A stretch of DNA of 64,000 nt. Origin: a virus. A model generated the notes under the pieces. That model searched no databases. It was not told where the DNA came from and saw nothing but the letters and a program-made list of their open reading frames with translations. Every line of letters starts with the position of its first letter. Positions within the stretch are counted from its first letter, which is position 1. The position numbers and the translations under genes were made by a program. The stretch spans positions 64,001 to 128,000 of IMG/VR virus record IMGVR_UViG_3300026521_000527. The stretch is one strand, 5' to 3'. Below, one piece after another: positions 1-64,000 of this stretch.

Positions 1-1343
1 TTTATAACATTGAGAATTACACCCTTCAATGGGAAGAAACCATTTTCCGAACGTCCTATTCTAGATATAATTGAAGTAATTGCAGTATCTCCTTCAGCTA
101 TGAATAATCTCTTTGGGTCATCAGTCGCTGGCCAGAATTTTTCAGGGAGATCTTGTTGCTTCGTCGCTTTCTTTAACGCTTTGCTTTCTTCAACAAGCAT
201 CTTTGCTTTATATAAATCAGTAATTGGATCAATGATATTTTTATTTTTATAGACTCTGTTGATAAATAACAGGAACTTCTTTTTAATTTCTGGAGAATTG
301 AAATCAAGATATCCTGTTATCTCAGCCTGGGTGTTCGTGAGGAATTCTTTCGTCTGTCCATCAAATTTAGCCCCAGGAAAATTCCTAAAAAAGATTACAC
401 AAGACAATTTATTTTTTATGTCACCTGGCTTAATAGACTTAAATTTTCTAACTAGTTTTTCACGGAGAGCACCAGTTAATTGACGCACAAGAAATTCTAC
501 ATGATTTCCACCTTTTTCTAACCATAAGCTATTAACATATGAATGAAATCTAAAATCGTTTGAGTCATTTGGAACACAAGCCATAAAGAAATCATCAGTG
601 CTAAAAATTTCAAAAGTTTCATTAAATAATCCTATAAATTTTTTAGGATCGTATTTTACAACTCTATTATTAAATTTAAATCTAATCTCGGGATAGAGAA
701 CACTGAGATTTATTATTCTTTGGTGTATTAGTGAAGTATGTAAATCGTCTATTTCTTTAAGCCCAAACCGTTCTAAATCCGGTTCGAAAAGAACTGCAGT
801 TCCTTGTGTCTCAGTCTTGAGTTCAGTAATTGATGTTGAACTTAAGTTATCTTTGAACTCAACACGAAGTCTTTTTTCACCATCATCTGTTACACCAATA
901 AATTTTTTACTGAATACAGTAGTTGCAAAAGATCCAATACCATTCATCCCAGCGGAGACTCTTTTATCATCATCTTCGAAATTTGAACCAGCTCTTGCTT
1001 GTCCCCAAGCTATTTCTGGAAGCCAATGACCACCTTCTTTTTTAACAGGGATCCCGTAACCATTATCTTGGACTTTAACTCTTTTTGGGGTTATATTGAT
1101 ATTAATTTCATTTGCAAATTTGAAGTTACTTTTTATGGCAACATCTATACTATTATCAATAATCTCATTAATAATCTTTACAAGGCCGGGAATGTATAAA
1201 TATTCTGTCCATTGAAAACAGGAACCTTTTAATAAAAAGGATTCCTGTTTAACTGTCTGCAAACTACCAATTATATTATGTCCTCTTATTAATAGCCAAT
1301 CTCTATCCGAGAGAACTTTTATATCATTTGAATTTTTACTCAT
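1..1343 (-). CDS. Type IIA DNA topoisomerase large (ATPase+TOPRIM) subunit, T4 gp39/gp60- or GyrB-like; 3' end runs off the window
   Basis: Not in the ORF track because there is no stop in the window. Manual translation from the ATG at 1343 gives MSKNSNDIKVLSDRDWLLIRGHNIIGS, VQDNGYGIPV, AWGQARAGSNFEDD, SAGMNGIGSFATTVFS (GHKL ATPase motifs) and LFIAEGDTA...FPLKGVILNV (TOPRIM). Confidence 0.93.
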   Translation of the reverse strand, partial: MSKNSNDIKVLSDRDWLLIRGHNIIGSLQTVKQESFLLKGSCFQWTEYLYIPGLVKIINEIIDNSIDVAIKSNFKFANEININITPKRVKVQDNGYGIPVKKEGGHWLPEIAWGQARAGSNFEDDDKRVSAGMNGIGSFATTVFSKKFIGVTDDGEKRLRVEFKDNLSSTSITELKTETQGTAVLFEPDLERFGLKEIDDLHTSLIHQRIINLSVLYPEIRFKFNNRVVKYDPKKFIGLFNETFEIFSTDDFFMACVPNDSNDFRFHSYVNSLWLEKGGNHVEFLVRQLTGALREKLVRKFKSIKPGDIKNKLSCVIFFRNFPGAKFDGQTKEFLTNTQAEITGYLDFNSPEIKKKFLLFINRVYKNKNIIDPITDLYKAKMLVEESKALKKATKQQDLPEKFWPATDDPKRLFIAEGDTAITSIISRIGRSENGFFPLKGVILNVI

Positions 1344-1361
1344 TCTTATCCCTTAAATTAT

Positions 1362-2885
1362 TTAAAGTCCATTGAAAATATCGTCTATTTCTTTTAAAAC
1401 AGTTACACCGTATTCTTTATTTAGGGTTTCTTTAATCTCAATGCGTTTTATTTTTTTTGGTGTCCAATTTAAAATCTTCTCGAAAGCATTTATAATAGAA
1501 ATAATGCCATGAGTATCATCAAATTCATAACCTCTATTTAAATATTTGGTGAGTCTGTATTTTAAAACTCTAGGAATTCTCCGCAATGCTACACTATTTG
1601 AAATTTGATTTAATAAATTATTTATTTTTTTATGAACCAGTTCTTCAGTTAGATCTTTAAATTCTGGATCTTTAAGATATTTTTCATTAAGTCTAAAAAT
1701 AGTTTTAACATCGGATACATATTTTAGAATGAATAATAAGTTACTCATGGTATTATACGATAGAGTTATTTTATTATAATCAAATTCCTCGTACGATTTT
1801 ATAAGCTCCTCAAATATTTTCTCACCACTTACTGAAGGTTGTGTTCTTAATGAAGAAAAATTATCTTTTGATCGAAAGATTTCAATCAGTTTTGGAGTAT
1901 TTAATGACGAATTTATCACGGATGATTTTATAAGCTTATTCATCAAATCATAATTATGAATTACTATAACCTCATTATATCTTCTTTCAAGAGCATCATC
2001 TTCCGAAGAAAGCCTATCAATGGATTCCAATGTTCTTGTATTTTTAAAGTATAAAAAACCTTTCAGAAAAAGAGCATTTACATGTGAAATATTTTTCGTT
2101 TTTGGATTATATACTAACCCGGCACCAAAAAAATCAAAATCAAGCATTATTTTTAAAATATGACTTGCTTTTTGAACTTGATTGATTTCATGCTGAGTAA
2201 AACTATAAAAATCACCAGATTCATTAATCATTGTGGTTATTATATTTAATTTAAAAAATAACGTCTGGATCATAAAAACACCCATAGAAAAAAGGTTGTT
2301 TGAAGAACTTCCCTCTTCATATAAATTATTCAAAGGATTTTGGGTAATTTTCATTCCGGGCTCTTCAAAACCATTATCGAAATTATCTGTCAATCCTAAA
2401 AGACAATCTGCTTTATTTTCTTTAAAATAACTTGATTCTTGAAATACTCTAGAATGATTTTTTAAATATCTTTCTATTAAATATCTCATCAGGTCGTGCT
2501 GGAAAATCATCTTTAAATTAAGAGGAGTTTCGCTTGTAAAAATATCTATATCTGGTGCAAAATCAACAAGATTTGCATTTGAATTGGATGCAAATACAAC
2601 TTTTTTTAGGCTATCAATATCATATAATTTATTGGTCTTTTTCATCCAAACTGAACCACCCACAATTAAACTTCGATTATATGAATTAAGAAAATTATAT
2701 AAAGTAGTATACCTTGATTTATATAATTTTGGAACAGTATCAATATCAAGAATAAACATCTTCGAAAAATTTTCCAGAGGATCTTGATAAAATTCTTCAG
2801 TTACTTCATCAAGTAATATATCTTGTCCCGTCTCGAGAGTAGCATCTACATCAGTTAAATTAACCATTTTTAATTTCTCCATCAT
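1362..2885 (-). CDS. Putative Pol-beta-superfamily nucleotidyltransferase
   Basis: GGSV...DID / PDIDIF acidic motifs, LDFDF..GLVY resembling the CCA/polyA-polymerase DFT..AL.Y motif, and a C-terminal RL.KY..RGY motif. Confidence 0.5.
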   Translation of the reverse strand: MMEKLKMVNLTDVDATLETGQDILLDEVTEEFYQDPLENFSKMFILDIDTVPKLYKSRYTTLYNFLNSYNRSLIVGGSVWMKKTNKLYDIDSLKKVVFASNSNANLVDFAPDIDIFTSETPLNLKMIFQHDLMRYLIERYLKNHSRVFQESSYFKENKADCLLGLTDNFDNGFEEPGMKITQNPLNNLYEEGSSSNNLFSMGVFMIQTLFFKLNIITTMINESGDFYSFTQHEINQVQKASHILKIMLDFDFFGAGLVYNPKTKNISHVNALFLKGFLYFKNTRTLESIDRLSSEDDALERRYNEVIVIHNYDLMNKLIKSSVINSSLNTPKLIEIFRSKDNFSSLRTQPSVSGEKIFEELIKSYEEFDYNKITLSYNTMSNLLFILKYVSDVKTIFRLNEKYLKDPEFKDLTEELVHKKINNLLNQISNSVALRRIPRVLKYRLTKYLNRGYEFDDTHGIISIINAFEKILNWTPKKIKRIEIKETLNKEYGVTVLKEIDDIFNGL

Positions 2886-2886
2886 G

Positions 2887-3135
2887 CTATTGAATTGATT
2901 CGTGATCTAATGTTTTTAATTCAGATTCAAGGCCAATTAAAATTTTATTTAATTCATCGACATCTAGAGTTCCGAATAACTCTTGAATCTGGTCTCTGTA
3001 TGGATTTATCTGCTCTTCGAGAATTATTAATTGCTTTTCAATTTGCTTTTTTTCCTCGAGCAATTTATTTAATTCATCTTTATAATGCTGAGCTTTTTGT
3101 CTAAGCTCGGAATCTGATATACTCTGTTGATTCAT
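2887..3135 (-). CDS. Small coiled-coil hypothetical protein
   Basis: 82-aa ORF with heptad pattern; purine-rich RBS (AAAGGAAGG) lies inside the upstream polB fragment. Confidence 0.6.
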   Translation of the reverse strand: MNQQSISDSELRQKAQHYKDELNKLLEEKKQIEKQLIILEEQINPYRDQIQELFGTLDVDELNKILIGLESELKTLDHESIQ

Positions 3136-4396
3136 TATATTTTCCTTCCTTTATATCTTTATCAATTTTTGAAATAATTTCAGTACTAACTACTTGGAAT
3201 AATTTTATTCCGTAAATTTTTCCAGCTGTTGTTATTGAATTACCTATAATTGGTGAAGCAAATTGCCAAGTAATTAAACCATAAATACCATAAAGTGAGT
3301 TCAAAGTAACTTTAATTCCCTGCTGCATTGAATTAAATTGAGCTTCTCTTAGTGCAATAAATATTGGTATTTTTTCATGCGCATTTATTTTTTTATTTAT
3401 TTTATGAACTTCAAATTCAATTGTAGTTAGTGAAAAAAGACGTCCCTCTCTGGATTCAGTATCCTCAATCTCATTCAGGATTTGATTAGCCTGCCTTTCA
3501 CTTAAATATAAACCATTCTCTGGGTTTAAAAAGAACTCTTTAGTTTCTTCTGATAGTTTATTATACGCTGATAAAATAGCACCGAGCATTAGACTTCTGT
3601 TTTTAATTATTTTCCTATCATCTAATCCTATTTTAATTAATTCAACATCAAAAGCTAAATTTTCATCATGAAGATCATAAAGCACGCCATAAGGGTTAAC
3701 TATTTTGCGAGAAAATATTTCCCTCATTTCTTTAAGATTTAATTTTTTAAAACTAACTTTAGTTGAATTAAAATTCAGCATAATATAAATATATTTATTG
3801 CGATATTTTTGATCAAAATCATGATTGAAAAAAACATAATCTATTGTCGTTTGATTATATCCTCTATTTTGCGGGCTAACCCAAGTTACCAATTCAAGAA
3901 TTGGATAAAGATAACTTCTAAGTAAAAAATATGAAGTATCATCTTTAGGTTCAAAAATATCTTCTAGAGTTCCTTGGAACTCTAGAAGTTTTCTCAGAAG
4001 TGCTACATAATAATTTGAAGCAAATTCCAACATATCTGCTTTATTCTGTACTGTTTTTCTAGTAAAAAAATCTTTTAATGAACCTATTATAGCATTTGAA
4101 AATCCGGAACATGCTTGGTCAATAATTTCCGGATTATCCTTTTTCTTAGTAAGAACTGTGGCTATTAAATTTAACGTGCGATCAATAATCGCTGGTTCAT
4201 ATATTCTTGCGAATAAAGTATCATACCCAATATTTTGATGCATTAGACTAATTGGATATAGTGCATTAGCATCATTACTACTAACAACCATATCCGGTTC
4301 CAGTCCATAAATTCCAGGCACTGGTTGCTGAACATAAGCACCCTGCACTTTTAGATGCATCGCGAAATTTTTAATTTCTTCAATGGTAAATGCCAT
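3101..4396 (-). CDS. polB: Family B DNA polymerase, middle fragment (palm motif A + fingers motif B)
   Basis: GAYVQQP..G, DANALYP (DxxSLYP) and KVTLNSLYG (KxxxNSxYG), SITTAG. No YGDTDS and no exonuclease motifs. Confidence 0.9.
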   Translation of the reverse strand: MAFTIEEIKNFAMHLKVQGAYVQQPVPGIYGLEPDMVVSSNDANALYPISLMHQNIGYDTLFARIYEPAIIDRTLNLIATVLTKKKDNPEIIDQACSGFSNAIIGSLKDFFTRKTVQNKADMLEFASNYYVALLRKLLEFQGTLEDIFEPKDDTSYFLLRSYLYPILELVTWVSPQNRGYNQTTIDYVFFNHDFDQKYRNKYIYIMLNFNSTKVSFKKLNLKEMREIFSRKIVNPYGVLYDLHDENLAFDVELIKIGLDDRKIIKNRSLMLGAILSAYNKLSEETKEFFLNPENGLYLSERQANQILNEIEDTESREGRLFSLTTIEFEVHKINKKINAHEKIPIFIALREAQFNSMQQGIKVTLNSLYGIYGLITWQFASPIIGNSITTAGKIYGIKLFQVVSTEIISKIDKDIKEGKYNESTEYIRFRA

Positions 4397-4416
4397 TTTT
4401 AAAAACCGTTTCTATT

Positions 4417-5262
4417 TTAAAGTTTTTTCATATTTAGATAATATTTTCTCAGATTACCAAGTACTGGGGCAATTGATATATCATTTATATCTGTCGGACA
4501 ATCAATTTTATTAATCATCTTATAAAAATTATTCCTGATAAGGACCGCTTGTTTGACAAGAGTTTTTAATTCAGTAAAGTTATACGCTATACCAACTGCT
4601 TTATAGAACTCTCTGGTCTTTCCTGTCATTCTAATAACATCAATTTTAAATTTATTATCTTTGAATGTAATTCTTACATTTTTAATTAACGATTCTGGTT
4701 TACTACCACCAACTATTTTTTCTTTATAGTTCAATGACACTCTTGGGTTTAATTTAATAATGTCTCCCATAATATCTTCACGATATTCTAGTGCATCTTT
4801 TAGAGCCTTTTTAGCTTCAATTCTATTTCCGTATTCGAATTTAAATAATCTTGAATGGTGTACTCCATCTTTATTTCTTAACATCACTGTCCAATTAGCT
4901 GGACTATTCTCGTCTTTAACATATCTTGTTAAATATATCCCTCTGTAATCATTTTCAGTAATATCAATTCCATGATACATTAAAGCAATCTGTGTTGTTC
5001 CTGGTTTTGTCCCTGATCTCTTTAAAAATTTATACCAAAGATAAGCGTATTCCAATGCTTCCTCTGATGTATCAAAATCACAAACTTTGATAGTTTCATT
5101 AAAAGATTTTGAGTTCTTTGTAACTCTAACCAAGATTGTTTTGAATTCTGAGTCGATATATAAACCTCTTATTTTCGAAAGATCAATGCATGTTAAATTC
5201 AGTTCTCTTTGACTCAATGTTTCGATAAAATTTTGAAGATTGCTTTTTGTATAAGATGTCAT
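4417..5262 (-). CDS. Protein with tandem AP2-like DNA-binding repeats
   Basis: Three segments of the form RG(I/L)Y..beta strands..A..A..R (e.g. YRGIYLTR...WTVML...RLFKF...AKKALKDALEYR). No HNH motif seen. Confidence 0.45.
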   Translation of the reverse strand: MTSYTKSNLQNFIETLSQRELNLTCIDLSKIRGLYIDSEFKTILVRVTKNSKSFNETIKVCDFDTSEEALEYAYLWYKFLKRSGTKPGTTQIALMYHGIDITENDYRGIYLTRYVKDENSPANWTVMLRNKDGVHHSRLFKFEYGNRIEAKKALKDALEYREDIMGDIIKLNPRVSLNYKEKIVGGSKPESLIKNVRITFKDNKFKIDVIRMTGKTREFYKAVGIAYNFTELKTLVKQAVLIRNNFYKMINKIDCPTDINDISIAPVLGNLRKYYLNMKKL

Positions 5263-5349
5263 TTTATTTCCTTTTGATAATATATTTTGATGTTTTGGTA
5301 TTCAGCGTATTAAAATTATTAAAATTAATGAGAAAATCTGGGCACAGGA

Positions 5350-5385
5350 AATCGGAGTGGTTGGCTTAAGCCAACCACTCCGATT
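5350..5385. repeat. Perfect 36-bp palindrome downstream of folE, flanked by GGCACAGGAA
   Basis: aatcggagtggttggctt|aagccaaccactccgatt read directly. Confidence 0.95.
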
Positions 5386-5396
5386 ATTTAAATTAT

Positions 5397-6407
5397 TTAA
5401 AGGTCTTTTCTAAACTCTTCATCATTATATAGTCCGCCGTATCTCTCAGATGTAAAACAACCATCTTTTGATTTAGCCCCTCTTATGCTTTCACATGTGT
5501 GGACTATATTATTTAAACGAACATAAACATTTTCTGTTCCAGCTGCCTCAGAAACCTTTTTATAAATTTCTTCAGTAAGTTCTTCTTGCAACCAACCTCT
5601 TTGTCCAACCCAATCAACTATTCTTTGTAATTTACTAATTCCAAGAACGTTATCTTCTGGAACATAAGAAATTATTGCATAAGCATCTTCTCTAAATGTT
5701 GATGAAAAAGGAGCAGCATGATGACTACAAACTGCAGTTAAATCAACACGTTTTGTAATTCTATGTTTGATTTTATTATTATTTGGAAATGTTGCCATTC
5801 TTGGAGGTTTGCTCCATCTCCCACTCATTAACTCTCTATCGTCTGTTGTTGATGCACCACACCACATTTTAGCAATTCTTTGGGCAGTTCCAATATTACC
5901 TGTTTCCAAATCGCTCATTACATTTGGATCACTGAGGTCAATTTTCATAGCTCTGAATGATTCCTCAATAAGTTTACCAGTTTTATATCTCATAATAAAA
6001 TGGGCTTCATCTGTCCATTTATAATCTTGCTCAAATATATTTTCATTTATTTTAAAAATAGGAGCCTGCTTATAAGTCTGCAGAGCTTTTGCAAATCCAA
6101 CCACCGTGTTAAATTTGCGATGATATGCCTCAAGTATCTCAAAGAATTCGATAACTTTAGGGTTCGGACTATCTGTTTCATAAAGTTCAATTACTTGATC
6201 TATGATCGGGTTCCCAAACTCAGTGTAATAACCTCTAGGTAAATATAATGTATAGGAATTATTTTTTTTATCGAACTCAATATTTTCCCAAGGTTTATAA
6301 AAATTATTTAATCTAATTTTTACATTATCAGATGATTCTATATGATCTTGGGTACAGATTCTATTTTCCTGTTTTTCAGGAAAATAGATTATTTCAGTAA
6401 CTTCCAT
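5397..6407 (-). CDS. folE: GTP cyclohydrolase I with ~120-aa N-terminal extension
   Basis: DPN...TAQRIAKMW, CSHHAAPF, GISKLQRIV...LQEELT, HTCESIRG. Confidence 0.92.
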   Translation of the reverse strand: MEVTEIIYFPEKQENRICTQDHIESSDNVKIRLNNFYKPWENIEFDKKNNSYTLYLPRGYYTEFGNPIIDQVIELYETDSPNPKVIEFFEILEAYHRKFNTVVGFAKALQTYKQAPIFKINENIFEQDYKWTDEAHFIMRYKTGKLIEESFRAMKIDLSDPNVMSDLETGNIGTAQRIAKMWCGASTTDDRELMSGRWSKPPRMATFPNNNKIKHRITKRVDLTAVCSHHAAPFSSTFREDAYAIISYVPEDNVLGISKLQRIVDWVGQRGWLQEELTEEIYKKVSEAAGTENVYVRLNNIVHTCESIRGAKSKDGCFTSERYGGLYNDEEFRKDL

Positions 6408-6418
6408 TTAAGTTTCCT

Positions 6419-6853
6419 TTACTCTGCTTCTGTTGCTTCTGTTGCTTCTGTTGCTTCTGTTGCTTCTGTTGCTTCTGTTGCTTCTGTTGCTTCTGTTGCT
6501 TCTGTTGCTTCTGTCGCAGCCATTAAAATTTCAATCACACTTTCAAGAACCTGTTTGCCTTCTTCTTCAGTATACTCATCTGGACCTGCAAAATCAAGTG
6601 TGCTTAGATTCTGGTTGTCGTCAAAATTTAATATAATTTCACAAGGGATTTGTGCATCCATGTGTAGTTTAGAAACAACATTGAATACCATAACATCTTT
6701 ATTATCCCTAGTTTCTTTTTGGGCAGCAATTATATAAACACCAGTTTTTTCCATAGCCTCCATTATTTCAGGATTCTCGATAAAAGGTGCAGACCCATCC
6801 ATTTGATAAGAATCCATCTCTACTTTATTTTCAACATTTTCAACATTTTCCAT
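6419..6853 (-). CDS. Acidic hypothetical protein with (ATE)10 C-terminal tail
   Basis: 144-aa ORF with RBS-like AAAGGA upstream; tail encoded by a 9-bp tandem repeat. Confidence 0.75.
   Translation of the reverse strand: MENVENVENKVEMDSYQMDGSAPFIENPEIMEAMEKTGVYIIAAQKETRDNKDVMVFNVVSKLHMDAQIPCEIILNFDDNQNLSTLDFAGPDEYTEEEGKQVLESVIEILMAATEATEATEATEATEATEATEATEATEATEAE
6426..6515. repeat. Tandem 9-bp repeat (gcttctgtt) x10, in-frame
   Basis: Nine identical units plus one single-mismatch unit. Confidence 0.95.
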
Positions 6854-6864
6854 GATAATTCCTT

Positions 6865-7446
6865 TTAATTTAATTGTGCTTCTGGTGCAGTTAACATGCT
6901 ACCAATACCATGATTTCTATAGAAATCAAAATTCATCGTGCCGATAGCCAACACTTTCTGTACTTGTTCCAAATAACTACAAAAAGTTTCGATCTGAAAT
7001 AAAGACTCAATTTCAAATAATGTTTGATTTCCCTTATGTAAAATATTAAAAACTATTTTATCTTTATTAGGAAATCTAATGTATGCTGGTTTTTGATAAC
7101 CAGCATACTCCTCTAATGTACTCGATCCAATTAATATAAATGATGTATTCGAAGCATTTTCAATTATCTCCTTTCTAAGTTTAATTGACTGAATTAATTT
7201 TATAATATTTGCCAAATCCAATTCTATTGTCGGTTCATCTCTAAGATCCCGAGGAATTATATTTGGTGAAGATTGTTTGGAAAATCTCATGATTAGACGA
7301 CCGACTTCATATTGCAATTTAAAATTAATTATAAATTGACAACCCTCATCTGAATGGAATCCTTCAGTTGATCCATAAACTGGAAAATTACCGAAATGAA
7401 GATTACTTTTAAGAGTAATTTTTTGGGAGGTTTTAGATGAAGACAT
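6865..7446 (-). CDS. Hypothetical protein, possibly Whirly/PC4-like ssDNA-binding fold
   Basis: Two beta-rich-then-helix units (GRLIMRFSKQ...TIELDLANIIKLIQSI; IVFNIL...LFEIESLFQIETFCSYL). Confidence 0.3.
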   Translation of the reverse strand: MSSSKTSQKITLKSNLHFGNFPVYGSTEGFHSDEGCQFIINFKLQYEVGRLIMRFSKQSSPNIIPRDLRDEPTIELDLANIIKLIQSIKLRKEIIENASNTSFILIGSSTLEEYAGYQKPAYIRFPNKDKIVFNILHKGNQTLFEIESLFQIETFCSYLEQVQKVLAIGTMNFDFYRNHGIGSMLTAPEAQLN

Positions 7447-7487
7447 AATTTACTTCTTCATATTATTTAAAATCTTTGTCATTAGAT

Positions 7488-7542
7488 GATGCCTGGCATC
7501 CATAAATGGGTTAATATATACCGGCCAGAGATGGGGTGCCAG
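7488..7542. other. GC-rich intergenic stem-loop with two alternative pairings
   Basis: gatgcc-t-ggcatc local hairpin (7488-7500) competes with ctggcatcc (7493-7501) / gggtgccag (7534-7542). Confidence 0.5.
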
Positions 7543-7564
7543 TACTTTACTTAATTGGATTTTT

Positions 7565-7990
7565 TTAGTCTGATCTTGTTGCATAGAACTCCTTTATAAG
7601 TTTTTTCTGTTTTTCATGTGCAACCGTTATTGCATCTAATACGTCTGGAACATGATCATGATATTTTTGATGACAATGTTTGCAAAGCACTATATAATCA
7701 ACTTCTCTTGCGAAATGTTTTTCCATAACCTCTTCAACAATTTGCAAATCAGTATATTCATATAAATCATCAAGATCAATATGTTTCTGAACGCATGTTT
7801 CAAAAATATCAAAGATTGTTAAAGGATGATGATGGGATTCTGGTTTAACATATTCGAAACTTTCTTTGCAGATAGGACATTCCTTTACTGGATATTTTGT
7901 AATTTTTTGCCAGCTCGCATAACTCATACTACCTCTTGCAATTTTTACTAAGTGTTTAATACATTTTACGAAAGATCTTTCATTAGTCAA
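7565..7990 (-). CDS. HNH-like zinc-binding protein / putative endonuclease
   Basis: CPIC...ESHHHP...IVLCKHCHQKYH pattern. Confidence 0.6.
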   Translation of the reverse strand: MTNERSFVKCIKHLVKIARGSMSYASWQKITKYPVKECPICKESFEYVKPESHHHPLTIFDIFETCVQKHIDLDDLYEYTDLQIVEEVMEKHFAREVDYIVLCKHCHQKYHDHVPDVLDAITVAHEKQKKLIKEFYATRSD

Positions 7991-8025
7991 ATCGTAATTG
8001 TACCAAATATTACTTCCTTTTTTAT

Positions 8026-8877
8026 TTATCCCAAGTATCCTCCTTTTAAATTTATCTCTTTTTTATAAGCACTATTTAATGCGAATTTGAATTTAGTCAA
8101 AGTATTATGATCTGTTGTGATATATTCAATAAATTGATCTCCATCCTCCGAAAGAGACATTATGTAATCATTGTAAATTATTGATCTATTTTTACTAACA
8201 TAAAATTTAAATGAAAATCCTTTTCGGTAGTATCTTTTTTTATTTTCGACATCAATAAAAATAAAAAGAATTTCATTTGTCTTTTTTAGAACTTTTATAT
8301 CAAAAAGAGTTAATTCTAATTCATCAATTATTTCTTGATTTATCTCTTTTAAAAAAGTATTGTCCGATTTGTATTGCTTAAGAAGTTCTTGTTCTTTTAA
8401 ATCCTTTTCTTTTTCAGCAACTTCGAGTGCTTTAGTAACAATTTCTTTTCTATCTTTTGATTTAATATTTATTTTTTTATCAAGTGTTTGGCTTTGGATA
8501 TTTTTAGCCTCATGTATACTTAATGCAGCTTTTGAGTCAATTAACTGACAATCCCTTAACTTATGAAATTCTTCTAACTTATTATCTCGTTGAGGAAAAA
8601 ACTTCCAGGTGTTAAAACGAGAAGCGATTGGATTCCATTTTACCAATAACTGAATAGTTTTTATACTTTCAATTGGATCTGGAATATTAAATAGATCGTT
8701 AAAATATTTGCCGAAAATCCTTGTTAAGTGTGGACTGAACCAGAATTGTTCATGCAAATAAGGTACTATACCATTGAGTCTAGATTTATTAAAAATAAAA
8801 TCTTCTGGTATTTTAGCACCTGAAAAAATTAAGTTATTAACCTGACTAAAAGTAATCTGTTGTGACTTTTGCATCAA
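8026..8877 (-). CDS. Hypothetical protein
   Basis: 283-aa ORF in the operon, no recognised motif. Confidence 0.7.
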   Translation of the reverse strand: MMQKSQQITFSQVNNLIFSGAKIPEDFIFNKSRLNGIVPYLHEQFWFSPHLTRIFGKYFNDLFNIPDPIESIKTIQLLVKWNPIASRFNTWKFFPQRDNKLEEFHKLRDCQLIDSKAALSIHEAKNIQSQTLDKKINIKSKDRKEIVTKALEVAEKEKDLKEQELLKQYKSDNTFLKEINQEIIDELELTLFDIKVLKKTNEILFIFIDVENKKRYYRKGFSFKFYVSKNRSIIYNDYIMSLSEDGDQFIEYITTDHNTLTKFKFALNSAYKKEINLKGGYLG

Positions 8878-8886
8878 TGACCTTTA

Positions 8887-9570
8887 TCAACTACTTCCGT
8901 AGGTATATGATTTATTATATAATTCTTTAAATTTTTTAACCTCTTTGGAGTACGTAAAAAATTTATCCAGATTTACTGTCTTTGTCACTTTATCGAATTC
9001 ATAATGCCCTAAACAATAATCATTAATATATCTCGGCTCAAAATTAAACCCATAAGTTATTGAATCTCCTTGAATTGAAATCTCAGGATGAGTCTCTTTT
9101 AACTCTTTTAACACTTCTACCGGAATTACCCTAAATTTTACTACAACTTTGGTTTCATCATTAAATTTAACGATATCTGGATTTAATAAAATATAATAAT
9201 CTGCTTCAGTTACTGAAAGACCGGATGGTTTTTTCCTTGGGAGATTCCCAATAGAATTATCTTCTTTATATGTCTCAATAAAAATATTCTTAGATACAAA
9301 GCTTGATATTTTAATTTCCAATTTTGTATTATCAGATAATTGAACATCGAACTCTGGTGCAAATCCTAAAGAATAATACTTAGGTTGAATACCATTGTTT
9401 AATAATTGGCAAAATTTCTTCGAGACTAAAGTCTCAAAGAAATAATCCAAGTATTCTTTATCAGATCTTGTCCAATCAGAAAGAGTTCCAATATTTATTT
9501 TTTTATCTTGAGTCCAGTAGAACTCTTTCATTGCGCAAGAACCTTTACATGACTTTTCGGAGTCTCCCAT
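8887..9570 (-). CDS. Putative PD-(D/E)XK nuclease
   Basis: PEFDV...LEIK...NIFIE...PSGL..TEADYY, a restriction-endonuclease-like motif set. Confidence 0.55.
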   Translation of the reverse strand: MGDSEKSCKGSCAMKEFYWTQDKKINIGTLSDWTRSDKEYLDYFFETLVSKKFCQLLNNGIQPKYYSLGFAPEFDVQLSDNTKLEIKISSFVSKNIFIETYKEDNSIGNLPRKKPSGLSVTEADYYILLNPDIVKFNDETKVVVKFRVIPVEVLKELKETHPEISIQGDSITYGFNFEPRYINDYCLGHYEFDKVTKTVNLDKFFTYSKEVKKFKELYNKSYTYGSS

Positions 9571-10136
9571 AACTCAACTCCAGTTACTTTGACATGTTCA
9601 AGATCTTTTAATTTATTAGTAGCTATTCTTAGTAACCAGCCAGCAATATTTTCAGAAGTTGGTATAAAATCGACTAATACTATCCCTTCATATTTTTCTT
9701 TTACAGCTTTATCTTTTTCTTCATCGGACTGCAAATCAATACCTAATTTATTCAGATCTGGTATAAAATATTCATCTATTTTAAATACATTTTTTAACTC
9801 ATTATCCTCAAATAATCTTGGTAATTCATCTTGCAAAAGAGGATCATTTATGTCAAAAAGCATTTTGTGATCCAATACATCATCTATAAAATCTTTCATG
9901 AACCCAATCATTTTAAAGTCTAAAACCATTCCGGTATCTTTTATATTGTCACCTGGAATTGTCTCCTCGAGTAAAATCTTTGCTCTATAAGAATGCCCAT
10001 GAAGATGCCTACAAGCACAGCACGAATCTCCTCTATGAGTATATTTTGTATCAAGAGTTTGACTCCATACCCTATGTCCAGCTTCCCAGTGAAATTCTTT
10101 ATCGATGATTGTTTTTGTAGTTTGTATTCTTTGCAT
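9528..10136 (-). CDS. queD: 6-carboxy-5,6,7,8-tetrahydropterin synthase
   Basis: FHWEAGHRV, CRHLHGHSY, MVLDF, PTSENIA, LWETPKS. Confidence 0.93.
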   Translation of the reverse strand: MQRIQTTKTIIDKEFHWEAGHRVWSQTLDTKYTHRGDSCCACRHLHGHSYRAKILLEETIPGDNIKDTGMVLDFKMIGFMKDFIDDVLDHKMLFDINDPLLQDELPRLFEDNELKNVFKIDEYFIPDLNKLGIDLQSDEEKDKAVKEKYEGIVLVDFIPTSENIAGWLLRIATNKLKDLEHVKVTGVELWETPKSHVKVLAQ

Positions 10137-10189
10137 AATTTTCCTTTAGCTTTAACTATTTGCTTTAATATTTTTATATACTGTTTAAC

Positions 10190-10221
10190 TTGGACTAGAG
10201 TGATTAATCACTCTAGTCCAA
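10190..10221. repeat. Perfect 32-bp loopless palindrome upstream of queD
   Basis: ttggactagagtgatt|aatcactctagtccaa. Confidence 0.95.
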
Positions 10222-10338
10222 GGCTAGTTTAAAAATCTTTTATATTGATAAATTTAAAAACATTATGTTGGTTTCTGACTGACTCTTTCTTTTTTGATTT
10301 AATTTTAATTAATTTAAAAAATATTTTATTTATGAATT

Positions 10339-11214
10339 TCATGTGTCTCCTTGTGTACTATTGAATTCATTTCGAAGTCTACCCGAAATATCAACAATTC
10401 TCCTAATTAAAGTAGTTGAATTAAGTATGCCCTTAACTGTATTGACATTCTTTTCCCTAAGTATTTTTTGCAGTTGATGATTGAATCTAGAAATTCTCGT
10501 AAGTCTAGAAACACTTGTAAAAAATTCATGAATCGAAACCCACCAAAGAAATTTTTCATCTTCGGTAAAATTAGGATTCACATGTGAGTTTTCAATCAAA
10601 TATCTCGAATTCCTAAGCAAATTTAAAATTCGATTATACATAAAAGACGATATTACTTCAGTAATTGCATCAACTGTATTCTCCACATTTTCAATCGGCT
10701 CTGTAAATTCTTTAGAAAAAAACTGAGTGAATTCGGCACTAAAAATTGTAATTCTTGCATCTATTCGGTTTGTCAAAATTTGCTCTAATGGGTATAATTT
10801 ACTTGGCCTTTTAAAATTCGGGCTCAGTACTATTAAACCATCTTCTATAAAAGTAACCAACCACTTATGATCTAACCTTAGTAAATTTGACTGCAATTTA
10901 TTTACAGTCATTATTTTCTTGCCATCGAAAAGCTCTTTATGTTGGTATATATTTTCAAAAACAGAATCCAGAATGAATTTAACATCTGCTTCATTTGGAC
11001 CTCCGTATTTGATTTTACCACATCTCCAAGGAGTTAAAACATCAGATAGAACTATCTTAAGCAGTTTTCTAAAAATTTGCGTATTGTATTTAGACTGAGC
11101 AGCTGATCTAAAAGCTATTTTTATTTTGAATTCATTATCTGAATAAAGTGCCTCAATAATCATATCAATTAGCTTATCTATTTCTACGCCACTTTCAGTT
11201 GCTATTCTACTCAT
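10339..11214 (-). CDS. Hypothetical helical protein, paralog of 11207..12148
   Basis: Shares KIAF...SK....IFRKL.K and LFD.KKI.T....NLL..D.K segments with its neighbour. Confidence 0.7.
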   Translation of the reverse strand: MSRIATESGVEIDKLIDMIIEALYSDNEFKIKIAFRSAAQSKYNTQIFRKLLKIVLSDVLTPWRCGKIKYGGPNEADVKFILDSVFENIYQHKELFDGKKIMTVNKLQSNLLRLDHKWLVTFIEDGLIVLSPNFKRPSKLYPLEQILTNRIDARITIFSAEFTQFFSKEFTEPIENVENTVDAITEVISSFMYNRILNLLRNSRYLIENSHVNPNFTEDEKFLWWVSIHEFFTSVSRLTRISRFNHQLQKILREKNVNTVKGILNSTTLIRRIVDISGRLRNEFNSTQGDT

Positions 11215-12148
11215 TCATATCCTTTTCTTTAAAACTTTTAAAATTCAAATCTTCTTTTGTATATTTTAACATTGATTCAGCAACTAGAGAATTCAATTCT
11301 ATTAAATTTTCTGTTAATGTTTCCGGGCTGTCTTTTATTGGACTTCGATCAATTAAAAAAGTAGTTCTAAATAACCGTTGAATTTTTTTATACCCCAAAA
11401 AATTATTTAAAAACTTCTGTCGATGTAAAAATATATGAGTACCGGCCTGTTTTTTTTCTAGGATCATTATATCTTTTGATAGATATATATCTCTAAAAAG
11501 TGATATATTTTCATTAGTATTATTTATAAAATTTAAAATAATATCTTTTACTTCATTGAATGTGTAAATTGCGTCTCTCCCAGTTGGTCCACCGAAATTA
11601 ATAAACCCAAAATCATAAAATATTTGATTTAGATTTGCAGCCATACCGCCGGTTGATGTTGCCAAATCATCTGTCTTTTTTGATCCACCATAAATTGAAA
11701 ACTTTTGGCTAATTTCGAGCAATCCACTATCAAGCATTTCTCTAAGAAGTTTATTATCAATAATCAATAAATTATTTCCTGGAGAGTCGAAAGTTGTAAT
11801 TTTTTTACTATCGAATAAATGTTTTCTGGAAAGAACTTCTGCAGCAATAGTATTTACAACTAATTGCTCATTTTTAAATTTTTCAATAGGCGTCCAAGTA
11901 TTTGGTAAATTATCAACTTGCGCATTTGAATTTACTACAAACTTTTTAAGAGCTTCTCTAATTGTCGTTCTTTTTAAAGTCAAAAGTTTAAAAAGTTTTC
12001 TAAGGATTTTTGTAGCGTGTTTTGACGAGGTAATCTTTTTAAAAGCCATTTTAATTCCAAGAACTTCACCTCTTAATAGTGAAGTTGATACTAAAAGAAG
12101 AAGTTCATCTTCAGTTGGCTCCATTGTTGATTGGCTAATTGTACTCAT
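11207..12148 (-). CDS. Hypothetical helical protein, paralog of 10339..11214
   Basis: GIKMAFKKITSSKHATKILRKLFKLL and HLFDSKKITTFDSPGNNLLIIDNKLL align by eye with the neighbour. Confidence 0.7.
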   Translation of the reverse strand: MSTISQSTMEPTEDELLLLVSTSLLRGEVLGIKMAFKKITSSKHATKILRKLFKLLTLKRTTIREALKKFVVNSNAQVDNLPNTWTPIEKFKNEQLVVNTIAAEVLSRKHLFDSKKITTFDSPGNNLLIIDNKLLREMLDSGLLEISQKFSIYGGSKKTDDLATSTGGMAANLNQIFYDFGFINFGGPTGRDAIYTFNEVKDIILNFINNTNENISLFRDIYLSKDIMILEKKQAGTHIFLHRQKFLNNFLGYKKIQRLFRTTFLIDRSPIKDSPETLTENLIELNSLVAESMLKYTKEDLNFKSFKEKDMNE

Positions 12149-12166
12149 GTTTATCCTTTGATTAAT

Positions 12167-13390
12167 TTACTCTATAATTCCGTTTTTAATGCCAGATCCA
12201 TCATAATAAGATGAAATGATTTTTTTAACTTCATTATGAATTTCAAATGTTTCTGTTGCAACATCACTCTTTAAAATTTTTAGAAGACGTTTGATTAAAG
12301 TTAGATTATTAACCATTTCATTCGCTAGTCGACCTAGATTAAATACTGGACTATATCTTTTAAAGTCATCAGATGTCCAATTCATTAATTCTTCCAATTC
12401 GATATTGTCTACAAGTTCATCTGCGAAATGCATAACACTTTTTATATTCAATGAAATTATTTCGACAAATGTTTGATTTGAAACATTTCCTTGAATTAAC
12501 TCATTCTTGAATTCATTAATTTCGTCTTCTGTTAAACTATCAAACTCACTATGATGTTCAATCATTTTTGTCATTTCATTTAAATCATTTATCACATCAA
12601 ATGACATATCTGTTTTCAATACCATTGGTGTTTTATATTTTATCGGACTAAATCGAATAACCTCTGAACTATCCATAGTAATTTCTATATCAAAAAGTTT
12701 TTCGAGTATTCTTCCAGTAATTAAAGCAACTCTTGAACTCTGACCAAGCATATGTATATGTTTCGGTTTTATTCCTTTTTTCTGCAAATATGTCATTAAC
12801 CAGATTGTCATTGGCACGAAATGATTAAAATGAACTCTAGTTTCAGACTTTAATCCAACCAGGCCGCCGAATGAATACCTATCAAAATATTTATAACATT
12901 CGGTTGAATCCATTAATTGAAGCCAATCGTCGAGTAATTCTGGTGTCCTACTCTGAACGACAAAAATCTGTTTATCTCTAAGTTCAGAATATTTTTTATG
13001 CAATAAAATACTTTCAGTTATACTGTACTCATTGTACTTTAAAATTTTTGATTTATTAAACTTAGGATTATTTATATCCAGAGTAAAAATATAATCAATA
13101 TTGCCCCTAAATTTTTCAAGAATAAAATGATAAACATCAGTGTATTCTCTTAATCTTCTTTCTGTTATATGACCAGTAATTATCTGATATCCACCACTAT
13201 CCAAATATAATTTCATATTCGGTAATCGTTTGACTTCAATTTTATTCATCTGGCGGGCAATATCTTGTAAACTCCAACCACGAGCTGTGGTTGGTTCGGC
13301 TATCGAAACTAGATAATCATCAAAATGATGAACAACTGGTTTTATAGTTGATTCGGAAGGTGCGACACCAAGAACTGCAACATATTTCAT
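12167..13390 (-). CDS. dpdA: TGT-family transglycosylase, probable DpdA (7-deazaguanine insertion into DNA)
   Basis: LYLDSGGYQ, FTLDI, VVQS, SFGGLVG, HMLG, TMDSS follow the TGT barrel motif order. No C-terminal CxCxxC Zn site. Co-occurs with que genes. Confidence 0.75.
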   Translation of the reverse strand: MKYVAVLGVAPSESTIKPVVHHFDDYLVSIAEPTTARGWSLQDIARQMNKIEVKRLPNMKLYLDSGGYQIITGHITERRLREYTDVYHFILEKFRGNIDYIFTLDINNPKFNKSKILKYNEYSITESILLHKKYSELRDKQIFVVQSRTPELLDDWLQLMDSTECYKYFDRYSFGGLVGLKSETRVHFNHFVPMTIWLMTYLQKKGIKPKHIHMLGQSSRVALITGRILEKLFDIEITMDSSEVIRFSPIKYKTPMVLKTDMSFDVINDLNEMTKMIEHHSEFDSLTEDEINEFKNELIQGNVSNQTFVEIISLNIKSVMHFADELVDNIELEELMNWTSDDFKRYSPVFNLGRLANEMVNNLTLIKRLLKILKSDVATETFEIHNEVKKIISSYYDGSGIKNGIIE

Positions 13391-13816
13391 TTAGATCCTT
13401 TCATTATCCCAAACTAAAGTTTTAATTTGAAATCTTTTTAAAATATTATTAAAAATATTATAGAACTCTCTATCAACACTTATCTCTATTATTTCCTCAT
13501 CAGAACCTCCGGATAAAATTTTTAAAGTTACTTTGTGTTCAAAAACAACCTTTACCGCAATTGATTTAATTATATCAATCGCTTGTTTTATTTCATCATC
13601 ATTTATAAGTACAGAAATATCTGTTTTTTCCCACGGCCATTTTTCTTCATTAATAAAAATCAAACCACCTTTTGAATATCCAAGAAATCCTTTTAATTCC
13701 TGAGTTGAATGTCTCTGTAGATTAAAATTTTTATCAACTATAAGAATATCATTAATTATAAAAGGAACTAGATTATTTTTTATAGTTCCTTGATCGCACT
13801 CTTTAAATTCTTGCAA
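13391..13816 (-). CDS. Hypothetical protein
   Basis: 141-aa ORF abutting dpdA. Confidence 0.65.
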   Translation of the reverse strand: MQEFKECDQGTIKNNLVPFIINDILIVDKNFNLQRHSTQELKGFLGYSKGGLIFINEEKWPWEKTDISVLINDDEIKQAIDIIKSIAVKVVFEHKVTLKILSGGSDEEIIEISVDREFYNIFNNILKRFQIKTLVWDNERI

Positions 13817-13830
13817 ATATATTCTCCTTT

Positions 13831-15378
13831 TTATTTTACTAATAAACCTTCTTCAAGAGATATCTGAATACCTTGAACACCTTTTAATGGAATACCACCT
13901 TGTGTCATAATCCAAAAACTAAATACATTTTTAAAGATTTCAGCATTATACACCTGTTCGATATCACTATAGTTATCACTGAATGATAAATATGTAAATT
14001 TTAATTTAGGATGTTTTTCTTTAATATCGAGAATTGCATCAAAAACTTCTTTATGACTTGTACCTCCACAAGCAATCCTTTTTTGAATAAATTCAGAGAT
14101 ACTTAATTTATCATTCTTTTGGAATCTTTTAATTTCAGCAATTTTATGATCATGAATAATTATATCAACGAACACTGTTTTTTCAACAAGTTCATTAATT
14201 ACGAAATTTATTTTTTTAAGATCAGAATCAGACATTGAGCCACTTTGATCTATCGATATTATCGCAGCAAGATTATCCTCATAATAAATTCTACCAGGCA
14301 TTGGTGAAATATGTCTAAATTTAGATTTTAATTTCCCCCAGGTTTGATCACTCTTATTCGTATGGTGTCTTACTAAAGCCTGCAAGCTTCCTTTTAATAA
14401 ATGAAACCAGTCAACTGGAACTTCGTAATCAACACCAAGATCTCTAAGGGTTCCAGATGAACTGGAACCAGGTTCTCTTGTTTTATCTAAAAGATCTTTA
14501 TATGCCCTCTCAAGCATCTCTTTAGCCTCGTTATCAATGTTCTCACCGTTTGATCCATTTAAATCATCTTCATTTTCACCAAAATTCGGTTTTCCTTCAA
14601 GTTCAAGAAGGGTTGAAGTATTCCCCATAACTGTAATTTTCGTCATCGTACCTAAACCGTCTATTTTGGTACACTCGATTTCAGCATCTTTTAAAATACT
14701 TTCAAGAATTTCGACTTGTGATAATTTATTTGGAGATAAATTTTTATCGTAGAGTCCATTGAAGTTTTCATTATATAATGAAAACATATGACCTTGTCGC
14801 GCTTGTTCAATTAAGTAACCATTAATATAATAATCAAAAGCGTAATTAAGAATTTGATGCATGGCTTTTTCCGGAATATCAGGACGCACTCTTTTTATGA
14901 CTTTTTTATATTTAATATTTAAATAAAAATCATAATGTCTGTTCATAATATGTAGAGTTTCATGTAAATATATAAAAGCAACTTGCGCAGTAACTTTTTG
15001 ACTATATAGCGCAATTTTAAAAAAATCATCCCAGGATTCATCTTCTTTTTTAGATAATGTTATGTTTACAACTAACTCATTTGATTTATTTTTATCAGTT
15101 TCTGCTTTGATAAATCCACCAATCCTAAAATCATCATAATCAAAATTTTTATTTTGAGAAATATGTTTTGGGTTTTTTTCAAATGCTTCCTGCATCTGAG
15201 CAAGTTCTGCGTTTGAAGTCTCGTGAAATTCAAATTTCACTGGCATCAACATCAATAACTCAAGCAAATCTGGATTGCTTGAGTATGCTGATTTCATAAT
15301 AGGGACTGATTTTACCATCAGTCTACTAGTCATTGCGCTATATTTTTTAATTAATTTATATTGGTCTTCCGATATCAT
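13831..15378 (-). CDS. HEXXH metallopeptidase-like + VWA domain protein
   Basis: LHETLH...D.YIN; C-terminal IDQSGSMS MIDAS, GGTS, SD. Confidence 0.8.
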   Translation of the reverse strand: MISEDQYKLIKKYSAMTSRLMVKSVPIMKSAYSSNPDLLELLMLMPVKFEFHETSNAELAQMQEAFEKNPKHISQNKNFDYDDFRIGGFIKAETDKNKSNELVVNITLSKKEDESWDDFFKIALYSQKVTAQVAFIYLHETLHIMNRHYDFYLNIKYKKVIKRVRPDIPEKAMHQILNYAFDYYINGYLIEQARQGHMFSLYNENFNGLYDKNLSPNKLSQVEILESILKDAEIECTKIDGLGTMTKITVMGNTSTLLELEGKPNFGENEDDLNGSNGENIDNEAKEMLERAYKDLLDKTREPGSSSSGTLRDLGVDYEVPVDWFHLLKGSLQALVRHHTNKSDQTWGKLKSKFRHISPMPGRIYYEDNLAAIISIDQSGSMSDSDLKKINFVINELVEKTVFVDIIIHDHKIAEIKRFQKNDKLSISEFIQKRIACGGTSHKEVFDAILDIKEKHPKLKFTYLSFSDNYSDIEQVYNAEIFKNVFSFWIMTQGGIPLKGVQGIQISLEEGLLVK

Positions 15379-15388
15379 TTTAAATCCT

Positions 15389-16576
15389 TTACATTAAATC
15401 AGTCATTGATGAGCAAATTAAATCAATAAGTTCATTGTCATCAGAATCCATTAATAAGGATGCGAGTTCCTCAACAGGTTCTTTTATTGGATGATCTTGA
15501 TTTTTATTAACCATTGTGTTTAAAATATTGTATTCATTAAGAAGAGTAGATACAAATGTTCTTTTATCTTTATTTGCATTGATTAAATCCAAAATAAATT
15601 TTGCATCTTTTTTAGTATTCATATACCTAATTACAAATCCTGTTAAAATTTGCTCTGTTAAATCATCACTAACTTCAAATACTTCACCTTTTTTTATCTT
15701 AGCGCTAAAATTATATTTTTGAAATAGCTTTGAGTGTTTTATAAACTCTCTTGTTGCTTCATCACCCACTCTAGATGCACTTGCAATCCTAGTCATTCTT
15801 AAGAACTCATCTTCATCTCTTGCATTTTCTTCAAGAACTTCCAAGAATGTACTTAACTCAGTCCACGATCTTGGAGATGGCGAAACGGTATCCATCTCAT
15901 TTGCACCTAATAATAAATTCATATTTGAATTATCTTTGGTAAATGATGCTATAAGTGGATGCAAAGTTGCTCCAATTTTATCATACCAATAATCTCTATC
16001 AAATTTAGCTGAATAAATACTCATTCTATCAAGGACTGCTTCATTAAATCCTTCAAAGCCAGCACTTGAACTTATATTCATAGCCGCAACCAAATAAGCC
16101 TTTTCGGGTAATCTAAAATTCTGAAGTGTTTTATTCTGGAAAAATTCAAATAAATACTTTTGAGTATACGGTTCAACTAGATGTAAATCATCTAAAAGAA
16201 TTATCAAACCATCTTTTCCATTTGCAAGAGCATGTTCAGTTTTAAGCATTATAATTCTTACAATATCAGACATTGTCCATTCAGTAACTTTGACTTCATC
16301 TAATTCAATTAATGAAATATCTTTATTGATTTTAATTTTATTAAAATCAGGAAGACCTGAGAACCATTCCATTGGTAGCGCACCAAGTGACATAATTAAA
16401 CAATCTGTATTCATTTCTTCAGCTAGAGCTTTTATTGAAGCACTTTTACCAATTCCTGGATCACCTGCAATTGCTGGTACTAGATTGCTTTTTTTACTAG
16501 CTTGCGCAATAATCTCAAAACGCATAAGCTCCATAACTTCTCTTAAAAAATAATTTTGCCCTTTAAATTGTGCCAT
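15389..16576 (-). CDS. MoxR-like AAA+ ATPase, partner of the VWA protein
   Basis: GDPGIGKS Walker A, LLDDL Walker B, AAMN, AVLDRM, PSPRSW. Confidence 0.82.
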   Translation of the reverse strand: MAQFKGQNYFLREVMELMRFEIIAQASKKSNLVPAIAGDPGIGKSASIKALAEEMNTDCLIMSLGALPMEWFSGLPDFNKIKINKDISLIELDEVKVTEWTMSDIVRIIMLKTEHALANGKDGLIILLDDLHLVEPYTQKYLFEFFQNKTLQNFRLPEKAYLVAAMNISSSAGFEGFNEAVLDRMSIYSAKFDRDYWYDKIGATLHPLIASFTKDNSNMNLLLGANEMDTVSPSPRSWTELSTFLEVLEENARDEDEFLRMTRIASASRVGDEATREFIKHSKLFQKYNFSAKIKKGEVFEVSDDLTEQILTGFVIRYMNTKKDAKFILDLINANKDKRTFVSTLLNEYNILNTMVNKNQDHPIKEPVEELASLLMDSDDNELIDLICSSMTDLM

Positions 16577-16639
16577 TATATATTCCTTTTATTTTTTTGA
16601 TTTTAATTTTATTATAATAAGTTTATGGGTTGTAGTCTT

Positions 16640-16729
16640 TTCAAAGAGTTCGGAAATGATTAAAATCATTTCCCTTTATCTAGTCAATTAAAAATTGACT
16701 AGAGTTATGTTCCAACATAACTCTTTGAA
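16640..16729. other. Nested multi-hairpin element immediately downstream of the 16730 stop codon
   Basis: Hairpins 16652-16673, 16680-16702 and 16701-16724; outer arm ttcaaagagtt (16640-16650) complementary to aactctttgaa (16719-16729). Confidence 0.8.
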
Positions 16730-16972
16730 TTAATTTTTATGTAGATCTTTTACAAAGACACCTTTATTCGATTTCCACCAGACTATTAGTCCAAAAATCA
16801 TCCCGATTGAAACCGTAATAATTCCAAAATAATCCTCTTGTTTTAATGCCAAAACTAACCACATACAATCAGCTATAAAGTATAAAAAAACTGATTTTAG
16901 TAAATCGCCTTTATTTAAAAAATAAGCACCTAGTATTAAAAATATTCCACCTATAGTAGCTGGCTCAATCAT
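16730..16972 (-). CDS. Small multi-pass membrane protein (weakly PnuC-half-like)
   Basis: Three hydrophobic stretches in 80 aa. Confidence 0.55.
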   Translation of the reverse strand: MIEPATIGGIFLILGAYFLNKGDLLKSVFLYFIADCMWLVLALKQEDYFGIITVSIGMIFGLIVWWKSNKGVFVKDLHKN

Positions 16973-17436
16973 AGTGTTTTTTCCAACTCTAAAGTGTTTA
17001 ATGACCCTATAATGAAATCTAATTTTTCATCAATTGTTTTTTGACGCTGTTCTATTTTATCAATTTTAATATTTATTGATTCGATATCAGTTCTTGTCCT
17101 TGATAGATTGCCCATCTGTTCAGTAGCTATGCCTCGTAGATGTGCAATAGACCTATGCAAACTATCTAATGAATTATCAATTCTGGCTGGATTTAATTCG
17201 GATGTTCGTTGATAATAATCGGCTCTAGCTTGAGCTGATGACATTTCTTCACATAATCCACCCCACATATTCATATACCTTCTTGAATTATATTGATTAT
17301 TTATCATTTCATTGATATTGTCAAGAGTCACACTTGTAGTTTCTTCAGATTGATTATCTTCAGTTACTTGTGTTTCTTCAGATTGATTATAACCCAAATC
17401 ATCAAGTGTTATTGTATTGGCTGATAAACCTCTCAT
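16969..17436 (-). CDS. Hypothetical coiled-coil protein
   Basis: Start moved to MRGLS, which follows AGGAG; the track's longer start reads through the hairpin element. Confidence 0.65.
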   Translation of the reverse strand: MRGLSANTITLDDLGYNQSEETQVTEDNQSEETTSVTLDNINEMINNQYNSRRYMNMWGGLCEEMSSAQARADYYQRTSELNPARIDNSLDSLHRSIAHLRGIATEQMGNLSRTRTDIESINIKIDKIEQRQKTIDEKLDFIIGSLNTLELEKTL

Positions 17437-17470
17437 ATTTTCTCCTATAAAAATTAAGCACAGAAGGTGC

Positions 17471-17557
17471 AGGCTATGTTGGTTCAAGATATGTTGGTTT
17501 ATAAACCAACATATCTTCCGAAGGAATAAAATTCCTTGTTATAAACCAACATAGCCT
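17471..17557. other. Nested inverted repeats containing a perfect 32-bp palindrome, flanked by GCACAGAAGG
   Basis: Outer arms 17471-17484/17544-17557; aagatatgttggttta|taaaccaacatatctt at 17486-17517; small hairpin 17521-17537. Confidence 0.9.
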
Positions 17558-18127
17558 CTAAATTTTATTATTATTTTCTGCTTTAAATTTCGCTTTCTGT
17601 GTTTCATCAGCCAATGTTTTTAATTGACCGGCCAATCCTATCGCATGCCATTTTTCAAGAGCTAAAGTAATTTTAGCATTACCTTTATATGATAAAAATA
17701 TTTTAATTTTATTATTATTACCCATTGCTGCGCCGACGGAAACCTGTTTAGTTTGACCTTGGCCTGCTGCAGTTCCTGCAAATTTTGAACTATCAGTAAA
17801 TACCATAAAATCACATTTTTGATAAACAGCAGCTTGTATTAGTGCCTCACTAAGCGCATATAAATCACGGATACTTATTTTTTGAGTTTCTTTTCTTGAT
17901 TGATCATAAGTCCTTCCAGATGCTTTTGATTGATCAGGAACTCCAGGTACAAACATTAAAAAAGCATTCGCTGTAGGAAATTCTTTTGCTTTATCAATAA
18001 AACCAGTTGCTTCAAATAATTGAGTTGCTGGAAAATTAACTCTACCAACGACTTCAATTGAAGAAGCTTGTGGTGCTTGTGGTGCTTGTGGTGCTTGTGG
18101 TGCTTGTGGTGCTTGTGGTGTATTCAT
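17558..18127 (-). CDS. Putative Whirly-fold ssDNA-binding protein with (PQA)6 N-terminus
   Basis: NAFLMFVPG...GRTYDQSRKETQKISIRDLYAL resembles the Whirly LQFAP...RxYDWxxKQxFxLS motif; a second strand-strand-helix unit follows. Confidence 0.45.
   Translation of the reverse strand: MNTPQAPQAPQAPQAPQAPQASSIEVVGRVNFPATQLFEATGFIDKAKEFPTANAFLMFVPGVPDQSKASGRTYDQSRKETQKISIRDLYALSEALIQAAVYQKCDFMVFTDSSKFAGTAAGQGQTKQVSVGAAMGNNNKIKIFLSYKGNAKITLALEKWHAIGLAGQLKTLADETQKAKFKAENNNKI
18066..18119. repeat. Tandem 9-bp repeat (gcttgtggt) x6, in-frame
   Basis: Six identical units encoding PQA. Confidence 0.95.
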
Positions 18128-18139
18128 ATTAATCTCCTG

Positions 18140-18571
18140 TTAAAATAAATCATCAGCTGACACATCATCATCAACTGATAGTCCAAAATCATCTTGTGAT
18201 TCATCTTCAAACATTTCGCCAAGAACTGAGTGCCCAGTCACTTTACTCATATAAATTCTTGGCTTATCATCCTTAAATTTATCTATATATTTTTCTAAAT
18301 CCTCAAGGAACATTTCTTTTGATTCTTGTATTAATTTATCTCCTTCTATTGTATTTGGGATTGGTAGTGTTACATATTTATAATCTAATTTATCCGCCAT
18401 TTTATTGAGTAGACCAAGACTTGGTCTACTCTTTCGACCAAGCATAAAAAATCTATAACCCGAATAATTAGAAGGTAACCCAATATCTTTTAAGAATTTG
18501 GCACCGACTGGAATCTTTTCGAAAATTTTCTTTAATGAATGAAGAAAATGATCATCTATTATAATACTCAT
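18140..18571 (-). CDS. Putative HTH (XRE-like) protein with acidic tail
   Basis: FLKDIGL...YRFFMLGRKSRPSLGLLNKMADKL resembles the XRE PS..L.K.A..L pattern. Confidence 0.4.
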   Translation of the reverse strand: MSIIIDDHFLHSLKKIFEKIPVGAKFLKDIGLPSNYSGYRFFMLGRKSRPSLGLLNKMADKLDYKYVTLPIPNTIEGDKLIQESKEMFLEDLEKYIDKFKDDKPRIYMSKVTGHSVLGEMFEDESQDDFGLSVDDDVSADDLF

Positions 18572-18588
18572 GTTTAACCTTTTAAAAT

Positions 18589-21210
18589 TTATACTTTATT
18601 AAATTCTGGATCTACACCTTTTGCTTGTAGAAATCTATCTAAATCTTTCACATAACTTTTTGCTCCAGTATAAGAATAATAATGCATATTTGCTCGCATG
18701 TTTTTTTCCCGAGATGATGAAACATTACCGTCGTCACTCGATTGTGACGCATGAATTATATCAAGTGCTCCTTTTGCGCCCTGTTGCCAAGCCATATACA
18801 CATTTCTTAAATTCGCAGGTAATCCATGATTATTTAGATATTTAATAATGTACTTTTCGCGTTCAGCGCACATTCTATCCTGATTCTCCGGAGTCCATAT
18901 TTCAGGACTATTTGGATCCAATCCAATTTTTTTAGCGTACTCGTTTGCAGTACCATCTAAAAATTGATACGCTCCTCTAGCACCTGTTGTTGGATTTATC
19001 GCTTCGTATCCTTCAGGAACATTACCCGCAAGTCCAGTTGATTCAACTTTAGCAATTTCCGCACAATAAACTCCAGCTGATATTTTATCTAGAGTTTTTG
19101 ATGAACCATTACCTTCAATTCTAAAAGCTCCAGCAAATTGCTTATCCCAATATGCTACACGATTACCTCCTTTACCAGTAGTGTATCTTTTTTCAATACT
19201 TGCTCCTTTACATGGATTTGATTTGGTACAAGAACTTGCTGGACGATATGGAGTAACTCTAGAACTACTTGCCATAACTTCAGTTTGACTTTTAGCAATC
19301 CCAACATGATGCACTCGATTAATATCAGCAGTTGTAGATAAAAATATAATATCTCCAGCTTGAACTTCATCATAATCTATTGGGGACGCATATCGTCTAC
19401 ACCAATCTGCTTGTGCCTGCGAACCTTTTGGAAAAGCATCTTTTGACATTCTCCCACCATATTTTTTTAAACCAGTTGCTAAACACACAGAGGTCATTAC
19501 AAAACCACTACAATCATACCATCCAGATTCAGCACCACCCCAAAGATATCTAAATCCTTTTTTAATTAAGGCTTCCGCTGTTTTAGCAATATCATTTGAT
19601 GTTCCTTTTATATTCAATTGCCCATTATAAGGAGAACCAGCACCATATATAACACCATTTATAGAAACACTTCCAGTTGATGGATTAATAGTTTCTATTA
19701 TATTATTCTTTAATTTGGATATCTGTTTAGAAATATCTAGAAGTATATTGGTATCTTGAGGTTCAACATTCTCAGTCATTAAGAACTCAATCTTAGCTTT
19801 ACATTTAAATGTTTTTTGATTATCTTCATTATTAGTCTCGCTTTCAAAGAATGAAATAGTTTCGACTACAGTTGGTGTGAAAACCCACTCAATTCTATAA
19901 GCAGGCCCTTTTCTAGCATTTTCAATAACAGTATTATCTTCACTAATAAATTTATCTTTAAAAAGGGCTTTTTTTATATCCAAATGTCCCCAGGCAATAT
20001 TATCCACTTCATAAGTTTCATAATTAGGGTTCATTTCATAATACTTTCTAAAATAACTTAATTGTTTAATTAAATCATTCTCAGATAAAAAAGAATATAT
20101 TCTTTTTACTTTTGGGTTAGGAATTTGCTTAACTTGTAGATGATCCCCACATGAAATATACTTTTCAGTGATTTTATTAATTGATGTTGAATCAATTATG
20201 GTTGGTACATTATCCGATGTCTGGACTAATTGAATTAAAGGATCTTTTGAATTAGATTCAAATTTTAATTTATCAAAATATGGTCTATCCTCTATTTTAC
20301 TGATTTTAAAATATCTAGCTTCGTCCAAATATGTTTGATGTCTAGGTCTAATCAAAGGTGTAAGAAATTTATCTTCTTCCCATGACCGAGGAATATAAAA
20401 ATCAGTTACAATTAGCTCTGTTGAGTTTTTTGAATTTAATGGCAAATCATCTTGAATCCAATTAAAAGGCGTAAGATATGGAGGGTAATTTTTAAAAAAT
20501 TCTTCTAGAATTTTAAAATTATTATCTGATTTAAATACATAACCGCTTGTTGGAATAGAGGTTGATATTGTTTTTAAATCGGTTGAACTATCATTCATGT
20601 AAATAAGATGAGTTGAGTTCGAACTCAACTCATCTGAATTTTCTATATAATCACCATAACCTTCGGTTCCCATTTTAGGAGATACTTTTGAACCATAATT
20701 AGTGTATGTTTCTAAAAATATTTGCTCTATGTGTCCGAGCAAAAATATACGTGGATTTGATTTACCATATTTAAGACTGGTTTGACTAGTAAACCCAAAA
20801 TTATTTTCAAGAAGCATTCTTCCAAGAGTCCAAGATATAAGTCTTAAGTTCACAGAGTATAAATTATTTCCACCAATTCTTTTCGTTTCAATTTTTCCCA
20901 TCTCCTCAATTTTAAAAACATTACTACTTGATGAAAGATTCGTGGTATCTGTATTGTCTTTTTCATGAATATAACCAGATGTTATTGTAATTGATATTGA
21001 ACACCCACCGGATGTAATTATATTTAACTGATCTATAGTTAATAATTTTAATTCTAGATATAGTTCAGTTTTATGAGATTCATAAGACTTTAAAACTCTA
21101 AGTTCATTGATGTTGTAATGAGTTAAATCAAACTCTTTTATTTGGCCATTTTCTTTTGAATCTATAACTTCATGAATCTTAATTTTCAGATCATTAAAAT
21201 AGGCTTGCAT
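18589..21210 (-). CDS. Tail/baseplate-associated peptidoglycan hydrolase (NlpC/P60 + lysozyme-like domains)
   Basis: YLWGG...YDCSGFV, GDIIF, HHVGI (NlpC/P60); ES.G..Y.AIN..TGARGAYQFL, PENQD, AWQQG (lysozyme-like); long N-terminal region. Confidence 0.8.
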   Translation of the reverse strand: MQAYFNDLKIKIHEVIDSKENGQIKEFDLTHYNINELRVLKSYESHKTELYLELKLLTIDQLNIITSGGCSISITITSGYIHEKDNTDTTNLSSSSNVFKIEEMGKIETKRIGGNNLYSVNLRLISWTLGRMLLENNFGFTSQTSLKYGKSNPRIFLLGHIEQIFLETYTNYGSKVSPKMGTEGYGDYIENSDELSSNSTHLIYMNDSSTDLKTISTSIPTSGYVFKSDNNFKILEEFFKNYPPYLTPFNWIQDDLPLNSKNSTELIVTDFYIPRSWEEDKFLTPLIRPRHQTYLDEARYFKISKIEDRPYFDKLKFESNSKDPLIQLVQTSDNVPTIIDSTSINKITEKYISCGDHLQVKQIPNPKVKRIYSFLSENDLIKQLSYFRKYYEMNPNYETYEVDNIAWGHLDIKKALFKDKFISEDNTVIENARKGPAYRIEWVFTPTVVETISFFESETNNEDNQKTFKCKAKIEFLMTENVEPQDTNILLDISKQISKLKNNIIETINPSTGSVSINGVIYGAGSPYNGQLNIKGTSNDIAKTAEALIKKGFRYLWGGAESGWYDCSGFVMTSVCLATGLKKYGGRMSKDAFPKGSQAQADWCRRYASPIDYDEVQAGDIIFLSTTADINRVHHVGIAKSQTEVMASSSRVTPYRPASSCTKSNPCKGASIEKRYTTGKGGNRVAYWDKQFAGAFRIEGNGSSKTLDKISAGVYCAEIAKVESTGLAGNVPEGYEAINPTTGARGAYQFLDGTANEYAKKIGLDPNSPEIWTPENQDRMCAEREKYIIKYLNNHGLPANLRNVYMAWQQGAKGALDIIHASQSSDDGNVSSSREKNMRANMHYYSYTGAKSYVKDLDRFLQAKGVDPEFNKV

Positions 21211-21222
21211 ATTAATTCACCT

Positions 21223-22053
21223 TTAATCTAATTGTCTATCTATATGAATCCTAGGGCTGTATGTTATACCAAGTGATAGTGCTTTTCTGCTAGTTGCATC
21301 CATTGATTTTTTCCAAACGGTGCTATCTTTATCCAGAGGATCATTTGGTGTAAACGGCATTAAGATTATATTTTTTTTTGGAACATTTAATTCCTCAGTC
21401 AGATATTTTATAAACATCTGAGTAGTATTAAATGAAATTGATTCATCAGTGTAATCATAAATAAATTTATAGAATACATTATATTGACGAAGATATGAGT
21501 TTATATTATTAAAAACATTAAAGTACATAGCATTGACTTCAGCTTGAGTTAGTTGATCCTCATAACAACTGGTTGCGTTTATTTTTGGAGATATTGTTAA
21601 GGTTGGAGTTACTCCTAAATCATGAATAATTTCATTAAATGATTTTATTAAAGCCAAACAATTCTTTTCATCACTTAAAAGGTTTCCATTTGACTCAATT
21701 CCAAGGAATTCAAAATGTTTAAAATTTACCGAGTCTGCAGTTCTAAATATATCTGGAAACCACTCCATAAAATGTAATGGTTCACCACCAGTGATCGTTA
21801 ATCTCTCAGGAGATACTTTTTCAAGTTCTTTTGCCATATCGATCATCAATTTACGGTCATCAAATGCTTTATATTGAGGAGCATCACCCCATGAGAATTT
21901 AGTATCACAGAAAGAACAAGCTGCCGAATAACAACCAGCTAACCTTAAATATAAACTAGGCTCTCCTATTGAATTTCCTTCACCTTCTAATGAAATAAAC
22001 CACTGAGATATTTTTGGAGCAATTACTGACTGGTTAAAATTTAATTCTTTCAT
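21223..22053 (-). CDS. queE: 7-carboxy-7-deazaguanine synthase (radical SAM)
   Basis: SLEGEG..IGEP..YLRLAGC....CSFCDT, TITGGEP, IESNG, SPK, SPRIH. Confidence 0.92.
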   Translation of the reverse strand: MKELNFNQSVIAPKISQWFISLEGEGNSIGEPSLYLRLAGCYSAACSFCDTKFSWGDAPQYKAFDDRKLMIDMAKELEKVSPERLTITGGEPLHFMEWFPDIFRTADSVNFKHFEFLGIESNGNLLSDEKNCLALIKSFNEIIHDLGVTPTLTISPKINATSCYEDQLTQAEVNAMYFNVFNNINSYLRQYNVFYKFIYDYTDESISFNTTQMFIKYLTEELNVPKKNIILMPFTPNDPLDKDSTVWKKSMDATSRKALSLGITYSPRIHIDRQLD

Positions 22054-22094
22054 ATTTTTCCTTTTATATTATTATTTAATTTATTTAAAAAATG

Positions 22095-22126
22095 ATTAAT
22101 GAGTGAGTCTAGACTCACTCATTAAT
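22095..22126. repeat. Perfect 32-bp loopless palindrome overlapping the polB-exo stop codon
   Basis: attaatgagtgagtct|agactcactcattaat; a T-run follows on the minus strand, so it is terminator-like. Confidence 0.95.
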
Positions 22127-23162
22127 CCAATAAAGGAAAGAATATTTCCCTATTGAATTTTTTGACACGAGTTATTTTAGACTGTTTTGTATAAATTAAA
22201 TTATTTCTATAACTATACATTCTGCTTCTTCCAGAGACTGCCGCACTCATTGGACTTGTATTATATTTAGTCAACATCCAAACCTGCTCCATAAATTCTA
22301 ATTTTTCATCAATTTTAAATGTCAAAATAGTATCTAGAAGGTTGTATGTTAAAAATCGAACTATGTTGTTTATGTACTCATAATTCATATCCTCCAAATC
22401 CAATTTTGTAATTCCAAGTTCTTGCATTGCTACAGTACCCAATTTATAATTTGGTAATGATGAACCGAGACCGCTTCCACCTTGATCAACTGGTTTATAT
22501 AATTTTAATAGATCAATTAATAGATAATCCGGCCAATCATAATTATTATCTGAGAATTTATGAACCTCATTAAATTCAGAAATAAAACTATAAATGCTAT
22601 CGCCTGCTAATCTATGTCCTCTGTTTACAACATAAGGGTCATCAAAAATACTACTATTAAACCCAATAAGAAAAAGAGGATTATTACTCCGAGTATCTAA
22701 GAAGAACTCTTTTAAGAGTTCTTCTTCACTCTGAAATGTTCTAATTTCTAACTCCATTCCAGGAACTTCATAAACCGGATTTTCTTTAATTAATTCATTA
22801 TATAATTCTTGAACCCCAGTTTTTAATACACTTGCTTCTGTTATATTTGAATTATATGGTGTACAATAAATAATAGCTTTATTTAATAAGTTATTATACA
22901 CTGCAATTGAATTAACAGGATAGTCAACTCTTACCGCATCAGGAAATACCTCAGGATCATAATGAACCTCAATATCATAATATGACTTATTAAGTGTTTT
23001 TTTGACTGGATCGCTCTCCTTAAACTTAGTCATGAAATCTTGAAATTCACTCTCATCTGGGCTCAATTCTAGATTATAAAACTGGTGAAATTTTAATTCA
23101 CCAGTTTTAAGTGACTGCATCATCTTATAAAGATCGCCAGAATTTAATTTATATTTATCCAT
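22122..23162 (-). CDS. polB: Family B DNA polymerase, N-terminal 3'-5' exonuclease fragment
   Basis: YDIEV (Exo I), IGFNSSIFDDPY (Exo II), IDLL.LYK, YKLGTVA..EL, YNLLD (Exo III). Confidence 0.87.
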   Translation of the reverse strand: MDKYKLNSGDLYKMMQSLKTGELKFHQFYNLELSPDESEFQDFMTKFKESDPVKKTLNKSYYDIEVHYDPEVFPDAVRVDYPVNSIAVYNNLLNKAIIYCTPYNSNITEASVLKTGVQELYNELIKENPVYEVPGMELEIRTFQSEEELLKEFFLDTRSNNPLFLIGFNSSIFDDPYVVNRGHRLAGDSIYSFISEFNEVHKFSDNNYDWPDYLLIDLLKLYKPVDQGGSGLGSSLPNYKLGTVAMQELGITKLDLEDMNYEYINNIVRFLTYNLLDTILTFKIDEKLEFMEQVWMLTKYNTSPMSAAVSGRSRMYSYRNNLIYTKQSKITRVKKFNREIFFPLLD

Positions 23163-23176
23163 TTATATAAACTCTT

Positions 23177-23986
23177 CTAGAATAATTTATTTTTTAATTG
23201 AGTTATTTTTGACTCAATTGAAGTTATTAAATCATTAATCTCGTCATCTTTCGTATTTTTAAATTCGTCCAGAATATTTGGATGAACTTTAAGTATATTT
23301 TTTAAGGTTTTGGTGTAGCTGTATGATTTGGGACTCTTTTGAGTGCTTTGTAACTCATCATAAGAATATTTATCAACCAACTCAATATATAAGTCTGATG
23401 GTATTTCAATATCCCCGACAATAATATGAGTAGCCAGTCCTCGTTGACACATTTCATAAGCACCGAAATATAAATCATTACCCGATAATATATTATTGAT
23501 CTCATCGGAAGTTAATTGTGGAACCAACTCGTCTATTATATCAAAAGTTAATTTATTATAATATTCAGTATATGAAGTAATCACTTGTCCTCTTCCAGAT
23601 ACAGTTGATTTATAATTATGAAACATTAATGTACTTGATTCATATATTACTCTTTTTTCTCCAATCATGAAGATATATGCTGCCGCGCTCATCGCCTCCG
23701 GATTAATTTTAGTAATTATTCTTGCACCAGTGTTTTGGAACTCATTTATCAATCTATATGCTTCATCCATATAACCCCCAGGCGAAGCAAGATTTAACTC
23801 AATTATATCTTTAGATTGTATTTCTTTAATATTTTTAATTATATTAAATAAACTAACTCTTGACCCCTCAAGCTCATGAATATAAAAGGAGTGAATTTTT
23901 ACATCATGATTTTGAATTAAGCCAATGTTATTTTGATTATAGCTATGAAAACACTCTTTATCAGAATATGTATCTTTTCTCGCCAT
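23177..23986 (-). CDS. clpP: ClpP-like serine protease
   Basis: LASPGGY, AMSAAAYIFMIG, LMFH, DLYF.A.E....GL. Confidence 0.8.
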   Translation of the reverse strand: MARKDTYSDKECFHSYNQNNIGLIQNHDVKIHSFYIHELEGSRVSLFNIIKNIKEIQSKDIIELNLASPGGYMDEAYRLINEFQNTGARIITKINPEAMSAAAYIFMIGEKRVIYESSTLMFHNYKSTVSGRGQVITSYTEYYNKLTFDIIDELVPQLTSDEINNILSGNDLYFGAYEMCQRGLATHIIVGDIEIPSDLYIELVDKYSYDELQSTQKSPKSYSYTKTLKNILKVHPNILDEFKNTKDDEINDLITSIESKITQLKNKLF

Positions 23987-23990
23987 ATTT

Positions 23991-24461
23991 TTAATCCTTT
24001 ATTAAATCTTGAATTGCTGACGCCAGATCTCTTATCTCCCATAAAGCATCTTTAGAAGTTCTAAGCTTAATAAAATTATCTAGTTTGTCGTGACTAATTG
24101 TCATAGTTAAAGTTGTTTTGTAACTCTCAGGTAAAGCGTATTTAATTTTATCATTGGATTTATTTTGAAGAATTAATTTTCTGACATTTTCGAGTGCCGA
24201 AATACTGGCTCGATCAATTTCAACATCTCCTGTCATAACTAGATATTTTTCAGCCCTGATAAAATCATCTGGTTTCTTTTTTTTAAATTTATCTTCCATC
24301 TTCAATTCTTTTAAAGTATATCTGGTTGATTTTACACTGAAGACAGCTTCATGCCTAACTATCTCTTGCAGACATCCTCTAGAAATACCCTCAATAAAAA
24401 AAGTGTAAAATCCAAAATTAGATGAGTCATCACCTATAAAATGTTTTAATGTTATTTTCAT
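23991..24461 (-). CDS. thyX: Flavin-dependent thymidylate synthase, copy carrying the central/C-terminal motifs
   Basis: YTFFIEGISRGCLQEIVRH...SVKSTRY, LPESYKT, LRTS..ALWEIR. Start moved to MKITL, which follows GGAG. Confidence 0.85.
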   Translation of the reverse strand: MKITLKHFIGDDSSNFGFYTFFIEGISRGCLQEIVRHEAVFSVKSTRYTLKELKMEDKFKKKKPDDFIRAEKYLVMTGDVEIDRASISALENVRKLILQNKSNDKIKYALPESYKTTLTMTISHDKLDNFIKLRTSKDALWEIRDLASAIQDLIKD

Positions 24462-24462
24462 T

Positions 24463-25053
24463 CTATTCTCCCTCAAAATATTCTTTATATAATTCATCTA
24501 TTTTCTTTTCGATTGGAAACACACCAACTTTACCAAATAATATTACAGTACCATCAACAACTTCTATTTTTTTATCATTTGAGTCAGTAATAACTCCACT
24601 TTCATAAAAATTATATTTATTTCCTTCTATGTCAATTATTTTTTTATTTATCAATAATTGAATAATTTCAGAATAATCATATAAATCTACAATTAAATCC
24701 CCTAAAATTTTTTTATTTTGGTATAATGTTCTTGCATTTATGACACCAACTTTCGTCGATTGATTATAAAAACTATACTGATCGGTTTTTAAGAACTCAA
24801 TTATACTTTTTTGAGCTGCATTAATAGATGGGTTATTATATGAACTATCTATATTTAATTTAAAAATTATATTCAGATGAGCAAGTATAGAGAAATGTTT
24901 AAATTTTTTACCAACTCTTACAATGAGTTTTTTATCACTCTCTCCTATGGTATCACATACAGAATCAGATTTTGAAAAACTATCCCAACATGTTCTTGTG
25001 GCATTAGCCGCAACAATCAAAGGTGTCTCTTTTAATAGTGTAAAATTTTTCAT
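24463..25053 (-). CDS. ThyX-like protein carrying only the N-terminal ThyX segment
   Basis: TPL..AANATRTCWDSF...D..LI.RVG.KFKH.S.L.HLN and INARTL; lacks the RH...S.RY motif. Confidence 0.7.
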   Translation of the reverse strand: MKNFTLLKETPLIVAANATRTCWDSFSKSDSVCDTIGESDKKLIVRVGKKFKHFSILAHLNIIFKLNIDSSYNNPSINAAQKSIIEFLKTDQYSFYNQSTKVGVINARTLYQNKKILGDLIVDLYDYSEIIQLLINKKIIDIEGNKYNFYESGVITDSNDKKIEVVDGTVILFGKVGVFPIEKKIDELYKEYFEGE

Positions 25054-25073
25054 CTATTTCCTTTTTATTTTTA

Positions 25074-26054
25074 TTATGAATTACGATGCGACATAAACTC
25101 AATATTATTTCGCCTAGTTTCATCAGAAAATATCTTTTGAAACTGATCAATTTTTTTATCAAGATTAAATTCTATAATTGACTTTAAATCAAATTTAATA
25201 TCGATTTCTTTAAAAACCTCGAAAACATTTTTAATTTCATCATCGGTCATATCTACTGGGAATGAAATTGTTTTTAATTTATGATTAATATCCTCCTTTT
25301 GAATTTGGTATTTAGTCTTACTTGGATGTTCGTCATAATACTGCAATAATCTTGATGGGTTTATAATTAACTGAACTTGAAATAAACTCTCACCTGGCCG
25401 CAAAACATCCCTAAATAAATAATTATAGAGCATCGCACCAATTACTTGTGGAGGTACCTGTTTGTATTTATTATTAGACCATTTTTTCGGTATACCAAAG
25501 TCAGTAAAATGTTTCTGTTGAACTGATTTTATAATTCTATTTAAGTATTTTTTATAAATTCTTCCATATATCTCTTTATAAAGAGTATCTTCATCCTGAA
25601 TTGATAAATCAAGGAGTACTTTTTTATAAATTTCAGTCAATAAATCAAAAACTATTCGAGTACTATCAGACTTAAGAATTTGACCACCTGTTTTCTTAAG
25701 AGCTAAATTTTCAAATAATTTTCCTTCATCATACATCTTTGCCATTCCGTAATTTTTTTTAGTATTATACATTGCCCGTGCGGCGATAATCTCACTCTTA
25801 AAAAACATATGATTATATTTTGGATTAACATTACCAAATTTTTCGACGGTTTCTGTAAAAATATCCCGATATATTTTATTAATATCCTCGGCCATATCCA
25901 GACAAAATTTTACGGTCCTATTTAAATCATCCAATTTATTAAATGGTATTTTAGACTGGGAGTAAGATGAATCTGTATCCCCATATAAAGACCATTCACT
26001 GAAGTCAATTGTTTCAATAAACCCAGGTTGTATTAAGTTATTTAAAACATTCAA
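25074..26054 (-). CDS. polB: Family B DNA polymerase, C-terminal fragment (motif C + thumb)
   Basis: LYGDTDS, FKSEII, KKNYG, TGGQILKSD; own RBS (GAGGAG). Confidence 0.9.
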   Translation of the reverse strand: MNVLNNLIQPGFIETIDFSEWSLYGDTDSSYSQSKIPFNKLDDLNRTVKFCLDMAEDINKIYRDIFTETVEKFGNVNPKYNHMFFKSEIIAARAMYNTKKNYGMAKMYDEGKLFENLALKKTGGQILKSDSTRIVFDLLTEIYKKVLLDLSIQDEDTLYKEIYGRIYKKYLNRIIKSVQQKHFTDFGIPKKWSNNKYKQVPPQVIGAMLYNYLFRDVLRPGESLFQVQLIINPSRLLQYYDEHPSKTKYQIQKEDINHKLKTISFPVDMTDDEIKNVFEVFKEIDIKFDLKSIIEFNLDKKIDQFQKIFSDETRRNNIEFMSHRNS

Positions 26055-28512
26055 TAATTTCTCCTCGAATACTATTTTTTAGTATTAATTTAATACCATG
26101 AATTAAGTTATTTAATTCATCATTTATATATCCATCTTTAAATGAATCCATATTTTTGATATTTTTAATAGAATCAACTGGAATCGATCTATTTAATATT
26201 CTAATACAGTTTGAAGTATTTACATTATATCTATACTCTTCTAGAATATTTGGGCAGCCGATTGTTCGAGAGGTTTTAAAGAGATTATCAGATATAAATC
26301 TTTTGAATTCATTATCTGGTAGAGTTCTTTGGAACTCAATTAGCCAAAAATCTAAAATTGATTGATATACTAAATTATTTAACTTTTCATATAGACTATT
26401 ATTATCTGTAAATTTCGTAAATTCATTGACCTCCTGTTTTTGGATTAGGTTGAGTTCCGAAGAACTCAACCTTAATAAATTTTTTGGAAGAGTTAGCCTA
26501 TTGCTGTTGGATAATTTTAATAAGTTTTGAATGGTGTTTTCTGGATCGAAAACACCATTCACATCATACGATAGTATGAAATCTCTTGCCACTAATATAG
26601 ACGAATCATAGTCATCTATTATTTCCTTAAATTCATTCTGAATGGATAACGGCAATGTAAAAAAATTAAAATTATAAAATATATTGCCTAAAATATTGGA
26701 TAACTCACAACCATACTTATTTAAAAAATCATAGGATATCAGTTTATTAATAAACTCATCTCGATTGGAATTAATAAATTCGTCAAGTAATTGTGGTTTA
26801 ATTTTCATAGTTCTATAGTCACCAGCATTCAAAAATATAATATTTTTTGAATAGTTGTCCTCAATTATTTTTTTAATTAAAGCAAATTCTTTCATAAAAT
26901 CATCTTGTTTGTATTTTATAGAATTCATTAAATATTTATTATCTGAATACCTAATAACAACCAAGTCATTGGTATTTATTTTAATTTTATCGTTTTGAAC
27001 ATCATCTATTTTTATTTGACTGACCTGTTTTAAATCATCGTCTAAAATAACATTAAAACCAGATTTTTTTAGGAATCTATAGACAAGATGAATCATTAAG
27101 TTATTCTTCGAGCTAAAAATAACAACAGCTTCTGAATTCTGATTAGCCAATTTTTTAATATTTTTTGATACACGATTGAGTTCTTTTTGACTCAAAAGCA
27201 CAATAATTTTTTGATTTTTAAGATGATGCCATAACATCGTATCAATAAATCGCCCCAAGGTTTCTACATCATTTGAATATAATTTTATGAATCGATTTCC
27301 ATTAAGTAAATGCCTGCAATAACTATATTCATCATTGAGCATTTTAGACAAGATTCTAATAAAATGATTCTTATTGAATACATTCAATGTGTCTAAAATA
27401 TTATCCGATAGTTTAGTAATATTTTGCAGGAATGTTCTATCAGATATTTTGGAAAATTTATTAGAAATGTTCTCATATAAGAAAACAAGTCTATCGAATG
27501 ATTTTTCATAAGGACATTGAGTCATAAATAAATCAATATTTTCCTTCAAATAATTATCCAATTCATCAATATATTCATCAATTCCTTTAGAATAACCATC
27601 GTCAGTAAACTCGATTTCTCTGAAATTGAATTTATTGAAAATGTAATTTTCATTTGCCCAGATATTATCAAAAAGTTTTATATATTGTGCATCTATTTTA
27701 TTTTCAATTCTAGAGTTCAAAAAAAACATATTCTCTGATTCTGGTTGGACAAAGACTTCAAATCTATTTTGCAAGATTGCCCGATGAGTAATCTCTCTAA
27801 TATTATTATAACCACCACAGAATTGATTTATATTAATTTCGAATTCAATATCTTCCGAATTTATAAAATTTAATAACCGATCATAGAATTCATACCCAGA
27901 TATATCATAAATTTTGAAATTTTCTGGCAATTCAAAATATTCAAAATATGATTTAAATAATAATAGATAATATAATTGATTATCTTCAAAATCGTCAAAA
28001 AAAGAATCTGAATTTTGAATTATATCCACATGCGTGCGCTGAAACATTTTTGATTCAATGTAAAGAAAACCAGGACTATGAAAATTATCAGTTATTGTAT
28101 CACTATTTGATTGAATGAATAAATTAATTTTATTATTCGATATTGAAATTTCAGTGAATTTTTTTTCTTGCGAATCCATTGCGTAAAAATTAATATTACT
28201 TGAATACACCAAAGTATTCAAAAGATCAATTAAATCACTTTCTAATGATTGATCTAATACCTCATCAATTAAATTTTGAAGATTAAAATAAAATACGGGT
28301 AATTTCAAAATTAACTGATTTTTAGTAATTTTAATTTCTAATTGATCATCTTTGAATATTTTGGATGCAATTTTAAATATCCTCATGAATAAAAAATCAT
28401 TATTTTGGATATATTTTCCAGGCTCAATTGATTTAGAAAAATACCCACAAAACATATTATTATTATCAACTTGTGGTTGAAATTTATAAGGGAATGATCC
28501 AATTTTTTTCAT
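26038..28512 (-). CDS. Large hypothetical protein
   Basis: 824-aa ORF; no motif recognised with confidence. Confidence 0.7.
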   Translation of the reverse strand: MKKIGSFPYKFQPQVDNNNMFCGYFSKSIEPGKYIQNNDFLFMRIFKIASKIFKDDQLEIKITKNQLILKLPVFYFNLQNLIDEVLDQSLESDLIDLLNTLVYSSNINFYAMDSQEKKFTEISISNNKINLFIQSNSDTITDNFHSPGFLYIESKMFQRTHVDIIQNSDSFFDDFEDNQLYYLLLFKSYFEYFELPENFKIYDISGYEFYDRLLNFINSEDIEFEININQFCGGYNNIREITHRAILQNRFEVFVQPESENMFFLNSRIENKIDAQYIKLFDNIWANENYIFNKFNFREIEFTDDGYSKGIDEYIDELDNYLKENIDLFMTQCPYEKSFDRLVFLYENISNKFSKISDRTFLQNITKLSDNILDTLNVFNKNHFIRILSKMLNDEYSYCRHLLNGNRFIKLYSNDVETLGRFIDTMLWHHLKNQKIIVLLSQKELNRVSKNIKKLANQNSEAVVIFSSKNNLMIHLVYRFLKKSGFNVILDDDLKQVSQIKIDDVQNDKIKINTNDLVVIRYSDNKYLMNSIKYKQDDFMKEFALIKKIIEDNYSKNIIFLNAGDYRTMKIKPQLLDEFINSNRDEFINKLISYDFLNKYGCELSNILGNIFYNFNFFTLPLSIQNEFKEIIDDYDSSILVARDFILSYDVNGVFDPENTIQNLLKLSNSNRLTLPKNLLRLSSSELNLIQKQEVNEFTKFTDNNSLYEKLNNLVYQSILDFWLIEFQRTLPDNEFKRFISDNLFKTSRTIGCPNILEEYRYNVNTSNCIRILNRSIPVDSIKNIKNMDSFKDGYINDELNNLIHGIKLILKNSIRGEIIECFK

Positions 28513-28536
28513 TTAAATCCTTTTAATTATTAAACT

Positions 28537-29514
28537 TTAAACGATATTTTGATTATTATATGAAATTAAAAAATCATAATCATTTTTGTATAGATTCATA
28601 TATACATCCAGAGATGTAATCATTTTTTTTGGAATACTAACGCTAAAAATATTTTTAGGATTGCAATGCATATTATTACTCGAATGATTTTTTGATAAAA
28701 TTCTAGCTAGCTCATAAGATATGTCATTAAAATTTTTCCAATATTCATGACCACTAGGTGTACTACCCCATATCATATAATTATCAACGATTGAATGCAT
28801 TCTAATTAAAATTAAATCATTTTTAATTTTATGTCTGGCGACTTGATATATAAGAGAATCATCTCTTATTAAGTTATATTTTTTTTCATAATAAATTACA
28901 ACCTCATGATAGAATTTATAAGCTGCTTTTTTATAAAAAGAAAATTTTTCCATACTCTCACTATCAAATACTTGATCTTTTTTTCCAAGATAATTTAAAA
29001 TATCCATTACCAATTCTTCTGGTTGTTGGAAGATAGCTAATAATTTTATAAATGGAATTCCAGGTTTAAGAAACATATTATCAAAATTCATCCTGAGATT
29101 ATAACAAGAGCTTAATAATTCAATCTTTAATCCATATTCATATAAAATATTAATGGGATTACATCTAACTCCAAAAAAACGATATTTTTTTGAATATTCA
29201 ATGAACTCGAAAAATTTAGACATAATTTCAAACCAAGTGTCAATTTTTGTATCATAATCAATATCAGAATTATATATTAATCTGATCTTTATTTTTAAAT
29301 CATGAGACATCGTATTTTTAAAATCTTGCCATGCATCGATAACACCGTAATATGACATAATTAAATCAATAGTTGTGTAATTGAAGTTTTCATTATCATC
29401 AGATTCAACTGATAATTGCTGATTTTGCTCAATAGTATGAAATAATAGCTCAAAATTTTTTTGACTAATTTCAATATACTTTTCAGAATCTTTATTATTT
29501 ATAATAGATTTCAT
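28537..29514 (-). CDS. Hypothetical protein
   Basis: 325-aa ORF with RBS-like AAAGGA. Confidence 0.7.
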   Translation of the reverse strand: MKSIINNKDSEKYIEISQKNFELLFHTIEQNQQLSVESDDNENFNYTTIDLIMSYYGVIDAWQDFKNTMSHDLKIKIRLIYNSDIDYDTKIDTWFEIMSKFFEFIEYSKKYRFFGVRCNPINILYEYGLKIELLSSCYNLRMNFDNMFLKPGIPFIKLLAIFQQPEELVMDILNYLGKKDQVFDSESMEKFSFYKKAAYKFYHEVVIYYEKKYNLIRDDSLIYQVARHKIKNDLILIRMHSIVDNYMIWGSTPSGHEYWKNFNDISYELARILSKNHSSNNMHCNPKNIFSVSIPKKMITSLDVYMNLYKNDYDFLISYNNQNIV

Positions 29515-29587
29515 TTTTTTCCTTTAATGTTTTTAAAAAATATAGTAATAAAAAATAAGTACAGAAGGGTCTTGCTTCGAGTGATGT

Positions 29588-30931
29588 TTAAACATCACTC
29601 GAAGCAATTGCTTCTTGTCTTAGTATACATGATCCACATTTGCCACAAGGTTCTCCATTTTTTGGAAAATAGCAACTAAATGAAATATCGAGGATTTCAT
29701 TTAGTATCTCATCACCAAATTCTTCTCTAAATGATTTAATCATATTTGTCTTTGTCAATCCAAAATAAGGTGAGATAACTCTATATCCTCCTGTAATTTT
29801 AAAATCTTTCCCACCAAATTTTACGACGGTTGATATAGCTTCCAACCAACCTTCACTATTATCCATAAAAACCATACCCTCGGATAAATTTAATCCAAAA
29901 AGAATATCTACATTTTTTAGATTCATTGATTCAGCAAGAGCCGCTAAATCTATAGCAAATTGACTATTTCTATATGGAACATAAGCTATTGGTGATTCCG
30001 TTTCGGATTTATCACCGATTGCATTTTTATTAGCTATTTTTGGCAACTGAGCATCAGTAATTTTAAAATAGTGCTTAAAGAATTTTTTAGCATTAATAAT
30101 ATTTACTTCAGCTCCTGGATAAATTCTCCTTTTGAAATCTTCAATTGCTTTGAGTTCTTTTGAACTCGCGCGAGTTCCCCAATCAAAATAATTTAAAATT
30201 ACTCTTCGATAATGAGTTGATAATAATTTATACGTTGATAACGATATATCCATTCCGCCGGAAAAAGCAACCATTAAAGTTCTTTGATTTGAATCTTTTT
30301 GACTTTTCTTTTCAAAGAGTTCAAAAGAACTGGTTCCCAAAATATTTTCAAAAATAACATTATCGAATTTATCCTTGATTACATTTCTTACCCATACTTT
30401 TAGTCCATGTTCAATAAACTTGAACATGTAATCAATTTTATCCAAATATATTATACTGAAGGAACCTTCAGCTTCATCTAGATTTGATAACTCTTGTAAG
30501 ATATCTGTATCTATCTTTATTTTAGTGTTATATTTTTCAGCTAATTTTTCAGCATTATAAACAGTCCCATGAACTGAAAAAATAATATCATCAAAATTGC
30601 AGGAAGTATATGGCTGTAATATATTTGGATATCCAATTTCCATTTCAGGTTCTTGTCGAGAGAAAATCATAAAATTGTATTTTTTTTCAGGATTGTATCC
30701 TTCAACAACTGCTTTTAAATTTTGCTCAAAAGCATATAATACTTCATCAATTGTATTTCCGGTAAATATAGTGTGCTTTTTATTGTCACTATCCGCGACT
30801 AACATTGATGTGTAATCATGTTTCCCATTCTGGGAGCCTTTTATTTTCAAATAGTTTTTTAAATATTTTTTAGCTTCTGGATTGTCAACAACAGTTGACC
30901 CTTTTGCAGTAAAAGATATTATTTGACACAT
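29588..30931 (-). CDS. queC: Glutamine amidotransferase (Ntn) - QueC fusion (GAT-QueC)
   Basis: N-terminal MCQI (Cys2), HGTVYN, DTD; then VAFSGGMDIS, VPYRNSQF, SFSCY..PCGKCGSCILR. Confidence 0.85.
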   Translation of the reverse strand: MCQIISFTAKGSTVVDNPEAKKYLKNYLKIKGSQNGKHDYTSMLVADSDNKKHTIFTGNTIDEVLYAFEQNLKAVVEGYNPEKKYNFMIFSRQEPEMEIGYPNILQPYTSCNFDDIIFSVHGTVYNAEKLAEKYNTKIKIDTDILQELSNLDEAEGSFSIIYLDKIDYMFKFIEHGLKVWVRNVIKDKFDNVIFENILGTSSFELFEKKSQKDSNQRTLMVAFSGGMDISLSTYKLLSTHYRRVILNYFDWGTRASSKELKAIEDFKRRIYPGAEVNIINAKKFFKHYFKITDAQLPKIANKNAIGDKSETESPIAYVPYRNSQFAIDLAALAESMNLKNVDILFGLNLSEGMVFMDNSEGWLEAISTVVKFGGKDFKITGGYRVISPYFGLTKTNMIKSFREEFGDEILNEILDISFSCYFPKNGEPCGKCGSCILRQEAIASSDV

Positions 30932-30934
30932 TTT

Positions 30935-31870
30935 TTAGTCCTTTTCCTTTGATTTATTAATATAATCAACGATAAAATTTTTAAAATCATTTAGATCATC
31001 ATAAGAAAATATTTGATTTCTTGGTGAGCCACCGATGGCTAATTTTCCCCCAGCGTCTTTTCCAAAAAATATATTTAAAGGTTCTATTACTCCTTGCAAT
31101 CCAAACACGGAAATAGCAATTTCATCATTTCGACAACTTAAAGTTATGGCTCCAGTAGTCTGATGTAATTGGATTATTATATCTGCCTTTTTTCCATTAA
31201 TCTCATATGCTGTTGTAAGTTTAAATGGTGCGGAGTATATAAAAATACCTAAATCCCCAAGAGACAATTCATCAATAATATATTTTTCTGCCTGTTCTTG
31301 TTGGGCATCAAGCCATTGATAAACTTCCGCCATTTTTTCATCAGGTATTTTTTCAAGTTTAAGAATATCAGAAATTCTAAGTAGTAATTTTTTAACTTCC
31401 TTGGTAACATCTTTTAAAGAATAACCATTATCGTGTATAATCCATGAGTTTACTAAATACCCAAGATATAAATATTTATCATGAATATTTGACGGTAATT
31501 CTCTTACATAATCTATTGTATTATGGATACCATAATTATCACAATATGCAATAATATTTGCAATAAAAAAATTTTCTCGAGTAGGTTTTATCCATTTCCC
31601 AGCCCATAACATACCAAAAATAGTATCTAAATCAATATGAGATACAATAAATTTATTATAACTTTTTTTATTTTTAAAAAGTGTATATGAGGCGGATGGA
31701 GGAATATTGTATTGGATTGGAAAATGATGATTTAAACATATTTCAACACCATCATAAGACTCATCCAATTTTTTATCACCATACTCTGTTTCAATTGCAA
31801 CAATATTGCTTTTGAGGGATTTTGATGCTGCTATAGCAGCATCAAAATCCTTAGCCAGTAATACTCTCAT
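30935..31870 (-). CDS. Possible DHH-like phosphoesterase
   Basis: IETEYG, NHH, SHIDLD and a C-terminal GG...GGSPR motif. Start moved to MRVLL. Confidence 0.4.
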   Translation of the reverse strand: MRVLLAKDFDAAIAASKSLKSNIVAIETEYGDKKLDESYDGVEICLNHHFPIQYNIPPSASYTLFKNKKSYNKFIVSHIDLDTIFGMLWAGKWIKPTRENFFIANIIAYCDNYGIHNTIDYVRELPSNIHDKYLYLGYLVNSWIIHDNGYSLKDVTKEVKKLLLRISDILKLEKIPDEKMAEVYQWLDAQQEQAEKYIIDELSLGDLGIFIYSAPFKLTTAYEINGKKADIIIQLHQTTGAITLSCRNDEIAISVFGLQGVIEPLNIFFGKDAGGKLAIGGSPRNQIFSYDDLNDFKNFIVDYINKSKEKD

Positions 31871-33248
31871 CTTGAAACTCTTGCTGTTGAGTGAGGATTT
31901 GAGCGGCCTCCTCAATTTTTAATACAGCTTTTGCAATTGCCTCCAAAAGAGGATGTTCAAATCCTTCTTGATTTGCAATGTACTGGATGTATTTCATCAC
32001 ACTATACCAATTTGGATTTAGCTCAAGAAGTAAATCTTCAGTTGGGATATCCGAAGTTATTCTTTTGCATGTTCTTGTAGTAGTTTGCAACCCACCATTT
32101 TTAAGTTCTTCCCAATTTATGGTGGTATTTTCAAATACTGTTGCCATATCCATTTCAACATCTGATTCAATGACATTACAATCATCAAAATGATTAAACT
32201 TAACCAGATTTTCTTCTGGATAAGTTTCTGTATCACTTGAATGCACCACATAGAAATATGGCCAAGTTATGTAAACGGCTGTCAAAGTTACATTGTCATT
32301 TGAAATGACATATGCTTTTTCTGGTTGTAGTTCGATATTTGAAGTTGAACTTAATAGTTCAACTTTATCGGACAATGTTTTAATAAGTATCGTTAGATTT
32401 AAATCGACTACAACTTTATGACCATGCTCATCAACAGCATTTTGAATATATTTTGATACAACCTCAGTAAAACCAGTACTAAAAAGAGTCTCAATAACTT
32501 CTCTGGTCACTTGATTATTTGGAATCGCTAAATAATTTGATAGATTATTATCATTAAGATTTTCATCTGTCGATGTTTCAACTATATGTTGAAACATCGA
32601 AGTTGTTATTTCACGAACTGGTGTTGGGACACCGATTGTATCTGCAGCTGGTGTATCTGCAGCTTGTGTTTGTACCTCAGCTTGTGTTTCTGCATCTTGT
32701 GTTTGTACCTCAGCTGGTGTATCTGCAGCTTGTGTTTGTACCTCAGCTGGTGTATCTGCAGCTTGTGTTTGTACCTCAGCTGGTGTATCTGCAGCTTGTG
32801 TTTGTACCTCAGCTGGTGCTTCTTCAACAGCTTGAACCCTCTGCTGAGGCAAGTGATGTCTAATAATATTATCTAACGAGTTAATAATATTATCAAAAGA
32901 AGTGTCACCAGTAATTTGAGCTGCAGCAATATCTTGTGGTGATACATCAGCAACCAAGCTCTCTTCGAATTCACGAATTCTCGCAGCTATTGTCCCAGGA
33001 GCAAGCAATTCAAAAACTTGAATTGTACTCAATGCTTGTATAGGTATCGCTACTACCGGAGCCAATTCAGGGATTGTCATTTCCCCATCTATATATTGAA
33101 TTTTCTGTGAAAATTCAATCATCTGGTCTGTAAAACGTGTACAGACCCCATCAAAGTTTACAAAAGTTTGAGTGCCATTCGGCATTCTAAATGAACCTTC
33201 TATAGAAACCTCTGAATTTATGTCCAACGTTAATTGTTGCTGTTGCAT
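31851..33248 (-). CDS. Acidic hypothetical protein with internal 11-aa repeats
   Basis: 465 aa; (PAEVQTQAADT)n. Confidence 0.75.
   Translation of the reverse strand: MQQQQLTLDINSEVSIEGSFRMPNGTQTFVNFDGVCTRFTDQMIEFSQKIQYIDGEMTIPELAPVVAIPIQALSTIQVFELLAPGTIAARIREFEESLVADVSPQDIAAAQITGDTSFDNIINSLDNIIRHHLPQQRVQAVEEAPAEVQTQAADTPAEVQTQAADTPAEVQTQAADTPAEVQTQDAETQAEVQTQAADTPAADTIGVPTPVREITTSMFQHIVETSTDENLNDNNLSNYLAIPNNQVTREVIETLFSTGFTEVVSKYIQNAVDEHGHKVVVDLNLTILIKTLSDKVELLSSTSNIELQPEKAYVISNDNVTLTAVYITWPYFYVVHSSDTETYPEENLVKFNHFDDCNVIESDVEMDMATVFENTTINWEELKNGGLQTTTRTCKRITSDIPTEDLLLELNPNWYSVMKYIQYIANQEGFEHPLLEAIAKAVLKIEEAAQILTQQQEFQDESITG
32645..32818. repeat. Tandem 33-bp coding repeat, five copies (one degenerate) plus a partial
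   Basis: cagctggtgtatctgcagcttgtgtttgtacct at 32645, 32711, 32744, 32777; variant at 32678. Confidence 0.92.
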
Positions 33249-33316
33249 GAAATCTCCTTTAATTTTTTTGATTCTTTTTATTCTAATTATTTGAATATTT
33301 CAAATAAAATAAAAAG

Positions 33317-33350
33317 ATAGTGAGAGCAATCATGCTTGTGCTCTCACTAT
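33317..33350 (-). terminator. Stem-loop with U-rich tail (terminator-like)
   Basis: atagtgagagc/gctctcactat arms, followed on the minus strand by ctttttatttt. Confidence 0.6.
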
Positions 33351-33355
33351 AATTA

Positions 33356-33383
33356 TTTATATACTTAATTGATTTATTCTAAA
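33356..33383 (-). promoter_or_regulatory. Bipartite motif TTTAGAATAA-N8-AGTATATAAA, copy 1
   Basis: Both 10-bp boxes identical at 45421 and 53757. Confidence 0.55.
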
Positions 33384-33400
33384 CTTAGATTTAAAATATA

Positions 33401-35374
33401 TTAATCATTAAACTCCATACCAATTAATTTTAATGCAGTGTTCACAGCACGTTTTGTCAGTGAACTATATTTTGGATTTAAATCATATCCACCGTCGGTT
33501 ACATATCTAAGAATAAATGTTTCTTTTTCTGTTACAGTGCTATCTGACTTAATTGTATACAACTCTTTTAACATACCATTCTTCTCTTTATGAGCTAAAA
33601 GCGCAGCTAGTGTTTGCCAACTGATATGTTGCCCACCTTGCTTTTTTCTACCTCTTGCCGGCTGCCCAGTGATTTTACTATAGCTATTTGCAAAAGATAC
33701 TGAAGTGTATTTGCTATAACTAGTATGATGTAATTTTAACCAGTAGTTTGATCCAATAAATCCTTTAATAGTTTTCGAGTACACCTGATCACCAAATACT
33801 CTATTTTTATAATGCCATTTATCTCTCAACCATTTTATTAAATCTTCTGAAATTTCAACTTCTTCTTTGCCCATAAATATACCGAAATACGAACCATATT
33901 TATCAAGAAATTCATCAAAAAATTCTTTATATTTTAATTTATTAAAATTACTAGAATATAAAAAGAAACCATTCTTTTTAACATCCTCTAAAAAATCTTC
34001 AAAGAGTTCTTTTTGACTCAAAAGCTCTTGAACTTTTTTGTAATAATCCTCATCTATTTTTTTAATGTAATGTTCATTTATAAACATTACTCTTTCTCTA
34101 ATAGCTTCTTGATCTTCTACTTTAGATTCAACATCTTCTATGATCTTGCTCAATCCAAGTTCAAAAACACTCCCCCAATTATTTCTACCAAATATACCAA
34201 GAGGATTAAAAATTGCATCAACACCAGCAGGCATTAATTCATCCGGAATAATCATAGAAATTACACCTTTACCTGCATATAAATTAGTGAATTTATCACC
34301 TCGAGTACTTCCAACGGTAATTGCTATATCGACTTCCAGTAAAAAATCAACTTCAGTAGGATCCAAACCGAATTCGTCTTTCAATTTAGTATCAAAAGAC
34401 TTTGGAAATTTATCAACACCATAATAACTAGAATATATTTCTTCTGTTAATTTTAAATTTTCTTCATCACTTAATCCTATCGATTTAAACGTCTCTTGTA
34501 ATTGATTTTTAAATACGATATTATTATTATAAAAAGTCTCAATCTCTCGAATAAGTCCTGGTGTATAAATATATTCTTGATCGAGTTCTACAAAACTCTT
34601 CTTATTATTTTTATGAACTTTGACTGATTGTATATTACCACCAAGAATACCTTTTATATTTTTGGTAAAAAATAAAGATTCTTGTGAACTTAAGTTTTGT
34701 ATTTCAGACACAAAGTGTTCACTGGTATCTATATTAAAAAATTTTATATATTCTTCAATATCCATCACTTGTCCAGGCGAGAAGAAATATTGATCCATCC
34801 CGTTCCTTAGATATTTCCATTTCTTAGTCACCGGAATAAATAATTTTTGAGAGTATGAAATTTGAGCTCGTCTAGCAAATGATTCAGATACGACTAAAGC
34901 ATCATCCGAAGTATATCCAAAAAAGCTACTAAATAATATTTTGGTCCTGTATCCTATTCTAGGCATCTTTGATTCCGGATTCATATTAGTATAATCAAAA
35001 AGAAGTTCTCCTTTTTTAATTGGCCCAACTGGTGCGATATATTTTACACCGAGTGAAAGGTTAACCATTTTTTTAAATTTCGGGACATGTTTAGATACCA
35101 GTTTTTTTAAACTGGTATAATAAATAATAATAGTCTCTCTGCTTGAAAGAATTACATAACCATCATCTTGGGCAATTTGACTAAAAGGAGAATCAACTTC
35201 AGATATACCTAAATAATTTTTGTCAATTATAAATGGTGTTTCTGTTAAATTACTAACACATGCTTGCGTCTGCTGTTTACTTGACATATTTAACCTTGAC
35301 GCTTCCACCGAGTTCGCAAACGATGTAAATGTTTCAATTTGAGGACTAAATAAAACTAAATTCTTTTTTTCCAT
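33401..35374 (-). CDS. rpoB: Phage multi-subunit RNA polymerase, beta subunit C-terminal piece
   Basis: RLNMSSKQQTQA, GYTSDDALVVS, GDKFTNLYAGKGVIS, IFNPLGIFGRNN, YWLKLHH, GQP..GR...GGQ. Confidence 0.9.
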   Translation of the reverse strand: MEKKNLVLFSPQIETFTSFANSVEASRLNMSSKQQTQACVSNLTETPFIIDKNYLGISEVDSPFSQIAQDDGYVILSSRETIIIYYTSLKKLVSKHVPKFKKMVNLSLGVKYIAPVGPIKKGELLFDYTNMNPESKMPRIGYRTKILFSSFFGYTSDDALVVSESFARRAQISYSQKLFIPVTKKWKYLRNGMDQYFFSPGQVMDIEEYIKFFNIDTSEHFVSEIQNLSSQESLFFTKNIKGILGGNIQSVKVHKNNKKSFVELDQEYIYTPGLIREIETFYNNNIVFKNQLQETFKSIGLSDEENLKLTEEIYSSYYGVDKFPKSFDTKLKDEFGLDPTEVDFLLEVDIAITVGSTRGDKFTNLYAGKGVISMIIPDELMPAGVDAIFNPLGIFGRNNWGSVFELGLSKIIEDVESKVEDQEAIRERVMFINEHYIKKIDEDYYKKVQELLSQKELFEDFLEDVKKNGFFLYSSNFNKLKYKEFFDEFLDKYGSYFGIFMGKEEVEISEDLIKWLRDKWHYKNRVFGDQVYSKTIKGFIGSNYWLKLHHTSYSKYTSVSFANSYSKITGQPARGRKKQGGQHISWQTLAALLAHKEKNGMLKELYTIKSDSTVTEKETFILRYVTDGGYDLNPKYSSLTKRAVNTALKLIGMEFND

Positions 35375-35384
35375 TGTGTTCCTT

Positions 35385-36875
35385 TTATTCTAAAGTGGTT
35401 TTCAACGCACCAGCATCAATTTCAAGAATTTCCTTAAAACTATTCGCTTCGGTTTTATCATAGCGAATACCATCAAATCTTGGATGCAATAAACTTGGAT
35501 ACCCATCCTTATTATAGCTAATACCATTGCATACAACCGAAATTATTTGCCCTAATCTTTCTTCTTTATGTGTCCAACCATATTCTCTTTCTTTTTCATC
35601 AAGACCAGGAGCTTTCGTTTTTATTTTTGAACAACTTGATTCAACAATATATGCACCCAAAGTATTCTCATATTTAGTACCAGGATCACCTTGTCTAAAA
35701 CCAGTTATTTTTAACTCAACTGATATCTCATGTTTGAGTTTAATTTGATATACTGGTTTGCCAGATTTCCATTGACCCGTTCTTGATTTAACTATAGTTC
35801 CTTCACCACCTCTTTTTTTAATCTCAATAAAATGCTTTTTCGCTTCTTCAATTGATGTAATTATTTTAGTATGGACTGGTTTAAAAAAAGAGTTGTTTTT
35901 CAATAGCCGTCTAACTAACTGGAATCTTTTTTTATACGGACTATCCGAAAACCCATTACGAAATTCGTCTTTATTTATCACATCCCAACACACAAAGTAA
36001 ATTCTAGACTTTAAGTCAAAATAATCATATTCCTCGGAGATCCTTTTAAACTCTCTAATTTTTTGATATTTTTGACCTTCTGCAACCTTTTTCTCAATTT
36101 TTGAAATACTATTCAAAAGACCATTTGATGTGTATCTATCAATTCCAGAAATTAATACTTCCGAATTAAATACAACATCATCGAGTCCAAAAGCACTCAT
36201 CTTCTTTAAAATTTTATTTATATTTTTATATTGATCTGCTGTCAAAGAACCTAGATAAATAGGCTTCATATCCCTAGTCAATAATCTTAAGGTTCTGCCT
36301 TTAACATCAAGAAAACCATTTGAATACATTCCATCCATTTTTTCTTGACTATAAAGAATATTATTTTCTTTTTTAAAAAGATTATCTAATTTTTTAACAC
36401 TGTATGGAATTGCTCCCATATAATGTTTATCCAAAACCAGATTTGGTACAGCTGCATTTATTTTCTTATACTGCATGCCAATTTTTAAATCCTTTTTAAG
36501 AAGATCTATGATTAAATATCTATGTTTATTTGGGACTCGAGATAACAACTCTTCGAGAAAATATTTTGCTGCATGTCCGCGCAGCTTTTTATGGATTAAA
36601 TTGAGTTCTAAATCACTCAAAGCTTCATATAAAGATAAGCTCTCTTTAGAATTAAAATCTTGAATTTCAAGGGTATCTAAAGTTTTTTGACCAAGATTAA
36701 AAATAACATCTGGATTATAAACCATTTGAAAATATTTTTGAAATACTATTTTTTTATCAGTGGTTTTATCAGTGGTCGAGATATCTTTAAAAAATTCAGA
36801 TAATATATTTATCTTTTTAAGAGTACTTGATTCATTTTTTAACTCAGTTATTAAATAATCTAATTCGGTATACAT
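35385..36875 (-). CDS. ATP-dependent DNA ligase (T4 gp30-like)
   Basis: QEKMDG (KxDG), EGTIVK, IKLK, LLHPRF..IRYDK. Confidence 0.92.
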   Translation of the reverse strand: MYTELDYLITELKNESSTLKKINILSEFFKDISTTDKTTDKKIVFQKYFQMVYNPDVIFNLGQKTLDTLEIQDFNSKESLSLYEALSDLELNLIHKKLRGHAAKYFLEELLSRVPNKHRYLIIDLLKKDLKIGMQYKKINAAVPNLVLDKHYMGAIPYSVKKLDNLFKKENNILYSQEKMDGMYSNGFLDVKGRTLRLLTRDMKPIYLGSLTADQYKNINKILKKMSAFGLDDVVFNSEVLISGIDRYTSNGLLNSISKIEKKVAEGQKYQKIREFKRISEEYDYFDLKSRIYFVCWDVINKDEFRNGFSDSPYKKRFQLVRRLLKNNSFFKPVHTKIITSIEEAKKHFIEIKKRGGEGTIVKSRTGQWKSGKPVYQIKLKHEISVELKITGFRQGDPGTKYENTLGAYIVESSCSKIKTKAPGLDEKEREYGWTHKEERLGQIISVVCNGISYNKDGYPSLLHPRFDGIRYDKTEANSFKEILEIDAGALKTTLE

Positions 36876-36890
36876 TAGTCTCCTTTAAAA

Positions 36891-37376
36891 TTAATATCCA
36901 AAATCTAATTCATTATATGAATAATCCTCAGAATTCCACAAAGAAGATTCAAAATCGCCTTCAAATACATTACCATCAGGATCATAATAATATAAACCAA
37001 CTGGAATAAATTTTTCAACATCTCCATATTTATCATCAAAAAAATAATGTTCTAATATTAAAGTATTTGCTCTACCAAATATAATATATGAATCAGTCGT
37101 CCAATCATCAACTATATCAAAATATTCGGCCGCCTGCCCAATATTGAAAACAAGATTATTTTCAATAACATCCTTCGCATTGAAGATCTTCTCCTCAATA
37201 AAAACATCACCAGATGTGTTCAGAATTGCAAATCTTACTAAAATTTCATCACAATATGGTTCGGAAATGAGGTAGGCATCCGGATCATTTTTTAATGGAA
37301 TAAAATTCCAACTACTATCCCTAATTGATTCTTGTAAAATTTCTAAATTATTTAATGATTGCATCTTTTTACTCAT
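36891..37376 (-). CDS. Hypothetical protein
   Basis: 161-aa ORF with RBS-like GAGGAG. Confidence 0.65.
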   Translation of the reverse strand: MSKKMQSLNNLEILQESIRDSSWNFIPLKNDPDAYLISEPYCDEILVRFAILNTSGDVFIEEKIFNAKDVIENNLVFNIGQAAEYFDIVDDWTTDSYIIFGRANTLILEHYFFDDKYGDVEKFIPVGLYYYDPDGNVFEGDFESSLWNSEDYSYNELDFGY

Positions 37377-38671
37377 TTTAACTCCTCAGTATATTTATTA
37401 ATTATGTATTCAATTGATTCATCGTTTAATAAATCAGATTGGATATCTGATGGAACCACTTTTGATTTCATTTTTCTTTGACTCAAATCAATCTCTTGTC
37501 CTGTAAACTTATAAACCATTTTCTCTAAACCTTCTTTAACCATATAACCTATTTCGATTTTTAAATCAATTCGTCCTTTTCTCAAAAGCGCGTCATCCAA
37601 CTCATCTAAGTTATTGGTAGTCGTAATTAATACACGCCCATGTGGACTTTTAACACCATCCATAATTTTTAATAATTCTGAAAGTGTACTAAGACTCGAA
37701 CCACCAGCCGCATCTTTTTGAATACCAGTTAACTCTTGCCCTTCATTAACTTTAAGTTCATTAAGTGCCGGTTCTTGATTTTCATTATTTTTAAACTTTT
37801 GGAAATCAAGTTGACGTTTCTTAGCACCAAGTGTATCAATTTCCTCTAATAATATTACACCATCACTTGTATCTACATTCAAATGATGAGCAAAATTTGC
37901 TAAATAAAAATCTCTATTTAAATAACTCGCAATTGTTTTCGCTATTGAGGTTTTCCCAGTTCCCGGAGGCCCATAAAGCAATATTCCAAAGTGGTATGGA
38001 ATATCTAAATCAATATACCTTTCTTCCTGTTCTATGAAACCATCAAGAGCATTTTTTATAAGATCAATTTTTTCCTGTTCAATATAAATTGTATCAAAAG
38101 ACCTCTTATATATTTGCCCAATAATCCTACTAGCATTACTTTCTATTTCATGGACCCATATTTTATTTGGATCAGTGTGTTCGTTAATTGCTTCATGAAG
38201 TAGATTATCAAAAAATTTATGACTTCTTCCGAGGATAGTCAGACGCATCTCTTTTAAAATACCTGTCTGGATTTTTTCAGATTTTACATTTATCAGACAG
38301 AATTTCTTATTCAATTTAAATATCTGTGTACCATTCCCTATTGATTTTCCACCCTGAATGTTCGATTTCCAAAAACCACTATTAAAATTTATTATTCTTG
38401 ATTTTTTATCTAGATTATTTCCATCTTTATTTAAAATTTTTTCAACTTGATAATAAATACGATTATCATCTGTGATAATTAAAGTAGTCGTTAAATGTTT
38501 TTTTAAAAATCTAATAAATCTTCCTGGAAGTTCTCTAGCTAAATAAAGACCGGTACTTCCAACGCCAGTTAAAATTAGACCGGTCGCAAATTCATTCCCA
38601 CCTGTAATTAAATCTATATAGTTATTCACTGATTGGAATATACTCGTTAAAAACCCAACTTCATCTTGCAT
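37373..38671 (-). CDS. BCS1-like AAA+ ATPase with N-terminal membrane anchor
   Basis: Hydrophobic N-terminal segment; GILLYGPPGTGKTS, LLEEID, TTN..LD.ALLR.GRID. Confidence 0.8.
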   Translation of the reverse strand: MQDEVGFLTSIFQSVNNYIDLITGGNEFATGLILTGVGSTGLYLARELPGRFIRFLKKHLTTTLIITDDNRIYYQVEKILNKDGNNLDKKSRIINFNSGFWKSNIQGGKSIGNGTQIFKLNKKFCLINVKSEKIQTGILKEMRLTILGRSHKFFDNLLHEAINEHTDPNKIWVHEIESNASRIIGQIYKRSFDTIYIEQEKIDLIKNALDGFIEQEERYIDLDIPYHFGILLYGPPGTGKTSIAKTIASYLNRDFYLANFAHHLNVDTSDGVILLEEIDTLGAKKRQLDFQKFKNNENQEPALNELKVNEGQELTGIQKDAAGGSSLSTLSELLKIMDGVKSPHGRVLITTTNNLDELDDALLRKGRIDLKIEIGYMVKEGLEKMVYKFTGQEIDLSQRKMKSKVVPSDIQSDLLNDESIEYIINKYTEELK

Positions 38672-38695
38672 TTTTTTCCTTTAATGTTTTTAATC

Positions 38696-38731
38696 TGGAG
38701 TTCAGAGGCACTCCAGTGCCTCTGAACTCCA
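38696..38731. repeat. Perfect inverted repeat, 17-bp arms, 2-nt spacer
   Basis: tggagttcagaggcact-cc-agtgcctctgaactcca, 5 bp from the rpoB-N stop codon. Confidence 0.95.
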
Positions 38732-38736
38732 CAATC

Positions 38737-39909
38737 TTAGAATTTTATTTTACCGTACTTATTAATTAAAGTGGTAGAAGTAAAAACTAAATTTGACCCC
38801 ATATTTTGAGGGGAAACTGTAATTGGACAAATTCTTCCAAAACTTGATTTATCATTTCTTTGCCAACTTTTTGGCAATCTCCCTTGCTTAATAATTTGAA
38901 TATCTTGGGATACCTTATTTATCAAAGGAAGTGCGAAAGGTAAACTTATATCATAAAGTTGCCCTCGATGTAATAATTTATTAAATCCAGTTGTCATGAC
39001 GGCATATTCATTTAACGTCGGTAAAAAGTTCTGACCTTTTTTATCAACGATTCCATAAAGTAATCTAATATACATTTCAAGTAAAGGTCTAATTAAATAT
39101 TCAGTTAATACAACACGACGATTATGCAAATCAGCCATATCAATAATAGTCTTATCAACATAATACTCTATTACCTTTTTAATAATATCAAAAAGATTGT
39201 CGACACTATAATAATCGTTGAAGATTTCACGATAGTAATCCAATAATAAATATCTATCCATCCAAGCAGGAACATCAATGTCATTAAAATTTTCCCATTT
39301 ATAAAAATCAAGAAACCCTTTGACAAATTTTCTTTGATCTTCCCTAGTAAATTTAAGCTTGCTGATTAACCCAAGTTCTTTTAACTCATGAAGATAATCT
39401 GGATCATTTTGAAAAAATACTCTAAAAAATACATCCATACTTACCTGTTTTGATCTAAAATGAACTGAACCTTTTTGAAAATCAAAAGTAAAATTATAAA
39501 CAGCATTCAAATTAATAAAAATTTTATCTTTACCATCATCCTCATTAAATATCCTATCGATTGGCGCTTTTTCCAGGAATAGTAATGGAACATAAGTACT
39601 ACCATTTAAGATGAAATAATTATTATCAATAAGCGCCGGGATTAAAGCCGTGGTTTCATTTGAGAAATCTCCATGCTTCTGTTTAATAATAACTCGATCA
39701 TAATAATTAGCTGAGTCGGCTAAGTATTGACTTGTAGATCTTTCCCAATCTATTGAATATTCAAAAGACTCATCAATTTCTTTAATATTACTGTACATAT
39801 TCGCTAATAAAGATCTAGATTTCATTAAGTCAACTTTTCTAAAATCTTTAATATGCATATAATTATCCGTCGTTAAGTCTCGTGAAGAGAAATGTATAGA
39901 ATTCATCAA
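38737..39909 (-). CDS. rpoB: Phage multi-subunit RNA polymerase, beta subunit N-terminal piece
   Basis: YFILNGSTYV, DLHNRRV, FGRICPITVSPQNMG (GRxCPxE region). Confidence 0.8.
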   Translation of the reverse strand: MMNSIHFSSRDLTTDNYMHIKDFRKVDLMKSRSLLANMYSNIKEIDESFEYSIDWERSTSQYLADSANYYDRVIIKQKHGDFSNETTALIPALIDNNYFILNGSTYVPLLFLEKAPIDRIFNEDDGKDKIFINLNAVYNFTFDFQKGSVHFRSKQVSMDVFFRVFFQNDPDYLHELKELGLISKLKFTREDQRKFVKGFLDFYKWENFNDIDVPAWMDRYLLLDYYREIFNDYYSVDNLFDIIKKVIEYYVDKTIIDMADLHNRRVVLTEYLIRPLLEMYIRLLYGIVDKKGQNFLPTLNEYAVMTTGFNKLLHRGQLYDISLPFALPLINKVSQDIQIIKQGRLPKSWQRNDKSSFGRICPITVSPQNMGSNLVFTSTTLINKYGKIKF

Positions 39910-40381
39910 TATCCTTTATTAAAAAGTCGGCTCCAGCTTGAGCTGCAAATAATTTCAATTTTATAAAGTATTCTTTACCAAACGCTGTATATTCTTTCAA
40001 TATATCTTCCGAAGACATCTTCCTTTCAGAGTCTAAACTACTATCAACTGATTTAATAAAATCTTTAATAGTTATTACTGTAAAAATATCTTTATTTTTA
40101 AATTCTTTTGGAATATTATAAAGTTCTAAAAAATCATCAGAAAAATCACCATTGATTTTTTCAGGATTATCTACAATTATTTTTAAATTCTTTTTCCGGA
40201 ATTTTAAAAAATTATACAGTTTTAAAATAATTTCGCGATCACAAACAATCTTTGTCATTGTCCCAATATTAAACGTATTTTCGTAATCCCCATCAAGTTC
40301 ATCCACATCCATAACGGATCTCGAATTGATAAATAGACGGAGAGTATTGGAACTATTTATTTCAATCGAATTCTTAATCAT
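39863..40381 (-). CDS. Hypothetical protein within the RNAP cluster
   Basis: 172-aa ORF. Confidence 0.6.
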   Translation of the reverse strand: MIKNSIEINSSNTLRLFINSRSVMDVDELDGDYENTFNIGTMTKIVCDREIILKLYNFLKFRKKNLKIIVDNPEKINGDFSDDFLELYNIPKEFKNKDIFTVITIKDFIKSVDSSLDSERKMSSEDILKEYTAFGKEYFIKLKLFAAQAGADFLIKDIDEFYTFLFTRLNDG

Positions 40382-40613
40382 CCAAAGTCTCCGAATTTGG
40401 TAATGACTTTTTCAGAATATACTGATAGAATTCATCAATTTCTGATTGAAGAAAATTAACCCTCGCTCTTTTTATAATAGTAGTTTTATTCCAATGAAGT
40501 TTAATTATATTCTCTGGATAAAGCTTAGATATTTTAGTGGGTATTTTAGATTGATCAACATATTCAATATCTACTTGATAAATTGAATCATTTATAAATT
40601 TCGAGTAGATCAT
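40374..40613 (-). CDS. Small hypothetical protein
   Basis: Start moved to MIYSKF to limit the overlap with rpoC-C. Confidence 0.5.
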   Translation of the reverse strand: MIYSKFINDSIYQVDIEYVDQSKIPTKISKLYPENIIKLHWNKTTIIKRARVNFLQSEIDEFYQYILKKSLPNSETLDD

Positions 40614-42561
40614 GATACATGTGCTCCACTGATACATCAGTTGATTTTGTATAAATTTTACTAATAGCTCTATTACTAAAATTATAAAAAATACTTAATT
40701 TTGGATCTAGCATTTCTATAATATTTTTTAAAGCGATTTGTCTAGTCGGTTCCTTATCACTATATCTATAAAGAACATCATCTTCATCATAATATAAAAG
40801 ACTTATAATAAGTTCTAGATAAACACTTAAAATATCATTTTGCTCTATAACAACTGATAATTTATCATATAAAACAGAAGGGTCTATTAAAGCAGCTCCA
40901 TCTCTATTTTTATCAATTAAAGATGTAATTGAGTTTAATGTTTTAACTGAATCATCATTAAAAGGTTGATTAATTACATTAAATATTAGAGTTATTTTGG
41001 ACTCTTCTTTAGAAATATCTATTTCAATATCATCATCTGTATAAATATTTTTTAAATAATTTAATATATATTCTAATTGATCTTCAAGAGTTCCAATTGA
41101 CTCATTTTCTTTTTCCAAAATAATTTCTTTCTCTGAAAATTTAGCTTCTCTTAAAATACTTAGAAGTTTTTTATCCTCAGTTGCAATAAAAGCTCCACCA
41201 AAATGGTGAGTCCTAAGAACGGATTGTATAATACCCTCAGATAATCCTGATCCAATAATTGCCCCTAAGTTTACACTATCCGGTATCTTTGAACCAAAAC
41301 ATTTTTTACAGATTTTATATCCACTATGTTTACATGTAATTGGACTCCTTATTAAGATATCTAGACCAATCAGAGATTCATCATTAATATCTATTTTTTC
41401 TTCCTGTCCAGTAGAGTCATTAAACCACCATCTATGATTTAAAAGCTCAAGGATTGTTTTATTCTTAATATTTATTTTAAAATACTTATCAGTTCCGCAA
41501 TCTTCAAGATCTTTATCCAGTTTTAAAATACCCGTGGTGAAGAAGAATTTTCTTTGTAGTTCGCCTCCTTTTGGAATTGCTTCCTGTCTTTGAGCCAGCG
41601 CCAATCTAGCGCTATCTCCTGTCATAAAATACTCTTCTTCCGTTAAACCATCAAGTAAAGAATTTTCAATATTTGCTTTAAACGCTTTTCCATAGATATC
41701 CGTAGGAATACCAGTATTCGATGCAGCCTTCAGTAATTGAACCGATTTTAATCTTGCCCCACTATTGAATACAAGATTCAATATATTATTGGGATCTTCT
41801 TCCACTGTATTTTTAACCTTTTCAAAAAGTATTAAATTTTGATGAAACGCTAAAAATGGTTCTTCTTTAAATAAACTACTTCGTATATCATCTATTTCTT
41901 TATTACCAACTGCAAAATCTTTCAAATCGAAAGAAGGATTGCAGTGTGTTATAACTGTACTGCATTCTAAAAGAAATTTATCAAACTCATGTATATTCAA
42001 CCAGAAGTCAAACTCAATGCCTCTTGAATTTAAATCTTGAACTATAGCCCAAAATCTCTCAGTTAACTTTAAAAGATTTTTTTTATTTAGAACGCCATCT
42101 TTTTCAATTTCGTAGAATGGCTCACCGAGCAATTCCACAGAATTTTCCAATTCACCGAATAAAGAAATATGGATTAACCATTCAATATAAGAAAGAGTTC
42201 TATTGAACTCTTTGATGTGAAATTGTCTACCAGGTTCTGATTCAACCAAATTAATATCAGCAACTAGTTCATCTAATGTATTTAATTCAACTATTTCTCT
42301 ATCTGGGAATTGAGCTAGATTTTCTTTTGCTCGCAAAGTTAACATAAAAGCACTATAAATTGATTCATGTTCATAGTCAATTAATAATTTATCCATGTGC
42401 TCAAATTCAATAAGATTTTTCACAAAGGCGTACTTAAAATCAGCTCGTGCTTGTTTTGAATGCATAGCGGCTGCAATAACATTATCACCATCATGATCAC
42501 TATTATCAAATTGTGACATTAAATTTGATTTCTCAATTACTTGATTGCTTCCTATAATCAT
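40588..42561 (-). CDS. rpoC: Phage multi-subunit RNA polymerase, beta-prime C-terminal piece (catalytic loop, bridge helix, trigger loop)
   Basis: FDNSDHDGDNV (NADFDGD variant), GGELQRKF, EDCGT, RSPITC...CKKCFG, SEG..QSVLRTHH.GG. Confidence 0.9.
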   Translation of the reverse strand: MIIGSNQVIEKSNLMSQFDNSDHDGDNVIAAAMHSKQARADFKYAFVKNLIEFEHMDKLLIDYEHESIYSAFMLTLRAKENLAQFPDREIVELNTLDELVADINLVESEPGRQFHIKEFNRTLSYIEWLIHISLFGELENSVELLGEPFYEIEKDGVLNKKNLLKLTERFWAIVQDLNSRGIEFDFWLNIHEFDKFLLECSTVITHCNPSFDLKDFAVGNKEIDDIRSSLFKEEPFLAFHQNLILFEKVKNTVEEDPNNILNLVFNSGARLKSVQLLKAASNTGIPTDIYGKAFKANIENSLLDGLTEEEYFMTGDSARLALAQRQEAIPKGGELQRKFFFTTGILKLDKDLEDCGTDKYFKINIKNKTILELLNHRWWFNDSTGQEEKIDINDESLIGLDILIRSPITCKHSGYKICKKCFGSKIPDSVNLGAIIGSGLSEGIIQSVLRTHHFGGAFIATEDKKLLSILREAKFSEKEIILEKENESIGTLEDQLEYILNYLKNIYTDDDIEIDISKEESKITLIFNVINQPFNDDSVKTLNSITSLIDKNRDGAALIDPSVLYDKLSVVIEQNDILSVYLELIISLLYYDEDDVLYRYSDKEPTRQIALKNIIEMLDPKLSIFYNFSNRAISKIYTKSTDVSVEHMYHDLLEIYK

Positions 42562-42605
42562 ACATTTCCTTTTATTTTTTTAATAAATTATAATGATCTA
42601 CAATT

Positions 42606-42640
42606 AAGTATTTAATGAGCAAAAAGCTCATTAAATACTT
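42606..42640. repeat. Perfect inverted repeat, 15-bp arms, 5-nt spacer, mostly inside the 3' end of a CDS
   Basis: aagtatttaatgagc-aaaaa-gctcattaaatactt. Confidence 0.9.
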
Positions 42641-43169
42641 CAATATTATATTTCTTTTGAATATCAAGAACCACATTTGGAATAACTGTCGTAACATTAT
42701 TTATCTTTTTATTGGATTCAATATATATATTAATATGCTCCATCAATGTTGATAAATTATAAAGACTATTGAATATTGGATTCCTATTATTTAAAAATGC
42801 AGCAAATCCTACAAAAGCTTGCAAGCCAGCATAATTAAAATCAGCCGGCTTTAATTCAAAATCAGGAAAATATTCAAAGAAAGGTAATTTTATATCTCCT
42901 ACAAAATCTTCAATATCTGCATTTGAAACACCGATATAAAAAGGTATTAAAAACAATCTATATTTTTTTCTCTTTAATTCAGTCTGCATTTTAAATTCTT
43001 CAATTAGTCTATCAACATTCTGATAAGTTTCTTTATCTATATATACAAAAGCTAAATCTGATATTGTGACCACTTTAGAATCTATATCTGATTCAACTTC
43101 GAGTGCTTTTGAAACATTTTCAGTAATATCTAAAAAATCATTATAAGTCATATTTCTCCTTAAATCCAC
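42612..43169 (-). CDS. Hypothetical protein
   Basis: 185-aa ORF. Confidence 0.65.
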   Translation of the reverse strand: MDLRRNMTYNDFLDITENVSKALEVESDIDSKVVTISDLAFVYIDKETYQNVDRLIEEFKMQTELKRKKYRLFLIPFYIGVSNADIEDFVGDIKLPFFEYFPDFELKPADFNYAGLQAFVGFAAFLNNRNPIFNSLYNLSTLMEHINIYIESNKKINNVTTVIPNVVLDIQKKYNIEVFNELFAH

Positions 43170-43171
43170 AG

Positions 43172-43453
43172 TTATAGAACTATTTTTAAAATGCGCCTAT
43201 TAAAATCATTATAAGCATAATCTAATTTTGGGTTAATTTCATATAGTAAATCAAAAAGATGTTTTGTGGCAATAACATTATTATAAATTACTTTCCCATC
43301 TGTACCACTAATTAAAGGAACAGATCTATTTAGATTAATAACTCGTTTGTCACCGATCTTTAAAAAAGACCCTGTGGATGTATTCTCAAATTCAGTTGGG
43401 TATTTTTCACTAGGTAAATGAAATCCACCTCCTCCATAAAAAACTATATGCAT
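43172..43453 (-). CDS. Hypothetical protein
   Basis: 93-aa ORF between RNAP genes. Confidence 0.6.
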   Translation of the reverse strand: MHIVFYGGGGFHLPSEKYPTEFENTSTGSFLKIGDKRVINLNRSVPLISGTDGKVIYNNVIATKHLFDLLYEINPKLDYAYNDFNRRILKIVL

Positions 43454-43455
43454 TT

Positions 43456-44787
43456 CTATTCCTCCAAATCATTTAAAAAATCATCAATTATTTCTTCATC
43501 ATTTACTTCTGGATTCAGTTCTATATTGCCATCATCCTCCTCATAATTTAATTTATCGTCAATTAATTTTAAAATATCATTATCATCAAAAACATTGGCT
43601 AAAACATATCCTCCTATATTATATCGCCATAATGTTGGTTGCCTCTCAACTAAGAGTTTAAATTCACTGATGTGTTTTTCTAAAAACTCTTGGAAATCTT
43701 CATCACGAATATTTATTTGGAAATCTTTATCGAATGATTTATAAATATATTGAATAAAATCAACTATTGAGATATTATTATCATTTATCGGATTATCTTG
43801 ATATTTAGTATATAAATAATGCAATAATTCCGGAAGAAATAATTTTTTTACTGACGAAACATGAAGCCCGATTTGATATGGCCTGAGAGCTGGATTAGGC
43901 ACTAAAACCGATCTTTGTGAAAACTCTACTGTTTTTCCAGTCAAGGCTTCTCGAATATAACTCTCTTTTTTTTGAAAATTAAATTCAAGTATTACTTCAT
44001 AAATTTCATCAACAGTCTGTTGGTATTTATAAACGGTATACCCGAAAAAATCTGGGTTTGCTTTAAATAATTGATCGGACATATTTATATTTTTAGCCTT
44101 ATTTTTAAGAATTTGGCTATAACTTTTGGTAATTGGATGGGGTAAAATTTTGGTAGGAGAGATTTTTATAATTTGACGACTACTTGGTGGAACCACCAAA
44201 ACATAATCTAAAAATATATAATCCAAGAATTTTGGATTTACAACTAAAGTTTCAAATGAAGCCTGATAGCTTGGATGGGTTCTTAGGAACTCAAAGAGTG
44301 ATTTTAAACTAACTATATCATAAACTGGTTGCTCAATTCTTCTTTCATTTGCTTTCATTCTAGATTCTTTTACCAATCTATGTTTTTCAAGACTAAAGAA
44401 ATAAGGAGCCTCTTTATTATTCTGGTAATCTTTTTTATTTAGTAGACTTTTTATAGCGACTTGTCCAAAAAACTGTTGCAAAACATTTTTGAAATTTGGG
44501 TTAACTACATAAATTCCATCTGGAAATTCTATTTTTGCAAATGTTGTTGTCCTATTATCTGTGGTACCGCAAAGAACATGACACTCTTCACAATACAATC
44601 CAGCGTTTTTCTTTCCAAATAGTTTATTGCATTGGCACCTAAATTTCTTAATTGGGCCAAATATTTGCTCAGAATATAAACCATCCGGATGAAAAACCTC
44701 TTGTTTCACACTGGTATATATTTTTGGACTAGTTATGTCAACTAACTGATCTGAATTTTCATAAATTTTAAAATTTAAATCTAACAT
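43456..44787 (-). CDS. rpoC: Phage multi-subunit RNA polymerase, beta-prime N-terminal piece
   Basis: DGLYSEQIFGP, CQC...CEEC Zn site, LTGKTVEFSQRSVL.P, ERQPTL; acidic tail. Confidence 0.92.
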   Translation of the reverse strand: MLDLNFKIYENSDQLVDITSPKIYTSVKQEVFHPDGLYSEQIFGPIKKFRCQCNKLFGKKNAGLYCEECHVLCGTTDNRTTTFAKIEFPDGIYVVNPNFKNVLQQFFGQVAIKSLLNKKDYQNNKEAPYFFSLEKHRLVKESRMKANERRIEQPVYDIVSLKSLFEFLRTHPSYQASFETLVVNPKFLDYIFLDYVLVVPPSSRQIIKISPTKILPHPITKSYSQILKNKAKNINMSDQLFKANPDFFGYTVYKYQQTVDEIYEVILEFNFQKKESYIREALTGKTVEFSQRSVLVPNPALRPYQIGLHVSSVKKLFLPELLHYLYTKYQDNPINDNNISIVDFIQYIYKSFDKDFQINIRDEDFQEFLEKHISEFKLLVERQPTLWRYNIGGYVLANVFDDNDILKLIDDKLNYEEDDGNIELNPEVNDEEIIDDFLNDLEE

Positions 44788-45173
44788 TAGATTCCTTTCT
44801 CAATAGCATATCTAAGGCAAACATTTATATGCTTACAGCTTCTAACAGTGCATGTTGGGTTAGTCTCCTTCGGAGGTTCTAATACAAAATCAGGTTGTGT
44901 CAAAAGGGCACCGTGTTGATCGAAGCAATATGCTAATCTGTACCTAAAGTCTAAACAACTACAATAAACCTTAATTTTACTACTTGGTGTAATTTTTGGC
45001 GTATTTGATTCGATCTTTACGACATACATGCTTGGTTGTATATCTGTAGTCGATTTTTTACTAATTAAACTGAATTGTTTTATATAAGGGCGATTTATAA
45101 CTTTTATAACTTTTATAGTATTATCTTGTGATCTAAGTATACTACTTACTGTAATTGATGATTGGGTTGCCAT
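44787..45173 (-). CDS. SWIM zinc-finger protein
   Basis: CSCLDF...CKH. Start moved to MATQ. Confidence 0.7.
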   Translation of the reverse strand: MATQSSITVSSILRSQDNTIKVIKVINRPYIKQFSLISKKSTTDIQPSMYVVKIESNTPKITPSSKIKVYCSCLDFRYRLAYCFDQHGALLTQPDFVLEPPKETNPTCTVRSCKHINVCLRYAIEKGI

Positions 45174-45214
45174 TTTTGTCCTTTGAAAAAAATAAAATAA
45201 AATAAAAAAATTGG

Positions 45215-45412
45215 ACAATAGGAACCCCGTCCCTCTCAGGCCAGTGAACTATCCAAGTACTACCGATTTCAGTTTATCCTGAACCATTTCCATATTTCTT
45301 ATACTTCTTTTGATTCAGGGACCTACTCACGATAGGACCCGATACCACACCACCATCCAGATGACGAGGATCCGTCCACGATTAGTACCCTCCGATATCT
45401 AACCGCTTCTAA
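45215..45412 (-). ncRNA. Candidate structured non-coding RNA of unknown class
   Basis: GC-rich island without an ORF; nested long-range helices, a GNRA-capped hairpin and many G-U pairs on the minus strand; promoter-like motif upstream and U-run downstream. Confidence 0.55.
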
Positions 45413-45420
45413 TAATAGTA

Positions 45421-45448
45421 TTTATATACTTCGAGAAGTTATTCTAAA
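45421..45448 (-). promoter_or_regulatory. Bipartite motif TTTAGAATAA-N8-AGTATATAAA, copy 2
   Basis: Directly upstream of the ncRNA candidate; the upstream box overlaps the clamp-loader stop codon. Confidence 0.55.
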
Positions 45449-46455
45449 CTATAAATTCCACCCCCTTTCGCTTCAAATATATTTTCAAGTATCTGAGCAA
45501 ACATTGTTAAAAAATGCAAAGTCTTAAATCTTTTTAACTCCAAATCTTGATAAAATTCTTGAATTGTTTTTTGATGTAATAGATTCAAATCCGAATCAAT
45601 CAATCCTTTAAATATATAATCAAAATTTAAATGCAGATCTGATTTAAAAACTTTTAAAATGTACTCATAATAAGTGAAAAAATGCTGATCATTTTTTGCA
45701 TCCTTAATAATATCAAGTTCTAATCCGACACCCAATGTCTCAAAATATTTTATCAGGTACACAGCATAATTTATTACGTTATCCTCAGTATCAGATACAC
45801 CAATAAAACTGTTAATTATACTTGGATCAAATATTCCAGATACTGATGCAAGTTCCAAATTATTTATAATATCTCGAAGACCTTTAGTTTTAAAAGAACT
45901 TACGAATTTTTTAAGATCTTCTAGATGGTATTTTATTTTTTCAGAATCTAGAATAAATTTTACTCTTTCGAATATCTTATTTTCATCAAGATCTGTAAAA
46001 TGTATTTTGGTATTAAATCTAGTCAGGAGGGCCGAATCCATTTTTTCAGGATTATTCGTCGTTGCTAAAAAAGCAGTCGTCGCTTGATATTTTTCTAATA
46101 ACCCATCTTTCAAGACAACTTGAGCCTGAGCACTTAGTCTATCAATTTCTTCGATTTTAACTATTTTCTGTTTACTACTTGCTGCACGCTGCTGCAACCA
46201 TCTAGCTAATTCATCAACGGAATCAATTTTTCGATCCAAGATAAAGATATCTACTCTATTTTTTACAATGCGATTAATTAGAACTTCATTAATGGTTGTC
46301 TTTCCAAGTCCAGCAGCACCATAACTTAAAATATTACCATTAATAAATTCATTATTATAAAAAGTTCTAATAACTTTTTCTATATTTTCATTTGGAAAAA
46401 TAACTTCATCAATTGATCTGGGGCGATATTTTTCAAACCACGCTTTAAACATCAT
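45439..46455 (-). CDS. Clamp loader AAA+ subunit (T4 gp44/RFC-small-like)
   Basis: WFEKYRP..IDEV, GAAGLGKTT, IEEIDRLS..AQ, ALLTRF. Confidence 0.88.
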   Translation of the reverse strand: MMFKAWFEKYRPRSIDEVIFPNENIEKVIRTFYNNEFINGNILSYGAAGLGKTTINEVLINRIVKNRVDIFILDRKIDSVDELARWLQQRAASSKQKIVKIEEIDRLSAQAQVVLKDGLLEKYQATTAFLATTNNPEKMDSALLTRFNTKIHFTDLDENKIFERVKFILDSEKIKYHLEDLKKFVSSFKTKGLRDIINNLELASVSGIFDPSIINSFIGVSDTEDNVINYAVYLIKYFETLGVGLELDIIKDAKNDQHFFTYYEYILKVFKSDLHLNFDYIFKGLIDSDLNLLHQKTIQEFYQDLELKRFKTLHFLTMFAQILENIFEAKGGGIYSLE

Positions 46456-47204
46456 AAAAATCCAATATCTTTAGATAGTATATTCATAATATTATTATTG
46501 GCTAATATACAGACACCTTGCACGATATCTTTATTTTTCCTTAAAATATCCATCATTTTTCTTAATTCACTTCTGTTAGTGTTTAAGCTTTTAAAATATA
46601 ATTCGGCATTATGATAATCATAATAACCTTCATTAAATATATTTTTTATCCAAGCTTTTTGTAGATAATGTATTGAGATACGATGATAATTGTCATTTGA
46701 TTGAGAATTATTAATCAAAAAATCCCGAGTTCTTTTGGTTGATTCTCCCAAATGTGTAACAACTTTAAAAATTTTTAAATTAGATACATCTTTTGCGGCA
46801 AATATAAATTCAAAATCAATTTTAATTTCTCCAGGATATTCCCTTTCAAAAGATATTCTAAGTTTATAATCATTATTAAAATGATTTTTTTCTTGGCGTG
46901 TCGTTTTAACTACATCGAAAGAAATTTTTCTTTCAAATTCGCTTTTTTTCATATCATAAACCATCTGTTCAAATAGAGGATTATCAATATATCCATTTTC
47001 TAAAATCTCAGAAATTATCCATTCGAATTTTAATATATGATCAGGTTGTCTAATGTTGCAACTTATATTTTTTTGAATACCTTTTGTAAATAAGATTGTC
47101 GATAGAAAATTAAGAGCATCATTTTGAATACAATTATCTCCATTTATATGACGAAAAACCAGATTATACTGAGTCAATTTTCCACGAAATAATGATTTAG
47201 CCAT
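46452..47204 (-). CDS. Hypothetical protein
   Basis: 250-aa ORF overlapping the clamp-loader start (ATGA). Confidence 0.65.
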   Translation of the reverse strand: MAKSLFRGKLTQYNLVFRHINGDNCIQNDALNFLSTILFTKGIQKNISCNIRQPDHILKFEWIISEILENGYIDNPLFEQMVYDMKKSEFERKISFDVVKTTRQEKNHFNNDYKLRISFEREYPGEIKIDFEFIFAAKDVSNLKIFKVVTHLGESTKRTRDFLINNSQSNDNYHRISIHYLQKAWIKNIFNEGYYDYHNAELYFKSLNTNRSELRKMMDILRKNKDIVQGVCILANNNIMNILSKDIGFL

Positions 47205-47214
47205 TAAAAGATCC

Positions 47215-47931
47215 TTATATTTTAAATTGATAATTATTTATTTTATTTTCGAGAAGTGTACCTTCCGCAGCTTTTTTGCGTTCAAGACATGCCTCGCATT
47301 TTAAACAAGGCGCAAATAAATTATCTTTCTGGTTGGGATTATAACATGTCCATGTTTTCTGCCAAGGCACTTTTAACTCAATACCAACCTCAACAATTTC
47401 TTTTTTATAATTATCGACAAATGGTGTATATAATTCAATAGATTTGCAATCATTTAATTCAAGAAGACTATTTAATCTCTTGACGAATTCTGGAGAAATA
47501 TCCCAATAATCCCTATCATATATTGAGTGCTTATGAACCCCAAGTCCAATTTTAATTTCATCCACATTCATATAGAAAGAGGTAATTTCTCCAACGACAC
47601 CAGAAATTATCGAAAATAATAAATTTCTTGACGGTGTATAATATTCCATCGAAGTTTCTTTATTTATAATACCAGAGTCTCTCAATGATGAATATATTAA
47701 TCCATTTTGATTATAAATTGCATTAGTATCAATTTCAATAAAATCCAGAACTCTATTACCGAAGGTGTTTTTCATTTCCGTGAAAATGTTTCTAAAACAC
47801 TCTTTTTCAATAATGTTTAATTGTCCATAATCTATATTTATTGGTAAAATTGTAAATCCATCTTCAATTGCTTTATATGCAAGTGTTGTTGAATCCAAAC
47901 CTCCACTCATTGAAACTACACATAATTTCAT
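47215..47931 (-). CDS. queC: 7-cyano-7-deazaguanine (preQ0) synthase
   Basis: VVSMSGGLDST, YYTPSRN, GVH, TWTCY, PCLKCEACLER. Confidence 0.92.
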   Translation of the reverse strand: MKLCVVSMSGGLDSTTLAYKAIEDGFTILPINIDYGQLNIIEKECFRNIFTEMKNTFGNRVLDFIEIDTNAIYNQNGLIYSSLRDSGIINKETSMEYYTPSRNLLFSIISGVVGEITSFYMNVDEIKIGLGVHKHSIYDRDYWDISPEFVKRLNSLLELNDCKSIELYTPFVDNYKKEIVEVGIELKVPWQKTWTCYNPNQKDNLFAPCLKCEACLERKKAAEGTLLENKINNYQFKI

Positions 47932-47963
47932 ATATTTCCTTTATTATTTTGATTGGGCACGGA

Positions 47964-47996
47964 AGGGGATAGGGTGCATAGTGCACCCTATCCCCT
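47964..47996. repeat. Perfect inverted repeat, 15-bp arms, 3-nt spacer, flanked by GGGCACGGAA
   Basis: aggggatagggtgca-tag-tgcaccctatcccct. Confidence 0.95.
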
Positions 47997-48000
47997 AATA

Positions 48001-48873
48001 TTATAAACTAAATGTATCGAAATCACCCATAGGTGATATCTTTTCACTGTATTCTATACTCGCTATCCCAACCATAGATACAGTTTTTATCCAAAATTCA
48101 TTGGACTCATTTTTCCAAAGCTCAAAAGAAAGTTCTTCGATTTTAGCAATTGGAAATGGATTAAATACTTTATATTGAGTAACCTCACCTTCGAAAGAAT
48201 TAAAAGTATGTTTAAAAGTTTCTTTATCAGTACTTATTGAATTAATTTTAAAAGCCCCTTCATTTTCAACTATATCTAGAATAAAGAATTGACTTTCTGC
48301 ATTTTTTTCAGATGTTTGAATGACCGCAACAACCTCTGGATGTACCTCAAAGCTATATATTTTTTGACCAAGATTAGGACGAGTAATTCTTGGCGCTGTT
48401 GTTTGATCAGGTTGAGGTAAAGCAACAGTATCCTTTGGAACCCCATCAACTAAACTTGAAATCAAATATCTATGTTGAGTATTATCTTGCACAAAGACAA
48501 CTTCATCACCACCAGTCACAAGTCTAAGCATCTTAATATTAAATTTTGGATCTATTATATCAAAATTATTTTCACCAAATAGTGTACTCATATCTGAGTA
48601 TAAAAAACCACCACCAGATATTGAACTCAGTTTCCCATTTTCAATTGAAATTATATCAGTCTTTGCCATATTTGCTGAAAGTGTTGCAAGAATTTTTGTA
48701 AATCCACCATAGGCCGATGATTTAATCCTACCTATAATTCTTTGATTTTCAGCATCCTGTACTTCAAAATCATCTTTAAGTTCTTCCCTTTCAGCAACTG
48801 TTACTGGAGCAGGCTCTATTTCATGAACCTGTCCTATGCCATCAAAATTTTCAATATCTGTTGTCATTTCCAT
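48001..48873 (-). CDS. Probable sliding clamp (T4 gp45-like)
   Basis: FDIIDPKFNIKMLRLV, TVALPQPDQTTAP and SFELW parallel gp45 segments as recalled; clamp loader 1.5 kb away. Confidence 0.5.
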   Translation of the reverse strand: MEMTTDIENFDGIGQVHEIEPAPVTVAEREELKDDFEVQDAENQRIIGRIKSSAYGGFTKILATLSANMAKTDIISIENGKLSSISGGGFLYSDMSTLFGENNFDIIDPKFNIKMLRLVTGGDEVVFVQDNTQHRYLISSLVDGVPKDTVALPQPDQTTAPRITRPNLGQKIYSFEVHPEVVAVIQTSEKNAESQFFILDIVENEGAFKINSISTDKETFKHTFNSFEGEVTQYKVFNPFPIAKIEELSFELWKNESNEFWIKTVSMVGIASIEYSEKISPMGDFDTFSL

Positions 48874-48914
48874 ATTAATCCTTTATATTTTATTTTTCGC
48901 ACAATTATATAATA

Positions 48915-49304
48915 TTATTTTTCAGAAGCATCGGCTGCCTCTATTTCGGCAGCCTTGCGTTTAAGTTGCTCTTCAACACTTTCATATTCTTCTAATCTTT
49001 TTACAGTATCATCTAAATAATCAAAATAGGCTTCTATGATTTCACGAGGAGGATATTCATGAATAACAACAACATGATTTTCTTTAAAATCAATCTCTGG
49101 TAAAAAATTCATGGTGTATACAAAATCAAAAGGCATTAATCCAATACTCCCAGACTCCGGATTTAAAGTCATTAACGCAGGTAACGACATATTATAGCTA
49201 CCATCTTCCCTTTGAAAGACTTCACCAATAACCATTTCACCAGTCACGAGTTTTAAAATTTTTAATATTGCTTCATTTTCATCATGTGTTTTAATTTCTT
49301 GCAT
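48915..49304 (-). CDS. Sm-like small phage protein
   Basis: ILKLVTGEMVIGEV N-terminal pattern common to T4-like small proteins. Confidence 0.4.
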   Translation of the reverse strand: MQEIKTHDENEAILKILKLVTGEMVIGEVFQREDGSYNMSLPALMTLNPESGSIGLMPFDFVYTMNFLPEIDFKENHVVVIHEYPPREIIEAYFDYLDDTVKRLEEYESVEEQLKRKAAEIEAADASEK

Positions 49305-49333
49305 TATTTTCCTTCATTTTTATAAAATATATT

Positions 49334-49648
49334 TTAGTAATTCATATGAATTACATTATTATTGATGGTAAAAGAAACTGTTGGGATATTCGCGATTGGA
49401 TCTTTTACCCTCTCTCTAATTATCACAGGCATTGCTCTAAAATACAATTGTCTCACAAATGAAAGTATATTTGAGTCCTGAATTGGATAATTATTTTTAA
49501 TTTCATCTATTGATATTTTTTCATTGATAAAAATATTCTCAGCGTCCGAAGCAGTGACCAATTGTTTATTATTTATTTTAACTGATTGTAAATTTTTACC
49601 AAACTGAATAATCATTTCAATAGTTTCGTCTTTTGAAAGATTCCTCAA
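49334..49648 (-). CDS. Hypothetical protein
   Basis: 104-aa ORF. Confidence 0.6.
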   Translation of the reverse strand: MRNLSKDETIEMIIQFGKNLQSVKINNKQLVTASDAENIFINEKISIDEIKNNYPIQDSNILSFVRQLYFRAMPVIIRERVKDPIANIPTVSFTINNNVIHMNY

Positions 49649-49666
49649 GAACTTCTCCTTTATAAC

Positions 49667-50149
49667 TTATATTGTGCGTGTAATAGTAAAACTATTTTTA
49701 ACTGTTGGTTTAATGCCAGCAATAATATCATTTTCCAACTTGCGAATGAAAGCATAAATTAAATCATCTGTCTTTATTCGAATATTTTTAATTTCTTTAG
49801 TTTCTGAGTTCATAATATCAAGAGATATTTCAGAACTTGATGCATGAACATCAGTCATTCTAATAATAAAATATTTTTCAAATGCATTTGATTTTGGTGC
49901 TTTATTTGAATTTACTAAAGCAATTACTGGCTTCATCCCAATGGATTCATCCAATTTTTCAATAAAATTTGATGAATAAATTAATTTTAATATCTCATCA
50001 TCAACTGAATACCAATCAATGGTTTCGTAACAATTTTCTGTCTTTTTAATTTTGAATGTCCAAGTCTTTTGCTCGACACGGCATTTAAGATACTTTCTCA
50101 GTGATTTGAATAGTTTCTTATCAGCTTTTGTAAGTTTAATGTTTTTCAT
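49667..50149 (-). CDS. Paralog-family protein, single domain (copy A)
   Basis: Termini near-identical to 50216..50701. Confidence 0.8.
   Translation of the reverse strand: MKNIKLTKADKKLFKSLRKYLKCRVEQKTWTFKIKKTENCYETIDWYSVDDEILKLIYSSNFIEKLDESIGMKPVIALVNSNKAPKSNAFEKYFIIRMTDVHASSSEISLDIMNSETKEIKNIRIKTDDLIYAFIRKLENDIIAGIKPTVKNSFTITRTI
50070..50140. repeat. 71-bp exact direct repeat (second copy 50613..50683)
   Basis: Encodes IKLTKADKKLFKSLRKYLKCRVEQ in both genes; a second ~75-bp near-identical block lies at about 49682-49757 / 50237-50312. Confidence 0.9.
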
Positions 50150-50190
50150 AATCTTCCTTTAAAAATAAAATAAAATAAAAATAAAATAAA

Positions 50191-50216
50191 AATAAAACCC
50201 CAAGAGGGGTTTTATT
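50191..50216 (-). terminator. Intrinsic terminator
   Basis: aataaaacccc-aaga-ggggttttatt followed by a long (TTTTA)n run on the minus strand. Confidence 0.75.
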
Positions 50217-50701
50217 TATTGTGGTAGTGCAAAGACAATAGCAAAACTATTTTTAACTGTTGGTTTAATGCCAGCAATAATATCATTTTCCAACTTACGA
50301 ATGAAAGCATAAGCTAGATTTTCAATCGGAATTTTAATTTTGAATGGTTTATCATTGCTATCCTTTCCGGATGATACAATTATAGATAACTGTTTTGATT
50401 TTTTATGTATTTTTACAACTTCTAAAATCAATACTTTCTTAAATACATTTGGCTCCTTTTGTGATTTTAATACAATATAAGGTTTGGGGAAATTTGCATC
50501 AAATAAATTCTCTTTAATAAAAGAAGATTCATAGATGCAATTGATAACTTCATTATCAATTGCAGAGTCTTCAACTATTTTTCCATCTTTTAATTTAAAA
50601 GAGACTATACCCTGCTCGACACGGCATTTAAGATACTTTCTCAGTGATTTGAATAGTTTCTTATCAGCTTTTGTAAGTTTAATAAAATCATTGTTTTTCA
50701 T
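50216..50701 (-). CDS. Paralog-family protein, single domain (copy B)
   Basis: Termini near-identical to 49667..50149. Confidence 0.8.
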   Translation of the reverse strand: MKNNDFIKLTKADKKLFKSLRKYLKCRVEQGIVSFKLKDGKIVEDSAIDNEVINCIYESSFIKENLFDANFPKPYIVLKSQKEPNVFKKVLILEVVKIHKKSKQLSIIVSSGKDSNDKPFKIKIPIENLAYAFIRKLENDIIAGIKPTVKNSFAIVFALPQ

Positions 50702-50719
50702 AATCTTCCTTTAAAGTTT

Positions 50720-52033
50720 TTATTTAATTATATTTTTTAATCCGTCCATTATGTCATTAACAACTTCAGTTAAAACATCTTCAGTTTCCTTTTTTTTTAC
50801 GATGAACATTGGATTATCTGATTCTCCAGTAATGAGTTCCATTTCGACAAATCTTATAACATCCAGCGCGAATTCTTTAGGAGTTAATCTAAATTTTTCA
50901 ACACCTCTTTTTGATGTTTCAATAGAACCAACCATTGTTCCAGTTGATTGATCTAGATCAACATCAATAATTTTTGCACGAAGGAAAACTTCTACACCTT
51001 CATCAGTTTTATGTTTTTTAGCGATCAATCCGACGAAATTATTGCTATGTTTATAAGATGTATGTATCGCACTACAAATTTTTGCAAATAATGTCTGGTC
51101 AAATTCAATTCCGGTATCTTTTATTTTTCCTTTTTTAGAAATTTTAAAAGTCCCTTTTTTATTATCAACCATTTTTTTGATTTCTGGGACTATTTCAGAC
51201 ATAACCTCTTTGACAAAAACTGAAACAGCCATATCATCTTTAATCGTATCTGGCTCTGGCATTTTACCTAAATCTTTTTTAAGATTTGGGATAAGTTTAT
51301 CAGATATAGTTTTTATCATTTGCTCATGATTATTATCCGGCTCGATGATATTTTTAACAACACAATGAATTTTTAATGCTTTTGCGTGCATAAATTCATC
51401 GTTGGTCATAACTATAATCCTACCTTCAGTTGGGCAGAAGATCTCAACTCTATTTTCATCTACACTGTAATCTACAATAATCATTGTGGAAACTGCAACT
51501 TGGTCATTTTTTATTTCAACTGCAAGTTTTAATGAGTCACCAACTTTAACCTGACTTGAGGTAAGTTCTTTTGTAACTTCAACTAACTCTTTTGGTAAAT
51601 CAGTTGGATCTTTTGGAAAATTTTCCCAAAAATCTTCTGGATTATCAAGGACTAAGAGTTTAAAATCATCTTTAAATTCAGTTGTTCTGAAATATTCAGT
51701 CCACTTCATGATATGTGCATAGACTGCATGTGATATTTTATCTTTCATCCCAATTAACTTTTCCTTCACATTGGCTGACATTTTAACATTACCTTTTTTA
51801 GTAAGTTTAAATGTTGTTTTACAGATAAATACTGGAATCATATCTGGTATATCAATTTCACTCGTATGTAATGGAAAAACTGTTTCTACAGTTAGTGAAC
51901 CACCAGCAGCAACTAAAGCTTTCTTTAGATTTTTGAATCTTTTTTTAGCTTTATTTATATTCACATCATCTGGTGAAAATGTAAGTCCTAATCTTTCAGC
52001 GTCGTGTCTTTTAATAGTTATAATCTTATCCAT
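50720..52033 (-). CDS. Paralog-family protein, multi-domain
   Basis: Shares FKNLKK.L, CPT....I, TFKISKKGKIK and VIRFVEME blocks with 52118..53308. Confidence 0.8.
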   Translation of the reverse strand: MDKIITIKRHDAERLGLTFSPDDVNINKAKKRFKNLKKALVAAGGSLTVETVFPLHTSEIDIPDMIPVFICKTTFKLTKKGNVKMSANVKEKLIGMKDKISHAVYAHIMKWTEYFRTTEFKDDFKLLVLDNPEDFWENFPKDPTDLPKELVEVTKELTSSQVKVGDSLKLAVEIKNDQVAVSTMIIVDYSVDENRVEIFCPTEGRIIVMTNDEFMHAKALKIHCVVKNIIEPDNNHEQMIKTISDKLIPNLKKDLGKMPEPDTIKDDMAVSVFVKEVMSEIVPEIKKMVDNKKGTFKISKKGKIKDTGIEFDQTLFAKICSAIHTSYKHSNNFVGLIAKKHKTDEGVEVFLRAKIIDVDLDQSTGTMVGSIETSKRGVEKFRLTPKEFALDVIRFVEMELITGESDNPMFIVKKKETEDVLTEVVNDIMDGLKNIIK

Positions 52034-52083
52034 TTTTTGCTCCTTTTAATGTCTAAAGTTTATTAAAAATTTAAAATAATTTT

Positions 52084-52116
52084 TGGATGGCTCTTCAGAC
52101 TCTGAAGAGCCATCCA
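52084..52116. repeat. Perfect inverted repeat, 16-bp arms, 1-nt spacer
   Basis: tggatggctcttcaga-c-tctgaagagccatcca, 1 bp from a stop codon. Confidence 0.95.
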
Positions 52117-52117
52117 C

Positions 52118-53308
52118 CTAAACTAGAGAATATTCGATAAATCTAATATCTTTAACCTTTGATAAAAACTCCATCTCAATATATCTTACGAGAGACATTA
52201 CAAAATCATTATTTGTCATCACAAAGGACTCATTGTTATTTTTAATACCAGACACAGCATTATTTTCAAAAGATAATTTTGATAGTTTTACACAATTAAA
52301 TGTTTTATTATCCTTTGATTTTTCAGCGATAAATACACTAGCTCCAACAACATCACTGCTTGTTTTGGCAATTGAAAAAACACTTGCCAAAAGATTGGTA
52401 TTTGGCTCCCATATGTATTTTATTTTTCCTTTTTTAGAAATTTTAAAAGTTGGGTTTTTGTCAATAACTCTTACAACCTCTGATATAACCTCAGATTCGA
52501 TTTTTTTTAGGCTTGGGATTTTATCAGCCTGTGTTGCATCTGGCGACAATTTTGAATCTTTAGTTAGGTTAAAGCCTAATTTTTTTATGATAGATTTCAA
52601 AGCTTCGTCAGAATCTGACGAAGCTTTAACCAAATCGTTAACCATTAAATGTTTATTTAATAGGACTGCATGGATGAACTCATTTTTATCGAACTTGATT
52701 ATTGTCGCATCTGTCGGACAGAATACTTCAATCTGATTTTTTTTATCTTTGATTTTATATATAATAACATCAAAAGAAACTAAAATCCCATTTCCAATAT
52801 CCGCTGCAATTTTTATCCGGTTTCCTATATCATCCGATGTGTATTTTTTAAGTTCAATCATTTTTAATTCCTCTGGAATATCTTCAACTCTCTTTGGAAA
52901 GTTGTCATATAATTCATTGTATAACTCATTACTCACTTCAATTTTTTTGAAAGTGTTTTCTAAATAACCAGTTCTTAGAAAAGTCGTCCAGCTGATCAAA
53001 TTGCCAAAAAGTTGCTCGGTTAACACACCTACACTAAGTTCTGAATCATTAGCATAAATCTCATAAATTAATTCATCTTTTTTTTTGGTAATTGTCATCT
53101 TACCTAAAATAACAGTTACCATTTCTTCAGATTCTTTATAAAATGGCAGGCAAATTTCAATATCTAAGATATTGTCCTTAACTCTTTTAAGAATTTTTTT
53201 TAGGTTTTTAAAACCATCTCTTGATTCTTGATTACATTCGAATTGAATAGTAGTTGGGCTCAAACCATTTTGAATTGCTACATCAAGAGGTATTTTAATT
53301 ACTTGCAT
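52118..53308 (-). CDS. Paralog-family protein, multi-domain
   Basis: Colinear similarity with 50720..52033. Confidence 0.8.
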   Translation of the reverse strand: MQVIKIPLDVAIQNGLSPTTIQFECNQESRDGFKNLKKILKRVKDNILDIEICLPFYKESEEMVTVILGKMTITKKKDELIYEIYANDSELSVGVLTEQLFGNLISWTTFLRTGYLENTFKKIEVSNELYNELYDNFPKRVEDIPEELKMIELKKYTSDDIGNRIKIAADIGNGILVSFDVIIYKIKDKKNQIEVFCPTDATIIKFDKNEFIHAVLLNKHLMVNDLVKASSDSDEALKSIIKKLGFNLTKDSKLSPDATQADKIPSLKKIESEVISEVVRVIDKNPTFKISKKGKIKYIWEPNTNLLASVFSIAKTSSDVVGASVFIAEKSKDNKTFNCVKLSKLSFENNAVSGIKNNNESFVMTNNDFVMSLVRYIEMEFLSKVKDIRFIEYSLV

Positions 53309-53392
53309 CTTTTTCCTTTAATTTTTTTAATCTTATTTTATTTAATCATATACTACATATTACCTTATTTTTTTAATAAATAAAAAAAATTT

Positions 53393-53430
53393 GGGGATGT
53401 CTACATGAAACTAAGTTCATGCAAATCCCC
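53393..53430 (-). terminator. Imperfect stem-loop with U-run
   Basis: ggggat...catgaa/ttcatg...atcccc, followed by a T-run on the minus strand. Confidence 0.55.
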
Positions 53431-53488
53431 GGATATTAATGTAATGTATGTGTGTATGTATGTGTCGAAATTAGAATTCTAGTCTAGA

Positions 53489-53671
53489 TTAGAATCCTGA
53501 TTTCGCTCTCCCTTGAATGCTTTGGCCGCTTTGGCGTGTAATCGTTACACCACCAGCTGATGGTGCTGAAGCTTGAGCTCCACTACCAGTTGGTGCACCA
53601 GATGTTGCTGCTTGTGCTCCTGTAGCTGCTGTTGCTGCCGCGATCATATCTTGCATATTTACACTTGCCAT
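53489..53671 (-). CDS. 60-aa Ala/Gly/Ser/Thr-rich peptide
   Basis: MASVNMQDMIAAATAATGAQ...; AAAGGA RBS; GCT/GCA/GGT-rich codons. Confidence 0.65.
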   Translation of the reverse strand: MASVNMQDMIAAATAATGAQAATSGAPTGSGAQASAPSAGGVTITRQSGQSIQGRAKSGF

Positions 53672-53690
53672 GTAATATCCTTTAAAAAAA

Positions 53691-53749
53691 ATTAGACGGA
53701 AGAGTTGATTTCTTAGCAAAAAAATCAACAGATAACTCTTCCGTCTAAT
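53691..53749. other. 16-bp perfect inverted repeat with 27-nt structured spacer
   Basis: attagacggaagagtt / aactcttccgtctaat; a T-run follows on the minus strand, just before the RBS. Confidence 0.9.
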
Positions 53750-53756
53750 AATATTA

Positions 53757-53785
53757 TTTATATACTATCCGAAAGTTATTCTAAA
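53757..53785 (-). promoter_or_regulatory. Bipartite motif TTTAGAATAA-N9-AGTATATAAA, copy 3
   Basis: Intergenic; boxes identical to copies 1 and 2. Confidence 0.55.
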
Positions 53786-53801
53786 ATATATTTTGATAGT
53801 T

Positions 53802-55439
53802 TTATTCGATTGAAACTATATTAAGCATTAATTTTCTACTGGATCCAAAAGTATCTTCACCTAGCTTAAAATATATAGAATATTCTTTATTAATCTCAGG
53901 TACTTCCGATGTAAAAAACTTCATCGCTTTGAACTTAATTAATTTATTTTTATCGGATAACTCCAAACTAAGATGATTTTTACCTTTACCTATTAATTTG
54001 GCTTTTGTAATTATTGCTTCTGTTCTGAAAATTGGTCTCTCATAATCTTTTCCAAAAGGTTCAAACATTTTCAATGAATCATACAATGAAATATCTAGAT
54101 AATTGAACGGAATAAACCCTATTGATTTTATATCGGATTTAAACATTTCCTTGGGAATTCTTGCGCTTTTATCTAGTAATTCTTTATAAAAATTATCAAA
54201 ATTTTCTAAAGTTACCGTTATCCCCAAAGCCTGTTTATGTCCACCAACTTGCTTAACGTATTTATTATCTCTAAGAATTTCAAGTATATTGATTTTTCCA
54301 GCGGTTCGTCCACTACCAGAATACTCTTGGGTATCCGGATTAAAATTAAAAACTATTGCTGGCTTATTATATTTCTCTACAAGTTTTGATGCAACAATTC
54401 CTGCTACACTTTTATATTCTTTATGAAATCTTCCAGGAATAATTATAAAATCTTTATCAAAATATTGTCTGTAATGTTTTTCAACGTATTCAAATAAATC
54501 ATTTTGAATTTTTTTGCGTGTATCATTGACCTGTTTTAAATAATTGAACCACTCTAAACTTTTTTCCTCAGTTTCTTGAATCATAAATAGGGCACCGTGA
54601 TCTGCCTTTGTAATTCTTTGAGTAGCATTTATCATCGGAGTTAGATTAAAAGCAATGTCCTCGGCCGTTGGGGAATCGGATACAAACTTTCTAAATGTTT
54701 TAAAATAAATTCTTTCAATTGAGTTCTTTTGAACTCCAGTGGTTAAACTTTTTACCACAAATCTATTTAGATGTCTATCAATAGGCATCACATCACTTAT
54801 TGTAGTTAATCCTAATTCAGGTAAGAATTCATTAAATAAATTAACATTTAATCCAAGACGTTCACAAATTGCCTTTAAAAAAAACCACAATACAAACGTT
54901 CCACTAATATCTTTATATTTAAAATTGTCTCCAGGTATGTGTGGATCGACTATTGCTGGTGTATCAGGTAACCCCAATTCTAAATCTGGTTGATGGTGAT
55001 CTGTAATTATAACATTCGCTCCCATTTCACGAGCTTTCCTAGTTGCATCAACACTTGTAATTCCATTATCTGCAGTTATGTATAAACTAACATCTTCAGT
55101 TACATGCGATGGTAAAAATCCATAACCTTGCTTTCTATCAGTTATTATAAACTCAACATATTGATACTTAAAATGTTTTAAAAAGAAATTCCAAAAAAGT
55201 GTATAAGTTCCTAATCCATCACAATCACTATCACATATGCATTTTATTTTCTTATTATTACTAATTGCTTCGACAAAATAATCAACAGCTATTTGCATAT
55301 TCTTTAAATCAAAAGGATCTGGGAATTGATCCAATGATTCAATCTGATCTGGGTGTAATTTATTTTTTAAAATTTCTTCAATATCATCAATTGAATTAAT
55401 TATTATTTCTTTTTCTTTTTGCGTAGTATTATTGTCCAT
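53802..55439 (-). CDS. recJ: Single-stranded-DNA-specific exonuclease RecJ
   Basis: CDSDCDG, TADNG, ITDHH, GSGR, GGH..ALG, EPFG. Confidence 0.93.
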   Translation of the reverse strand: MDNNTTQKEKEIIINSIDDIEEILKNKLHPDQIESLDQFPDPFDLKNMQIAVDYFVEAISNNKKIKCICDSDCDGLGTYTLFWNFFLKHFKYQYVEFIITDRKQGYGFLPSHVTEDVSLYITADNGITSVDATRKAREMGANVIITDHHQPDLELGLPDTPAIVDPHIPGDNFKYKDISGTFVLWFFLKAICERLGLNVNLFNEFLPELGLTTISDVMPIDRHLNRFVVKSLTTGVQKNSIERIYFKTFRKFVSDSPTAEDIAFNLTPMINATQRITKADHGALFMIQETEEKSLEWFNYLKQVNDTRKKIQNDLFEYVEKHYRQYFDKDFIIIPGRFHKEYKSVAGIVASKLVEKYNKPAIVFNFNPDTQEYSGSGRTAGKINILEILRDNKYVKQVGGHKQALGITVTLENFDNFYKELLDKSARIPKEMFKSDIKSIGFIPFNYLDISLYDSLKMFEPFGKDYERPIFRTEAIITKAKLIGKGKNHLSLELSDKNKLIKFKAMKFFTSEVPEINKEYSIYFKLGEDTFGSSRKLMLNIVSIE

Positions 55440-55482
55440 CTTTATTATTTTCCTTAATGATAAATTTTAAGCACAGGAGGGT

Positions 55483-55513
55483 TAGAGTGTTGTGGCTTAG
55501 CCACAACACTCTA
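55483..55513. repeat. Perfect inverted repeat, 15-bp arms, 1-nt spacer, flanked by GCACAGGAGG
   Basis: tagagtgttgtggct-t-agccacaacactcta, overlapping a stop codon. Confidence 0.95.
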
Positions 55514-56017
55514 TTCAAATAAATTACTTACCGGATGGAAACTATGATAATTTTTACAATTAACACAATAAGTTAATCCATCTTTATAATACTGTTCAGA
55601 TTCTGAAATCCCATGTCTAGGATTATCTGGAATTTTATTACCATCATCGTCTTCAGTATATCTTTGACTTTCTTCAAGCTCTTCAGTTTTTCCTTCAATT
55701 ACTTCCTGATAACTAAATTTATTTCTTAAAGGATATGGTGAATTAATATCGATTATGTATCCACATTTACCATAATATAAATTCTCAATCCCGTCTATAG
55801 AATCATTATCTAATAATTTAATAGGGAACCTTTCATTATAAATTCTATTTTCTGGTAAAGTAACGGTGATATTCATATCTGATGTTTTAAAATCAATAAG
55901 CGCAACTCTTTTATTAGCAACTGCTTTATATTTATAAAGAACTTGTTGATTAAGTTTTTCTTTATTTAAACCTAATGTTTCTAATATTGAATCCAAATCT
56001 TTAAATACTGCTGTCAA
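55511..56017 (-). CDS. Hypothetical protein with C-terminal CxxC..H
   Basis: 168-aa ORF. Confidence 0.65.
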   Translation of the reverse strand: MTAVFKDLDSILETLGLNKEKLNQQVLYKYKAVANKRVALIDFKTSDMNITVTLPENRIYNERFPIKLLDNDSIDGIENLYYGKCGYIIDINSPYPLRNKFSYQEVIEGKTEELEESQRYTEDDDGNKIPDNPRHGISESEQYYKDGLTYCVNCKNYHSFHPVSNLFE

Positions 56018-56026
56018 TTTAACTCC

Positions 56027-56710
56027 TTATATATTTTCTGGGTCGACTTCGTTATATTTTTCCAATAATGCTAAGAATTTTTCCATATCTGTATTTGATA
56101 TAATTTCTTTAAAAATGCCAAGAAAATAATTTCTTTTCTTTATATGATCATCTAGTAAATTTACACTTGATTCAACTAATGTTTTCTTTGCGACTTTTTC
56201 AAAAGCAGCCAATGTTGTCACAAAATTATCAACTCTATTTATCTCATCATCAATTATATCTAAAATATCTATCCGTAGTTGAATTAACCCGTTAATATTA
56301 TCATCTTTTAATTCTAATAAATAATCGTTAAGATCATCATACCCCTTATTTTTCAAAAATTGTTTAAGTATCTGAAATGGAAAAAAGAACATGATAAAAT
56401 TTATAAATTTTTTTAAAAAAAGAATTTTCTCATCTGGGTTTGCAAAATATCTGACCAAATCATCATATTCGATATCAATATAATATTCATCCAAATTCTG
56501 AAGCCAAGGTTCAAATGCTGCTTTATACCACCATTCAAACTCACCTTGGGTCATATTATCAATATCATCTTCGAATAGATAATAATTAAAATTTTTAATA
56601 TCAAAATCTCTAAGATATTTTAATTCATGAACCATTAAAATTGCTTCATCTTCAGTTGGTTTTTCCAAACCAACTGAATTAATTCCCTCATTATCCATAT
56701 AAAAAACCAT
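56027..56710 (-). CDS. Hypothetical acidic helical protein
   Basis: 227-aa ORF. Confidence 0.65.
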   Translation of the reverse strand: MVFYMDNEGINSVGLEKPTEDEAILMVHELKYLRDFDIKNFNYYLFEDDIDNMTQGEFEWWYKAAFEPWLQNLDEYYIDIEYDDLVRYFANPDEKILFLKKFINFIMFFFPFQILKQFLKNKGYDDLNDYLLELKDDNINGLIQLRIDILDIIDDEINRVDNFVTTLAAFEKVAKKTLVESSVNLLDDHIKKRNYFLGIFKEIISNTDMEKFLALLEKYNEVDPENI

Positions 56711-56763
56711 CTTTATCCTTTTTAGTATTATTTATATAGAAGTCTAAACCAACTCTATATTAA

Positions 56764-57255
56764 TTATTTCATCTCTTTCTTAAGAATTTTTATCCAAGTA
56801 TCATATGCTTGATATTTTTTAAAGAAATTATAAAAAGCTTTCGCGTTAAATTCTTTTTCTGTCTTATTAAAATAATGTTCCTCGATAAAATCAAAATAAA
56901 CTTCACATAAATCCTCAACATATAAAGAAGATTCATTATCTGGTCCATAAATTAAATTATACAATTTAGGATAATCTTTATATTTATTTTTTAAATGCAT
57001 GAGATTTTTCTTGAGTCCTAAAATACTCTTTTGACTAATAAGGCCTTCAAGAAGCATGAATTCAAAACAGAATCCAGCAGCAATTGTATCCCAAATTACA
57101 TCATCTGGTTGTTTTTTTGAGTCAGGTCTAAACGATGTCTTGCAATCATCATCAGACGTTTCGGCAATCATTTTTTTCTCATTTACCTTAAGCTTAATAT
57201 TATTTCTTCTTTTTTCTATAATATCATCTATCTTTTTAATTAAACCTTTTAACAT
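56764..57255 (-). CDS. Hypothetical protein
   Basis: 163-aa ORF with GGAGG RBS. Confidence 0.65.
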   Translation of the reverse strand: MLKGLIKKIDDIIEKRRNNIKLKVNEKKMIAETSDDDCKTSFRPDSKKQPDDVIWDTIAAGFCFEFMLLEGLISQKSILGLKKNLMHLKNKYKDYPKLYNLIYGPDNESSLYVEDLCEVYFDFIEEHYFNKTEKEFNAKAFYNFFKKYQAYDTWIKILKKEMK

Positions 57256-58142
57256 AATTCCTCCAAATTTATTAATTTATCTTTTTTATTATTATCTGTA
57301 ATATATTTATTTACTTCTCGACAGAGTTCTAAAACACTCTCCGAGATGAACCTCGGTCGTTTTGGTAATTTCTTTCGTCCAGGATATATTTTAAAATAAA
57401 ATTTTATAATCTTATTCCAATCACGAGTGCCCAGTTTTTTCTTTTTTGGCAACTCAGTGCTATGAATAATTCTAGTTTGATTTTCAAGATGGTTAGCCAT
57501 TCTTCGTAAAACATCAGGCAACTCTTCATTCGAAATTCCATGACGACCAGCATTATTTTCTGATCTGGCTATAAATGTATTGCATTGAGAACAACATACA
57601 TTTCTAATAAATCCAGTACCTTTAACTTTTTTAGTATGCATGTGGTCTAATACTGGTTGTTTTATAATGTTATTACATATTGGACACCTTGGATTTAATT
57701 CCATAAAACTATCCCTTAGTGTAGATATTGCTTTTGTCTTCGCACCCCAAATATGCTCCCAATGATACAATTCCCCTTTAAAAGAAAATCCACTAACACC
57801 TCCAAATTTAGCCAATTTTTTATTATAGAATCTATAACTATCTTCATTAATATATGTATCAATTAAATAAATATGAAACTCTTTTAAATACTTTTTTACA
57901 TAAGGTATGAGTTCTTTTGAACTCATACCTATGAAATTTACGAAATGTATCTCAGTTAATTTATGTATTAATAATAATTCAACATTTCTTTTGCTAAAAT
58001 CCATTGAGTTTAATATATCCATTGATGATAGATTAATATACGAACAATAATGACATTTAGAATATTCATCTTGGTTTGGTGATATATAGAAATCTCCGTG
58101 AATTTCACACGTCCGTTGTTCGAAAGCCCAACTGTTATTCAT
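57249..58142 (-). CDS. Endonuclease VII-like nuclease with extra N-terminal Zn finger
   Basis: CPIC......VLDH.H....G.IR.VCC..CN (EndoVII); N-terminal CEIHG...CHYC. Confidence 0.75.
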   Translation of the reverse strand: MNNSWAFEQRTCEIHGDFYISPNQDEYSKCHYCSYINLSSMDILNSMDFSKRNVELLLIHKLTEIHFVNFIGMSSKELIPYVKKYLKEFHIYLIDTYINEDSYRFYNKKLAKFGGVSGFSFKGELYHWEHIWGAKTKAISTLRDSFMELNPRCPICNNIIKQPVLDHMHTKKVKGTGFIRNVCCSQCNTFIARSENNAGRHGISNEELPDVLRRMANHLENQTRIIHSTELPKKKKLGTRDWNKIIKFYFKIYPGRKKLPKRPRFISESVLELCREVNKYITDNNKKDKLINLEELC

Positions 58143-58632
58143 GATTATTTTCCTTAAAATATGGTTTCATATCAAGGTCAACAATTACTTCCTTTGAGTT
58201 CCAAATGAACCAAACAACTTTTTTATTTTTTTTATCAACAAGAGCTAAATTCTTATTGTGTTTAAAAAATGGAGTGTATCTATCTAAAATATTTTTAATA
58301 TCTTTATCAGAAATAATTCTCTCTTTCTTTAATGCGTCAAGATATGTTTTAAAATGATCAAGATAATTTTTAAGATTCAATATAGTATTCTTTTCTGACT
58401 CAAGGAAAGTTGGATTATATTTTTTTAAAAATTCTTTGACATTTGAATTGCTTTGTAATAAATCATATTCGAGTTCTAAATGACTCTTTACTTTATGAGG
58501 AGCCGATTTTTTCTTCGGCTCCTCCTTAAAAAATACTTTTATATTCTTCTGCATATTCGAAGTATATTTCTTTAAAAGATCTAATATTTTACCTTCCGTT
58601 AGTATTTCAATTCTATGATAATCTAGGCTCAA
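58135..58632 (-). CDS. Hypothetical basic protein
   Basis: 165-aa ORF. Confidence 0.6.
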   Translation of the reverse strand: MSLDYHRIEILTEGKILDLLKKYTSNMQKNIKVFFKEEPKKKSAPHKVKSHLELEYDLLQSNSNVKEFLKKYNPTFLESEKNTILNLKNYLDHFKTYLDALKKERIISDKDIKNILDRYTPFFKHNKNLALVDKKNKKVVWFIWNSKEVIVDLDMKPYFKENNHE

Positions 58633-61600
58633 TTATTGCTCCTATAAAATAAGCTTCAATCAATTGTTTAGTTTTTGATTGTTGCGAATCAACTTTAATA
58701 TCACTTGTTACCGGCATCTGTCCTGTCTTAAGAATTGAATTCATTAGTTTTCTAGAACTTTCTTGATTATCTGATCTCATACCATGAAGCTCTTTAATCA
58801 AATGTCCTGGTTTTCTTGTACTCAAAGAGAATAAATCATATATTCCTATCTTAATTGCACCATTACCAACTTTGGTACCACTTCTTCCTTGACCTGTAGT
58901 AAATTGTCTTTTTACCTTTAAGCTACCTCTAGTTGAACTCATAATTTTTGGAAAGTGCTCCAAATAATAAATTTGAAGGATTCCTACCGGGACTGGTCTG
59001 TCAGTATAAATATCTTCTTCAGGAATATAAACTTTCTCATCAAGTGGGATTCCTAATATTTTGGCAGCCTCTTCGATATTTTTAATTGTCATTTTATTCT
59101 TATGAGGAGGAACCAGTAATGGAAATGCAGGTCTATTTAAAGGATCCGATTGATTAACATATTTTATAATTTCTGGTGTACTTTTACTGTCGAAGAAACC
59201 CATAACTTCATTAATTAAAAATTGGTCCGGACTTGCATCCATTGCACCAAATACACTTAAAATTAAACTTCTAGCTTTATCAATTTGCTTGGTTCCGATT
59301 AACTCTTTTACTTTTTTATTTAGATAATATACAACCTTACCACTATATAAATTTAAAATAATACTTGGGTTTTTTCTCGAAATAATTGAAACTGGAGTTG
59401 GAATGAACTCAATATCCAATTTAGTGTCTAAAGATTTTGGATCCTTTCCCTTTGGAATCATATATTGGATTGTACCTTTTCCTCCGGTTCCACCTAGAGT
59501 AAATTTACTACCTGATCTAATTTCATTTCGTCCTTCTATATAAACCTCAATTACAGCACCCTCAAATTCATGTCCATTAACCTTATGTCCACCGACAACC
59601 AACATCTGAGAATTCTCAACATTAGATGTACAATCTGCATATCGTTTATGATTATGTTTATATAATTCACATTCTTTTAACTTCTCACGAATGTTTTTTG
59701 TAATTGAGTTCCATTTCTCGAGCACTTTCTTATCGATATTTTTATCATTTACTCTAATAATAATATCTTTAATTACACCACCCATTGAACGATAAATAAC
59801 ATTATTTCCAGAGAACTCGACTCCAGTTAATACAGTTTCACCTGAATCTGAATCATCGTTATAATCTTCAAGATTGAAATTACTATCTTTATAATACGAA
59901 CATAATATATCTCCTGGCTTCGTGTTTCGCCCAACGGTTAAAAAATCTTCTTTTATTTTGGCACCAGTTGGAATAAGAATTGTAATTTTTTCGTGAATTT
60001 TATTAGTAAATTTATCTGTTAACTTACTAGAAACAACCCAACCATCTTCATAATTCATTCCACGATATGACATTAAAGCAACAACTAGGTTCTTCCCTGG
60101 AGACATCTTTCCTGTTTTTAAACTATTGGTTGCAGCCAATACATCACCTTTAAAAACTTTCTGCCCTTCTTTAACCATAACATTATACTTAAGAGGCATG
60201 TAAATTCCACGCTTGGTCCTTGACCTCTTCTCTTTAATATTGTATCTGATTAATTCTCCGTCTTTCCCAATAATATTAATGTACTCTTTATCAATTGATT
60301 TTACTCGACCGTCCATTTTCGCTTTGATTGCGAATCGATCAGATACTAAATGAGGAACTATTGATTCAAATCCAGTTTGCACAAGAGGTTCATCTGGATT
60401 ATCTAATTGGACAAATTGGCTAAATTGTTGGTTACCCATAACTCTACGAGTTGTATCATCGTACTCATAAAAAGGCAATAGACTCTCAGTCGCAGATAAA
60501 TTTTCGAATGGATTTCTATCATTAGTAAAAGATTTAATTTGAATTGACCCAAATCTATCTTTAATTGTTGCTTTATTAGTCAGTGTTTGGTTTAATCCAA
60601 TTCCACCATATTCATTGGTGGTTGTCGCAGCCACCGTTCCGAAATATGATCTATTTAAATCTCTCTTTGGTAAAGTGACCTGTTCCTTTTTCATATTACC
60701 AATACCAGTTTTTGTAATCTTAGATGAAAGTAATAGTTCTTCAAGTGGATTTGTCGATTGTGTAAATTGAAACATACCACTACTCATCATCTCCTGAGTA
60801 ATAAAATATGGATGAAGTTCTAACATGGCGTCGTAACCACTTCCACTATTCTTAACTCTTTTTAATTTAGCTAAAGCTTTCTGAAGCATTTTATAACCAG
60901 CGTGAGAAATAGCCTCGGACATACGAATTCTTTGGGTACTTAAATCTTCGATTATTTCAACATCGGAGTTCAATAATAATTTTGGAACGTATTTTCCAAA
61001 AAGATCATAAATATCTGTTGGTATATTATACGTTTTTAAAATTTTTGAAGTGGTGTTATCAATAAAACTCTCAGTTGCTTCTCTTGTCTTTTTAACATAT
61101 CGCCCATCACTACCTTTTAATTCAAAAAATGGATTATAAAGATCAGGATCATTTAGTTTTTTCTTAGTGGTTGGAAAAACCATAGATGCCCCAATACGAA
61201 GACCATTGATAAAATATTCCTCAGTTAAAGACGTTGAAAAAATTGCAAGATATTTTATTTTGGTATCATCTATTTTTAAATTTAAAGCAGCGTCTTTATT
61301 TCTAACTTTGGCATATTGATATTTAATTCCAAGAAAATCTAGAGTATTAAGTAACCCTTTATTCATTATAAAAAAATGAATCAGTGCTATTTCTTTAGCT
61401 TGCATTCTTAGGCCAAAATAAGGTTTAGAAGATTTTGATTTCAAATCAATTCTTGAATTTATATGCTCCTTCGCGAAATTATTCCAAAGGTTCATTATGA
61501 ACTCAGTTATATGCTCTTTTGGAAAATGATTCTCATCTCCCTCTTTGGTTTTATAATGAACATCTTCTGATGTTGGTGAAATATAAGCATATTCAATTAA

Positions 61601-63412
61601 TTCCCTATTTTTATATAATTTATAAAACTTGAATTTTTTAGGACCATCTTCAAAAGGATTCTTTTCAACAGCATCCTTATAATTTAATTCATATATAAGT
61701 CCATCAGAGACCATCTCAACATCAAAAAATATATCATTAGGTACTGATTTTGGAATATTATATTTTTCTTTAAAGAAGTCAATTTCATCTTTCGTATAAT
61801 TATTAGATGATTTAATTTTTTTCAAACCCTCGAGTTTCTTTTTGAAATTTATAAGAATATCACCTTGATTTTTTTGCTCTGTAATCCCATGACTTTTCAA
61901 TGTTATAGCTGATGTTGAATAGTGAGTATACACACGAACTATATTCGGTTTAACCTTAATAACTGGTTTTGGGAAAAATTGATTTGTCATAATATAATTT
62001 CCAGAATTCAGTTTTAAATATTTACCTTGAGCTGGATAAGGAATATGGAACTTTACAGTATAAGGTTTAGTGTTGCCGAACTCTTTATGTTGAATTTTTA
62101 TTTTGAATGTTTTAAAACGATCTTTATAATTATCAGTGATTTCAGAACTTATTCCAAGAATTTTTATTTTTAAATCAGGATCGGATTCTAATGATTTAAT
62201 TAAATCATACATTGCTTCATCTAGGTTTTGGTCAAACTCTGAACTTTGTCTACCATACGCGTGAAAATCATTAAATCCTATTATTTTTAATGGATCAAAA
62301 TATGTATTTGTGGCTGATGCCACTGATTTTGGATTAACTGTAATAACACCATTGTACTTTTTATTTAATTCTTTTATTTCACTTGAAATTTCTTCTATTG
62401 ATTTTGAGTTCTTTTGAACTGTTTTATCAATCTTTTCTTTCACTTTATTATCTTTAGAATCTGATTGCTCTTTAGTAATAATTGAACTATGTTTATTATA
62501 TACATATTTCAATTTTTCCTCAATAGTTTTACCTTTAACAACTTTTGAAGTATTTAAAATATGCTTAATTGCTTCAATGGGATGTTCATTTAACTCATCT
62601 GATTGAACTTTGCTTGACGTTTCCGCACGAAGAGACTTTTTGCGCAACGAGTTTAAATTATGTAAAATATCAATATCATTTTTTATATTTAATATTTCTT
62701 CATCTGGATTAACTTCTTCTTGTGTTATATTTTGATTATGAACCTCTTTAAAAAATCTAGTAATAATATTCATATTTATTTTTAAATACGGTCCATCTTT
62801 ATCTTCTTCGATTGTAGTGATTGGCCAATATCTTCCTGAACCTATGAACACAACACCGTCTATATTTTTTAAGCGAATTTTATTTTGTATCATTCGGCTA
62901 TAATATAAAAAAGTTTCTGCAAAAGTGTCAGTTTGAACATCATTATTATCAATTATCAAATACACTTCTTTATCGGGTGATGTTGTTTTACTATCTTTTG
63001 CGAAAGAATCAACTAGTGTTAAAAATGACTCCATTGTTTGTCTTTTTGATCTGGTTTTAATCAAATTTGAAAATAATTCTGAAAGTGGAGTCAAGTCAAC
63101 AATAACACTTTGCTGTTCTTTCTGGGCACGCATAAATTTTTTCTGAATTCTTATCTGTGGTATGAATTTTTTTGCGTCTTTGAAGTAAACATTAGTGAAT
63201 ACTTTTTTCCCCAAGAAATTAAAAGCAGGGGGTATTAGAATATAATCCCAGAAATTTTTTTTCCTATATTTCTGAATAAATTGAATACCTTTATCATCGA
63301 TAGAGTACTCTGGGAAATATATTAAATTCGCCCCGATATTTTTATCGTTTCTAAACATAATGTTTGATGTAGGTATTTTATTTTTTATAACAGTAGATAT
63401 CTTTAACATCAT
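58613..63412 (-). CDS. rpoB: Second, unsplit RNA polymerase beta subunit with ~400-aa N-terminal extension (candidate virion RNAP)
   Basis: YLKLNSGNY...Q, SYFG......T.E.G.IG, DDTTRRVMGNQQFSQ, GKNLVVALM.Y.G.NYEDG, GSKF...GGKG, PVSIISR.N, YYLEH, TGQ...G...G...G.YD. Confidence 0.92.
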   Translation of the reverse strand: MMLKISTVIKNKIPTSNIMFRNDKNIGANLIYFPEYSIDDKGIQFIQKYRKKNFWDYILIPPAFNFLGKKVFTNVYFKDAKKFIPQIRIQKKFMRAQKEQQSVIVDLTPLSELFSNLIKTRSKRQTMESFLTLVDSFAKDSKTTSPDKEVYLIIDNNDVQTDTFAETFLYYSRMIQNKIRLKNIDGVVFIGSGRYWPITTIEEDKDGPYLKINMNIITRFFKEVHNQNITQEEVNPDEEILNIKNDIDILHNLNSLRKKSLRAETSSKVQSDELNEHPIEAIKHILNTSKVVKGKTIEEKLKYVYNKHSSIITKEQSDSKDNKVKEKIDKTVQKNSKSIEEISSEIKELNKKYNGVITVNPKSVASATNTYFDPLKIIGFNDFHAYGRQSSEFDQNLDEAMYDLIKSLESDPDLKIKILGISSEITDNYKDRFKTFKIKIQHKEFGNTKPYTVKFHIPYPAQGKYLKLNSGNYIMTNQFFPKPVIKVKPNIVRVYTHYSTSAITLKSHGITEQKNQGDILINFKKKLEGLKKIKSSNNYTKDEIDFFKEKYNIPKSVPNDIFFDVEMVSDGLIYELNYKDAVEKNPFEDGPKKFKFYKLYKNRELIEYAYISPTSEDVHYKTKEGDENHFPKEHITEFIMNLWNNFAKEHINSRIDLKSKSSKPYFGLRMQAKEIALIHFFIMNKGLLNTLDFLGIKYQYAKVRNKDAALNLKIDDTKIKYLAIFSTSLTEEYFINGLRIGASMVFPTTKKKLNDPDLYNPFFELKGSDGRYVKKTREATESFIDNTTSKILKTYNIPTDIYDLFGKYVPKLLLNSDVEIIEDLSTQRIRMSEAISHAGYKMLQKALAKLKRVKNSGSGYDAMLELHPYFITQEMMSSGMFQFTQSTNPLEELLLSSKITKTGIGNMKKEQVTLPKRDLNRSYFGTVAATTTNEYGGIGLNQTLTNKATIKDRFGSIQIKSFTNDRNPFENLSATESLLPFYEYDDTTRRVMGNQQFSQFVQLDNPDEPLVQTGFESIVPHLVSDRFAIKAKMDGRVKSIDKEYINIIGKDGELIRYNIKEKRSRTKRGIYMPLKYNVMVKEGQKVFKGDVLAATNSLKTGKMSPGKNLVVALMSYRGMNYEDGWVVSSKLTDKFTNKIHEKITILIPTGAKIKEDFLTVGRNTKPGDILCSYYKDSNFNLEDYNDDSDSGETVLTGVEFSGNNVIYRSMGGVIKDIIIRVNDKNIDKKVLEKWNSITKNIREKLKECELYKHNHKRYADCTSNVENSQMLVVGGHKVNGHEFEGAVIEVYIEGRNEIRSGSKFTLGGTGGKGTIQYMIPKGKDPKSLDTKLDIEFIPTPVSIISRKNPSIILNLYSGKVVYYLNKKVKELIGTKQIDKARSLILSVFGAMDASPDQFLINEVMGFFDSKSTPEIIKYVNQSDPLNRPAFPLLVPPHKNKMTIKNIEEAAKILGIPLDEKVYIPEEDIYTDRPVPVGILQIYYLEHFPKIMSSTRGSLKVKRQFTTGQGRSGTKVGNGAIKIGIYDLFSLSTRKPGHLIKELHGMRSDNQESSRKLMNSILKTGQMPVTSDIKVDSQQSKTKQLIEAYFIGAIIEPRLS

Positions 63413-63424
63413 TATCCTTTATAT

Positions 63425-64000
63425 TTAATTAATCCAGAATATCATATCTTCTGGTGGAATTTCTTTTAAATTCTGAAGAACTTCCTGTTTGAGTTGTTTC
63501 CCCTCTTGTAATATATCATCAGCGTTTAAATCGACCTGCCCATAGGGTGTACTAAACTGTCTAAACTTAGTACGCATTCTGCCGATGAAAATCATAATAT
63601 CAGCTAAAGCCAAATCCAATAAATGTTGATACATATCCGGATTAACTTCAGATGGATCCTTATGAACACATGCTAATTCCGCGATAAAATCTTTTGAAAG
63701 GATATGCGATTCAGGTGAAAATATTACTTCAACTTTATCCGGAGCAAAGAATCTCCAAGTATTTGGTGCCAATGACGTTCTAGCCATATGTTCCATATTG
63801 GTACGCATCAAAAAATCTGTTATATCCCCAGCAGATTGTGCATAATTATAAGTCTGATATAAATCAGACAAAGTATCTCTATTAATGAGTTTATTTATTT
63901 TCATAATACTATAATCAAAATCTTTAAATTGATATATCCATGTTGGCCTTGTTTGAATCGCATCTTCTTCTCTCATTGCATAATATCTTATTAGTGGTGA
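63425..64000 (-). CDS. Neck / head-completion protein (T4 gp13-like); 5' end probably outside the window
   Basis: LALA......G..R.KF.....P.G.V.LNADDI..EG..L; the frame stays open to the window edge upstream of the 63976 ATG. Confidence 0.55.
   Translation of the reverse strand, partial: SPLIRYYAMREEDAIQTRPTWIYQFKDFDYSIMKINKLINRDTLSDLYQTYNYAQSAGDITDFLMRTNMEHMARTSLAPNTWRFFAPDKVEVIFSPESHILSKDFIAELACVHKDPSEVNPDMYQHLLDLALADIMIFIGRMRTKFRQFSTPYGQVDLNADDILQEGKQLKQEVLQNLKEIPPEDMIFWIN

Follow-up and report, generated by a model that had tools for sequence, protein, structure and literature searches.

A T4/RB69-like family B DNA polymerase divided over three genes in an uncultured jumbo phage, probably acting as a three-subunit enzyme

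The window analysed here is a stretch of 64,000 nucleotides (positions 64,001 to 128,000) of the IMG/VR record IMGVR_UViG_3300026521_000527, a 136.9-kb contig that is ~49% complete by CheckV. The source of the record is an uncultured jumbo phage of hydrothermal-vent origin. Within the window, the domains of a family B DNA polymerase (PolB) are spread over three ORFs rather than carried on a single polypeptide. An initial annotation had located these ORFs, here designated N, M and C, and the positions it gave were confirmed. Every ORF has a separate start and stop, other genes intervene, and together they encode 1103 aa (346, 431 and 326 aa), in agreement with the earlier estimate of about 1100 aa.

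22122..23162, minus strand: N piece, 346 aa; shortened N-terminal domain and 3'-5' exonuclease domain, ending before motif A
3101..4396, minus strand: M piece, 431 aa; first palm half with motif A, an insertion, and fingers with motif B
25074..26054, minus strand: C piece, 326 aa, TTG start; second palm half with motif C, the KKxY motif and thumb
26055..26070, minus strand: ribosome-binding site of C, read from the sequence as a GAGGAG Shine-Dalgarno 6 nt upstream of the TTG

The N piece matched PF03104 (Pfam, E 7e-13), and its translation contains Exo I (DxE; D63/E65), Exo II (Nx3FD; N169/F173/D174) and Exo III (Yx3D; Y273/D277), residues that were invariant in an alignment of 22 sequences. 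The M piece matched PF00136 and contains motif A (Dx2SLYPS; D42, L46, Y47, P48) and motif B (Kx3NSxYG; K362, N366, S367, Y369, G370), both invariant in 29 sequences. Motif C (YxDTDS; Y24-G-D26-T-D28-S29) is located on the C piece, followed by the KKxY motif (K99 K100 N101 Y102), the thumb and a conserved C-terminal tail. Catalytic residues were invariant across the alignments, and in the C alignment only intein-headed rows lacked DTD. Against phrog_262, the PHROG T4-type DNA polymerase profile of 856 positions, N matched positions 99-349 (E 1e-32), M 380-549 (E 2e-16) and C 574-767 (E 2e-13; phrog_1918 was also matched), and these ranges do not overlap. Profile alignment to RB69 gp43 agreed, placing N at residues 106-357 (E 2e-24), M at 393-432 and 463-591, and C at 613-819 (E 1.6e-15). 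The proposal that the three ORFs hold non-overlapping motif sets was therefore correct. To judge from these alignments, the polypeptides are broken at structural domain boundaries, exonuclease/palm for N|M and fingers/palm for M|C.

All three pieces are on the minus strand and are transcribed, as had been noted, in the order C, N and, ~18 kb further, M; the M and C genes are 21 kb apart. The C start overlaps the 3' end of an upstream 824-aa ORF by 17 nt. Three inserted genes (1.9 kb) separate C from N and were assigned by Pfam and PHROG scans.

23177..25053, minus strand: three genes between C and N
24463-25053 and 23991-24497, minus strand: two ORFs jointly covering ThyX
23177-23986, minus strand: ClpP-like protease

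The ThyX/ClpP-like insert is also present in L096, a relative that is 78-88% identical, and is absent from the more distant G003, G004 and G005, in which C abuts N. The initial annotation had called the gene order scrambled. The order is indeed non-colinear, but C-N...M is a cyclic rotation and alone says little, because three genes on the same strand allow only two cyclic orders. The further claim that no process acting on the nucleic acid could rejoin the pieces was upheld, since other genes intervene and M lies on the opposite strand in one relative.

Relatives in IMG/VR were retrieved with the M alignment as query, whereas a single N or a single M sequence retrieved none. Four related contigs (35-59% aa identity, two of them 97-100% complete) carried exactly one copy of each piece. 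G001 (281 kb, 100% complete) has C then N with a 1.9-kb gap, and M is 24 kb away. In the other three C lies immediately upstream of N, with M at a distance of 38 kb in G003 (227 kb), 9 kb in G005, and 72 kb, on the other strand, in G004 (273 kb, 97% complete). The 4-nt overlap of C and N in G003 and G005 suggests translational coupling. In metagenomes, stand-alone N formed 142 clusters, nearly all of 345-370 aa, and stand-alone M formed 110 clusters of 405-455 aa; both occur on contigs of up to 290 kb, and several N and M clusters report identical lengths of the longest contig (e.g. 290373, 260474, 178762). Stand-alone representatives, mostly of ~300-340 aa, dominated the C matches. The breakpoints of the window are thus shared by the four IMG/VR contigs and by more than 100 clusters each of N and M.

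M and C were fused in only one relative, P0095 (745 aa), a natural M+C fusion in which residues 12-417 align to M and 428-744 to C. The neighbouring gene upstream of P0095 does not encode an N piece. A search for M relatives longer than 755 aa, which constitutes weak evidence, found none, and tblastn at 1e-5 against 50,697 phage records returned no match for M, C or P0149.

The two stretches of M that align to RB69 are separated by an insertion that follows motif A and precedes the fingers, at RB69 residues ~432-463.

3647..4201, minus strand: conserved M insertion, ~185 aa (aa ~66-250), the gap between the two RB69-aligned stretches

The insertion was modeled as mostly helical with a small beta unit (pLDDT >90), and P150, Y156, S161, E168, W172, N177, G179, G237 and H243 were invariant across 29 sequences. 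A VIA wide search for its fold returned only generic helical-bundle matches (Z <=6.5). The possibility that it is a decayed intein or endonuclease was rejected on the grounds of its high conservation, its confidently predicted fold and the lack of any match to such a domain. The AF2 model of M as a whole had a pLDDT of 86, and its top VIA match was RB69 3kd1_E (Z 10.8, 219 residues aligned); the RB69 rows obtained by Foldseek with M alone were weak (E ~0.1), and the match was recovered by the VIA wide search. When folded alone, M was confident throughout except at residues 20-43, the motif A strands. In the model of P0095, which matches RB69/T4 gp43 (Foldseek E 1e-12), a strand (E40-47) forms where lone M is of low confidence. 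In these models the difference is consistent with a region that may need the C half. The M|C break falls at a low-confidence linker of P0095, residues 417-439. A three-chain complex prediction of N (22-346), M (10-405) and C (10-288) gave 0.72, and a control in which N was swapped for an unrelated protein gave 0.70.

The best reading of the locus is a multi-subunit polymerase in which the palm would be built from two chains. We consider it probable that the three ORFs encode the subunits of one functional replicative PolB similar to T4/RB69 gp43, held together as a non-covalent N:M:C heterotrimer. The physical assembly, stoichiometry and activity of this complex are inferences. N would contribute the proofreading exonuclease along with a reduced N-terminal domain. 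M would supply the palm strands with the motif A aspartate, the clade-specific insertion and the fingers with motif B, and C would supply the palm hairpin with the motif C aspartates, the primer-contact KKxY motif and the thumb. Since the motif A aspartate (D42) is on M and the motif C aspartates (D26/D28) are on C, the two-metal active site would be complete only when M and C associate. The initial annotation was right to place these aspartates on different polypeptides; this feature is already known from PhiKZ and Aeromonas phage 25, although the breakpoints differ here.

Single-chain gp43 of RB69/T4 shares the domain set and catalytic motifs of the window enzyme and was the best profile and structural match for every piece, yet it is one chain of 898-903 aa, lacks the insertion and has ~50 more residues before Exo I. 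Two-chain phage enzymes offer closer parallels. DNAP-N (gp82) and DNAP-C (gp50) of PhiKZ form a stable, active 1:1 complex that resembles RB69 by cryo-EM (2026), with the motif A aspartate, D562, on DNAP-N and the motif C aspartates on the other chain (PMC13648687). As in the window, the PhiKZ polymerase is a family B phage enzyme with unlinked genes, motif A and motif C aspartates on separate chains and a large insertion after motif A, from a phage that encodes multisubunit RNA polymerases. In contrast, the PhiKZ enzyme has two pieces, with the break after motif A inside the palm insertion, whereas the window has three, with one break preceding motif A and the other separating motif B from motif C. 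In AR9 g132, of the PhiKZ type, motif A (SSLYPSII) occupies residues 482-489 of 554; the window N ends before motif A, which is found on M. Nor is there one C subunit with fingers, motif C and thumb as in PhiKZ and AR9, M and C being separate. The window pieces are also nearer to T4-like gp43 (24-32% identity) than to AR9 (24.8%, N piece only).

A second parallel is Aeromonas phage 25, whose gp43A and gp43B are purified together and show activity (PMC2988022). Aeromonas phages 25 and 44RR likewise have a T4-family PolB split over polypeptides, but there one break separates adjacent, colinear genes and is linked to a seg endonuclease or an untranslated spacer, whereas the window has two breaks, a non-colinear order and an unlinked M. 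By analogy, the active two-chain PolBs of PhiKZ and Aeromonas phage 25 offer a precedent for a multi-chain enzyme in the window. A two-gene, intein-free PolB with the break in the catalytic domain is also found in Methanothermobacter thermautotrophicus and group B magroviruses (PMC5434244). These enzymes, of archaea or archaeal viruses, are however broken only once and keep the exonuclease on the chain that bears motifs A and B. The small subunit of the Methanothermobacter PolB carries motif C, which would correspond to an M|C-like break. Compared with the known two-piece phage PolBs, the window polymerase is, on its predicted domain layout, split one step further.

An unlikely alternative to the heterotrimer is an obligate heterodimer of M and C with N as a separate or transient proofreader comparable to free DnaQ/epsilon, i.e., a dimer with an accessory protein. 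Stand-alone exonuclease subunits are common, and the mapping to RB69 places the N|M break at the exonuclease/palm boundary, a looser interface than the palm sheet shared by M and C. N is also the most conserved piece (58% mean column identity). However, N retains the PolB-type exonuclease fold together with segments of the N-terminal domain that pack against the palm in gp43. It is always located beside C, with the overlap in G003 and G005 suggestive of coupled translation, and the exonuclease-bearing chain of PhiKZ is a stable subunit.

The pieces might instead be remnants of a broken gene, with replication performed by a host polymerase or by one encoded in the unsequenced half of the genome. 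The ~49% completeness of the contig leaves room for this, and no further PolB signal was detected beyond the three pieces on the whole 136.9-kb contig at that completeness. A gp45-type clamp (PF09116) was not detected in this half-genome. Against a relative that is 78-88% identical, however, dN/dS was 0.047 for N, 0.068 for M and 0.075 for C, values that are approximate because dS (1.3-1.8) is near saturation and that do not exceed those of neighbouring genes. All three pieces are under strong purifying selection, all motifs are intact, and more than 100 clusters retain the same boundaries at identities as low as ~35%. G001, G003 and G004 gave exactly three phrog_262 matches each and contained no intact PolB and no family-A polymerase; for the lineage, this absence rests on the two relatives that are 97-100% complete, G001 and G004. 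As judged via these relatives, the three pieces are the only detectable replicative DNA polymerase of the phage. These results indicated that the fragmentation is real, lineage-conserved and selected, and they make decay very improbable.

Slightly less credible still is post-translational ligation of the pieces into one or two covalent chains by split-intein protein trans-splicing. A split intein occurs in the PolB of Nanoarchaeum. Gene fracture accompanied by split inteins and a free-standing endonuclease has also been described (Dassa et al. 2009; PMC2677866), and this type of arrangement is present in the lineage: in G003 and G005 the C piece is interrupted at the pol-c site, DTD|S, by an IntN and an IntC half, and in G005 a free-standing endonuclease-like ORF lies between the two halves. 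The window pieces have no such parts. Pfam searches with E up to 1 found no intein or Hint domain in N, M or C, only PolB domains, and no terminal Cys/Ser...HN-Ser/Cys/Thr signatures were found at the N|M and M|C ends. No upstream piece ends in an IntN and no downstream piece begins with an IntC. Beyond the fused homologue P0095, M has a tail of ~20 aa and C a head of ~11 aa, which are too short for intein halves. C has its own YGDTDS, DTD|S is reached only ~25 aa after the M|C break, and neither this break nor N|M coincides with an intein insertion site. The description of the polymerase as intein-free thus holds for the window pieces and fails for some relatives, which carry split or contiguous inteins inside C.

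An assembly artefact, in which a chimeric contig or collapsed rearrangement made the split and the order in this metagenome-assembled genome, has almost no probability, as at least five further assemblies, made from different samples, show the same layout, and a second assembly, by Logan, of the run that is the probable source (not an independent sample) yields a 7.5-kb contig spanning C to N (22098-26200) with 0 differences. In two other studies, fragments were identical across the start and stop of the C piece. Among the public runs listed as containing the sequence, none was of RNA.

Replicative polymerases are usually regarded as single catalytic chains, and to our knowledge split PolBs have so far been two-piece curiosities. 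No three-way scrambled case was known to the initial annotation, and a literature search of incomplete coverage found no description of a three-piece PolB. Here a PolB apparently has two divisions, one where exonuclease meets palm and one where fingers meet palm, and this state is maintained across more than 100 clusters as well as complete genomes of ~280 kb. The three-gene architecture is probably the ancestral, fixed state of a large uncultured jumbo phage clade rather than an accident of one genome. We propose more tentatively a broader reading, in which an obligate three-subunit PolB core is fixed in a large and deep jumbo phage clade, and the unlinked M, with an insertion of no recognisable fold match, acts as a module expressed separately that gates active-site assembly, for example through the timing or compartmentalisation of replication. 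The lineage would then record a live series of fission and fusion: three pieces, four with a split intein and homing endonuclease, and re-fused M+C.

The system is a natural test of which PolB domain interfaces tolerate non-covalent joining and a source of natural parts for split-polymerase engineering, and it allows direct comparison, within one lineage, of fission, intein fracturing and re-fusion in an essential gene. A caution for annotation is that a PolB ORF called 'partial' in a jumbo-phage metagenome can be a whole subunit. The clade with the three-gene PolB also encodes a PhiKZ-type multisubunit RNA polymerase.

The family B DNA polymerase (PolB) of this jumbo phage is a real three-gene enzyme, conserved and under selection. 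The window covers bases 64001-128000 of a linear IMG/VR record (136,864 bp; ~49% complete by CheckV) that comes from a hydrothermal-vent metagenome; window GC content is ~29%, and the minus strand carries essentially all genes. The three polymerase ORFs, designated N, M and C, are as follows:

22122-23162, minus strand: N piece, 346 aa, carrying Exo I-III
3101-4396, minus strand: M piece, 431 aa, with motifs A (D42) and B (K362)
25074-26054, minus strand: C piece, 326 aa, with motif C (D26/D28) and KKxY

The initial annotation had placed three PolB ORFs at these coordinates, which was borne out by the ORFs themselves and by matches to the T4-type DNA polymerase family phrog_262 (N, positions 99-349, E 1e-32; M, 380-549, E 2e-16; C, 574-767, E 2e-13). 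Profiles made from each piece and its relatives matched separate parts of RB69 gp43, at residues 106-357 for N, 393-432 and 463-591 for M, and 613-819 for C. The full set of PolB catalytic motifs was present across the three pieces, and the motif A and motif C aspartates lie on separate chains, as had been proposed. The C piece starts with TTG, with GAGGAG 6 nt upstream.

Searches with M returned 110 homologous clusters (35-86% identity), which were 390-459 aa long except for a few of 243-306 aa on short contigs and a fused protein, P0095. N had 142 homologous clusters, nearly all of 345-370 aa, and an exhaustive search with C returned mostly representatives of 300-340 aa that start just ahead of motif C. 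Alignment of the M relatives led to six IMG/VR contigs, and each piece was sought in five of the six records. One (G002) is a fragment in which M was the only piece; the others were arranged as follows:

G001, 281 kb, 100% complete: C-N gap of 1.9 kb, M at a distance of 24 kb
G003, 227 kb: C and N adjacent, M at a distance of 38 kb
G005, 92 kb: C and N adjacent, M at a distance of 9 kb
G004, 273 kb, 97% complete: C and N adjacent, M at a distance of 72 kb on the opposite strand

The split is shared by these relatives, each with a single copy of every piece and with C and N on one strand, C being the upstream piece (4/4). G001, G003 and G004 had exactly three phrog_262 matches each, one for every third of the polymerase; none of these records contained a family-A polymerase.

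The N|M break falls at RB69 ~380, the junction of the exonuclease/N-terminal domain with the palm, and the M|C break at ~600, where the fingers meet the palm. A conserved insertion of ~185 aa sits between motif A and the fingers of M; it was mostly helical with a confident fold in the model, and its structural matches were generic only. When M was modelled alone, confidence was low only at residues 20-43, the motif A strands. We infer, with good confidence, that N, M and C work together as a non-covalent polymerase, in which the M palm strands bearing motif A would pair with the C palm hairpin bearing motif C and so complete the two-metal site. The main rival, in which M and C form a stable dimer and N is a proofreader that binds loosely, is given a small probability. 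The C piece ends in a conserved tail (25074-25160, minus strand; consensus ...KKLDxFxKLF...), which could be a clamp-binding tail as in T4/RB69 gp43; a search of the ~49%-complete contig revealed no gp45-type clamp.

P0095 (L095:640-2877, 745 aa) is a natural M+C fusion in canonical order. Its model matched RB69/T4 gp43 at E ~1e-12 and contained a strand at the motif A position, and its sole long low-confidence stretch (residues 417-439) was the linker that bridges the M|C break. In a tree of C parts rooted with full-length PolBs, P0095 was nested among split forms (SH-aLRT 90), which points to re-fusion or repeated fission. None of the neighbours of its gene is an N piece, so the gene order differs in that phage.

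Joining of the pieces by protein trans-splicing is unlikely, since a domain scan found no intein domain in the window pieces and their termini are too short for intein halves; their description as intein-free therefore holds. Nor were inteins found at either the N|M or the M|C break in the window or the relatives examined. The C piece is broken again, at DTD|S, in G003 (L094:800-2385) and G005 (L093:1-2385). In G003 the C-piece head ends ...YSDTD and is followed by IntN, and the next gene starts with IntC ending ...ILVHN, then Ser and the remaining extein; in G005 a free-standing 373-aa endonuclease-like ORF lies between the two halves. At both loci the N piece start overlaps the preceding gene by 4 nt. 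This break, which falls on the classical pol-c site, follows the 'fractured gene' pattern of PMC2677866. Two further proteins (P0115 and P0127) have the same IntC head as G003. Four other C-piece relatives (P0120, P0121, P0123 and P0126; 483-583 aa) are lengthened by 160-250 aa directly after the motif C head and also match phrog_27191; these inserts are probably contiguous inteins at pol-c. Because IntN and IntC split the C piece in relatives, the polymerase of some is encoded by four genes and involves a single trans-splicing step.

It is likewise unlikely that the pieces represent a decayed polymerase gene. In a comparison with L096 and L097, which represent a 78-88% identical relative found in a different sample, dN/dS was 0.047 for N, 0.068 for M and 0.075 for C. 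These values are approximate because dS was near saturation, and they did not exceed those of neighbouring genes. Piece lengths were kept across the M and N clusters, and no other PolB was found in the 136,864-bp contig, G001, G003 or G004. Misassembly is also unlikely, since a Logan assembly made separately from the probable source run (not an independent sample) covered 22098-26200 with zero differences and the same three pieces recur in four IMG/VR relatives; two other studies held identical low-depth fragments over the C-piece start and stop.

Two-piece PolBs were, as the initial annotation stated, already established. Composite active sites have a precedent: in the stable and active PolB that PhiKZ DNAP-N (gp82) and DNAP-C (gp50) make up at a 1:1 ratio, the motif A aspartate D562 and motif C aspartate D426 are on different chains (PMC13648687). 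AR9 g132, whose motif A lies at residues 482-489 of 554, belongs to the PhiKZ type. In Aeromonas phage 25, gp43A and gp43B are active and co-purify (PMC2988022), and two-gene PolBs occur in group B magroviruses and Methanothermobacter (PMC5434244). All of these have one break, whereas the window PolB has two, both unlike the PhiKZ/AR9 type; the unlinked M and the out-of-order arrangement C-N...M, noted from the outset, are also new relative to them. No description of a three-piece PolB was found in the literature, of which coverage was incomplete. The nearest sequences to the window PolB were T4-like gp43 proteins (24-32% identity).

Other features of the window were:

33401-35374, 40588-42561 and 43456-44787, minus strand: PhiKZ-type multisubunit RNA polymerase (msRNAP) beta-like pieces (phrog_3295, 3015, 2962, 2986, 2987)
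45439-46455: RFC-like clamp loader
13831-15378, minus strand: HNH endonuclease-like ORF, 515 aa (phrog_1314), between N and M
26038-28512, minus strand: 824-aa ORF directly upstream of C, with a 17-nt overlap
23991-25053, minus strand: ThyX as two overlapping ORFs (also L096:5687-6762)
29588-30931, 21223-22053 and 5397-6407, minus strand: genes for QueC-like, QueE-like radical-SAM and GTP cyclohydrolase I proteins, dispersed around N, M and C

The phage pairs a PhiKZ-type msRNAP with a T4-like, not PhiKZ-like, DNA polymerase, and its N-M region contains mobile endonucleases (the HNH endonuclease-like ORF). The 824-aa ORF had no Pfam or PHROG matches and shared only ~29% identity with the ORF at the same position in a relative otherwise 78-91% identical, indicating either very fast evolution or replacement. 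The 196-aa ThyX ORF gave a weak match (E 0.002) to positions 3-64 of the Thy1 profile, and the 168-aa ORF matched positions 59-186 (E 4.5e-24). Since the two-ORF form is retained in the 78-88% identical relative, where the ORFs are 199 and 159 aa long, it may reflect a further true fission of a gene or programmed frameshifting. The QueC-like, QueE-like and GTP cyclohydrolase I genes suggest 7-deazaguanine modification of the phage DNA.

Follow-up and report, generated by a model that had tools for sequence, protein, structure and literature searches.

Long, perfect inverted repeats recur at gene ends in the genome of an uncultured jumbo phage, and the question addressed here was what kind of signal they form. 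The window, a stretch of 64,000 nucleotides (positions 64,001 to 128,000 of IMG/VR record IMGVR_UViG_3300026521_000527), belongs to a contig of 136,864 bp that covers about half of a genome of ~280 kb, and it encodes split β/β′-like RNA polymerase subunits. The relatives used for comparison were G001 (complete, 281 kb), G002 and L041 (82–87% nucleotide identity). Coordinates refer to the window unless the contig is named, and the palindromes, hairpins and tails mapped below were assigned to the minus strand.

All nine perfect inverted repeats listed in an earlier sequence-only reading were present, and three more that it had overlooked were located at 20606–20635, 29572–29607 and 31817–31850. 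The genome-wide scan against a shuffled background gave a strong excess, with 31 perfect hairpins (arms of at least 13 nt, loops of at most 8 nt) in the whole contig versus 0.15 per second-order Markov shuffle. Identical hairpins were found in the independent assemblies L002 and L004, so the palindromes are not an assembly artefact. Folded as RNA, they reached −19 to −31.5 kcal/mol (z −5.7 to −9). Among hairpins with at least 12 pairs, 41 of 45 were perfect, with no excess of G:U pairs, and fully palindromic, loop-less centres were found in 16 of the 31 hairpins versus roughly 8% expected. Arm sequences differed at every palindrome, each one being unique. The nearly constant total length claimed earlier was only weakly borne out, because arm lengths varied continuously from 11 to 20 nt. 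Placement followed stop codons: 14 of the 20 palindromes in the contig with arms of at least 15 nt had their centre within −25 to +60 nt of a stop, a zone comprising 8.1% of the genome (p = 1.4e-11). Coding sequence held six of the 20 longest, four of them 21–89 nt past a start codon, and shorter perfect palindromes (arms of 11–14 nt) occurred within genes too. Only about 15% of junctions bore a hairpin.

A subset of the palindromes carries a strand-specific tail in which a run of pyrimidines leads into TGTGC. This tail lies 0–5 nt 3′ of a stem at eight contig sites. The flanking motif noticed in the sequence-only reading was confirmed on the plus-strand coordinates of four window sites, with a variant at a fifth. 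The palindrome at 5350–5385 (36 bp, 18-bp arms, loop-less, perfect), 11 nt past the GTP cyclohydrolase I stop codon, folds at −30.6 kcal/mol (z −9.0) as RNA and has the tail TTCCTGTGCC (5341–5350) directly 3′ of its stem on the coding strand; the orthologous gene end of G001 has a hairpin followed by TTTTTTGTCT. At 17471–17557, a small hairpin and a perfect 32-bp palindrome (17486–17517; 16-nt arms, no loop) sit within an outer stem of 15 bp, giving a Y-shaped structure of −51.2 kcal/mol (z −8.0) with the tail CTTCTGTGCT (17457–17466) 5 nt 3′ of the outer stem, and a perfect palindrome with 13-bp arms spans the stop codon at the orthologous G001 gene end. The 33-bp palindrome at 47964–47996 (15-bp arms, 3-nt loop), 4 nt past the stop of a 290-aa gene and upstream of QueC, has the tail TTCCGTGCC (47956–47964), and a different hairpin plus TTTCCTGTCT occupies the orthologous G001 junction. 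A fourth, at 55483–55513 (31 bp, 15-bp arms, 1-nt loop), begins at the stop of a 168-aa gene upstream of a RecJ-like gene and has CTCCTGTGCT (55470–55479) 3 nt 3′ of its stem. The variant tail, (CCC)TTCTGTACT (29558–29565), lies 7 nt 3′ of the perfect 36-bp palindrome at 29572–29607 (18-bp arms, loop-less), at whose centre is the stop codon of an amidotransferase-QueC-like gene; the G001 orthologue's gene end has no hairpin there. Outside the window, motif-bearing sites were found at contig positions 12682, 21751 (a convergent junction) and ~128,160.

Among the other palindromes, the perfect, loop-less 34-bp one at 10189–10222 (17-bp arms; core GAGTGA-TTAA-TCACTC) lacks the tail; the spacer in which it lies is 202 nt long, and a QueD-like gene begins 52 nt beyond it. 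An equally perfect 30-bp one at 20606–20635 (15-bp arms, loop-less), built on the word GAGTT(G/C), lies deep within an 873-aa gene. At 22094–22127 (34 bp, 17-bp arms, loop-less, perfect), the palindrome overlaps the stop codon of a 346-aa gene and is followed by ATTTTTT without the TGTGC tail, the matching G001 gene end being devoid of a hairpin. The perfect palindrome at 31817–31850 (34 bp, 17-bp arms, loop-less) comes directly past the stop of a 465-aa gene and falls within codons ~8–19 of the overlapping downstream gene, whose G001 orthologue aligns gap-free across it. Also tailless are 38696–38731 (36 bp, 17-bp arms, 2-nt loop; outer bases GAGTTC...GAACTC), 5 nt past a stop codon at a junction without a hairpin in G001, and 52084–52116 (33 bp, 16-bp arms, 1-nt loop), 1 nt past a stop codon and followed by AAAATTATTT. 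The palindrome at 42606–42640 (35 bp, 15-bp arms, 5-nt loop) contains the stop codon of a 185-aa gene; its left arm encodes C-terminal residues, and its right arm, an inverted copy of the left, creates a new C-terminal extension in this phage. The matching G001 junction has no palindrome, and that of L041 has an unrelated perfect one with 15-bp arms between genes 82–87% identical to those here. That two close relatives both have a 15-bp-arm palindrome at one junction argues for selection for a hairpin there.

The recurrence of GAGTG, correctly stated for four of the nine palindromes, reflects a separate word, GAGTTC-N4-GAACTC, with 40 copies genome-wide; each relative has such a word of its own. 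Exact intragenic copies in the window were located at 3967–3982 (core of the 28-bp palindrome 3961–3988, through which the orthologue aligns gap-free), 26322–26337, 26452–26467 (core of the 26-bp palindrome 26447–26472), 30152–30167, 42195–42210 (within an RNA polymerase subunit gene, and kept in L041 with a different spacer), 54721–54736 (in the RecJ-like gene) and 57909–57924 (core of the 28-bp palindrome 57903–57930).

The association of tail and stem was examined in the contig and the relatives. In its strict form the motif occurs 10 times in the contig; all six intergenic sense-strand copies adjoin a stem, and the remaining four lie within coding sequence without a hairpin. A further copy lies at contig ~128,190. 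The tail occurs on the transcribed strand only, switching with the orientation of the genes across four strand blocks and in three genomes. For the loose pattern, the strand test counted YYTGT[GC] sites abutting a hairpin among all such sites. The strands did not differ in the contig alone (sense 5/87, antisense 6/230); support comes from the strict motif and from the relatives, where sense exceeded antisense in both G001 (30/185 versus 20/444, p = 3e-6) and G002 (48/152 versus 14/297, p = 4e-14). In G001, about 30 hairpins have the order A-tract, stem, T-tract and then, at 0–1 nt, CCTGTGC or CCTGTCY; the form TTTT then CCTGTGC includes convergent junctions, with a facing pair of such hairpins at one of them, and the strict motif has 15 copies versus 0–1 for a reversed-pattern control. 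A more distant relative has TTTTTTTGTCG as its tail. The motif is associated with palindromes genome-wide and across relatives, which supports the earlier notion of a phage-specific signal. Orthologous G001 gene ends have a hairpin at 5/5 motif-bearing sites, with a T-tract plus TGT at 4/5, and at 0/5 motif-less ones; the motif-bearing sites keep their position across 62% protein identity. The sequence-only reading had further held that these are not ordinary intrinsic terminators, and indeed only 52084 and the short hairpin at 50190–50217, an ordinary-looking contrast case whose 12-bp stem has a GGGG/CCCC core and runs into a long T-rich stretch, passed a hairpin-plus-T-run scan. Its view that the motif stands instead of a U-tract was refined: a U-tract is missing from most sites of this phage, which has a C/U tract instead, but in G001 and G002 a T-tract sits directly on the stem with the motif 3′ of it, so the motif is not an alternative to the tract.

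The existence, enrichment, position, strand specificity, conservation pattern and turnover of these elements are directly supported, and a reading in three layers, to which we assign a probability of about 0.55, would accommodate them: stops for the phage polymerases, young motif-less hairpins, and a DNA-level origin of the symmetry. The motif-bearing subset is most likely this lineage's own kind of transcription stop signal, best read as intrinsic-type terminators whose U-tract has decayed into a C/U tract. Sites 5350, 17486 (via its outer stem), 47964, 55483 and probably 29572, together with contig positions 12682, 21751 and ~128,160, would stop the phage multisubunit RNA polymerases: the nascent RNA would fold into a 15–19-bp hairpin with the pyrimidine tract and TGTGC immediately 3′, the pyrimidine-then-G steps would set a pause point, and the hairpin would release the transcript there. 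The tract of the relatives is a normal U-tract; here it would have decayed, and the stems are longer. Most stops would have to be leaky attenuators inside operons, because the next start codon is only 30–90 nt downstream without a recognisable promoter. The motif-less palindromes at junctions or in the first 20–90 nt of some genes would be young and lineage-specific and probably, though much less certainly, also serve as RNA 3′-end hairpins, either hairpin-only terminators or decay barriers; since they lack counterparts in G001, any such function is a candidate one. The loop-less centres and the perfect arms suggest an origin by inverted duplication of DNA: the symmetry would be no RNA requirement but a footprint of how the elements arise and are kept, by this route or by intra-strand template switching, with a gene's 3′ end copied into an inverted second arm and quasi-palindromes 'corrected' likewise. 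What we infer from these patterns is that transcripts terminate at these sites, how the pause comes about and that template switching gave rise to the palindromes. Against termination, the C-rich tract should make the RNA:DNA hybrid stronger rather than weaker, and several palindromes lie in coding sequence, where efficient stops would be harmful.

RNA processing or stability would offer a different account, which we consider doubtful; for the motif-less palindromes such a role, or one at the DNA level, may apply. The hairpins would be ribonuclease targets (double-strand-specific or hairpin-guided cleavage) or barriers to 3′ exonucleases that give neighbouring cistrons different half-lives, with the tail as a nuclease recognition or cleavage site; T7 RNase III sites and REP stabilisers are precedents. 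The stems are long and perfect (15–20 bp), near the length that RNase III-type enzymes need, the sites are intercistronic with the next gene very near and no visible promoter, the motif-less class has neither U-tract nor tail, and structure is kept while sequence is not, as in the Mimivirus hairpin rule (PMC4402537). However, no Pfam match to RNase III was found in this fragment of the genome or in two near-complete relatives, the classic U-tracts directly on stems in relatives are unneeded for processing, hairpins mark a minority of junctions versus most genes in Mimivirus, and perfect stems cut on both strands would lose their protective value. We hold it distinctly unlikely that the palindromes act in DNA, as cruciforms or single-stranded folds for replication, recombination, packaging or a structure-specific nuclease (phage EndoVII-like or SbcC-like proteins being candidates), or as binding sites for dimeric proteins. 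The perfect symmetry without a G:U excess could reflect such a function, the loop-less centres included; an EndoVII-domain gene lies at 57483–57701, and the recurring GAGT word and the 40-copy array, with its own word in each relative, resemble protein sites. Yet the tail is bound to the transcribed strand, placement follows stop codons, arms of 15–20 bp are short for stable cruciform extrusion, and no single sequence-specific protein can read the palindromes because their arm sequences all differ.

Functionless by-products of template-switch-prone replication, or miniature mobile elements tolerated at gene ends, would be consistent with the rapid turnover seen at the L041 junction, the absence of the motif-less sites from G001 and the palindromes with arms of 11–14 nt within genes. 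We regard this as very improbable: orthologues align gap-free across the palindromes in coding sequence, most of which are therefore not insertions; a Y1 transposase was looked for and not found; the uniqueness of each palindrome excludes a copy family; two close relatives share a palindrome at one junction; and the motif-bearing sites are positionally kept. Scarcely credible, finally, are hairpin promoters for a phage RNA polymerase with the motif as start site, an option raised in the sequence-only reading. Phage N4 promoter hairpins have a 5–7-bp stem and a 3-nt loop, compared with stems of 15–20 bp here, which in relatives end in T-tracts. At six sites the motif does precede a ribosome-binding site and start codon by 20–90 nt, and an AR9-type polymerase can initiate from single-stranded promoters (PMC7598289), but the module also occurs at convergent junctions without a downstream gene (contig 21751; G001 147.8 kb) and its distance to start codons is not fixed. 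Its spacing to a promoter-like AACAAAGAT box varies as well (1–16 nt), which assigns the tail to the hairpin and not to a promoter.

The stop signals proposed here can be compared with several known systems. Mapped terminators of phiKZ share a hairpin and YTTATKYYGT (Putzeys et al. 2024, PMC10914365); in the same study, which mapped terminators in six phages, 28% of them lie within the next gene. Related motifs occur in 201phi2-1 (PMC11512511). As here, phiKZ has its own multisubunit RNA polymerases and dozens of gene-end hairpins, some of them in the next gene, whose conserved tail is strand-specific and runs from a U-rich stretch into YYGT; the likeness of the tails is short, namely YYGT. 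In phiKZ the hairpin is sequence-conserved with a 7-bp C-rich/G-rich stem, whereas here each stem is different, 13–20 bp long and perfectly palindromic, and a C/U tract replaces the U-tract in the tail (Y)n-TGTGC; the phiKZ terminators are transcript-mapped, those here predicted from sequence. Canonical bacterial Rho-independent terminators likewise form a stable stem-loop just past stop codons in the transcribed strand, with a T-tract (as in G001 and G002) and facing pairs at convergent junctions, but the stems here are about twice the usual length, conserved sequence lies 3′ of the tract and the U-tract is absent at most sites. Reported stems average 7–9 bp, and one of 15 bp was called extraordinary (PMC10325885). 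The Mimivirus 'hairpin rule' for 3′-end signals (Byrne et al. 2009; PMC4402537) also concerns an AT-rich viral genome with a viral multisubunit polymerase and gene-3′-end palindromes conserved in structure, not sequence, and without a U-tract; that system relies on an RNase III-like nuclease of the virus itself and on a poly(A) polymerase and covers most genes, whereas this lineage has a sequence tail, hairpins at a minority of junctions and no RNase III gene found. TerR of pLS20 exemplifies long-stem terminators resistant to processive antitermination (PMC10325885). Its stem, too, is of 15 bp or more at the end of a transcription unit, with length and not sequence mattering, but its A-tract and U-tract are normal and the polymerase on which it acts is that of the host. 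We know of no antitermination system in this phage. For the symmetry itself, the counterpart is quasipalindrome correction by intra-strand template switching, or Ripley-type mutagenesis: although described as a source of rare mutations and not as a process that supplies regulatory hairpins throughout a genome, it would yield perfect palindromes including their centres, arms that change together and an inverted coding 3′ end.

The window, with a GC content of about 29% and genes that are all encoded by the minus strand, spans bases 64,001–128,000 of a viral contig of 136,864 bp with a CheckV completeness of 49%. Genes at 58613–63412, 33401–35374 and 40588–42561 matched RNA polymerase beta-subunit families (PHROG), and polymerase genes of jumbo phages were matched by tblastn, which indicates that the phage encodes its own multisubunit RNA polymerases, with split beta/beta'-like subunits in the window. 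No close cultured phage was found, a megablast of window 44–56 kb against cultured phages being empty, and a first protein scan of viral contigs gave no match. The metagenomic relatives were reached via protein alignment only, and L041, a contig of 4,975 bp, via a metagenome scan. Relatives that share 50–63% identity with it in one polymerase subunit are found on contigs of 270–290 kb, and our contig therefore represents about half of a jumbo-phage genome. Comparisons were made mainly with G001 (281,455 bp, complete at 100%, 62% identity in the polymerase subunit) and G002 (272 kb, 97% complete, ~49% identity). L041, from metagenome Ga0256828 and at 82–87% nucleotide identity, is the only close relative available and offered a single junction for comparison at close range. 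Sites are named below by the palindrome start in the window, and those marked "contig" are numbered along the whole record.

Ribosome-binding sites upstream of start codons are highly uniform across the window ((T/A)AAAGGA(A/G), 5–9 nt before ATG), which argues for a host with strong Shine–Dalgarno usage. No tRNA genes were found in the window, and a 33-nt unit occurs in about five tandem copies at window 32650–32810, within the coding sequence of a 465-aa gene. The window also carries 7-deazaguanine precursor genes, namely GTP cyclohydrolase I, QueD, QueC and an amidotransferase-QueC-like gene. A TGT/DpdA-family domain was matched neither in the contig fragment nor in the near-complete G001 and G002, and a link to 7-deazaguanine insertion enzymes was rejected; the pathway may serve a modified base built in before replication, or may have another purpose.

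All nine palindromes described by the sequence-only reading were present with their arms and loops as reported, and three more of the same kind were found in the window, at 20606, 29572 and 31817. Scanning the whole contig gave 31 perfect hairpins with arms of at least 13 nt, compared with 0.15 per shuffle in the shuffled background, and every long stem is unique in sequence. The supposedly near-constant length did not survive, as arms are spread gaplessly over 11–20 nt. Predicted RNA folding energies were −19 to −31.5 kcal/mol (z −5.7 to −9), so that, as expected of terminators, the transcribed strand is predicted to form a stable stem-loop just 3' of the coding region. Fourteen of the 20 palindromes with arms of at least 15 nt are centred between −25 and +60 nt from a stop codon (p = 1.4e-11), in a zone that takes up 8.1% of the genome. 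Coding sequence holds six of the 20, and in four of these cases the palindrome sits 21–89 nt past a start codon preceded by a good ribosome-binding site; start codons near coding palindromes were checked by eye. Identical hairpins are carried by L002 and L004, independent assemblies of one relative, which argues against an assembly artefact. A further observation concerns three close relatives (L007, L008 and L009, at ~12,048–12,313), in which the same perfect hairpin follows a polymerase gene and one loop-proximal pair is altered on both sides, from G-C to A-T. An Rfam scan of the window (E ≤ 1) returned just two chance miRNA-like matches, both on palindromes. A preQ1 riboswitch, considered for the A-rich sequence 3' of contig 21751, is unsupported, and that stretch lies outside the scanned window.

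The tail directly 3' of the stem, a pyrimidine tract followed by TGTGC on the coding strand, was searched in its strict form, YTYY(T)GTGCY, and ten copies were found in the contig. Six of these are intergenic and in sense orientation (window 5341, 17457, 47956 and 55470; contig 12720 and 21783), all 0–5 nt 3' of a stem; at 17486 the palindrome is nested within a 15-bp outer stem, and the motif comes after the latter. The other four are intragenic and without a hairpin, three of them antisense. The proposed association of motif and palindrome thus holds genome-wide, with 6/10 strict copies at most 25 nt from a stem (chance ~1e-11 by our arithmetic, taking ~31 hairpins in 137 kb). A variant tail, TTCTGTAC, stands 3' of palindrome 29572, and a further copy, TTTTCCTGTCTCC, 3' of an imperfect hairpin just past the window end. 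The copy at contig 21751 marks the end of a block of plus-strand genes; the junction is convergent, with no gene downstream. In a Rho-independent terminator the stem runs straight into a U-tract, with about five or more U in 8 nt. Such a tract is present in G001 and G002; tails in this phage are C/U mixtures, and among the long palindromes of window 40–60 kb only 52084 passed a hairpin-plus-T scan, loosely, the ordinary-looking hairpin 50190 likewise passing.

The tail recurs in the relatives. G001 holds 15 copies of the strict motif, against 0–1 for a reversed-pattern control, and about 30 hairpins built as A-tract, stem and T-tract, after which the transcribed strand carries CCTGTGC or CCTGTCY at a distance of 0–1 nt; two of these hairpins face each other at a convergent junction near 147.8 kb. 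In G002, hairpins close with a T-run and then TGTCG. Strand specificity was assessed, for either strand, as the fraction of its YYTGT[GC] sites that adjoin a hairpin, which was 30/185 in sense and 20/444 in antisense orientation in G001 (p = 3e-6), and 48/152 and 14/297, respectively, in G002 (p = 4e-14). Such sites lie at most 120 nt past a same-strand stop codon in 32 cases in G001 and 38 in G002. Separately, some 305 nt of L041 (3675–3980) that are absent from this phage near window ~40,470 include a canonical hairpin-plus-T-run terminator.

Conservation, which separates the palindromes into two classes, was then examined by comparing gene 3' ends with those of the G001 orthologues, for five motif-bearing sites and five with a variant tail or none. 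G001 has a hairpin at each of the five motif-bearing sites that could be tested (contig 12682 and 21751; window 5350, 17486 and 47964), and at four of these gene ends it carries a T-tract plus a (CC)TGT tail; the G001 stems are unrelated in sequence to those of this phage. None of the five motif-less or variant-tail palindromes (22094, 29572, 38696, 42606 and contig 53164) has a G001 counterpart. One intragenic case is conserved, namely the 40-bp palindrome at contig 6643, which lies ~60 nt into a 233-aa gene whose G001 orthologue carries its own strong hairpin and CCTGTGC in the same place.

Function of an RNA hairpin requires neither Watson–Crick perfection nor a self-complementary loop. Among hairpins with at least 12 pairs, 41/45 in this contig and 50/58 in G001 are perfect, without any excess of G:U in the stems. 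Moreover, 16/31 hairpins here and 11/38 in G001 are palindromic through the centre, for an expected share of ~8%, estimated for unconstrained 4-nt loops at the same base composition. At the junction matching 42606, L041 has an entirely different perfect palindrome, with 15-bp arms and beginning at the stop codon of the L041 gene. The left arm of 42606 in this phage is conserved C-terminal coding sequence and the right arm is its inverted copy, which adds five residues to the protein and supplies a new stop codon. This full swap of one perfect palindrome for another in near relatives suggests that regulatory hairpins can be born by inverted duplication of a gene 3' end. Most coding palindromes are not insertions, because the orthologues align through them without gaps. 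The overall pattern fits putative birth and upkeep by inverted duplication or intra-strand template switching, together with selection that would keep a hairpin at certain junctions.

The recurrence of GAGTG in the arms, noticed previously, is real; it belongs to a separate feature, the dispersed inverted repeat GAGTTC-N4-GAACTC, hereafter the word. It occurs in the contig in 20 exact and 20 one-mismatch copies, for 1.3 expected. Exact copies (in the window at 3967, 26322, 26452, 30152, 42195, 54721 and 57909) are all deep in genes, across three reading frames, and are not insertions. With extended arms, the word forms the core of several perfect palindromes with arms of 11–15 nt (window 3961, 20606, 26447 and 57903; contig 6802 and 16399), and three long palindromes share its 6+4+6 arrangement, centred on GAGTG(A/C). 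The relatives carry words of their own: TTGCTC-N5-GAGCAA and GAGCAATTGCTC in G001 (L012–L026; 47 sites), GATCTT-N3-AAGATC in G002 (L027–L040; 75 copies), and ATAGTTAACTAT and AACTAT-N2-ATAGTT in G003 (L043–L051; 45, of which 40 are intergenic, in tandem arrays). No over-represented word was found in G005, a 75-kb fragment. Positions are conserved between this phage and G001 at 1/20 sites, and one site is common to this phage and L041. The sense strand of the spacer is A-rich at p = 2e-7 per nucleotide, a value that ignores the A-rich coding background and within-site non-independence, and with these allowed for the bias is only suggestive. Our guess is that the word is bound by a phage-specific nucleic-acid-binding factor. 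Of note, the contig end (contig 136,650–136,864, ~8.7 kb past the window end) is a 76-nt periodic array with three identical copies of a 46-nt AT-rich unit, and a GAGT-type palindrome comes after each of the first two; one of these palindromes recurs at contig 21852 and window 16702.

That the modules might be hairpin promoters, as the sequence-only reading had also proposed, was weighed against the N4 type, in which a hairpin with a 5–7 bp stem and a 3-nt loop precedes the transcription start by a fixed distance and a downstream gene is always present. Here, stems are 15–20 bp, the module occurs at convergent junctions and spacing to downstream features varies, so this option is not borne out. 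A promoter-like box, AACAAAGAT, also given as (T)CAACAAAGAT, is found in G001, 24 of its 39 copies preceding a gene by no more than 100 nt; the box is similar to AACA-N6-TA, the late promoter of AR9 (PMC7598289). The (T)CAACAAAGAT form is present at 32–160 kb of G001 (e.g. in stretches L014 and L015) and at contig 3830 and 33063, outside the window, 20–35 nt upstream of ribosome-binding sites. In G001 the tail-to-box distance varies over 1–16 nt while the stem-to-tail distance is fixed, and the tail therefore belongs to the hairpin and not to the promoter. Sigma-70-like promoters were not enriched (139 found for 127 expected). On the coding strand of the window, a bipartite promoter-like motif, TTTAGAAT-N11-AGTATATAAATAAT, was seen at 33249–33400, 45219–45250, 53729–53801 and 56711–56763; a hairpin comes next in several cases, and G001 has a similar box.

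Two known kinds of palindromic element were also considered. REP/MITE-like mobile palindromes consist of many copies of one sequence family and are accompanied by a Y1 (RAYT/TnpA) transposase; the long palindromes are all unique, the transposase family PF01797 was not matched in the contig or G001, and the coding copies are not insertions, so this origin was rejected. Integron attC sites are imperfect palindromes that contain extrahelical bases and are flanked by an inverse core site and a core site (RYYYAAC ... GTTRRRY); they were rejected since the stems here are perfect and the conserved motif is one-sided and outside the stem.

What stands of the sequence-only reading is thus a predicted phiKZ-like, phage-specific signal of the termination type, without the promoter. 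A fuller proposal, to which we give roughly one chance in five, is that the lineage stops transcription at a sequence-specific element made of a pyrimidine tract and TGTG(C), which would be read by the non-canonical multisubunit RNA polymerases and could work without a U-tract given a very long stem; its hairpins would be continually made and perfected by palindrome-generating replication, and tied to a phage-specific signature word (GAGTTC-N4-GAACTC here, others in relatives) bound by a co-evolving factor. A short strand-specific tail, conserved across relatives at only 50–60% protein identity and echoing the phiKZ consensus, provides a concrete element for in vitro testing. The U-tract plus tail of the relative, set against the C/U tract, tail and longer stems of this phage, amounts to a natural experiment on the requirements of a terminator, and such elements could find use as terminators in synthetic biology with phage polymerases.

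Transcription termination by the sigma-less, split multisubunit RNA polymerases of jumbo phages is, to our knowledge, barely characterised. In phiKZ, terminators mapped by long-read RNA sequencing consist of a hairpin and then YTTATKYYGT, and 28% of mapped terminators across the six phages studied fall in the next gene (PMC10914365); related motifs occur in 201phi2-1 (PMC11512511). Like phiKZ, this phage encodes its own multisubunit RNA polymerases and has a strand-specific U-/pyrimidine-rich tail followed by YYGT, a likeness to the phiKZ consensus of just 4–5 nt. Unlike the phiKZ hairpin, which is conserved in sequence (CCYCCCC...GGGRRGG), the stems here are all different, much longer and perfect; terminator stems average 7–9 bp, and one of 15 bp has been termed extraordinary (PMC10325885). 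A comparable form is seen in the hairpin rule of Mimivirus, which relies on an RNase III encoded by the virus (PMC4402537), but there a palindrome follows most genes, whereas here some 20 long ones accompany 131 called genes, and RNase III (PF14622, PF00636) was not matched in the fragment, G001 (100% complete) or G002 (97%). This comparison leads us to read the motif-bearing palindromes as the lineage's putative version of the intrinsic terminator, in which, in this phage, the U-tract would have decayed to a C/U tract and the stems are longer, and the pyrimidine-then-G steps of TGTG might act as a pause point. Beyond what has been described for other systems, the lineage would combine a conserved tail that outlives loss of the U-tract with a very fast turnover of perfect palindromes.

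Follow-up and report, generated by a model that had tools for sequence, protein, structure and literature searches.

A conserved rod-shaped RNA at the head of the SWIM/RNA polymerase operon of uncultured jumbo phages

Introduction

Short RNAs derived from 5′ untranslated regions (5′ UTRs) of jumbo phages are the closest described counterparts of the element reported here. For the nucleus-forming Pseudomonas jumbo phages phiKZ and 201phi2-1, two reports describe dozens of terminators located inside 5′ UTRs by cap-selective long-read RNA sequencing, mostly with a dominant short RNA of <250 nt and a minor read-through mRNA, a pattern confirmed by northern blots; some of these units precede tRNA genes (PMC10914365, PMC11512511). 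In the T4-type phages RB49 and phi1, promoter-early stem-loop (PeSL) cassettes place a repeated, strong sigma-70-like promoter and a stem-loop before early genes and are likely places of gene insertion; their stem-loops are short, G/C-tract hairpins that lie mostly within or before the promoter (PMC2839356).

Two further points of comparison come from bacteria. The rplL-rpoB leader of Escherichia coli contains an attenuator and an RNase III site, and the S10 leader is controlled by L4 and thus read by a protein encoded downstream. 6S RNA is defined by a large central bubble (~15 nt per strand) that mimics an open promoter. Here we describe a folded RNA of ~200 bases that precedes the RNA polymerase genes of a lineage of uncultured jumbo phages, and we examine how it relates to these systems.

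Results

Genomic context

The window, which is the whole stretch of 64,000 nucleotides analysed here, belongs to a 137-kb genome fragment (G000) from an uncultured jumbo phage, ~49% complete according to CheckV. A DNA run that contains the window is labelled as a hydrothermal-vent metagenome and may be its source. All large open reading frames (ORFs) of the window are on the minus strand, and the RNA sits in a 265-nt gap with a clamp-loader gene upstream and a gene for a SWIM-type zinc-finger protein downstream. The features of the locus, in the direction of transcription, are the following:

45439-46455, minus strand: clamp-loader gene, upstream neighbour
45419-45446, minus strand: putative promoter motif TAGAATAACT-N6-AGTATATAAATA, 28 nt, sigma-70-like TTTAGA-N16-TATAAA
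45213-45411, minus strand: structured RNA made of 5′ UAGAA, P1, rod and terminator-like end (covariance model R1; fold z)
45378-45406, minus strand: P1, a 12-bp hairpin with one bulged A and a GGAG loop (45390-45393)
45329-45373, minus strand: rod 5′ strand, with closing helix GGAUCCUCGUC, invariant mismatched U 45370 and internal-loop half GGAU (45355-45358)
45268-45328, minus strand: apical domain, with AGUA (45324-45327) facing GAAA (45267-45270), a short helix and an 8-bp hairpin
45221-45267, minus strand: rod 3′ strand, with internal-loop half UGAG (45235-45238), bulged G in UGGCC and mismatched U 45224
45186-45232, minus strand: terminator-like end, formed by a GGAC/GUCC rod extension or a local hairpin GGACGG/UUGUCC (45213-45232), then T-run 45186-45210
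~45179-45184, minus strand: ribosome-binding site of the SWIM gene
44787-45173, minus strand: SWIM-type zinc-finger protein (CxC...CxH), 128 aa, first gene of the operon (motif read from the protein alignment)
43456-44787, minus strand: N-terminal piece of RNA polymerase beta′ (Pfam RNA_pol_Rpb1_2, E 1.2e-8; PHROG RNA polymerase subunit families)
40588-42561, minus strand: later RNA polymerase beta′ pieces, downstream

Profile searches with the SWIM protein returned no match in Pfam, PHROG or PDB, and 65 homologues were found in metagenomic protein sets. In the contigs fetched with the following genes, the SWIM gene precedes the beta′ N-terminal piece either directly or after one to three inserted ORFs; given this placement, the SWIM protein could be an unrecognised polymerase accessory factor. 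The complete relative (contig L002, genome G001) carries two paralogous genes with DUF723 and treble-clef zinc-finger repeats between its SWIM and beta′ genes (L002:2030-4008), possibly of homing-endonuclease-like nature. A blastn search with the 2-kb region against 50,697 phage records found no match. In the same records, tblastn detected distant matches only (SWIM ≤47% and beta′ ≤23% identity), which indicates that the phage has no cultured relative; its beta′ is ~23% identical to that of the nearest cultured phage.

A conserved folded RNA

The initial annotation had described a GC-rich, structured element of ~200 nt read on the minus strand, with a promoter-like motif just upstream and a U-run downstream, and our analysis recovered all of these features. 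A GC island spans positions 45213-45411 (GC 0.43-0.44, against 0.22-0.30 in the flanks), and its minus strand folds with −64.9 kcal/mol (z −3.7), a value matched by none of 200 shuffles. The plus strand folds at chance level (z +0.87), so that the minus-strand reading stands. The promoter-like motif lies at 45419-45446, and the T-run at 45186-45210 follows a terminator-like hairpin at 45213-45232.

We fetched homologue contigs to cover the spread of the 65 SWIM relatives. The RNA has homologues, in an equivalent position, in no fewer than 15 related phage contigs: a GC-rich element of this kind precedes the SWIM operon in 15 distinct contigs that encode SWIM proteins with 48-87% identity to the one of the window. 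From the conserved UAGAA to the end of the last helix, the homologues measure 176-194 nt. A covariance model of the family (R1) scores 139 bits on the window (E 7e-29) and finds exactly one copy in the genome of the window (G000) and one in a complete 281-kb relative (G001); it revealed no second copy in either genome. In two more distant contigs, L036 and L042, the best matches of the model are weak (E 0.009 and 0.027, with speed filters off) and fall exactly in the gap before the SWIM gene; these candidates form a shorter rod that retains GGAU, AGUA, UGAG and the U-run, and are probable but unproven members of the family. An exact 18-mer scan of IMG/VR gave 14 matches, 13 of which are unrelated coding sequence.

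The fold was obtained with RNAalifold from a plain MAFFT alignment, which is based on sequence only and was not fitted to any structure. The consensus consists of the 5′ hairpin P1 and one long rod, in which columns 42-87 pair with columns 154-202. Standard pairs occupy 92% of the cells, against 64% with shuffled partners and 39-47% when the partners are slid by one to three columns, and both sides of the pair have changed in 43 of the 47 pairs. The covariation score reaches 0.80, compared to 0.27 for shuffled and ~0.11 for slid partners. When the sequences are folded individually, 14 out of 16 reach the P1-plus-rod shape; the other two (L014 and L034) keep P1 and fold otherwise in the remainder. 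The GC-rich stretch is thus a real, conserved folded RNA of ~200 bases.

P1 is a hairpin of 12-13 bp across the homologues, with a GGAG or GGAA loop in every one of them. All ten of its modelled pairs show compensatory changes, and 89-91% of the cells are paired. In the ~150-nt rod, which has a variable tip, 33 of the 37 pairs of helices 3 and 4 have changed on both sides, and 91-95% of the cells are paired. Particular details are conserved within these helices, among them the bulged G in UGGCC. The closing helix always contains a U.U mismatch after its third pair, while the three closing pairs themselves read GCG/CGC, GGA/UCC or GUA/UAC in different phages. The 4×4 internal loop opposes GGAW to UGAG, or GAAW to UGCU in a variant form, which implies that the two sides of the loop change together; this loop and one of 6×4 nt are the largest internal loops of the consensus. 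A K-turn reading of the GGAW/UGAG loop was dropped, as the loop is devoid of a 3-nt bulge and of a G-A step beside the helix.

Toward the apex, AGUA is invariant in 15 of 15 aligned sequences. The strand facing it reads GAA in ten distinct homologues, GAG in three and UAG or UAA in two. AGUA/GAA is the sequence signature of the sarcin-ricin/loop E (bulged-G) module, a signature being no proof of the module. The apical layout repeats in the separate folds of each homologue, and the tip past AGUA varies in length and sequence, often ending in a GAAA-type loop.

The pairing scheme previously drawn for the element fared less well than its outline. The proposed helices GGTTAG/CTGGCC, TATC/GATA and GGGTACTA-TCG/CGG-TAGTACTT and a GTGA-capped stem are all complementary in this one sequence; in the 15 homologues, the three long-range helices and the GTGA stem pair in 41-52% of cells, a background frequency (31-45% when the partners are slid). 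GGTTAG is really one arm of the local hairpin P1, and CTGGCC is part of the 3′ strand of the long rod. The sole helix of that drawing to fit the conserved fold is the apical 8-bp stem CCTGAATC/GGTTCAGG (45312-45319 with 45278-45285), which encloses a 26-nt A-rich loop and is retained in the close relative L010 through changes on both arms.

Relationship to known RNA families

Rfam 15 at gathering thresholds yielded no family match in the 64-kb window; the models tested took in 6S RNA, T-box and other riboswitches, group I and II introns, tmRNA, RNase P, phage pRNA and self-cleaving ribozymes. When the region 45100-45550 was searched at E values up to 10, three chance-level matches appeared (12-18 bits against thresholds of 50-76), none of which covers the fold. 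Rfam likewise returned nothing over the RNA at five homologous loci, and ARAGORN found no tRNA or tmRNA. These searches agree with the initial annotation, which had recognised no tRNA, tmRNA, intron or riboswitch, and, with the covariation among homologues, they bear out its proposal of a new phage RNA: it is conserved, structured and absent from Rfam. No description of it was found in the papers searched. The family is therefore new, with no Rfam model and no cultured phage carrier. The kind of element, a structured promoter-proximal leader or 5′ UTR-derived RNA of a jumbo phage, is already known.

Three other readings of the stretch were considered and set aside. A protein-coding gene was rejected since the homologues share no conserved open reading frame: each of the three sense-strand frames contains one to nine stop codons in every homologue, and no frame is common to them. 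The segment GGUGAUACC resembles a T-box sequence and is part of the rod 3′ strand, where it covaries with its partner. A replication origin, suggested by the promoter and the AT-rich run, was discarded, given that the long T-run lacks conservation and that the skew does not change.

A promoter motif and a fixed place at the head of the operon

The 28-nt motif upstream of the RNA is taken to be a promoter by its sigma-70-like sequence, with a predicted transcription start a few bases past it, near 45411-45417. It stands directly before the RNA in every complete homologue and is the sole part of the upstream gap conserved between phages. G000 has six copies and G001 has 15, all of them intergenic and on the coding strand; they are near-identical, and behind each one comes, in a PeSL-like manner, a hairpin with a U-run immediately ahead of a ribosome-binding site. 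Apart from the copy before the rod RNA, sites lie at positions 33354-33381 and 53755-53783 of the window and at 61809, 33043 and 24695 (minus strand) of G000. Two of the copies in G001 directly precede tRNA genes. Other leaders behind the motif are repeated in G001 (one of ~100 nt in five copies, another in two), which indicates that units made of a promoter and a structured leader are a recurrent feature of these phages. Among such leaders, the rod RNA is the one that is single-copy and conserved across the lineage, and in G000 and G001 only its promoter part recurs.

The gene upstream of the RNA differs among phages and encodes a clamp loader, PTH2 or a small ORF product. Extra genes are inserted between the RNA and the SWIM gene in three phages, namely Tad6-family genes in L039 and L064 and a 78-aa ORF in L044. 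The variable upstream gene and the insertions downstream indicate that the RNA travels with the promoter at the 5′ end of the operon. The SWIM start codon is not coupled to the RNA, and this speaks against a control in which that ribosome-binding site is masked. We found no second promoter motif between the RNA and the first start codon, and the gap from the RNA to the start codon is only ~40 nt in L039 and L038. Transcription of the operon must accordingly pass through the RNA. What emerges directly from the comparison of these phages is thus the RNA family, its fold, its promoter motif and its constant location at the operon head.

The neighbourhood has other features of its own. The Tad6-family genes, predicted type I Thoeris inhibitors, occupy L039:1389-1982 and L064:877-1491 in two separate phages (Pfam E 3e-19 and 3e-17), and an Apyc1-type anti-Pycsar gene lies just upstream in L042; anti-defence genes seem prone to insert at this operon head. 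In L040 (1-1253), the gene prediction for the clamp loader that precedes the RNA gives a product of 685 aa in which LAGLIDADG matches faintly, which suggests the insertion of an intein or endonuclease.

The 3′ end

A stem followed within a few bases of its 3′ arm by a U-run, the sequence pattern of an intrinsic terminator or attenuator, is present at the end of the RNA, and by this pattern the end qualifies as a candidate terminator. A terminator scan gave one match against 0.3 expected. In the minimum free energy fold of the 199-nt RNA, the rod is lengthened by the 4-bp GGAC/GUCC helix; in the window, this extension or the alternative hairpin ends at 45213, two bases before T7. In 15 of 15 homologues, the closing helix is followed by A or AA and a U-rich run or, as in the window, by a short extension and then a U-run. 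An alternative pairing is possible in six homologues (the window, L010, L002, L034, L043 and L064): there, the closing-helix 3′ strand and an arm located downstream can make a hairpin of their own before the U-run, so that this strand always belongs to a terminator-type stem. The distance from promoter motif to terminator-like end is ~200-230 nt, and both are upstream of the first start codon.

Coverage in an RNA library

A 253-nt metatranscriptome contig from an independent study covers 45231-45482 and is identical to the window save for one extra G. The extra base lies at 45337/45338 in the rod 5′ strand (GGGG vs GGG) and is a strain variant inside a helix. The contig runs from inside the clamp-loader gene and, on the upstream side, reaches 71 nt past the predicted start, so that it takes in the promoter motif; for this reason, some of the signal is read-in transcription or library DNA, and the contig shows no start or end. 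Its lower end at 45231 is an assembly break, because the contig of the DNA run breaks there too. In the same library, the rest of the 1.6-kb stretch is uncovered, apart from a 33-nt piece of another organism's gene; this comparison is based on assembled contigs only, from which a gap in cover does not show that the flanking genes are weakly expressed. The contig hints, weakly, at an accumulation of RNA from this region.

Discussion

Comparison with described systems

The rod RNA resembles the short 5′ UTR RNAs of phiKZ and 201phi2-1 in its predicted promoter, in a terminator-like stem and U-run within 250 nt and before the first gene, in the presence of some units before tRNA genes (as in the relative G001), and in the conservation of its sequence among related phages. 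All of these phages are jumbo phages encoding multisubunit RNA polymerases. They are only distantly related, however, and their RNAs have no sequence relation. Moreover, the phiKZ and 201phi2-1 RNAs, as presented there, are defined by their transcript ends, whereas the rod RNA is defined by a covariation-supported fold and its ends are predicted; the rod RNA is also longer, and its whole body forms the terminator stem. The PeSL cassettes share with the vent phages a repeated sigma-70-like promoter with a stem-loop, and their likely role as gene-insertion places has a parallel in the Tad6-family genes found right after the unit (PMC2839356). Unlike the PeSL stem-loops, the rod follows its promoter, occurs once per genome and folds over 190 nt with conserved loop sequences.

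As in the rplL-rpoB and S10 leaders of E. coli, a structured leader and what may be a partial terminator precede genes of the transcription or translation machinery (polymerase or ribosomal proteins). These leaders have no sequence or structural homology with the rod RNA and belong to different hosts, and autoregulation by the rod is hypothetical. 6S RNA (RF00013 and relatives) is alike in size (~180-200 nt), in its rod-like shape with paired ends and in its link to RNA polymerase. It differs in that its models do not match the rod RNA, whose internal loops are ≤6 nt and whose rod is preceded by a 5′ hairpin.

A probable stop-or-go leader

The RNA has, in our estimation, an even chance of being a promoter-proximal attenuator or leader of the SWIM/RNA polymerase beta′ operon that also releases a short stable RNA, and we consider that it probably acts as a stop-or-go leader. 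Of the functions proposed at the outset, a structured leader of the SWIM/rpoC operon is favoured because the RNA always follows the only recognisable promoter of the operon, because several relatives (L039 and L038) leave no room for a second promoter before the next start codon, and because inserted genes fall between the RNA and the SWIM gene. A 6S-like decoy and a ribozyme, which were also suggested, are not supported: the RNA shows no large central bubble and no match to a 6S model, and it is a plain rod that matches no ribozyme model.

In the mechanism that we propose, the conserved promoter would start the RNA, and the hairpin with the GGAG loop would form first. The ~150-nt rod would then zip up from its tip during synthesis, and its last helix would close as the U-run is transcribed, a geometry that is that of an intrinsic terminator. 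Polymerases stopping at the U-run would release a stable ~200-nt rod RNA, while those reading through would transcribe the SWIM and polymerase-subunit genes into mRNA. The U.U mismatch, the GGAW/UGAG loop and AGUA/GAA would be the likely docking sites of a factor setting the ratio of stopping to read-through. The transcript ends, the termination and any such factor are what we infer from this arrangement. The conserved loops suggest that a protein reads the RNA, the obvious candidates being the SWIM protein and the phage polymerase.

Two considerations weigh against an attenuator. A 150-nt rod is unusually long for a terminator stem, and the U-run could instead be an AU-rich translation enhancer, as other genes of this phage have one. 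Such enhancers are common before ribosome-binding sites in AT-rich genomes. An attenuator could also be extended to an autogenous circuit, in which the phage polymerase or the SWIM protein would bind the loops of the nascent rod and set termination and read-through, and the released rod would stay bound to the polymerase; we hold this extension to be possible and rather unlikely.

Alternative explanations

Among the alternatives, a role of the released ~200-nt rod as a functional trans-acting RNA is the one that survives best, and we view it as unlikely. The rod would bind a protein, for example RNA polymerase (of the phage or of its host), the ribosome or a defence sensor through which the host detects structured RNA, and the leader position of the rod would merely be its route to early expression. 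The tightly kept length (176-194 nt) and the conserved sequence of the internal loops fit such a role, as do AGUA, GGAW/UGAG, the U.U mismatch and the bulged G, which are typical of protein-binding RNAs, and the paired ends, which are found in other stable RNAs. Short 5′ UTR-derived RNAs are reported to be abundant in phiKZ (PMC10914365), and anti-defence genes (Tad6 family, Apyc1) adjoin the RNA in some relatives. However, the rod has no large central bubble of the 6S-defining type, the GGAG loops that resemble ribosome-binding sites are closed by a 12-13-bp stem, and the RNA is never found away from the head of the SWIM/RNA polymerase operon.

We think it improbable that the rod is an RNase III-type processing or stability element, whose cleavage would leave a defined transcript end and a protective hairpin. 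In phage T7, such hairpins follow promoters and lie between gene blocks, and E. coli has a processing site before rpoB. The rod, with 35-45 stacked base pairs and small internal loops, has the form of known RNase III sites; it lies between two gene blocks and directly after a promoter, like the T7 sites, and one RNA-library contig spans promoter and rod. But simple processing hairpins need no invariant AGUA, no conserved U.U mismatch and no fixed length, and this explanation does not account for a U-run flush with the base of the helix. The other promoter-proximal hairpins of the phage are, in addition, short and unrelated in sequence.

A still less probable explanation is that the rod serves mainly as a terminator or insulator of the upstream replication-gene operon, coupled to a promoter in a PeSL-like manner, with no regulation of the polymerase operon. 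The RNA-library contig does run from inside the clamp-loader gene through the rod, promoter-plus-hairpin units recur in both genomes, and PeSL stem-loops are effective terminators (PMC2839356). Against this, the RNA is constant in its association with the downstream operon and not with any one upstream gene; a short hairpin would suffice, as in the other five units of this genome; and an insulator has no need of a 190-nt fold whose loops are conserved among phages that share only 48-60% identity in their SWIM proteins. Finally, a small-molecule riboswitch, in which a ligand would stabilise the closing helix and block the alternative terminator hairpin, would have an ON-switch layout in the six homologues where the closing-helix 3′ strand pairs with a downstream arm into a separate terminator, but it is highly improbable given that this hairpin is absent from nine homologues, that the unbranched rod has no junction or pseudoknot pocket, that no riboswitch model matches and that the downstream genes are not metabolic.

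Significance

A multisubunit RNA polymerase of its own frees a jumbo phage from most of the host's control over transcription, and to our knowledge it is not known how such phages dose their polymerase genes. If the element were merely a leader with a terminator, its description would be a useful annotation and no surprise. As a probable leader with conserved loops that resemble protein-binding sites, the rod RNA may provide a concrete handle on attenuation or autoregulation of phage polymerase synthesis. It enlarges the still small set of phage-encoded structured RNAs, and its sequence context suggests that the layout of promoter, short RNA and gene known from Pseudomonas jumbo phages is also present in an uncultured vent lineage. 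Should an autogenous circuit prove true, the rod would be a phage-built counterpart of the put- and 6S-type RNAs that act directly on RNA polymerase.
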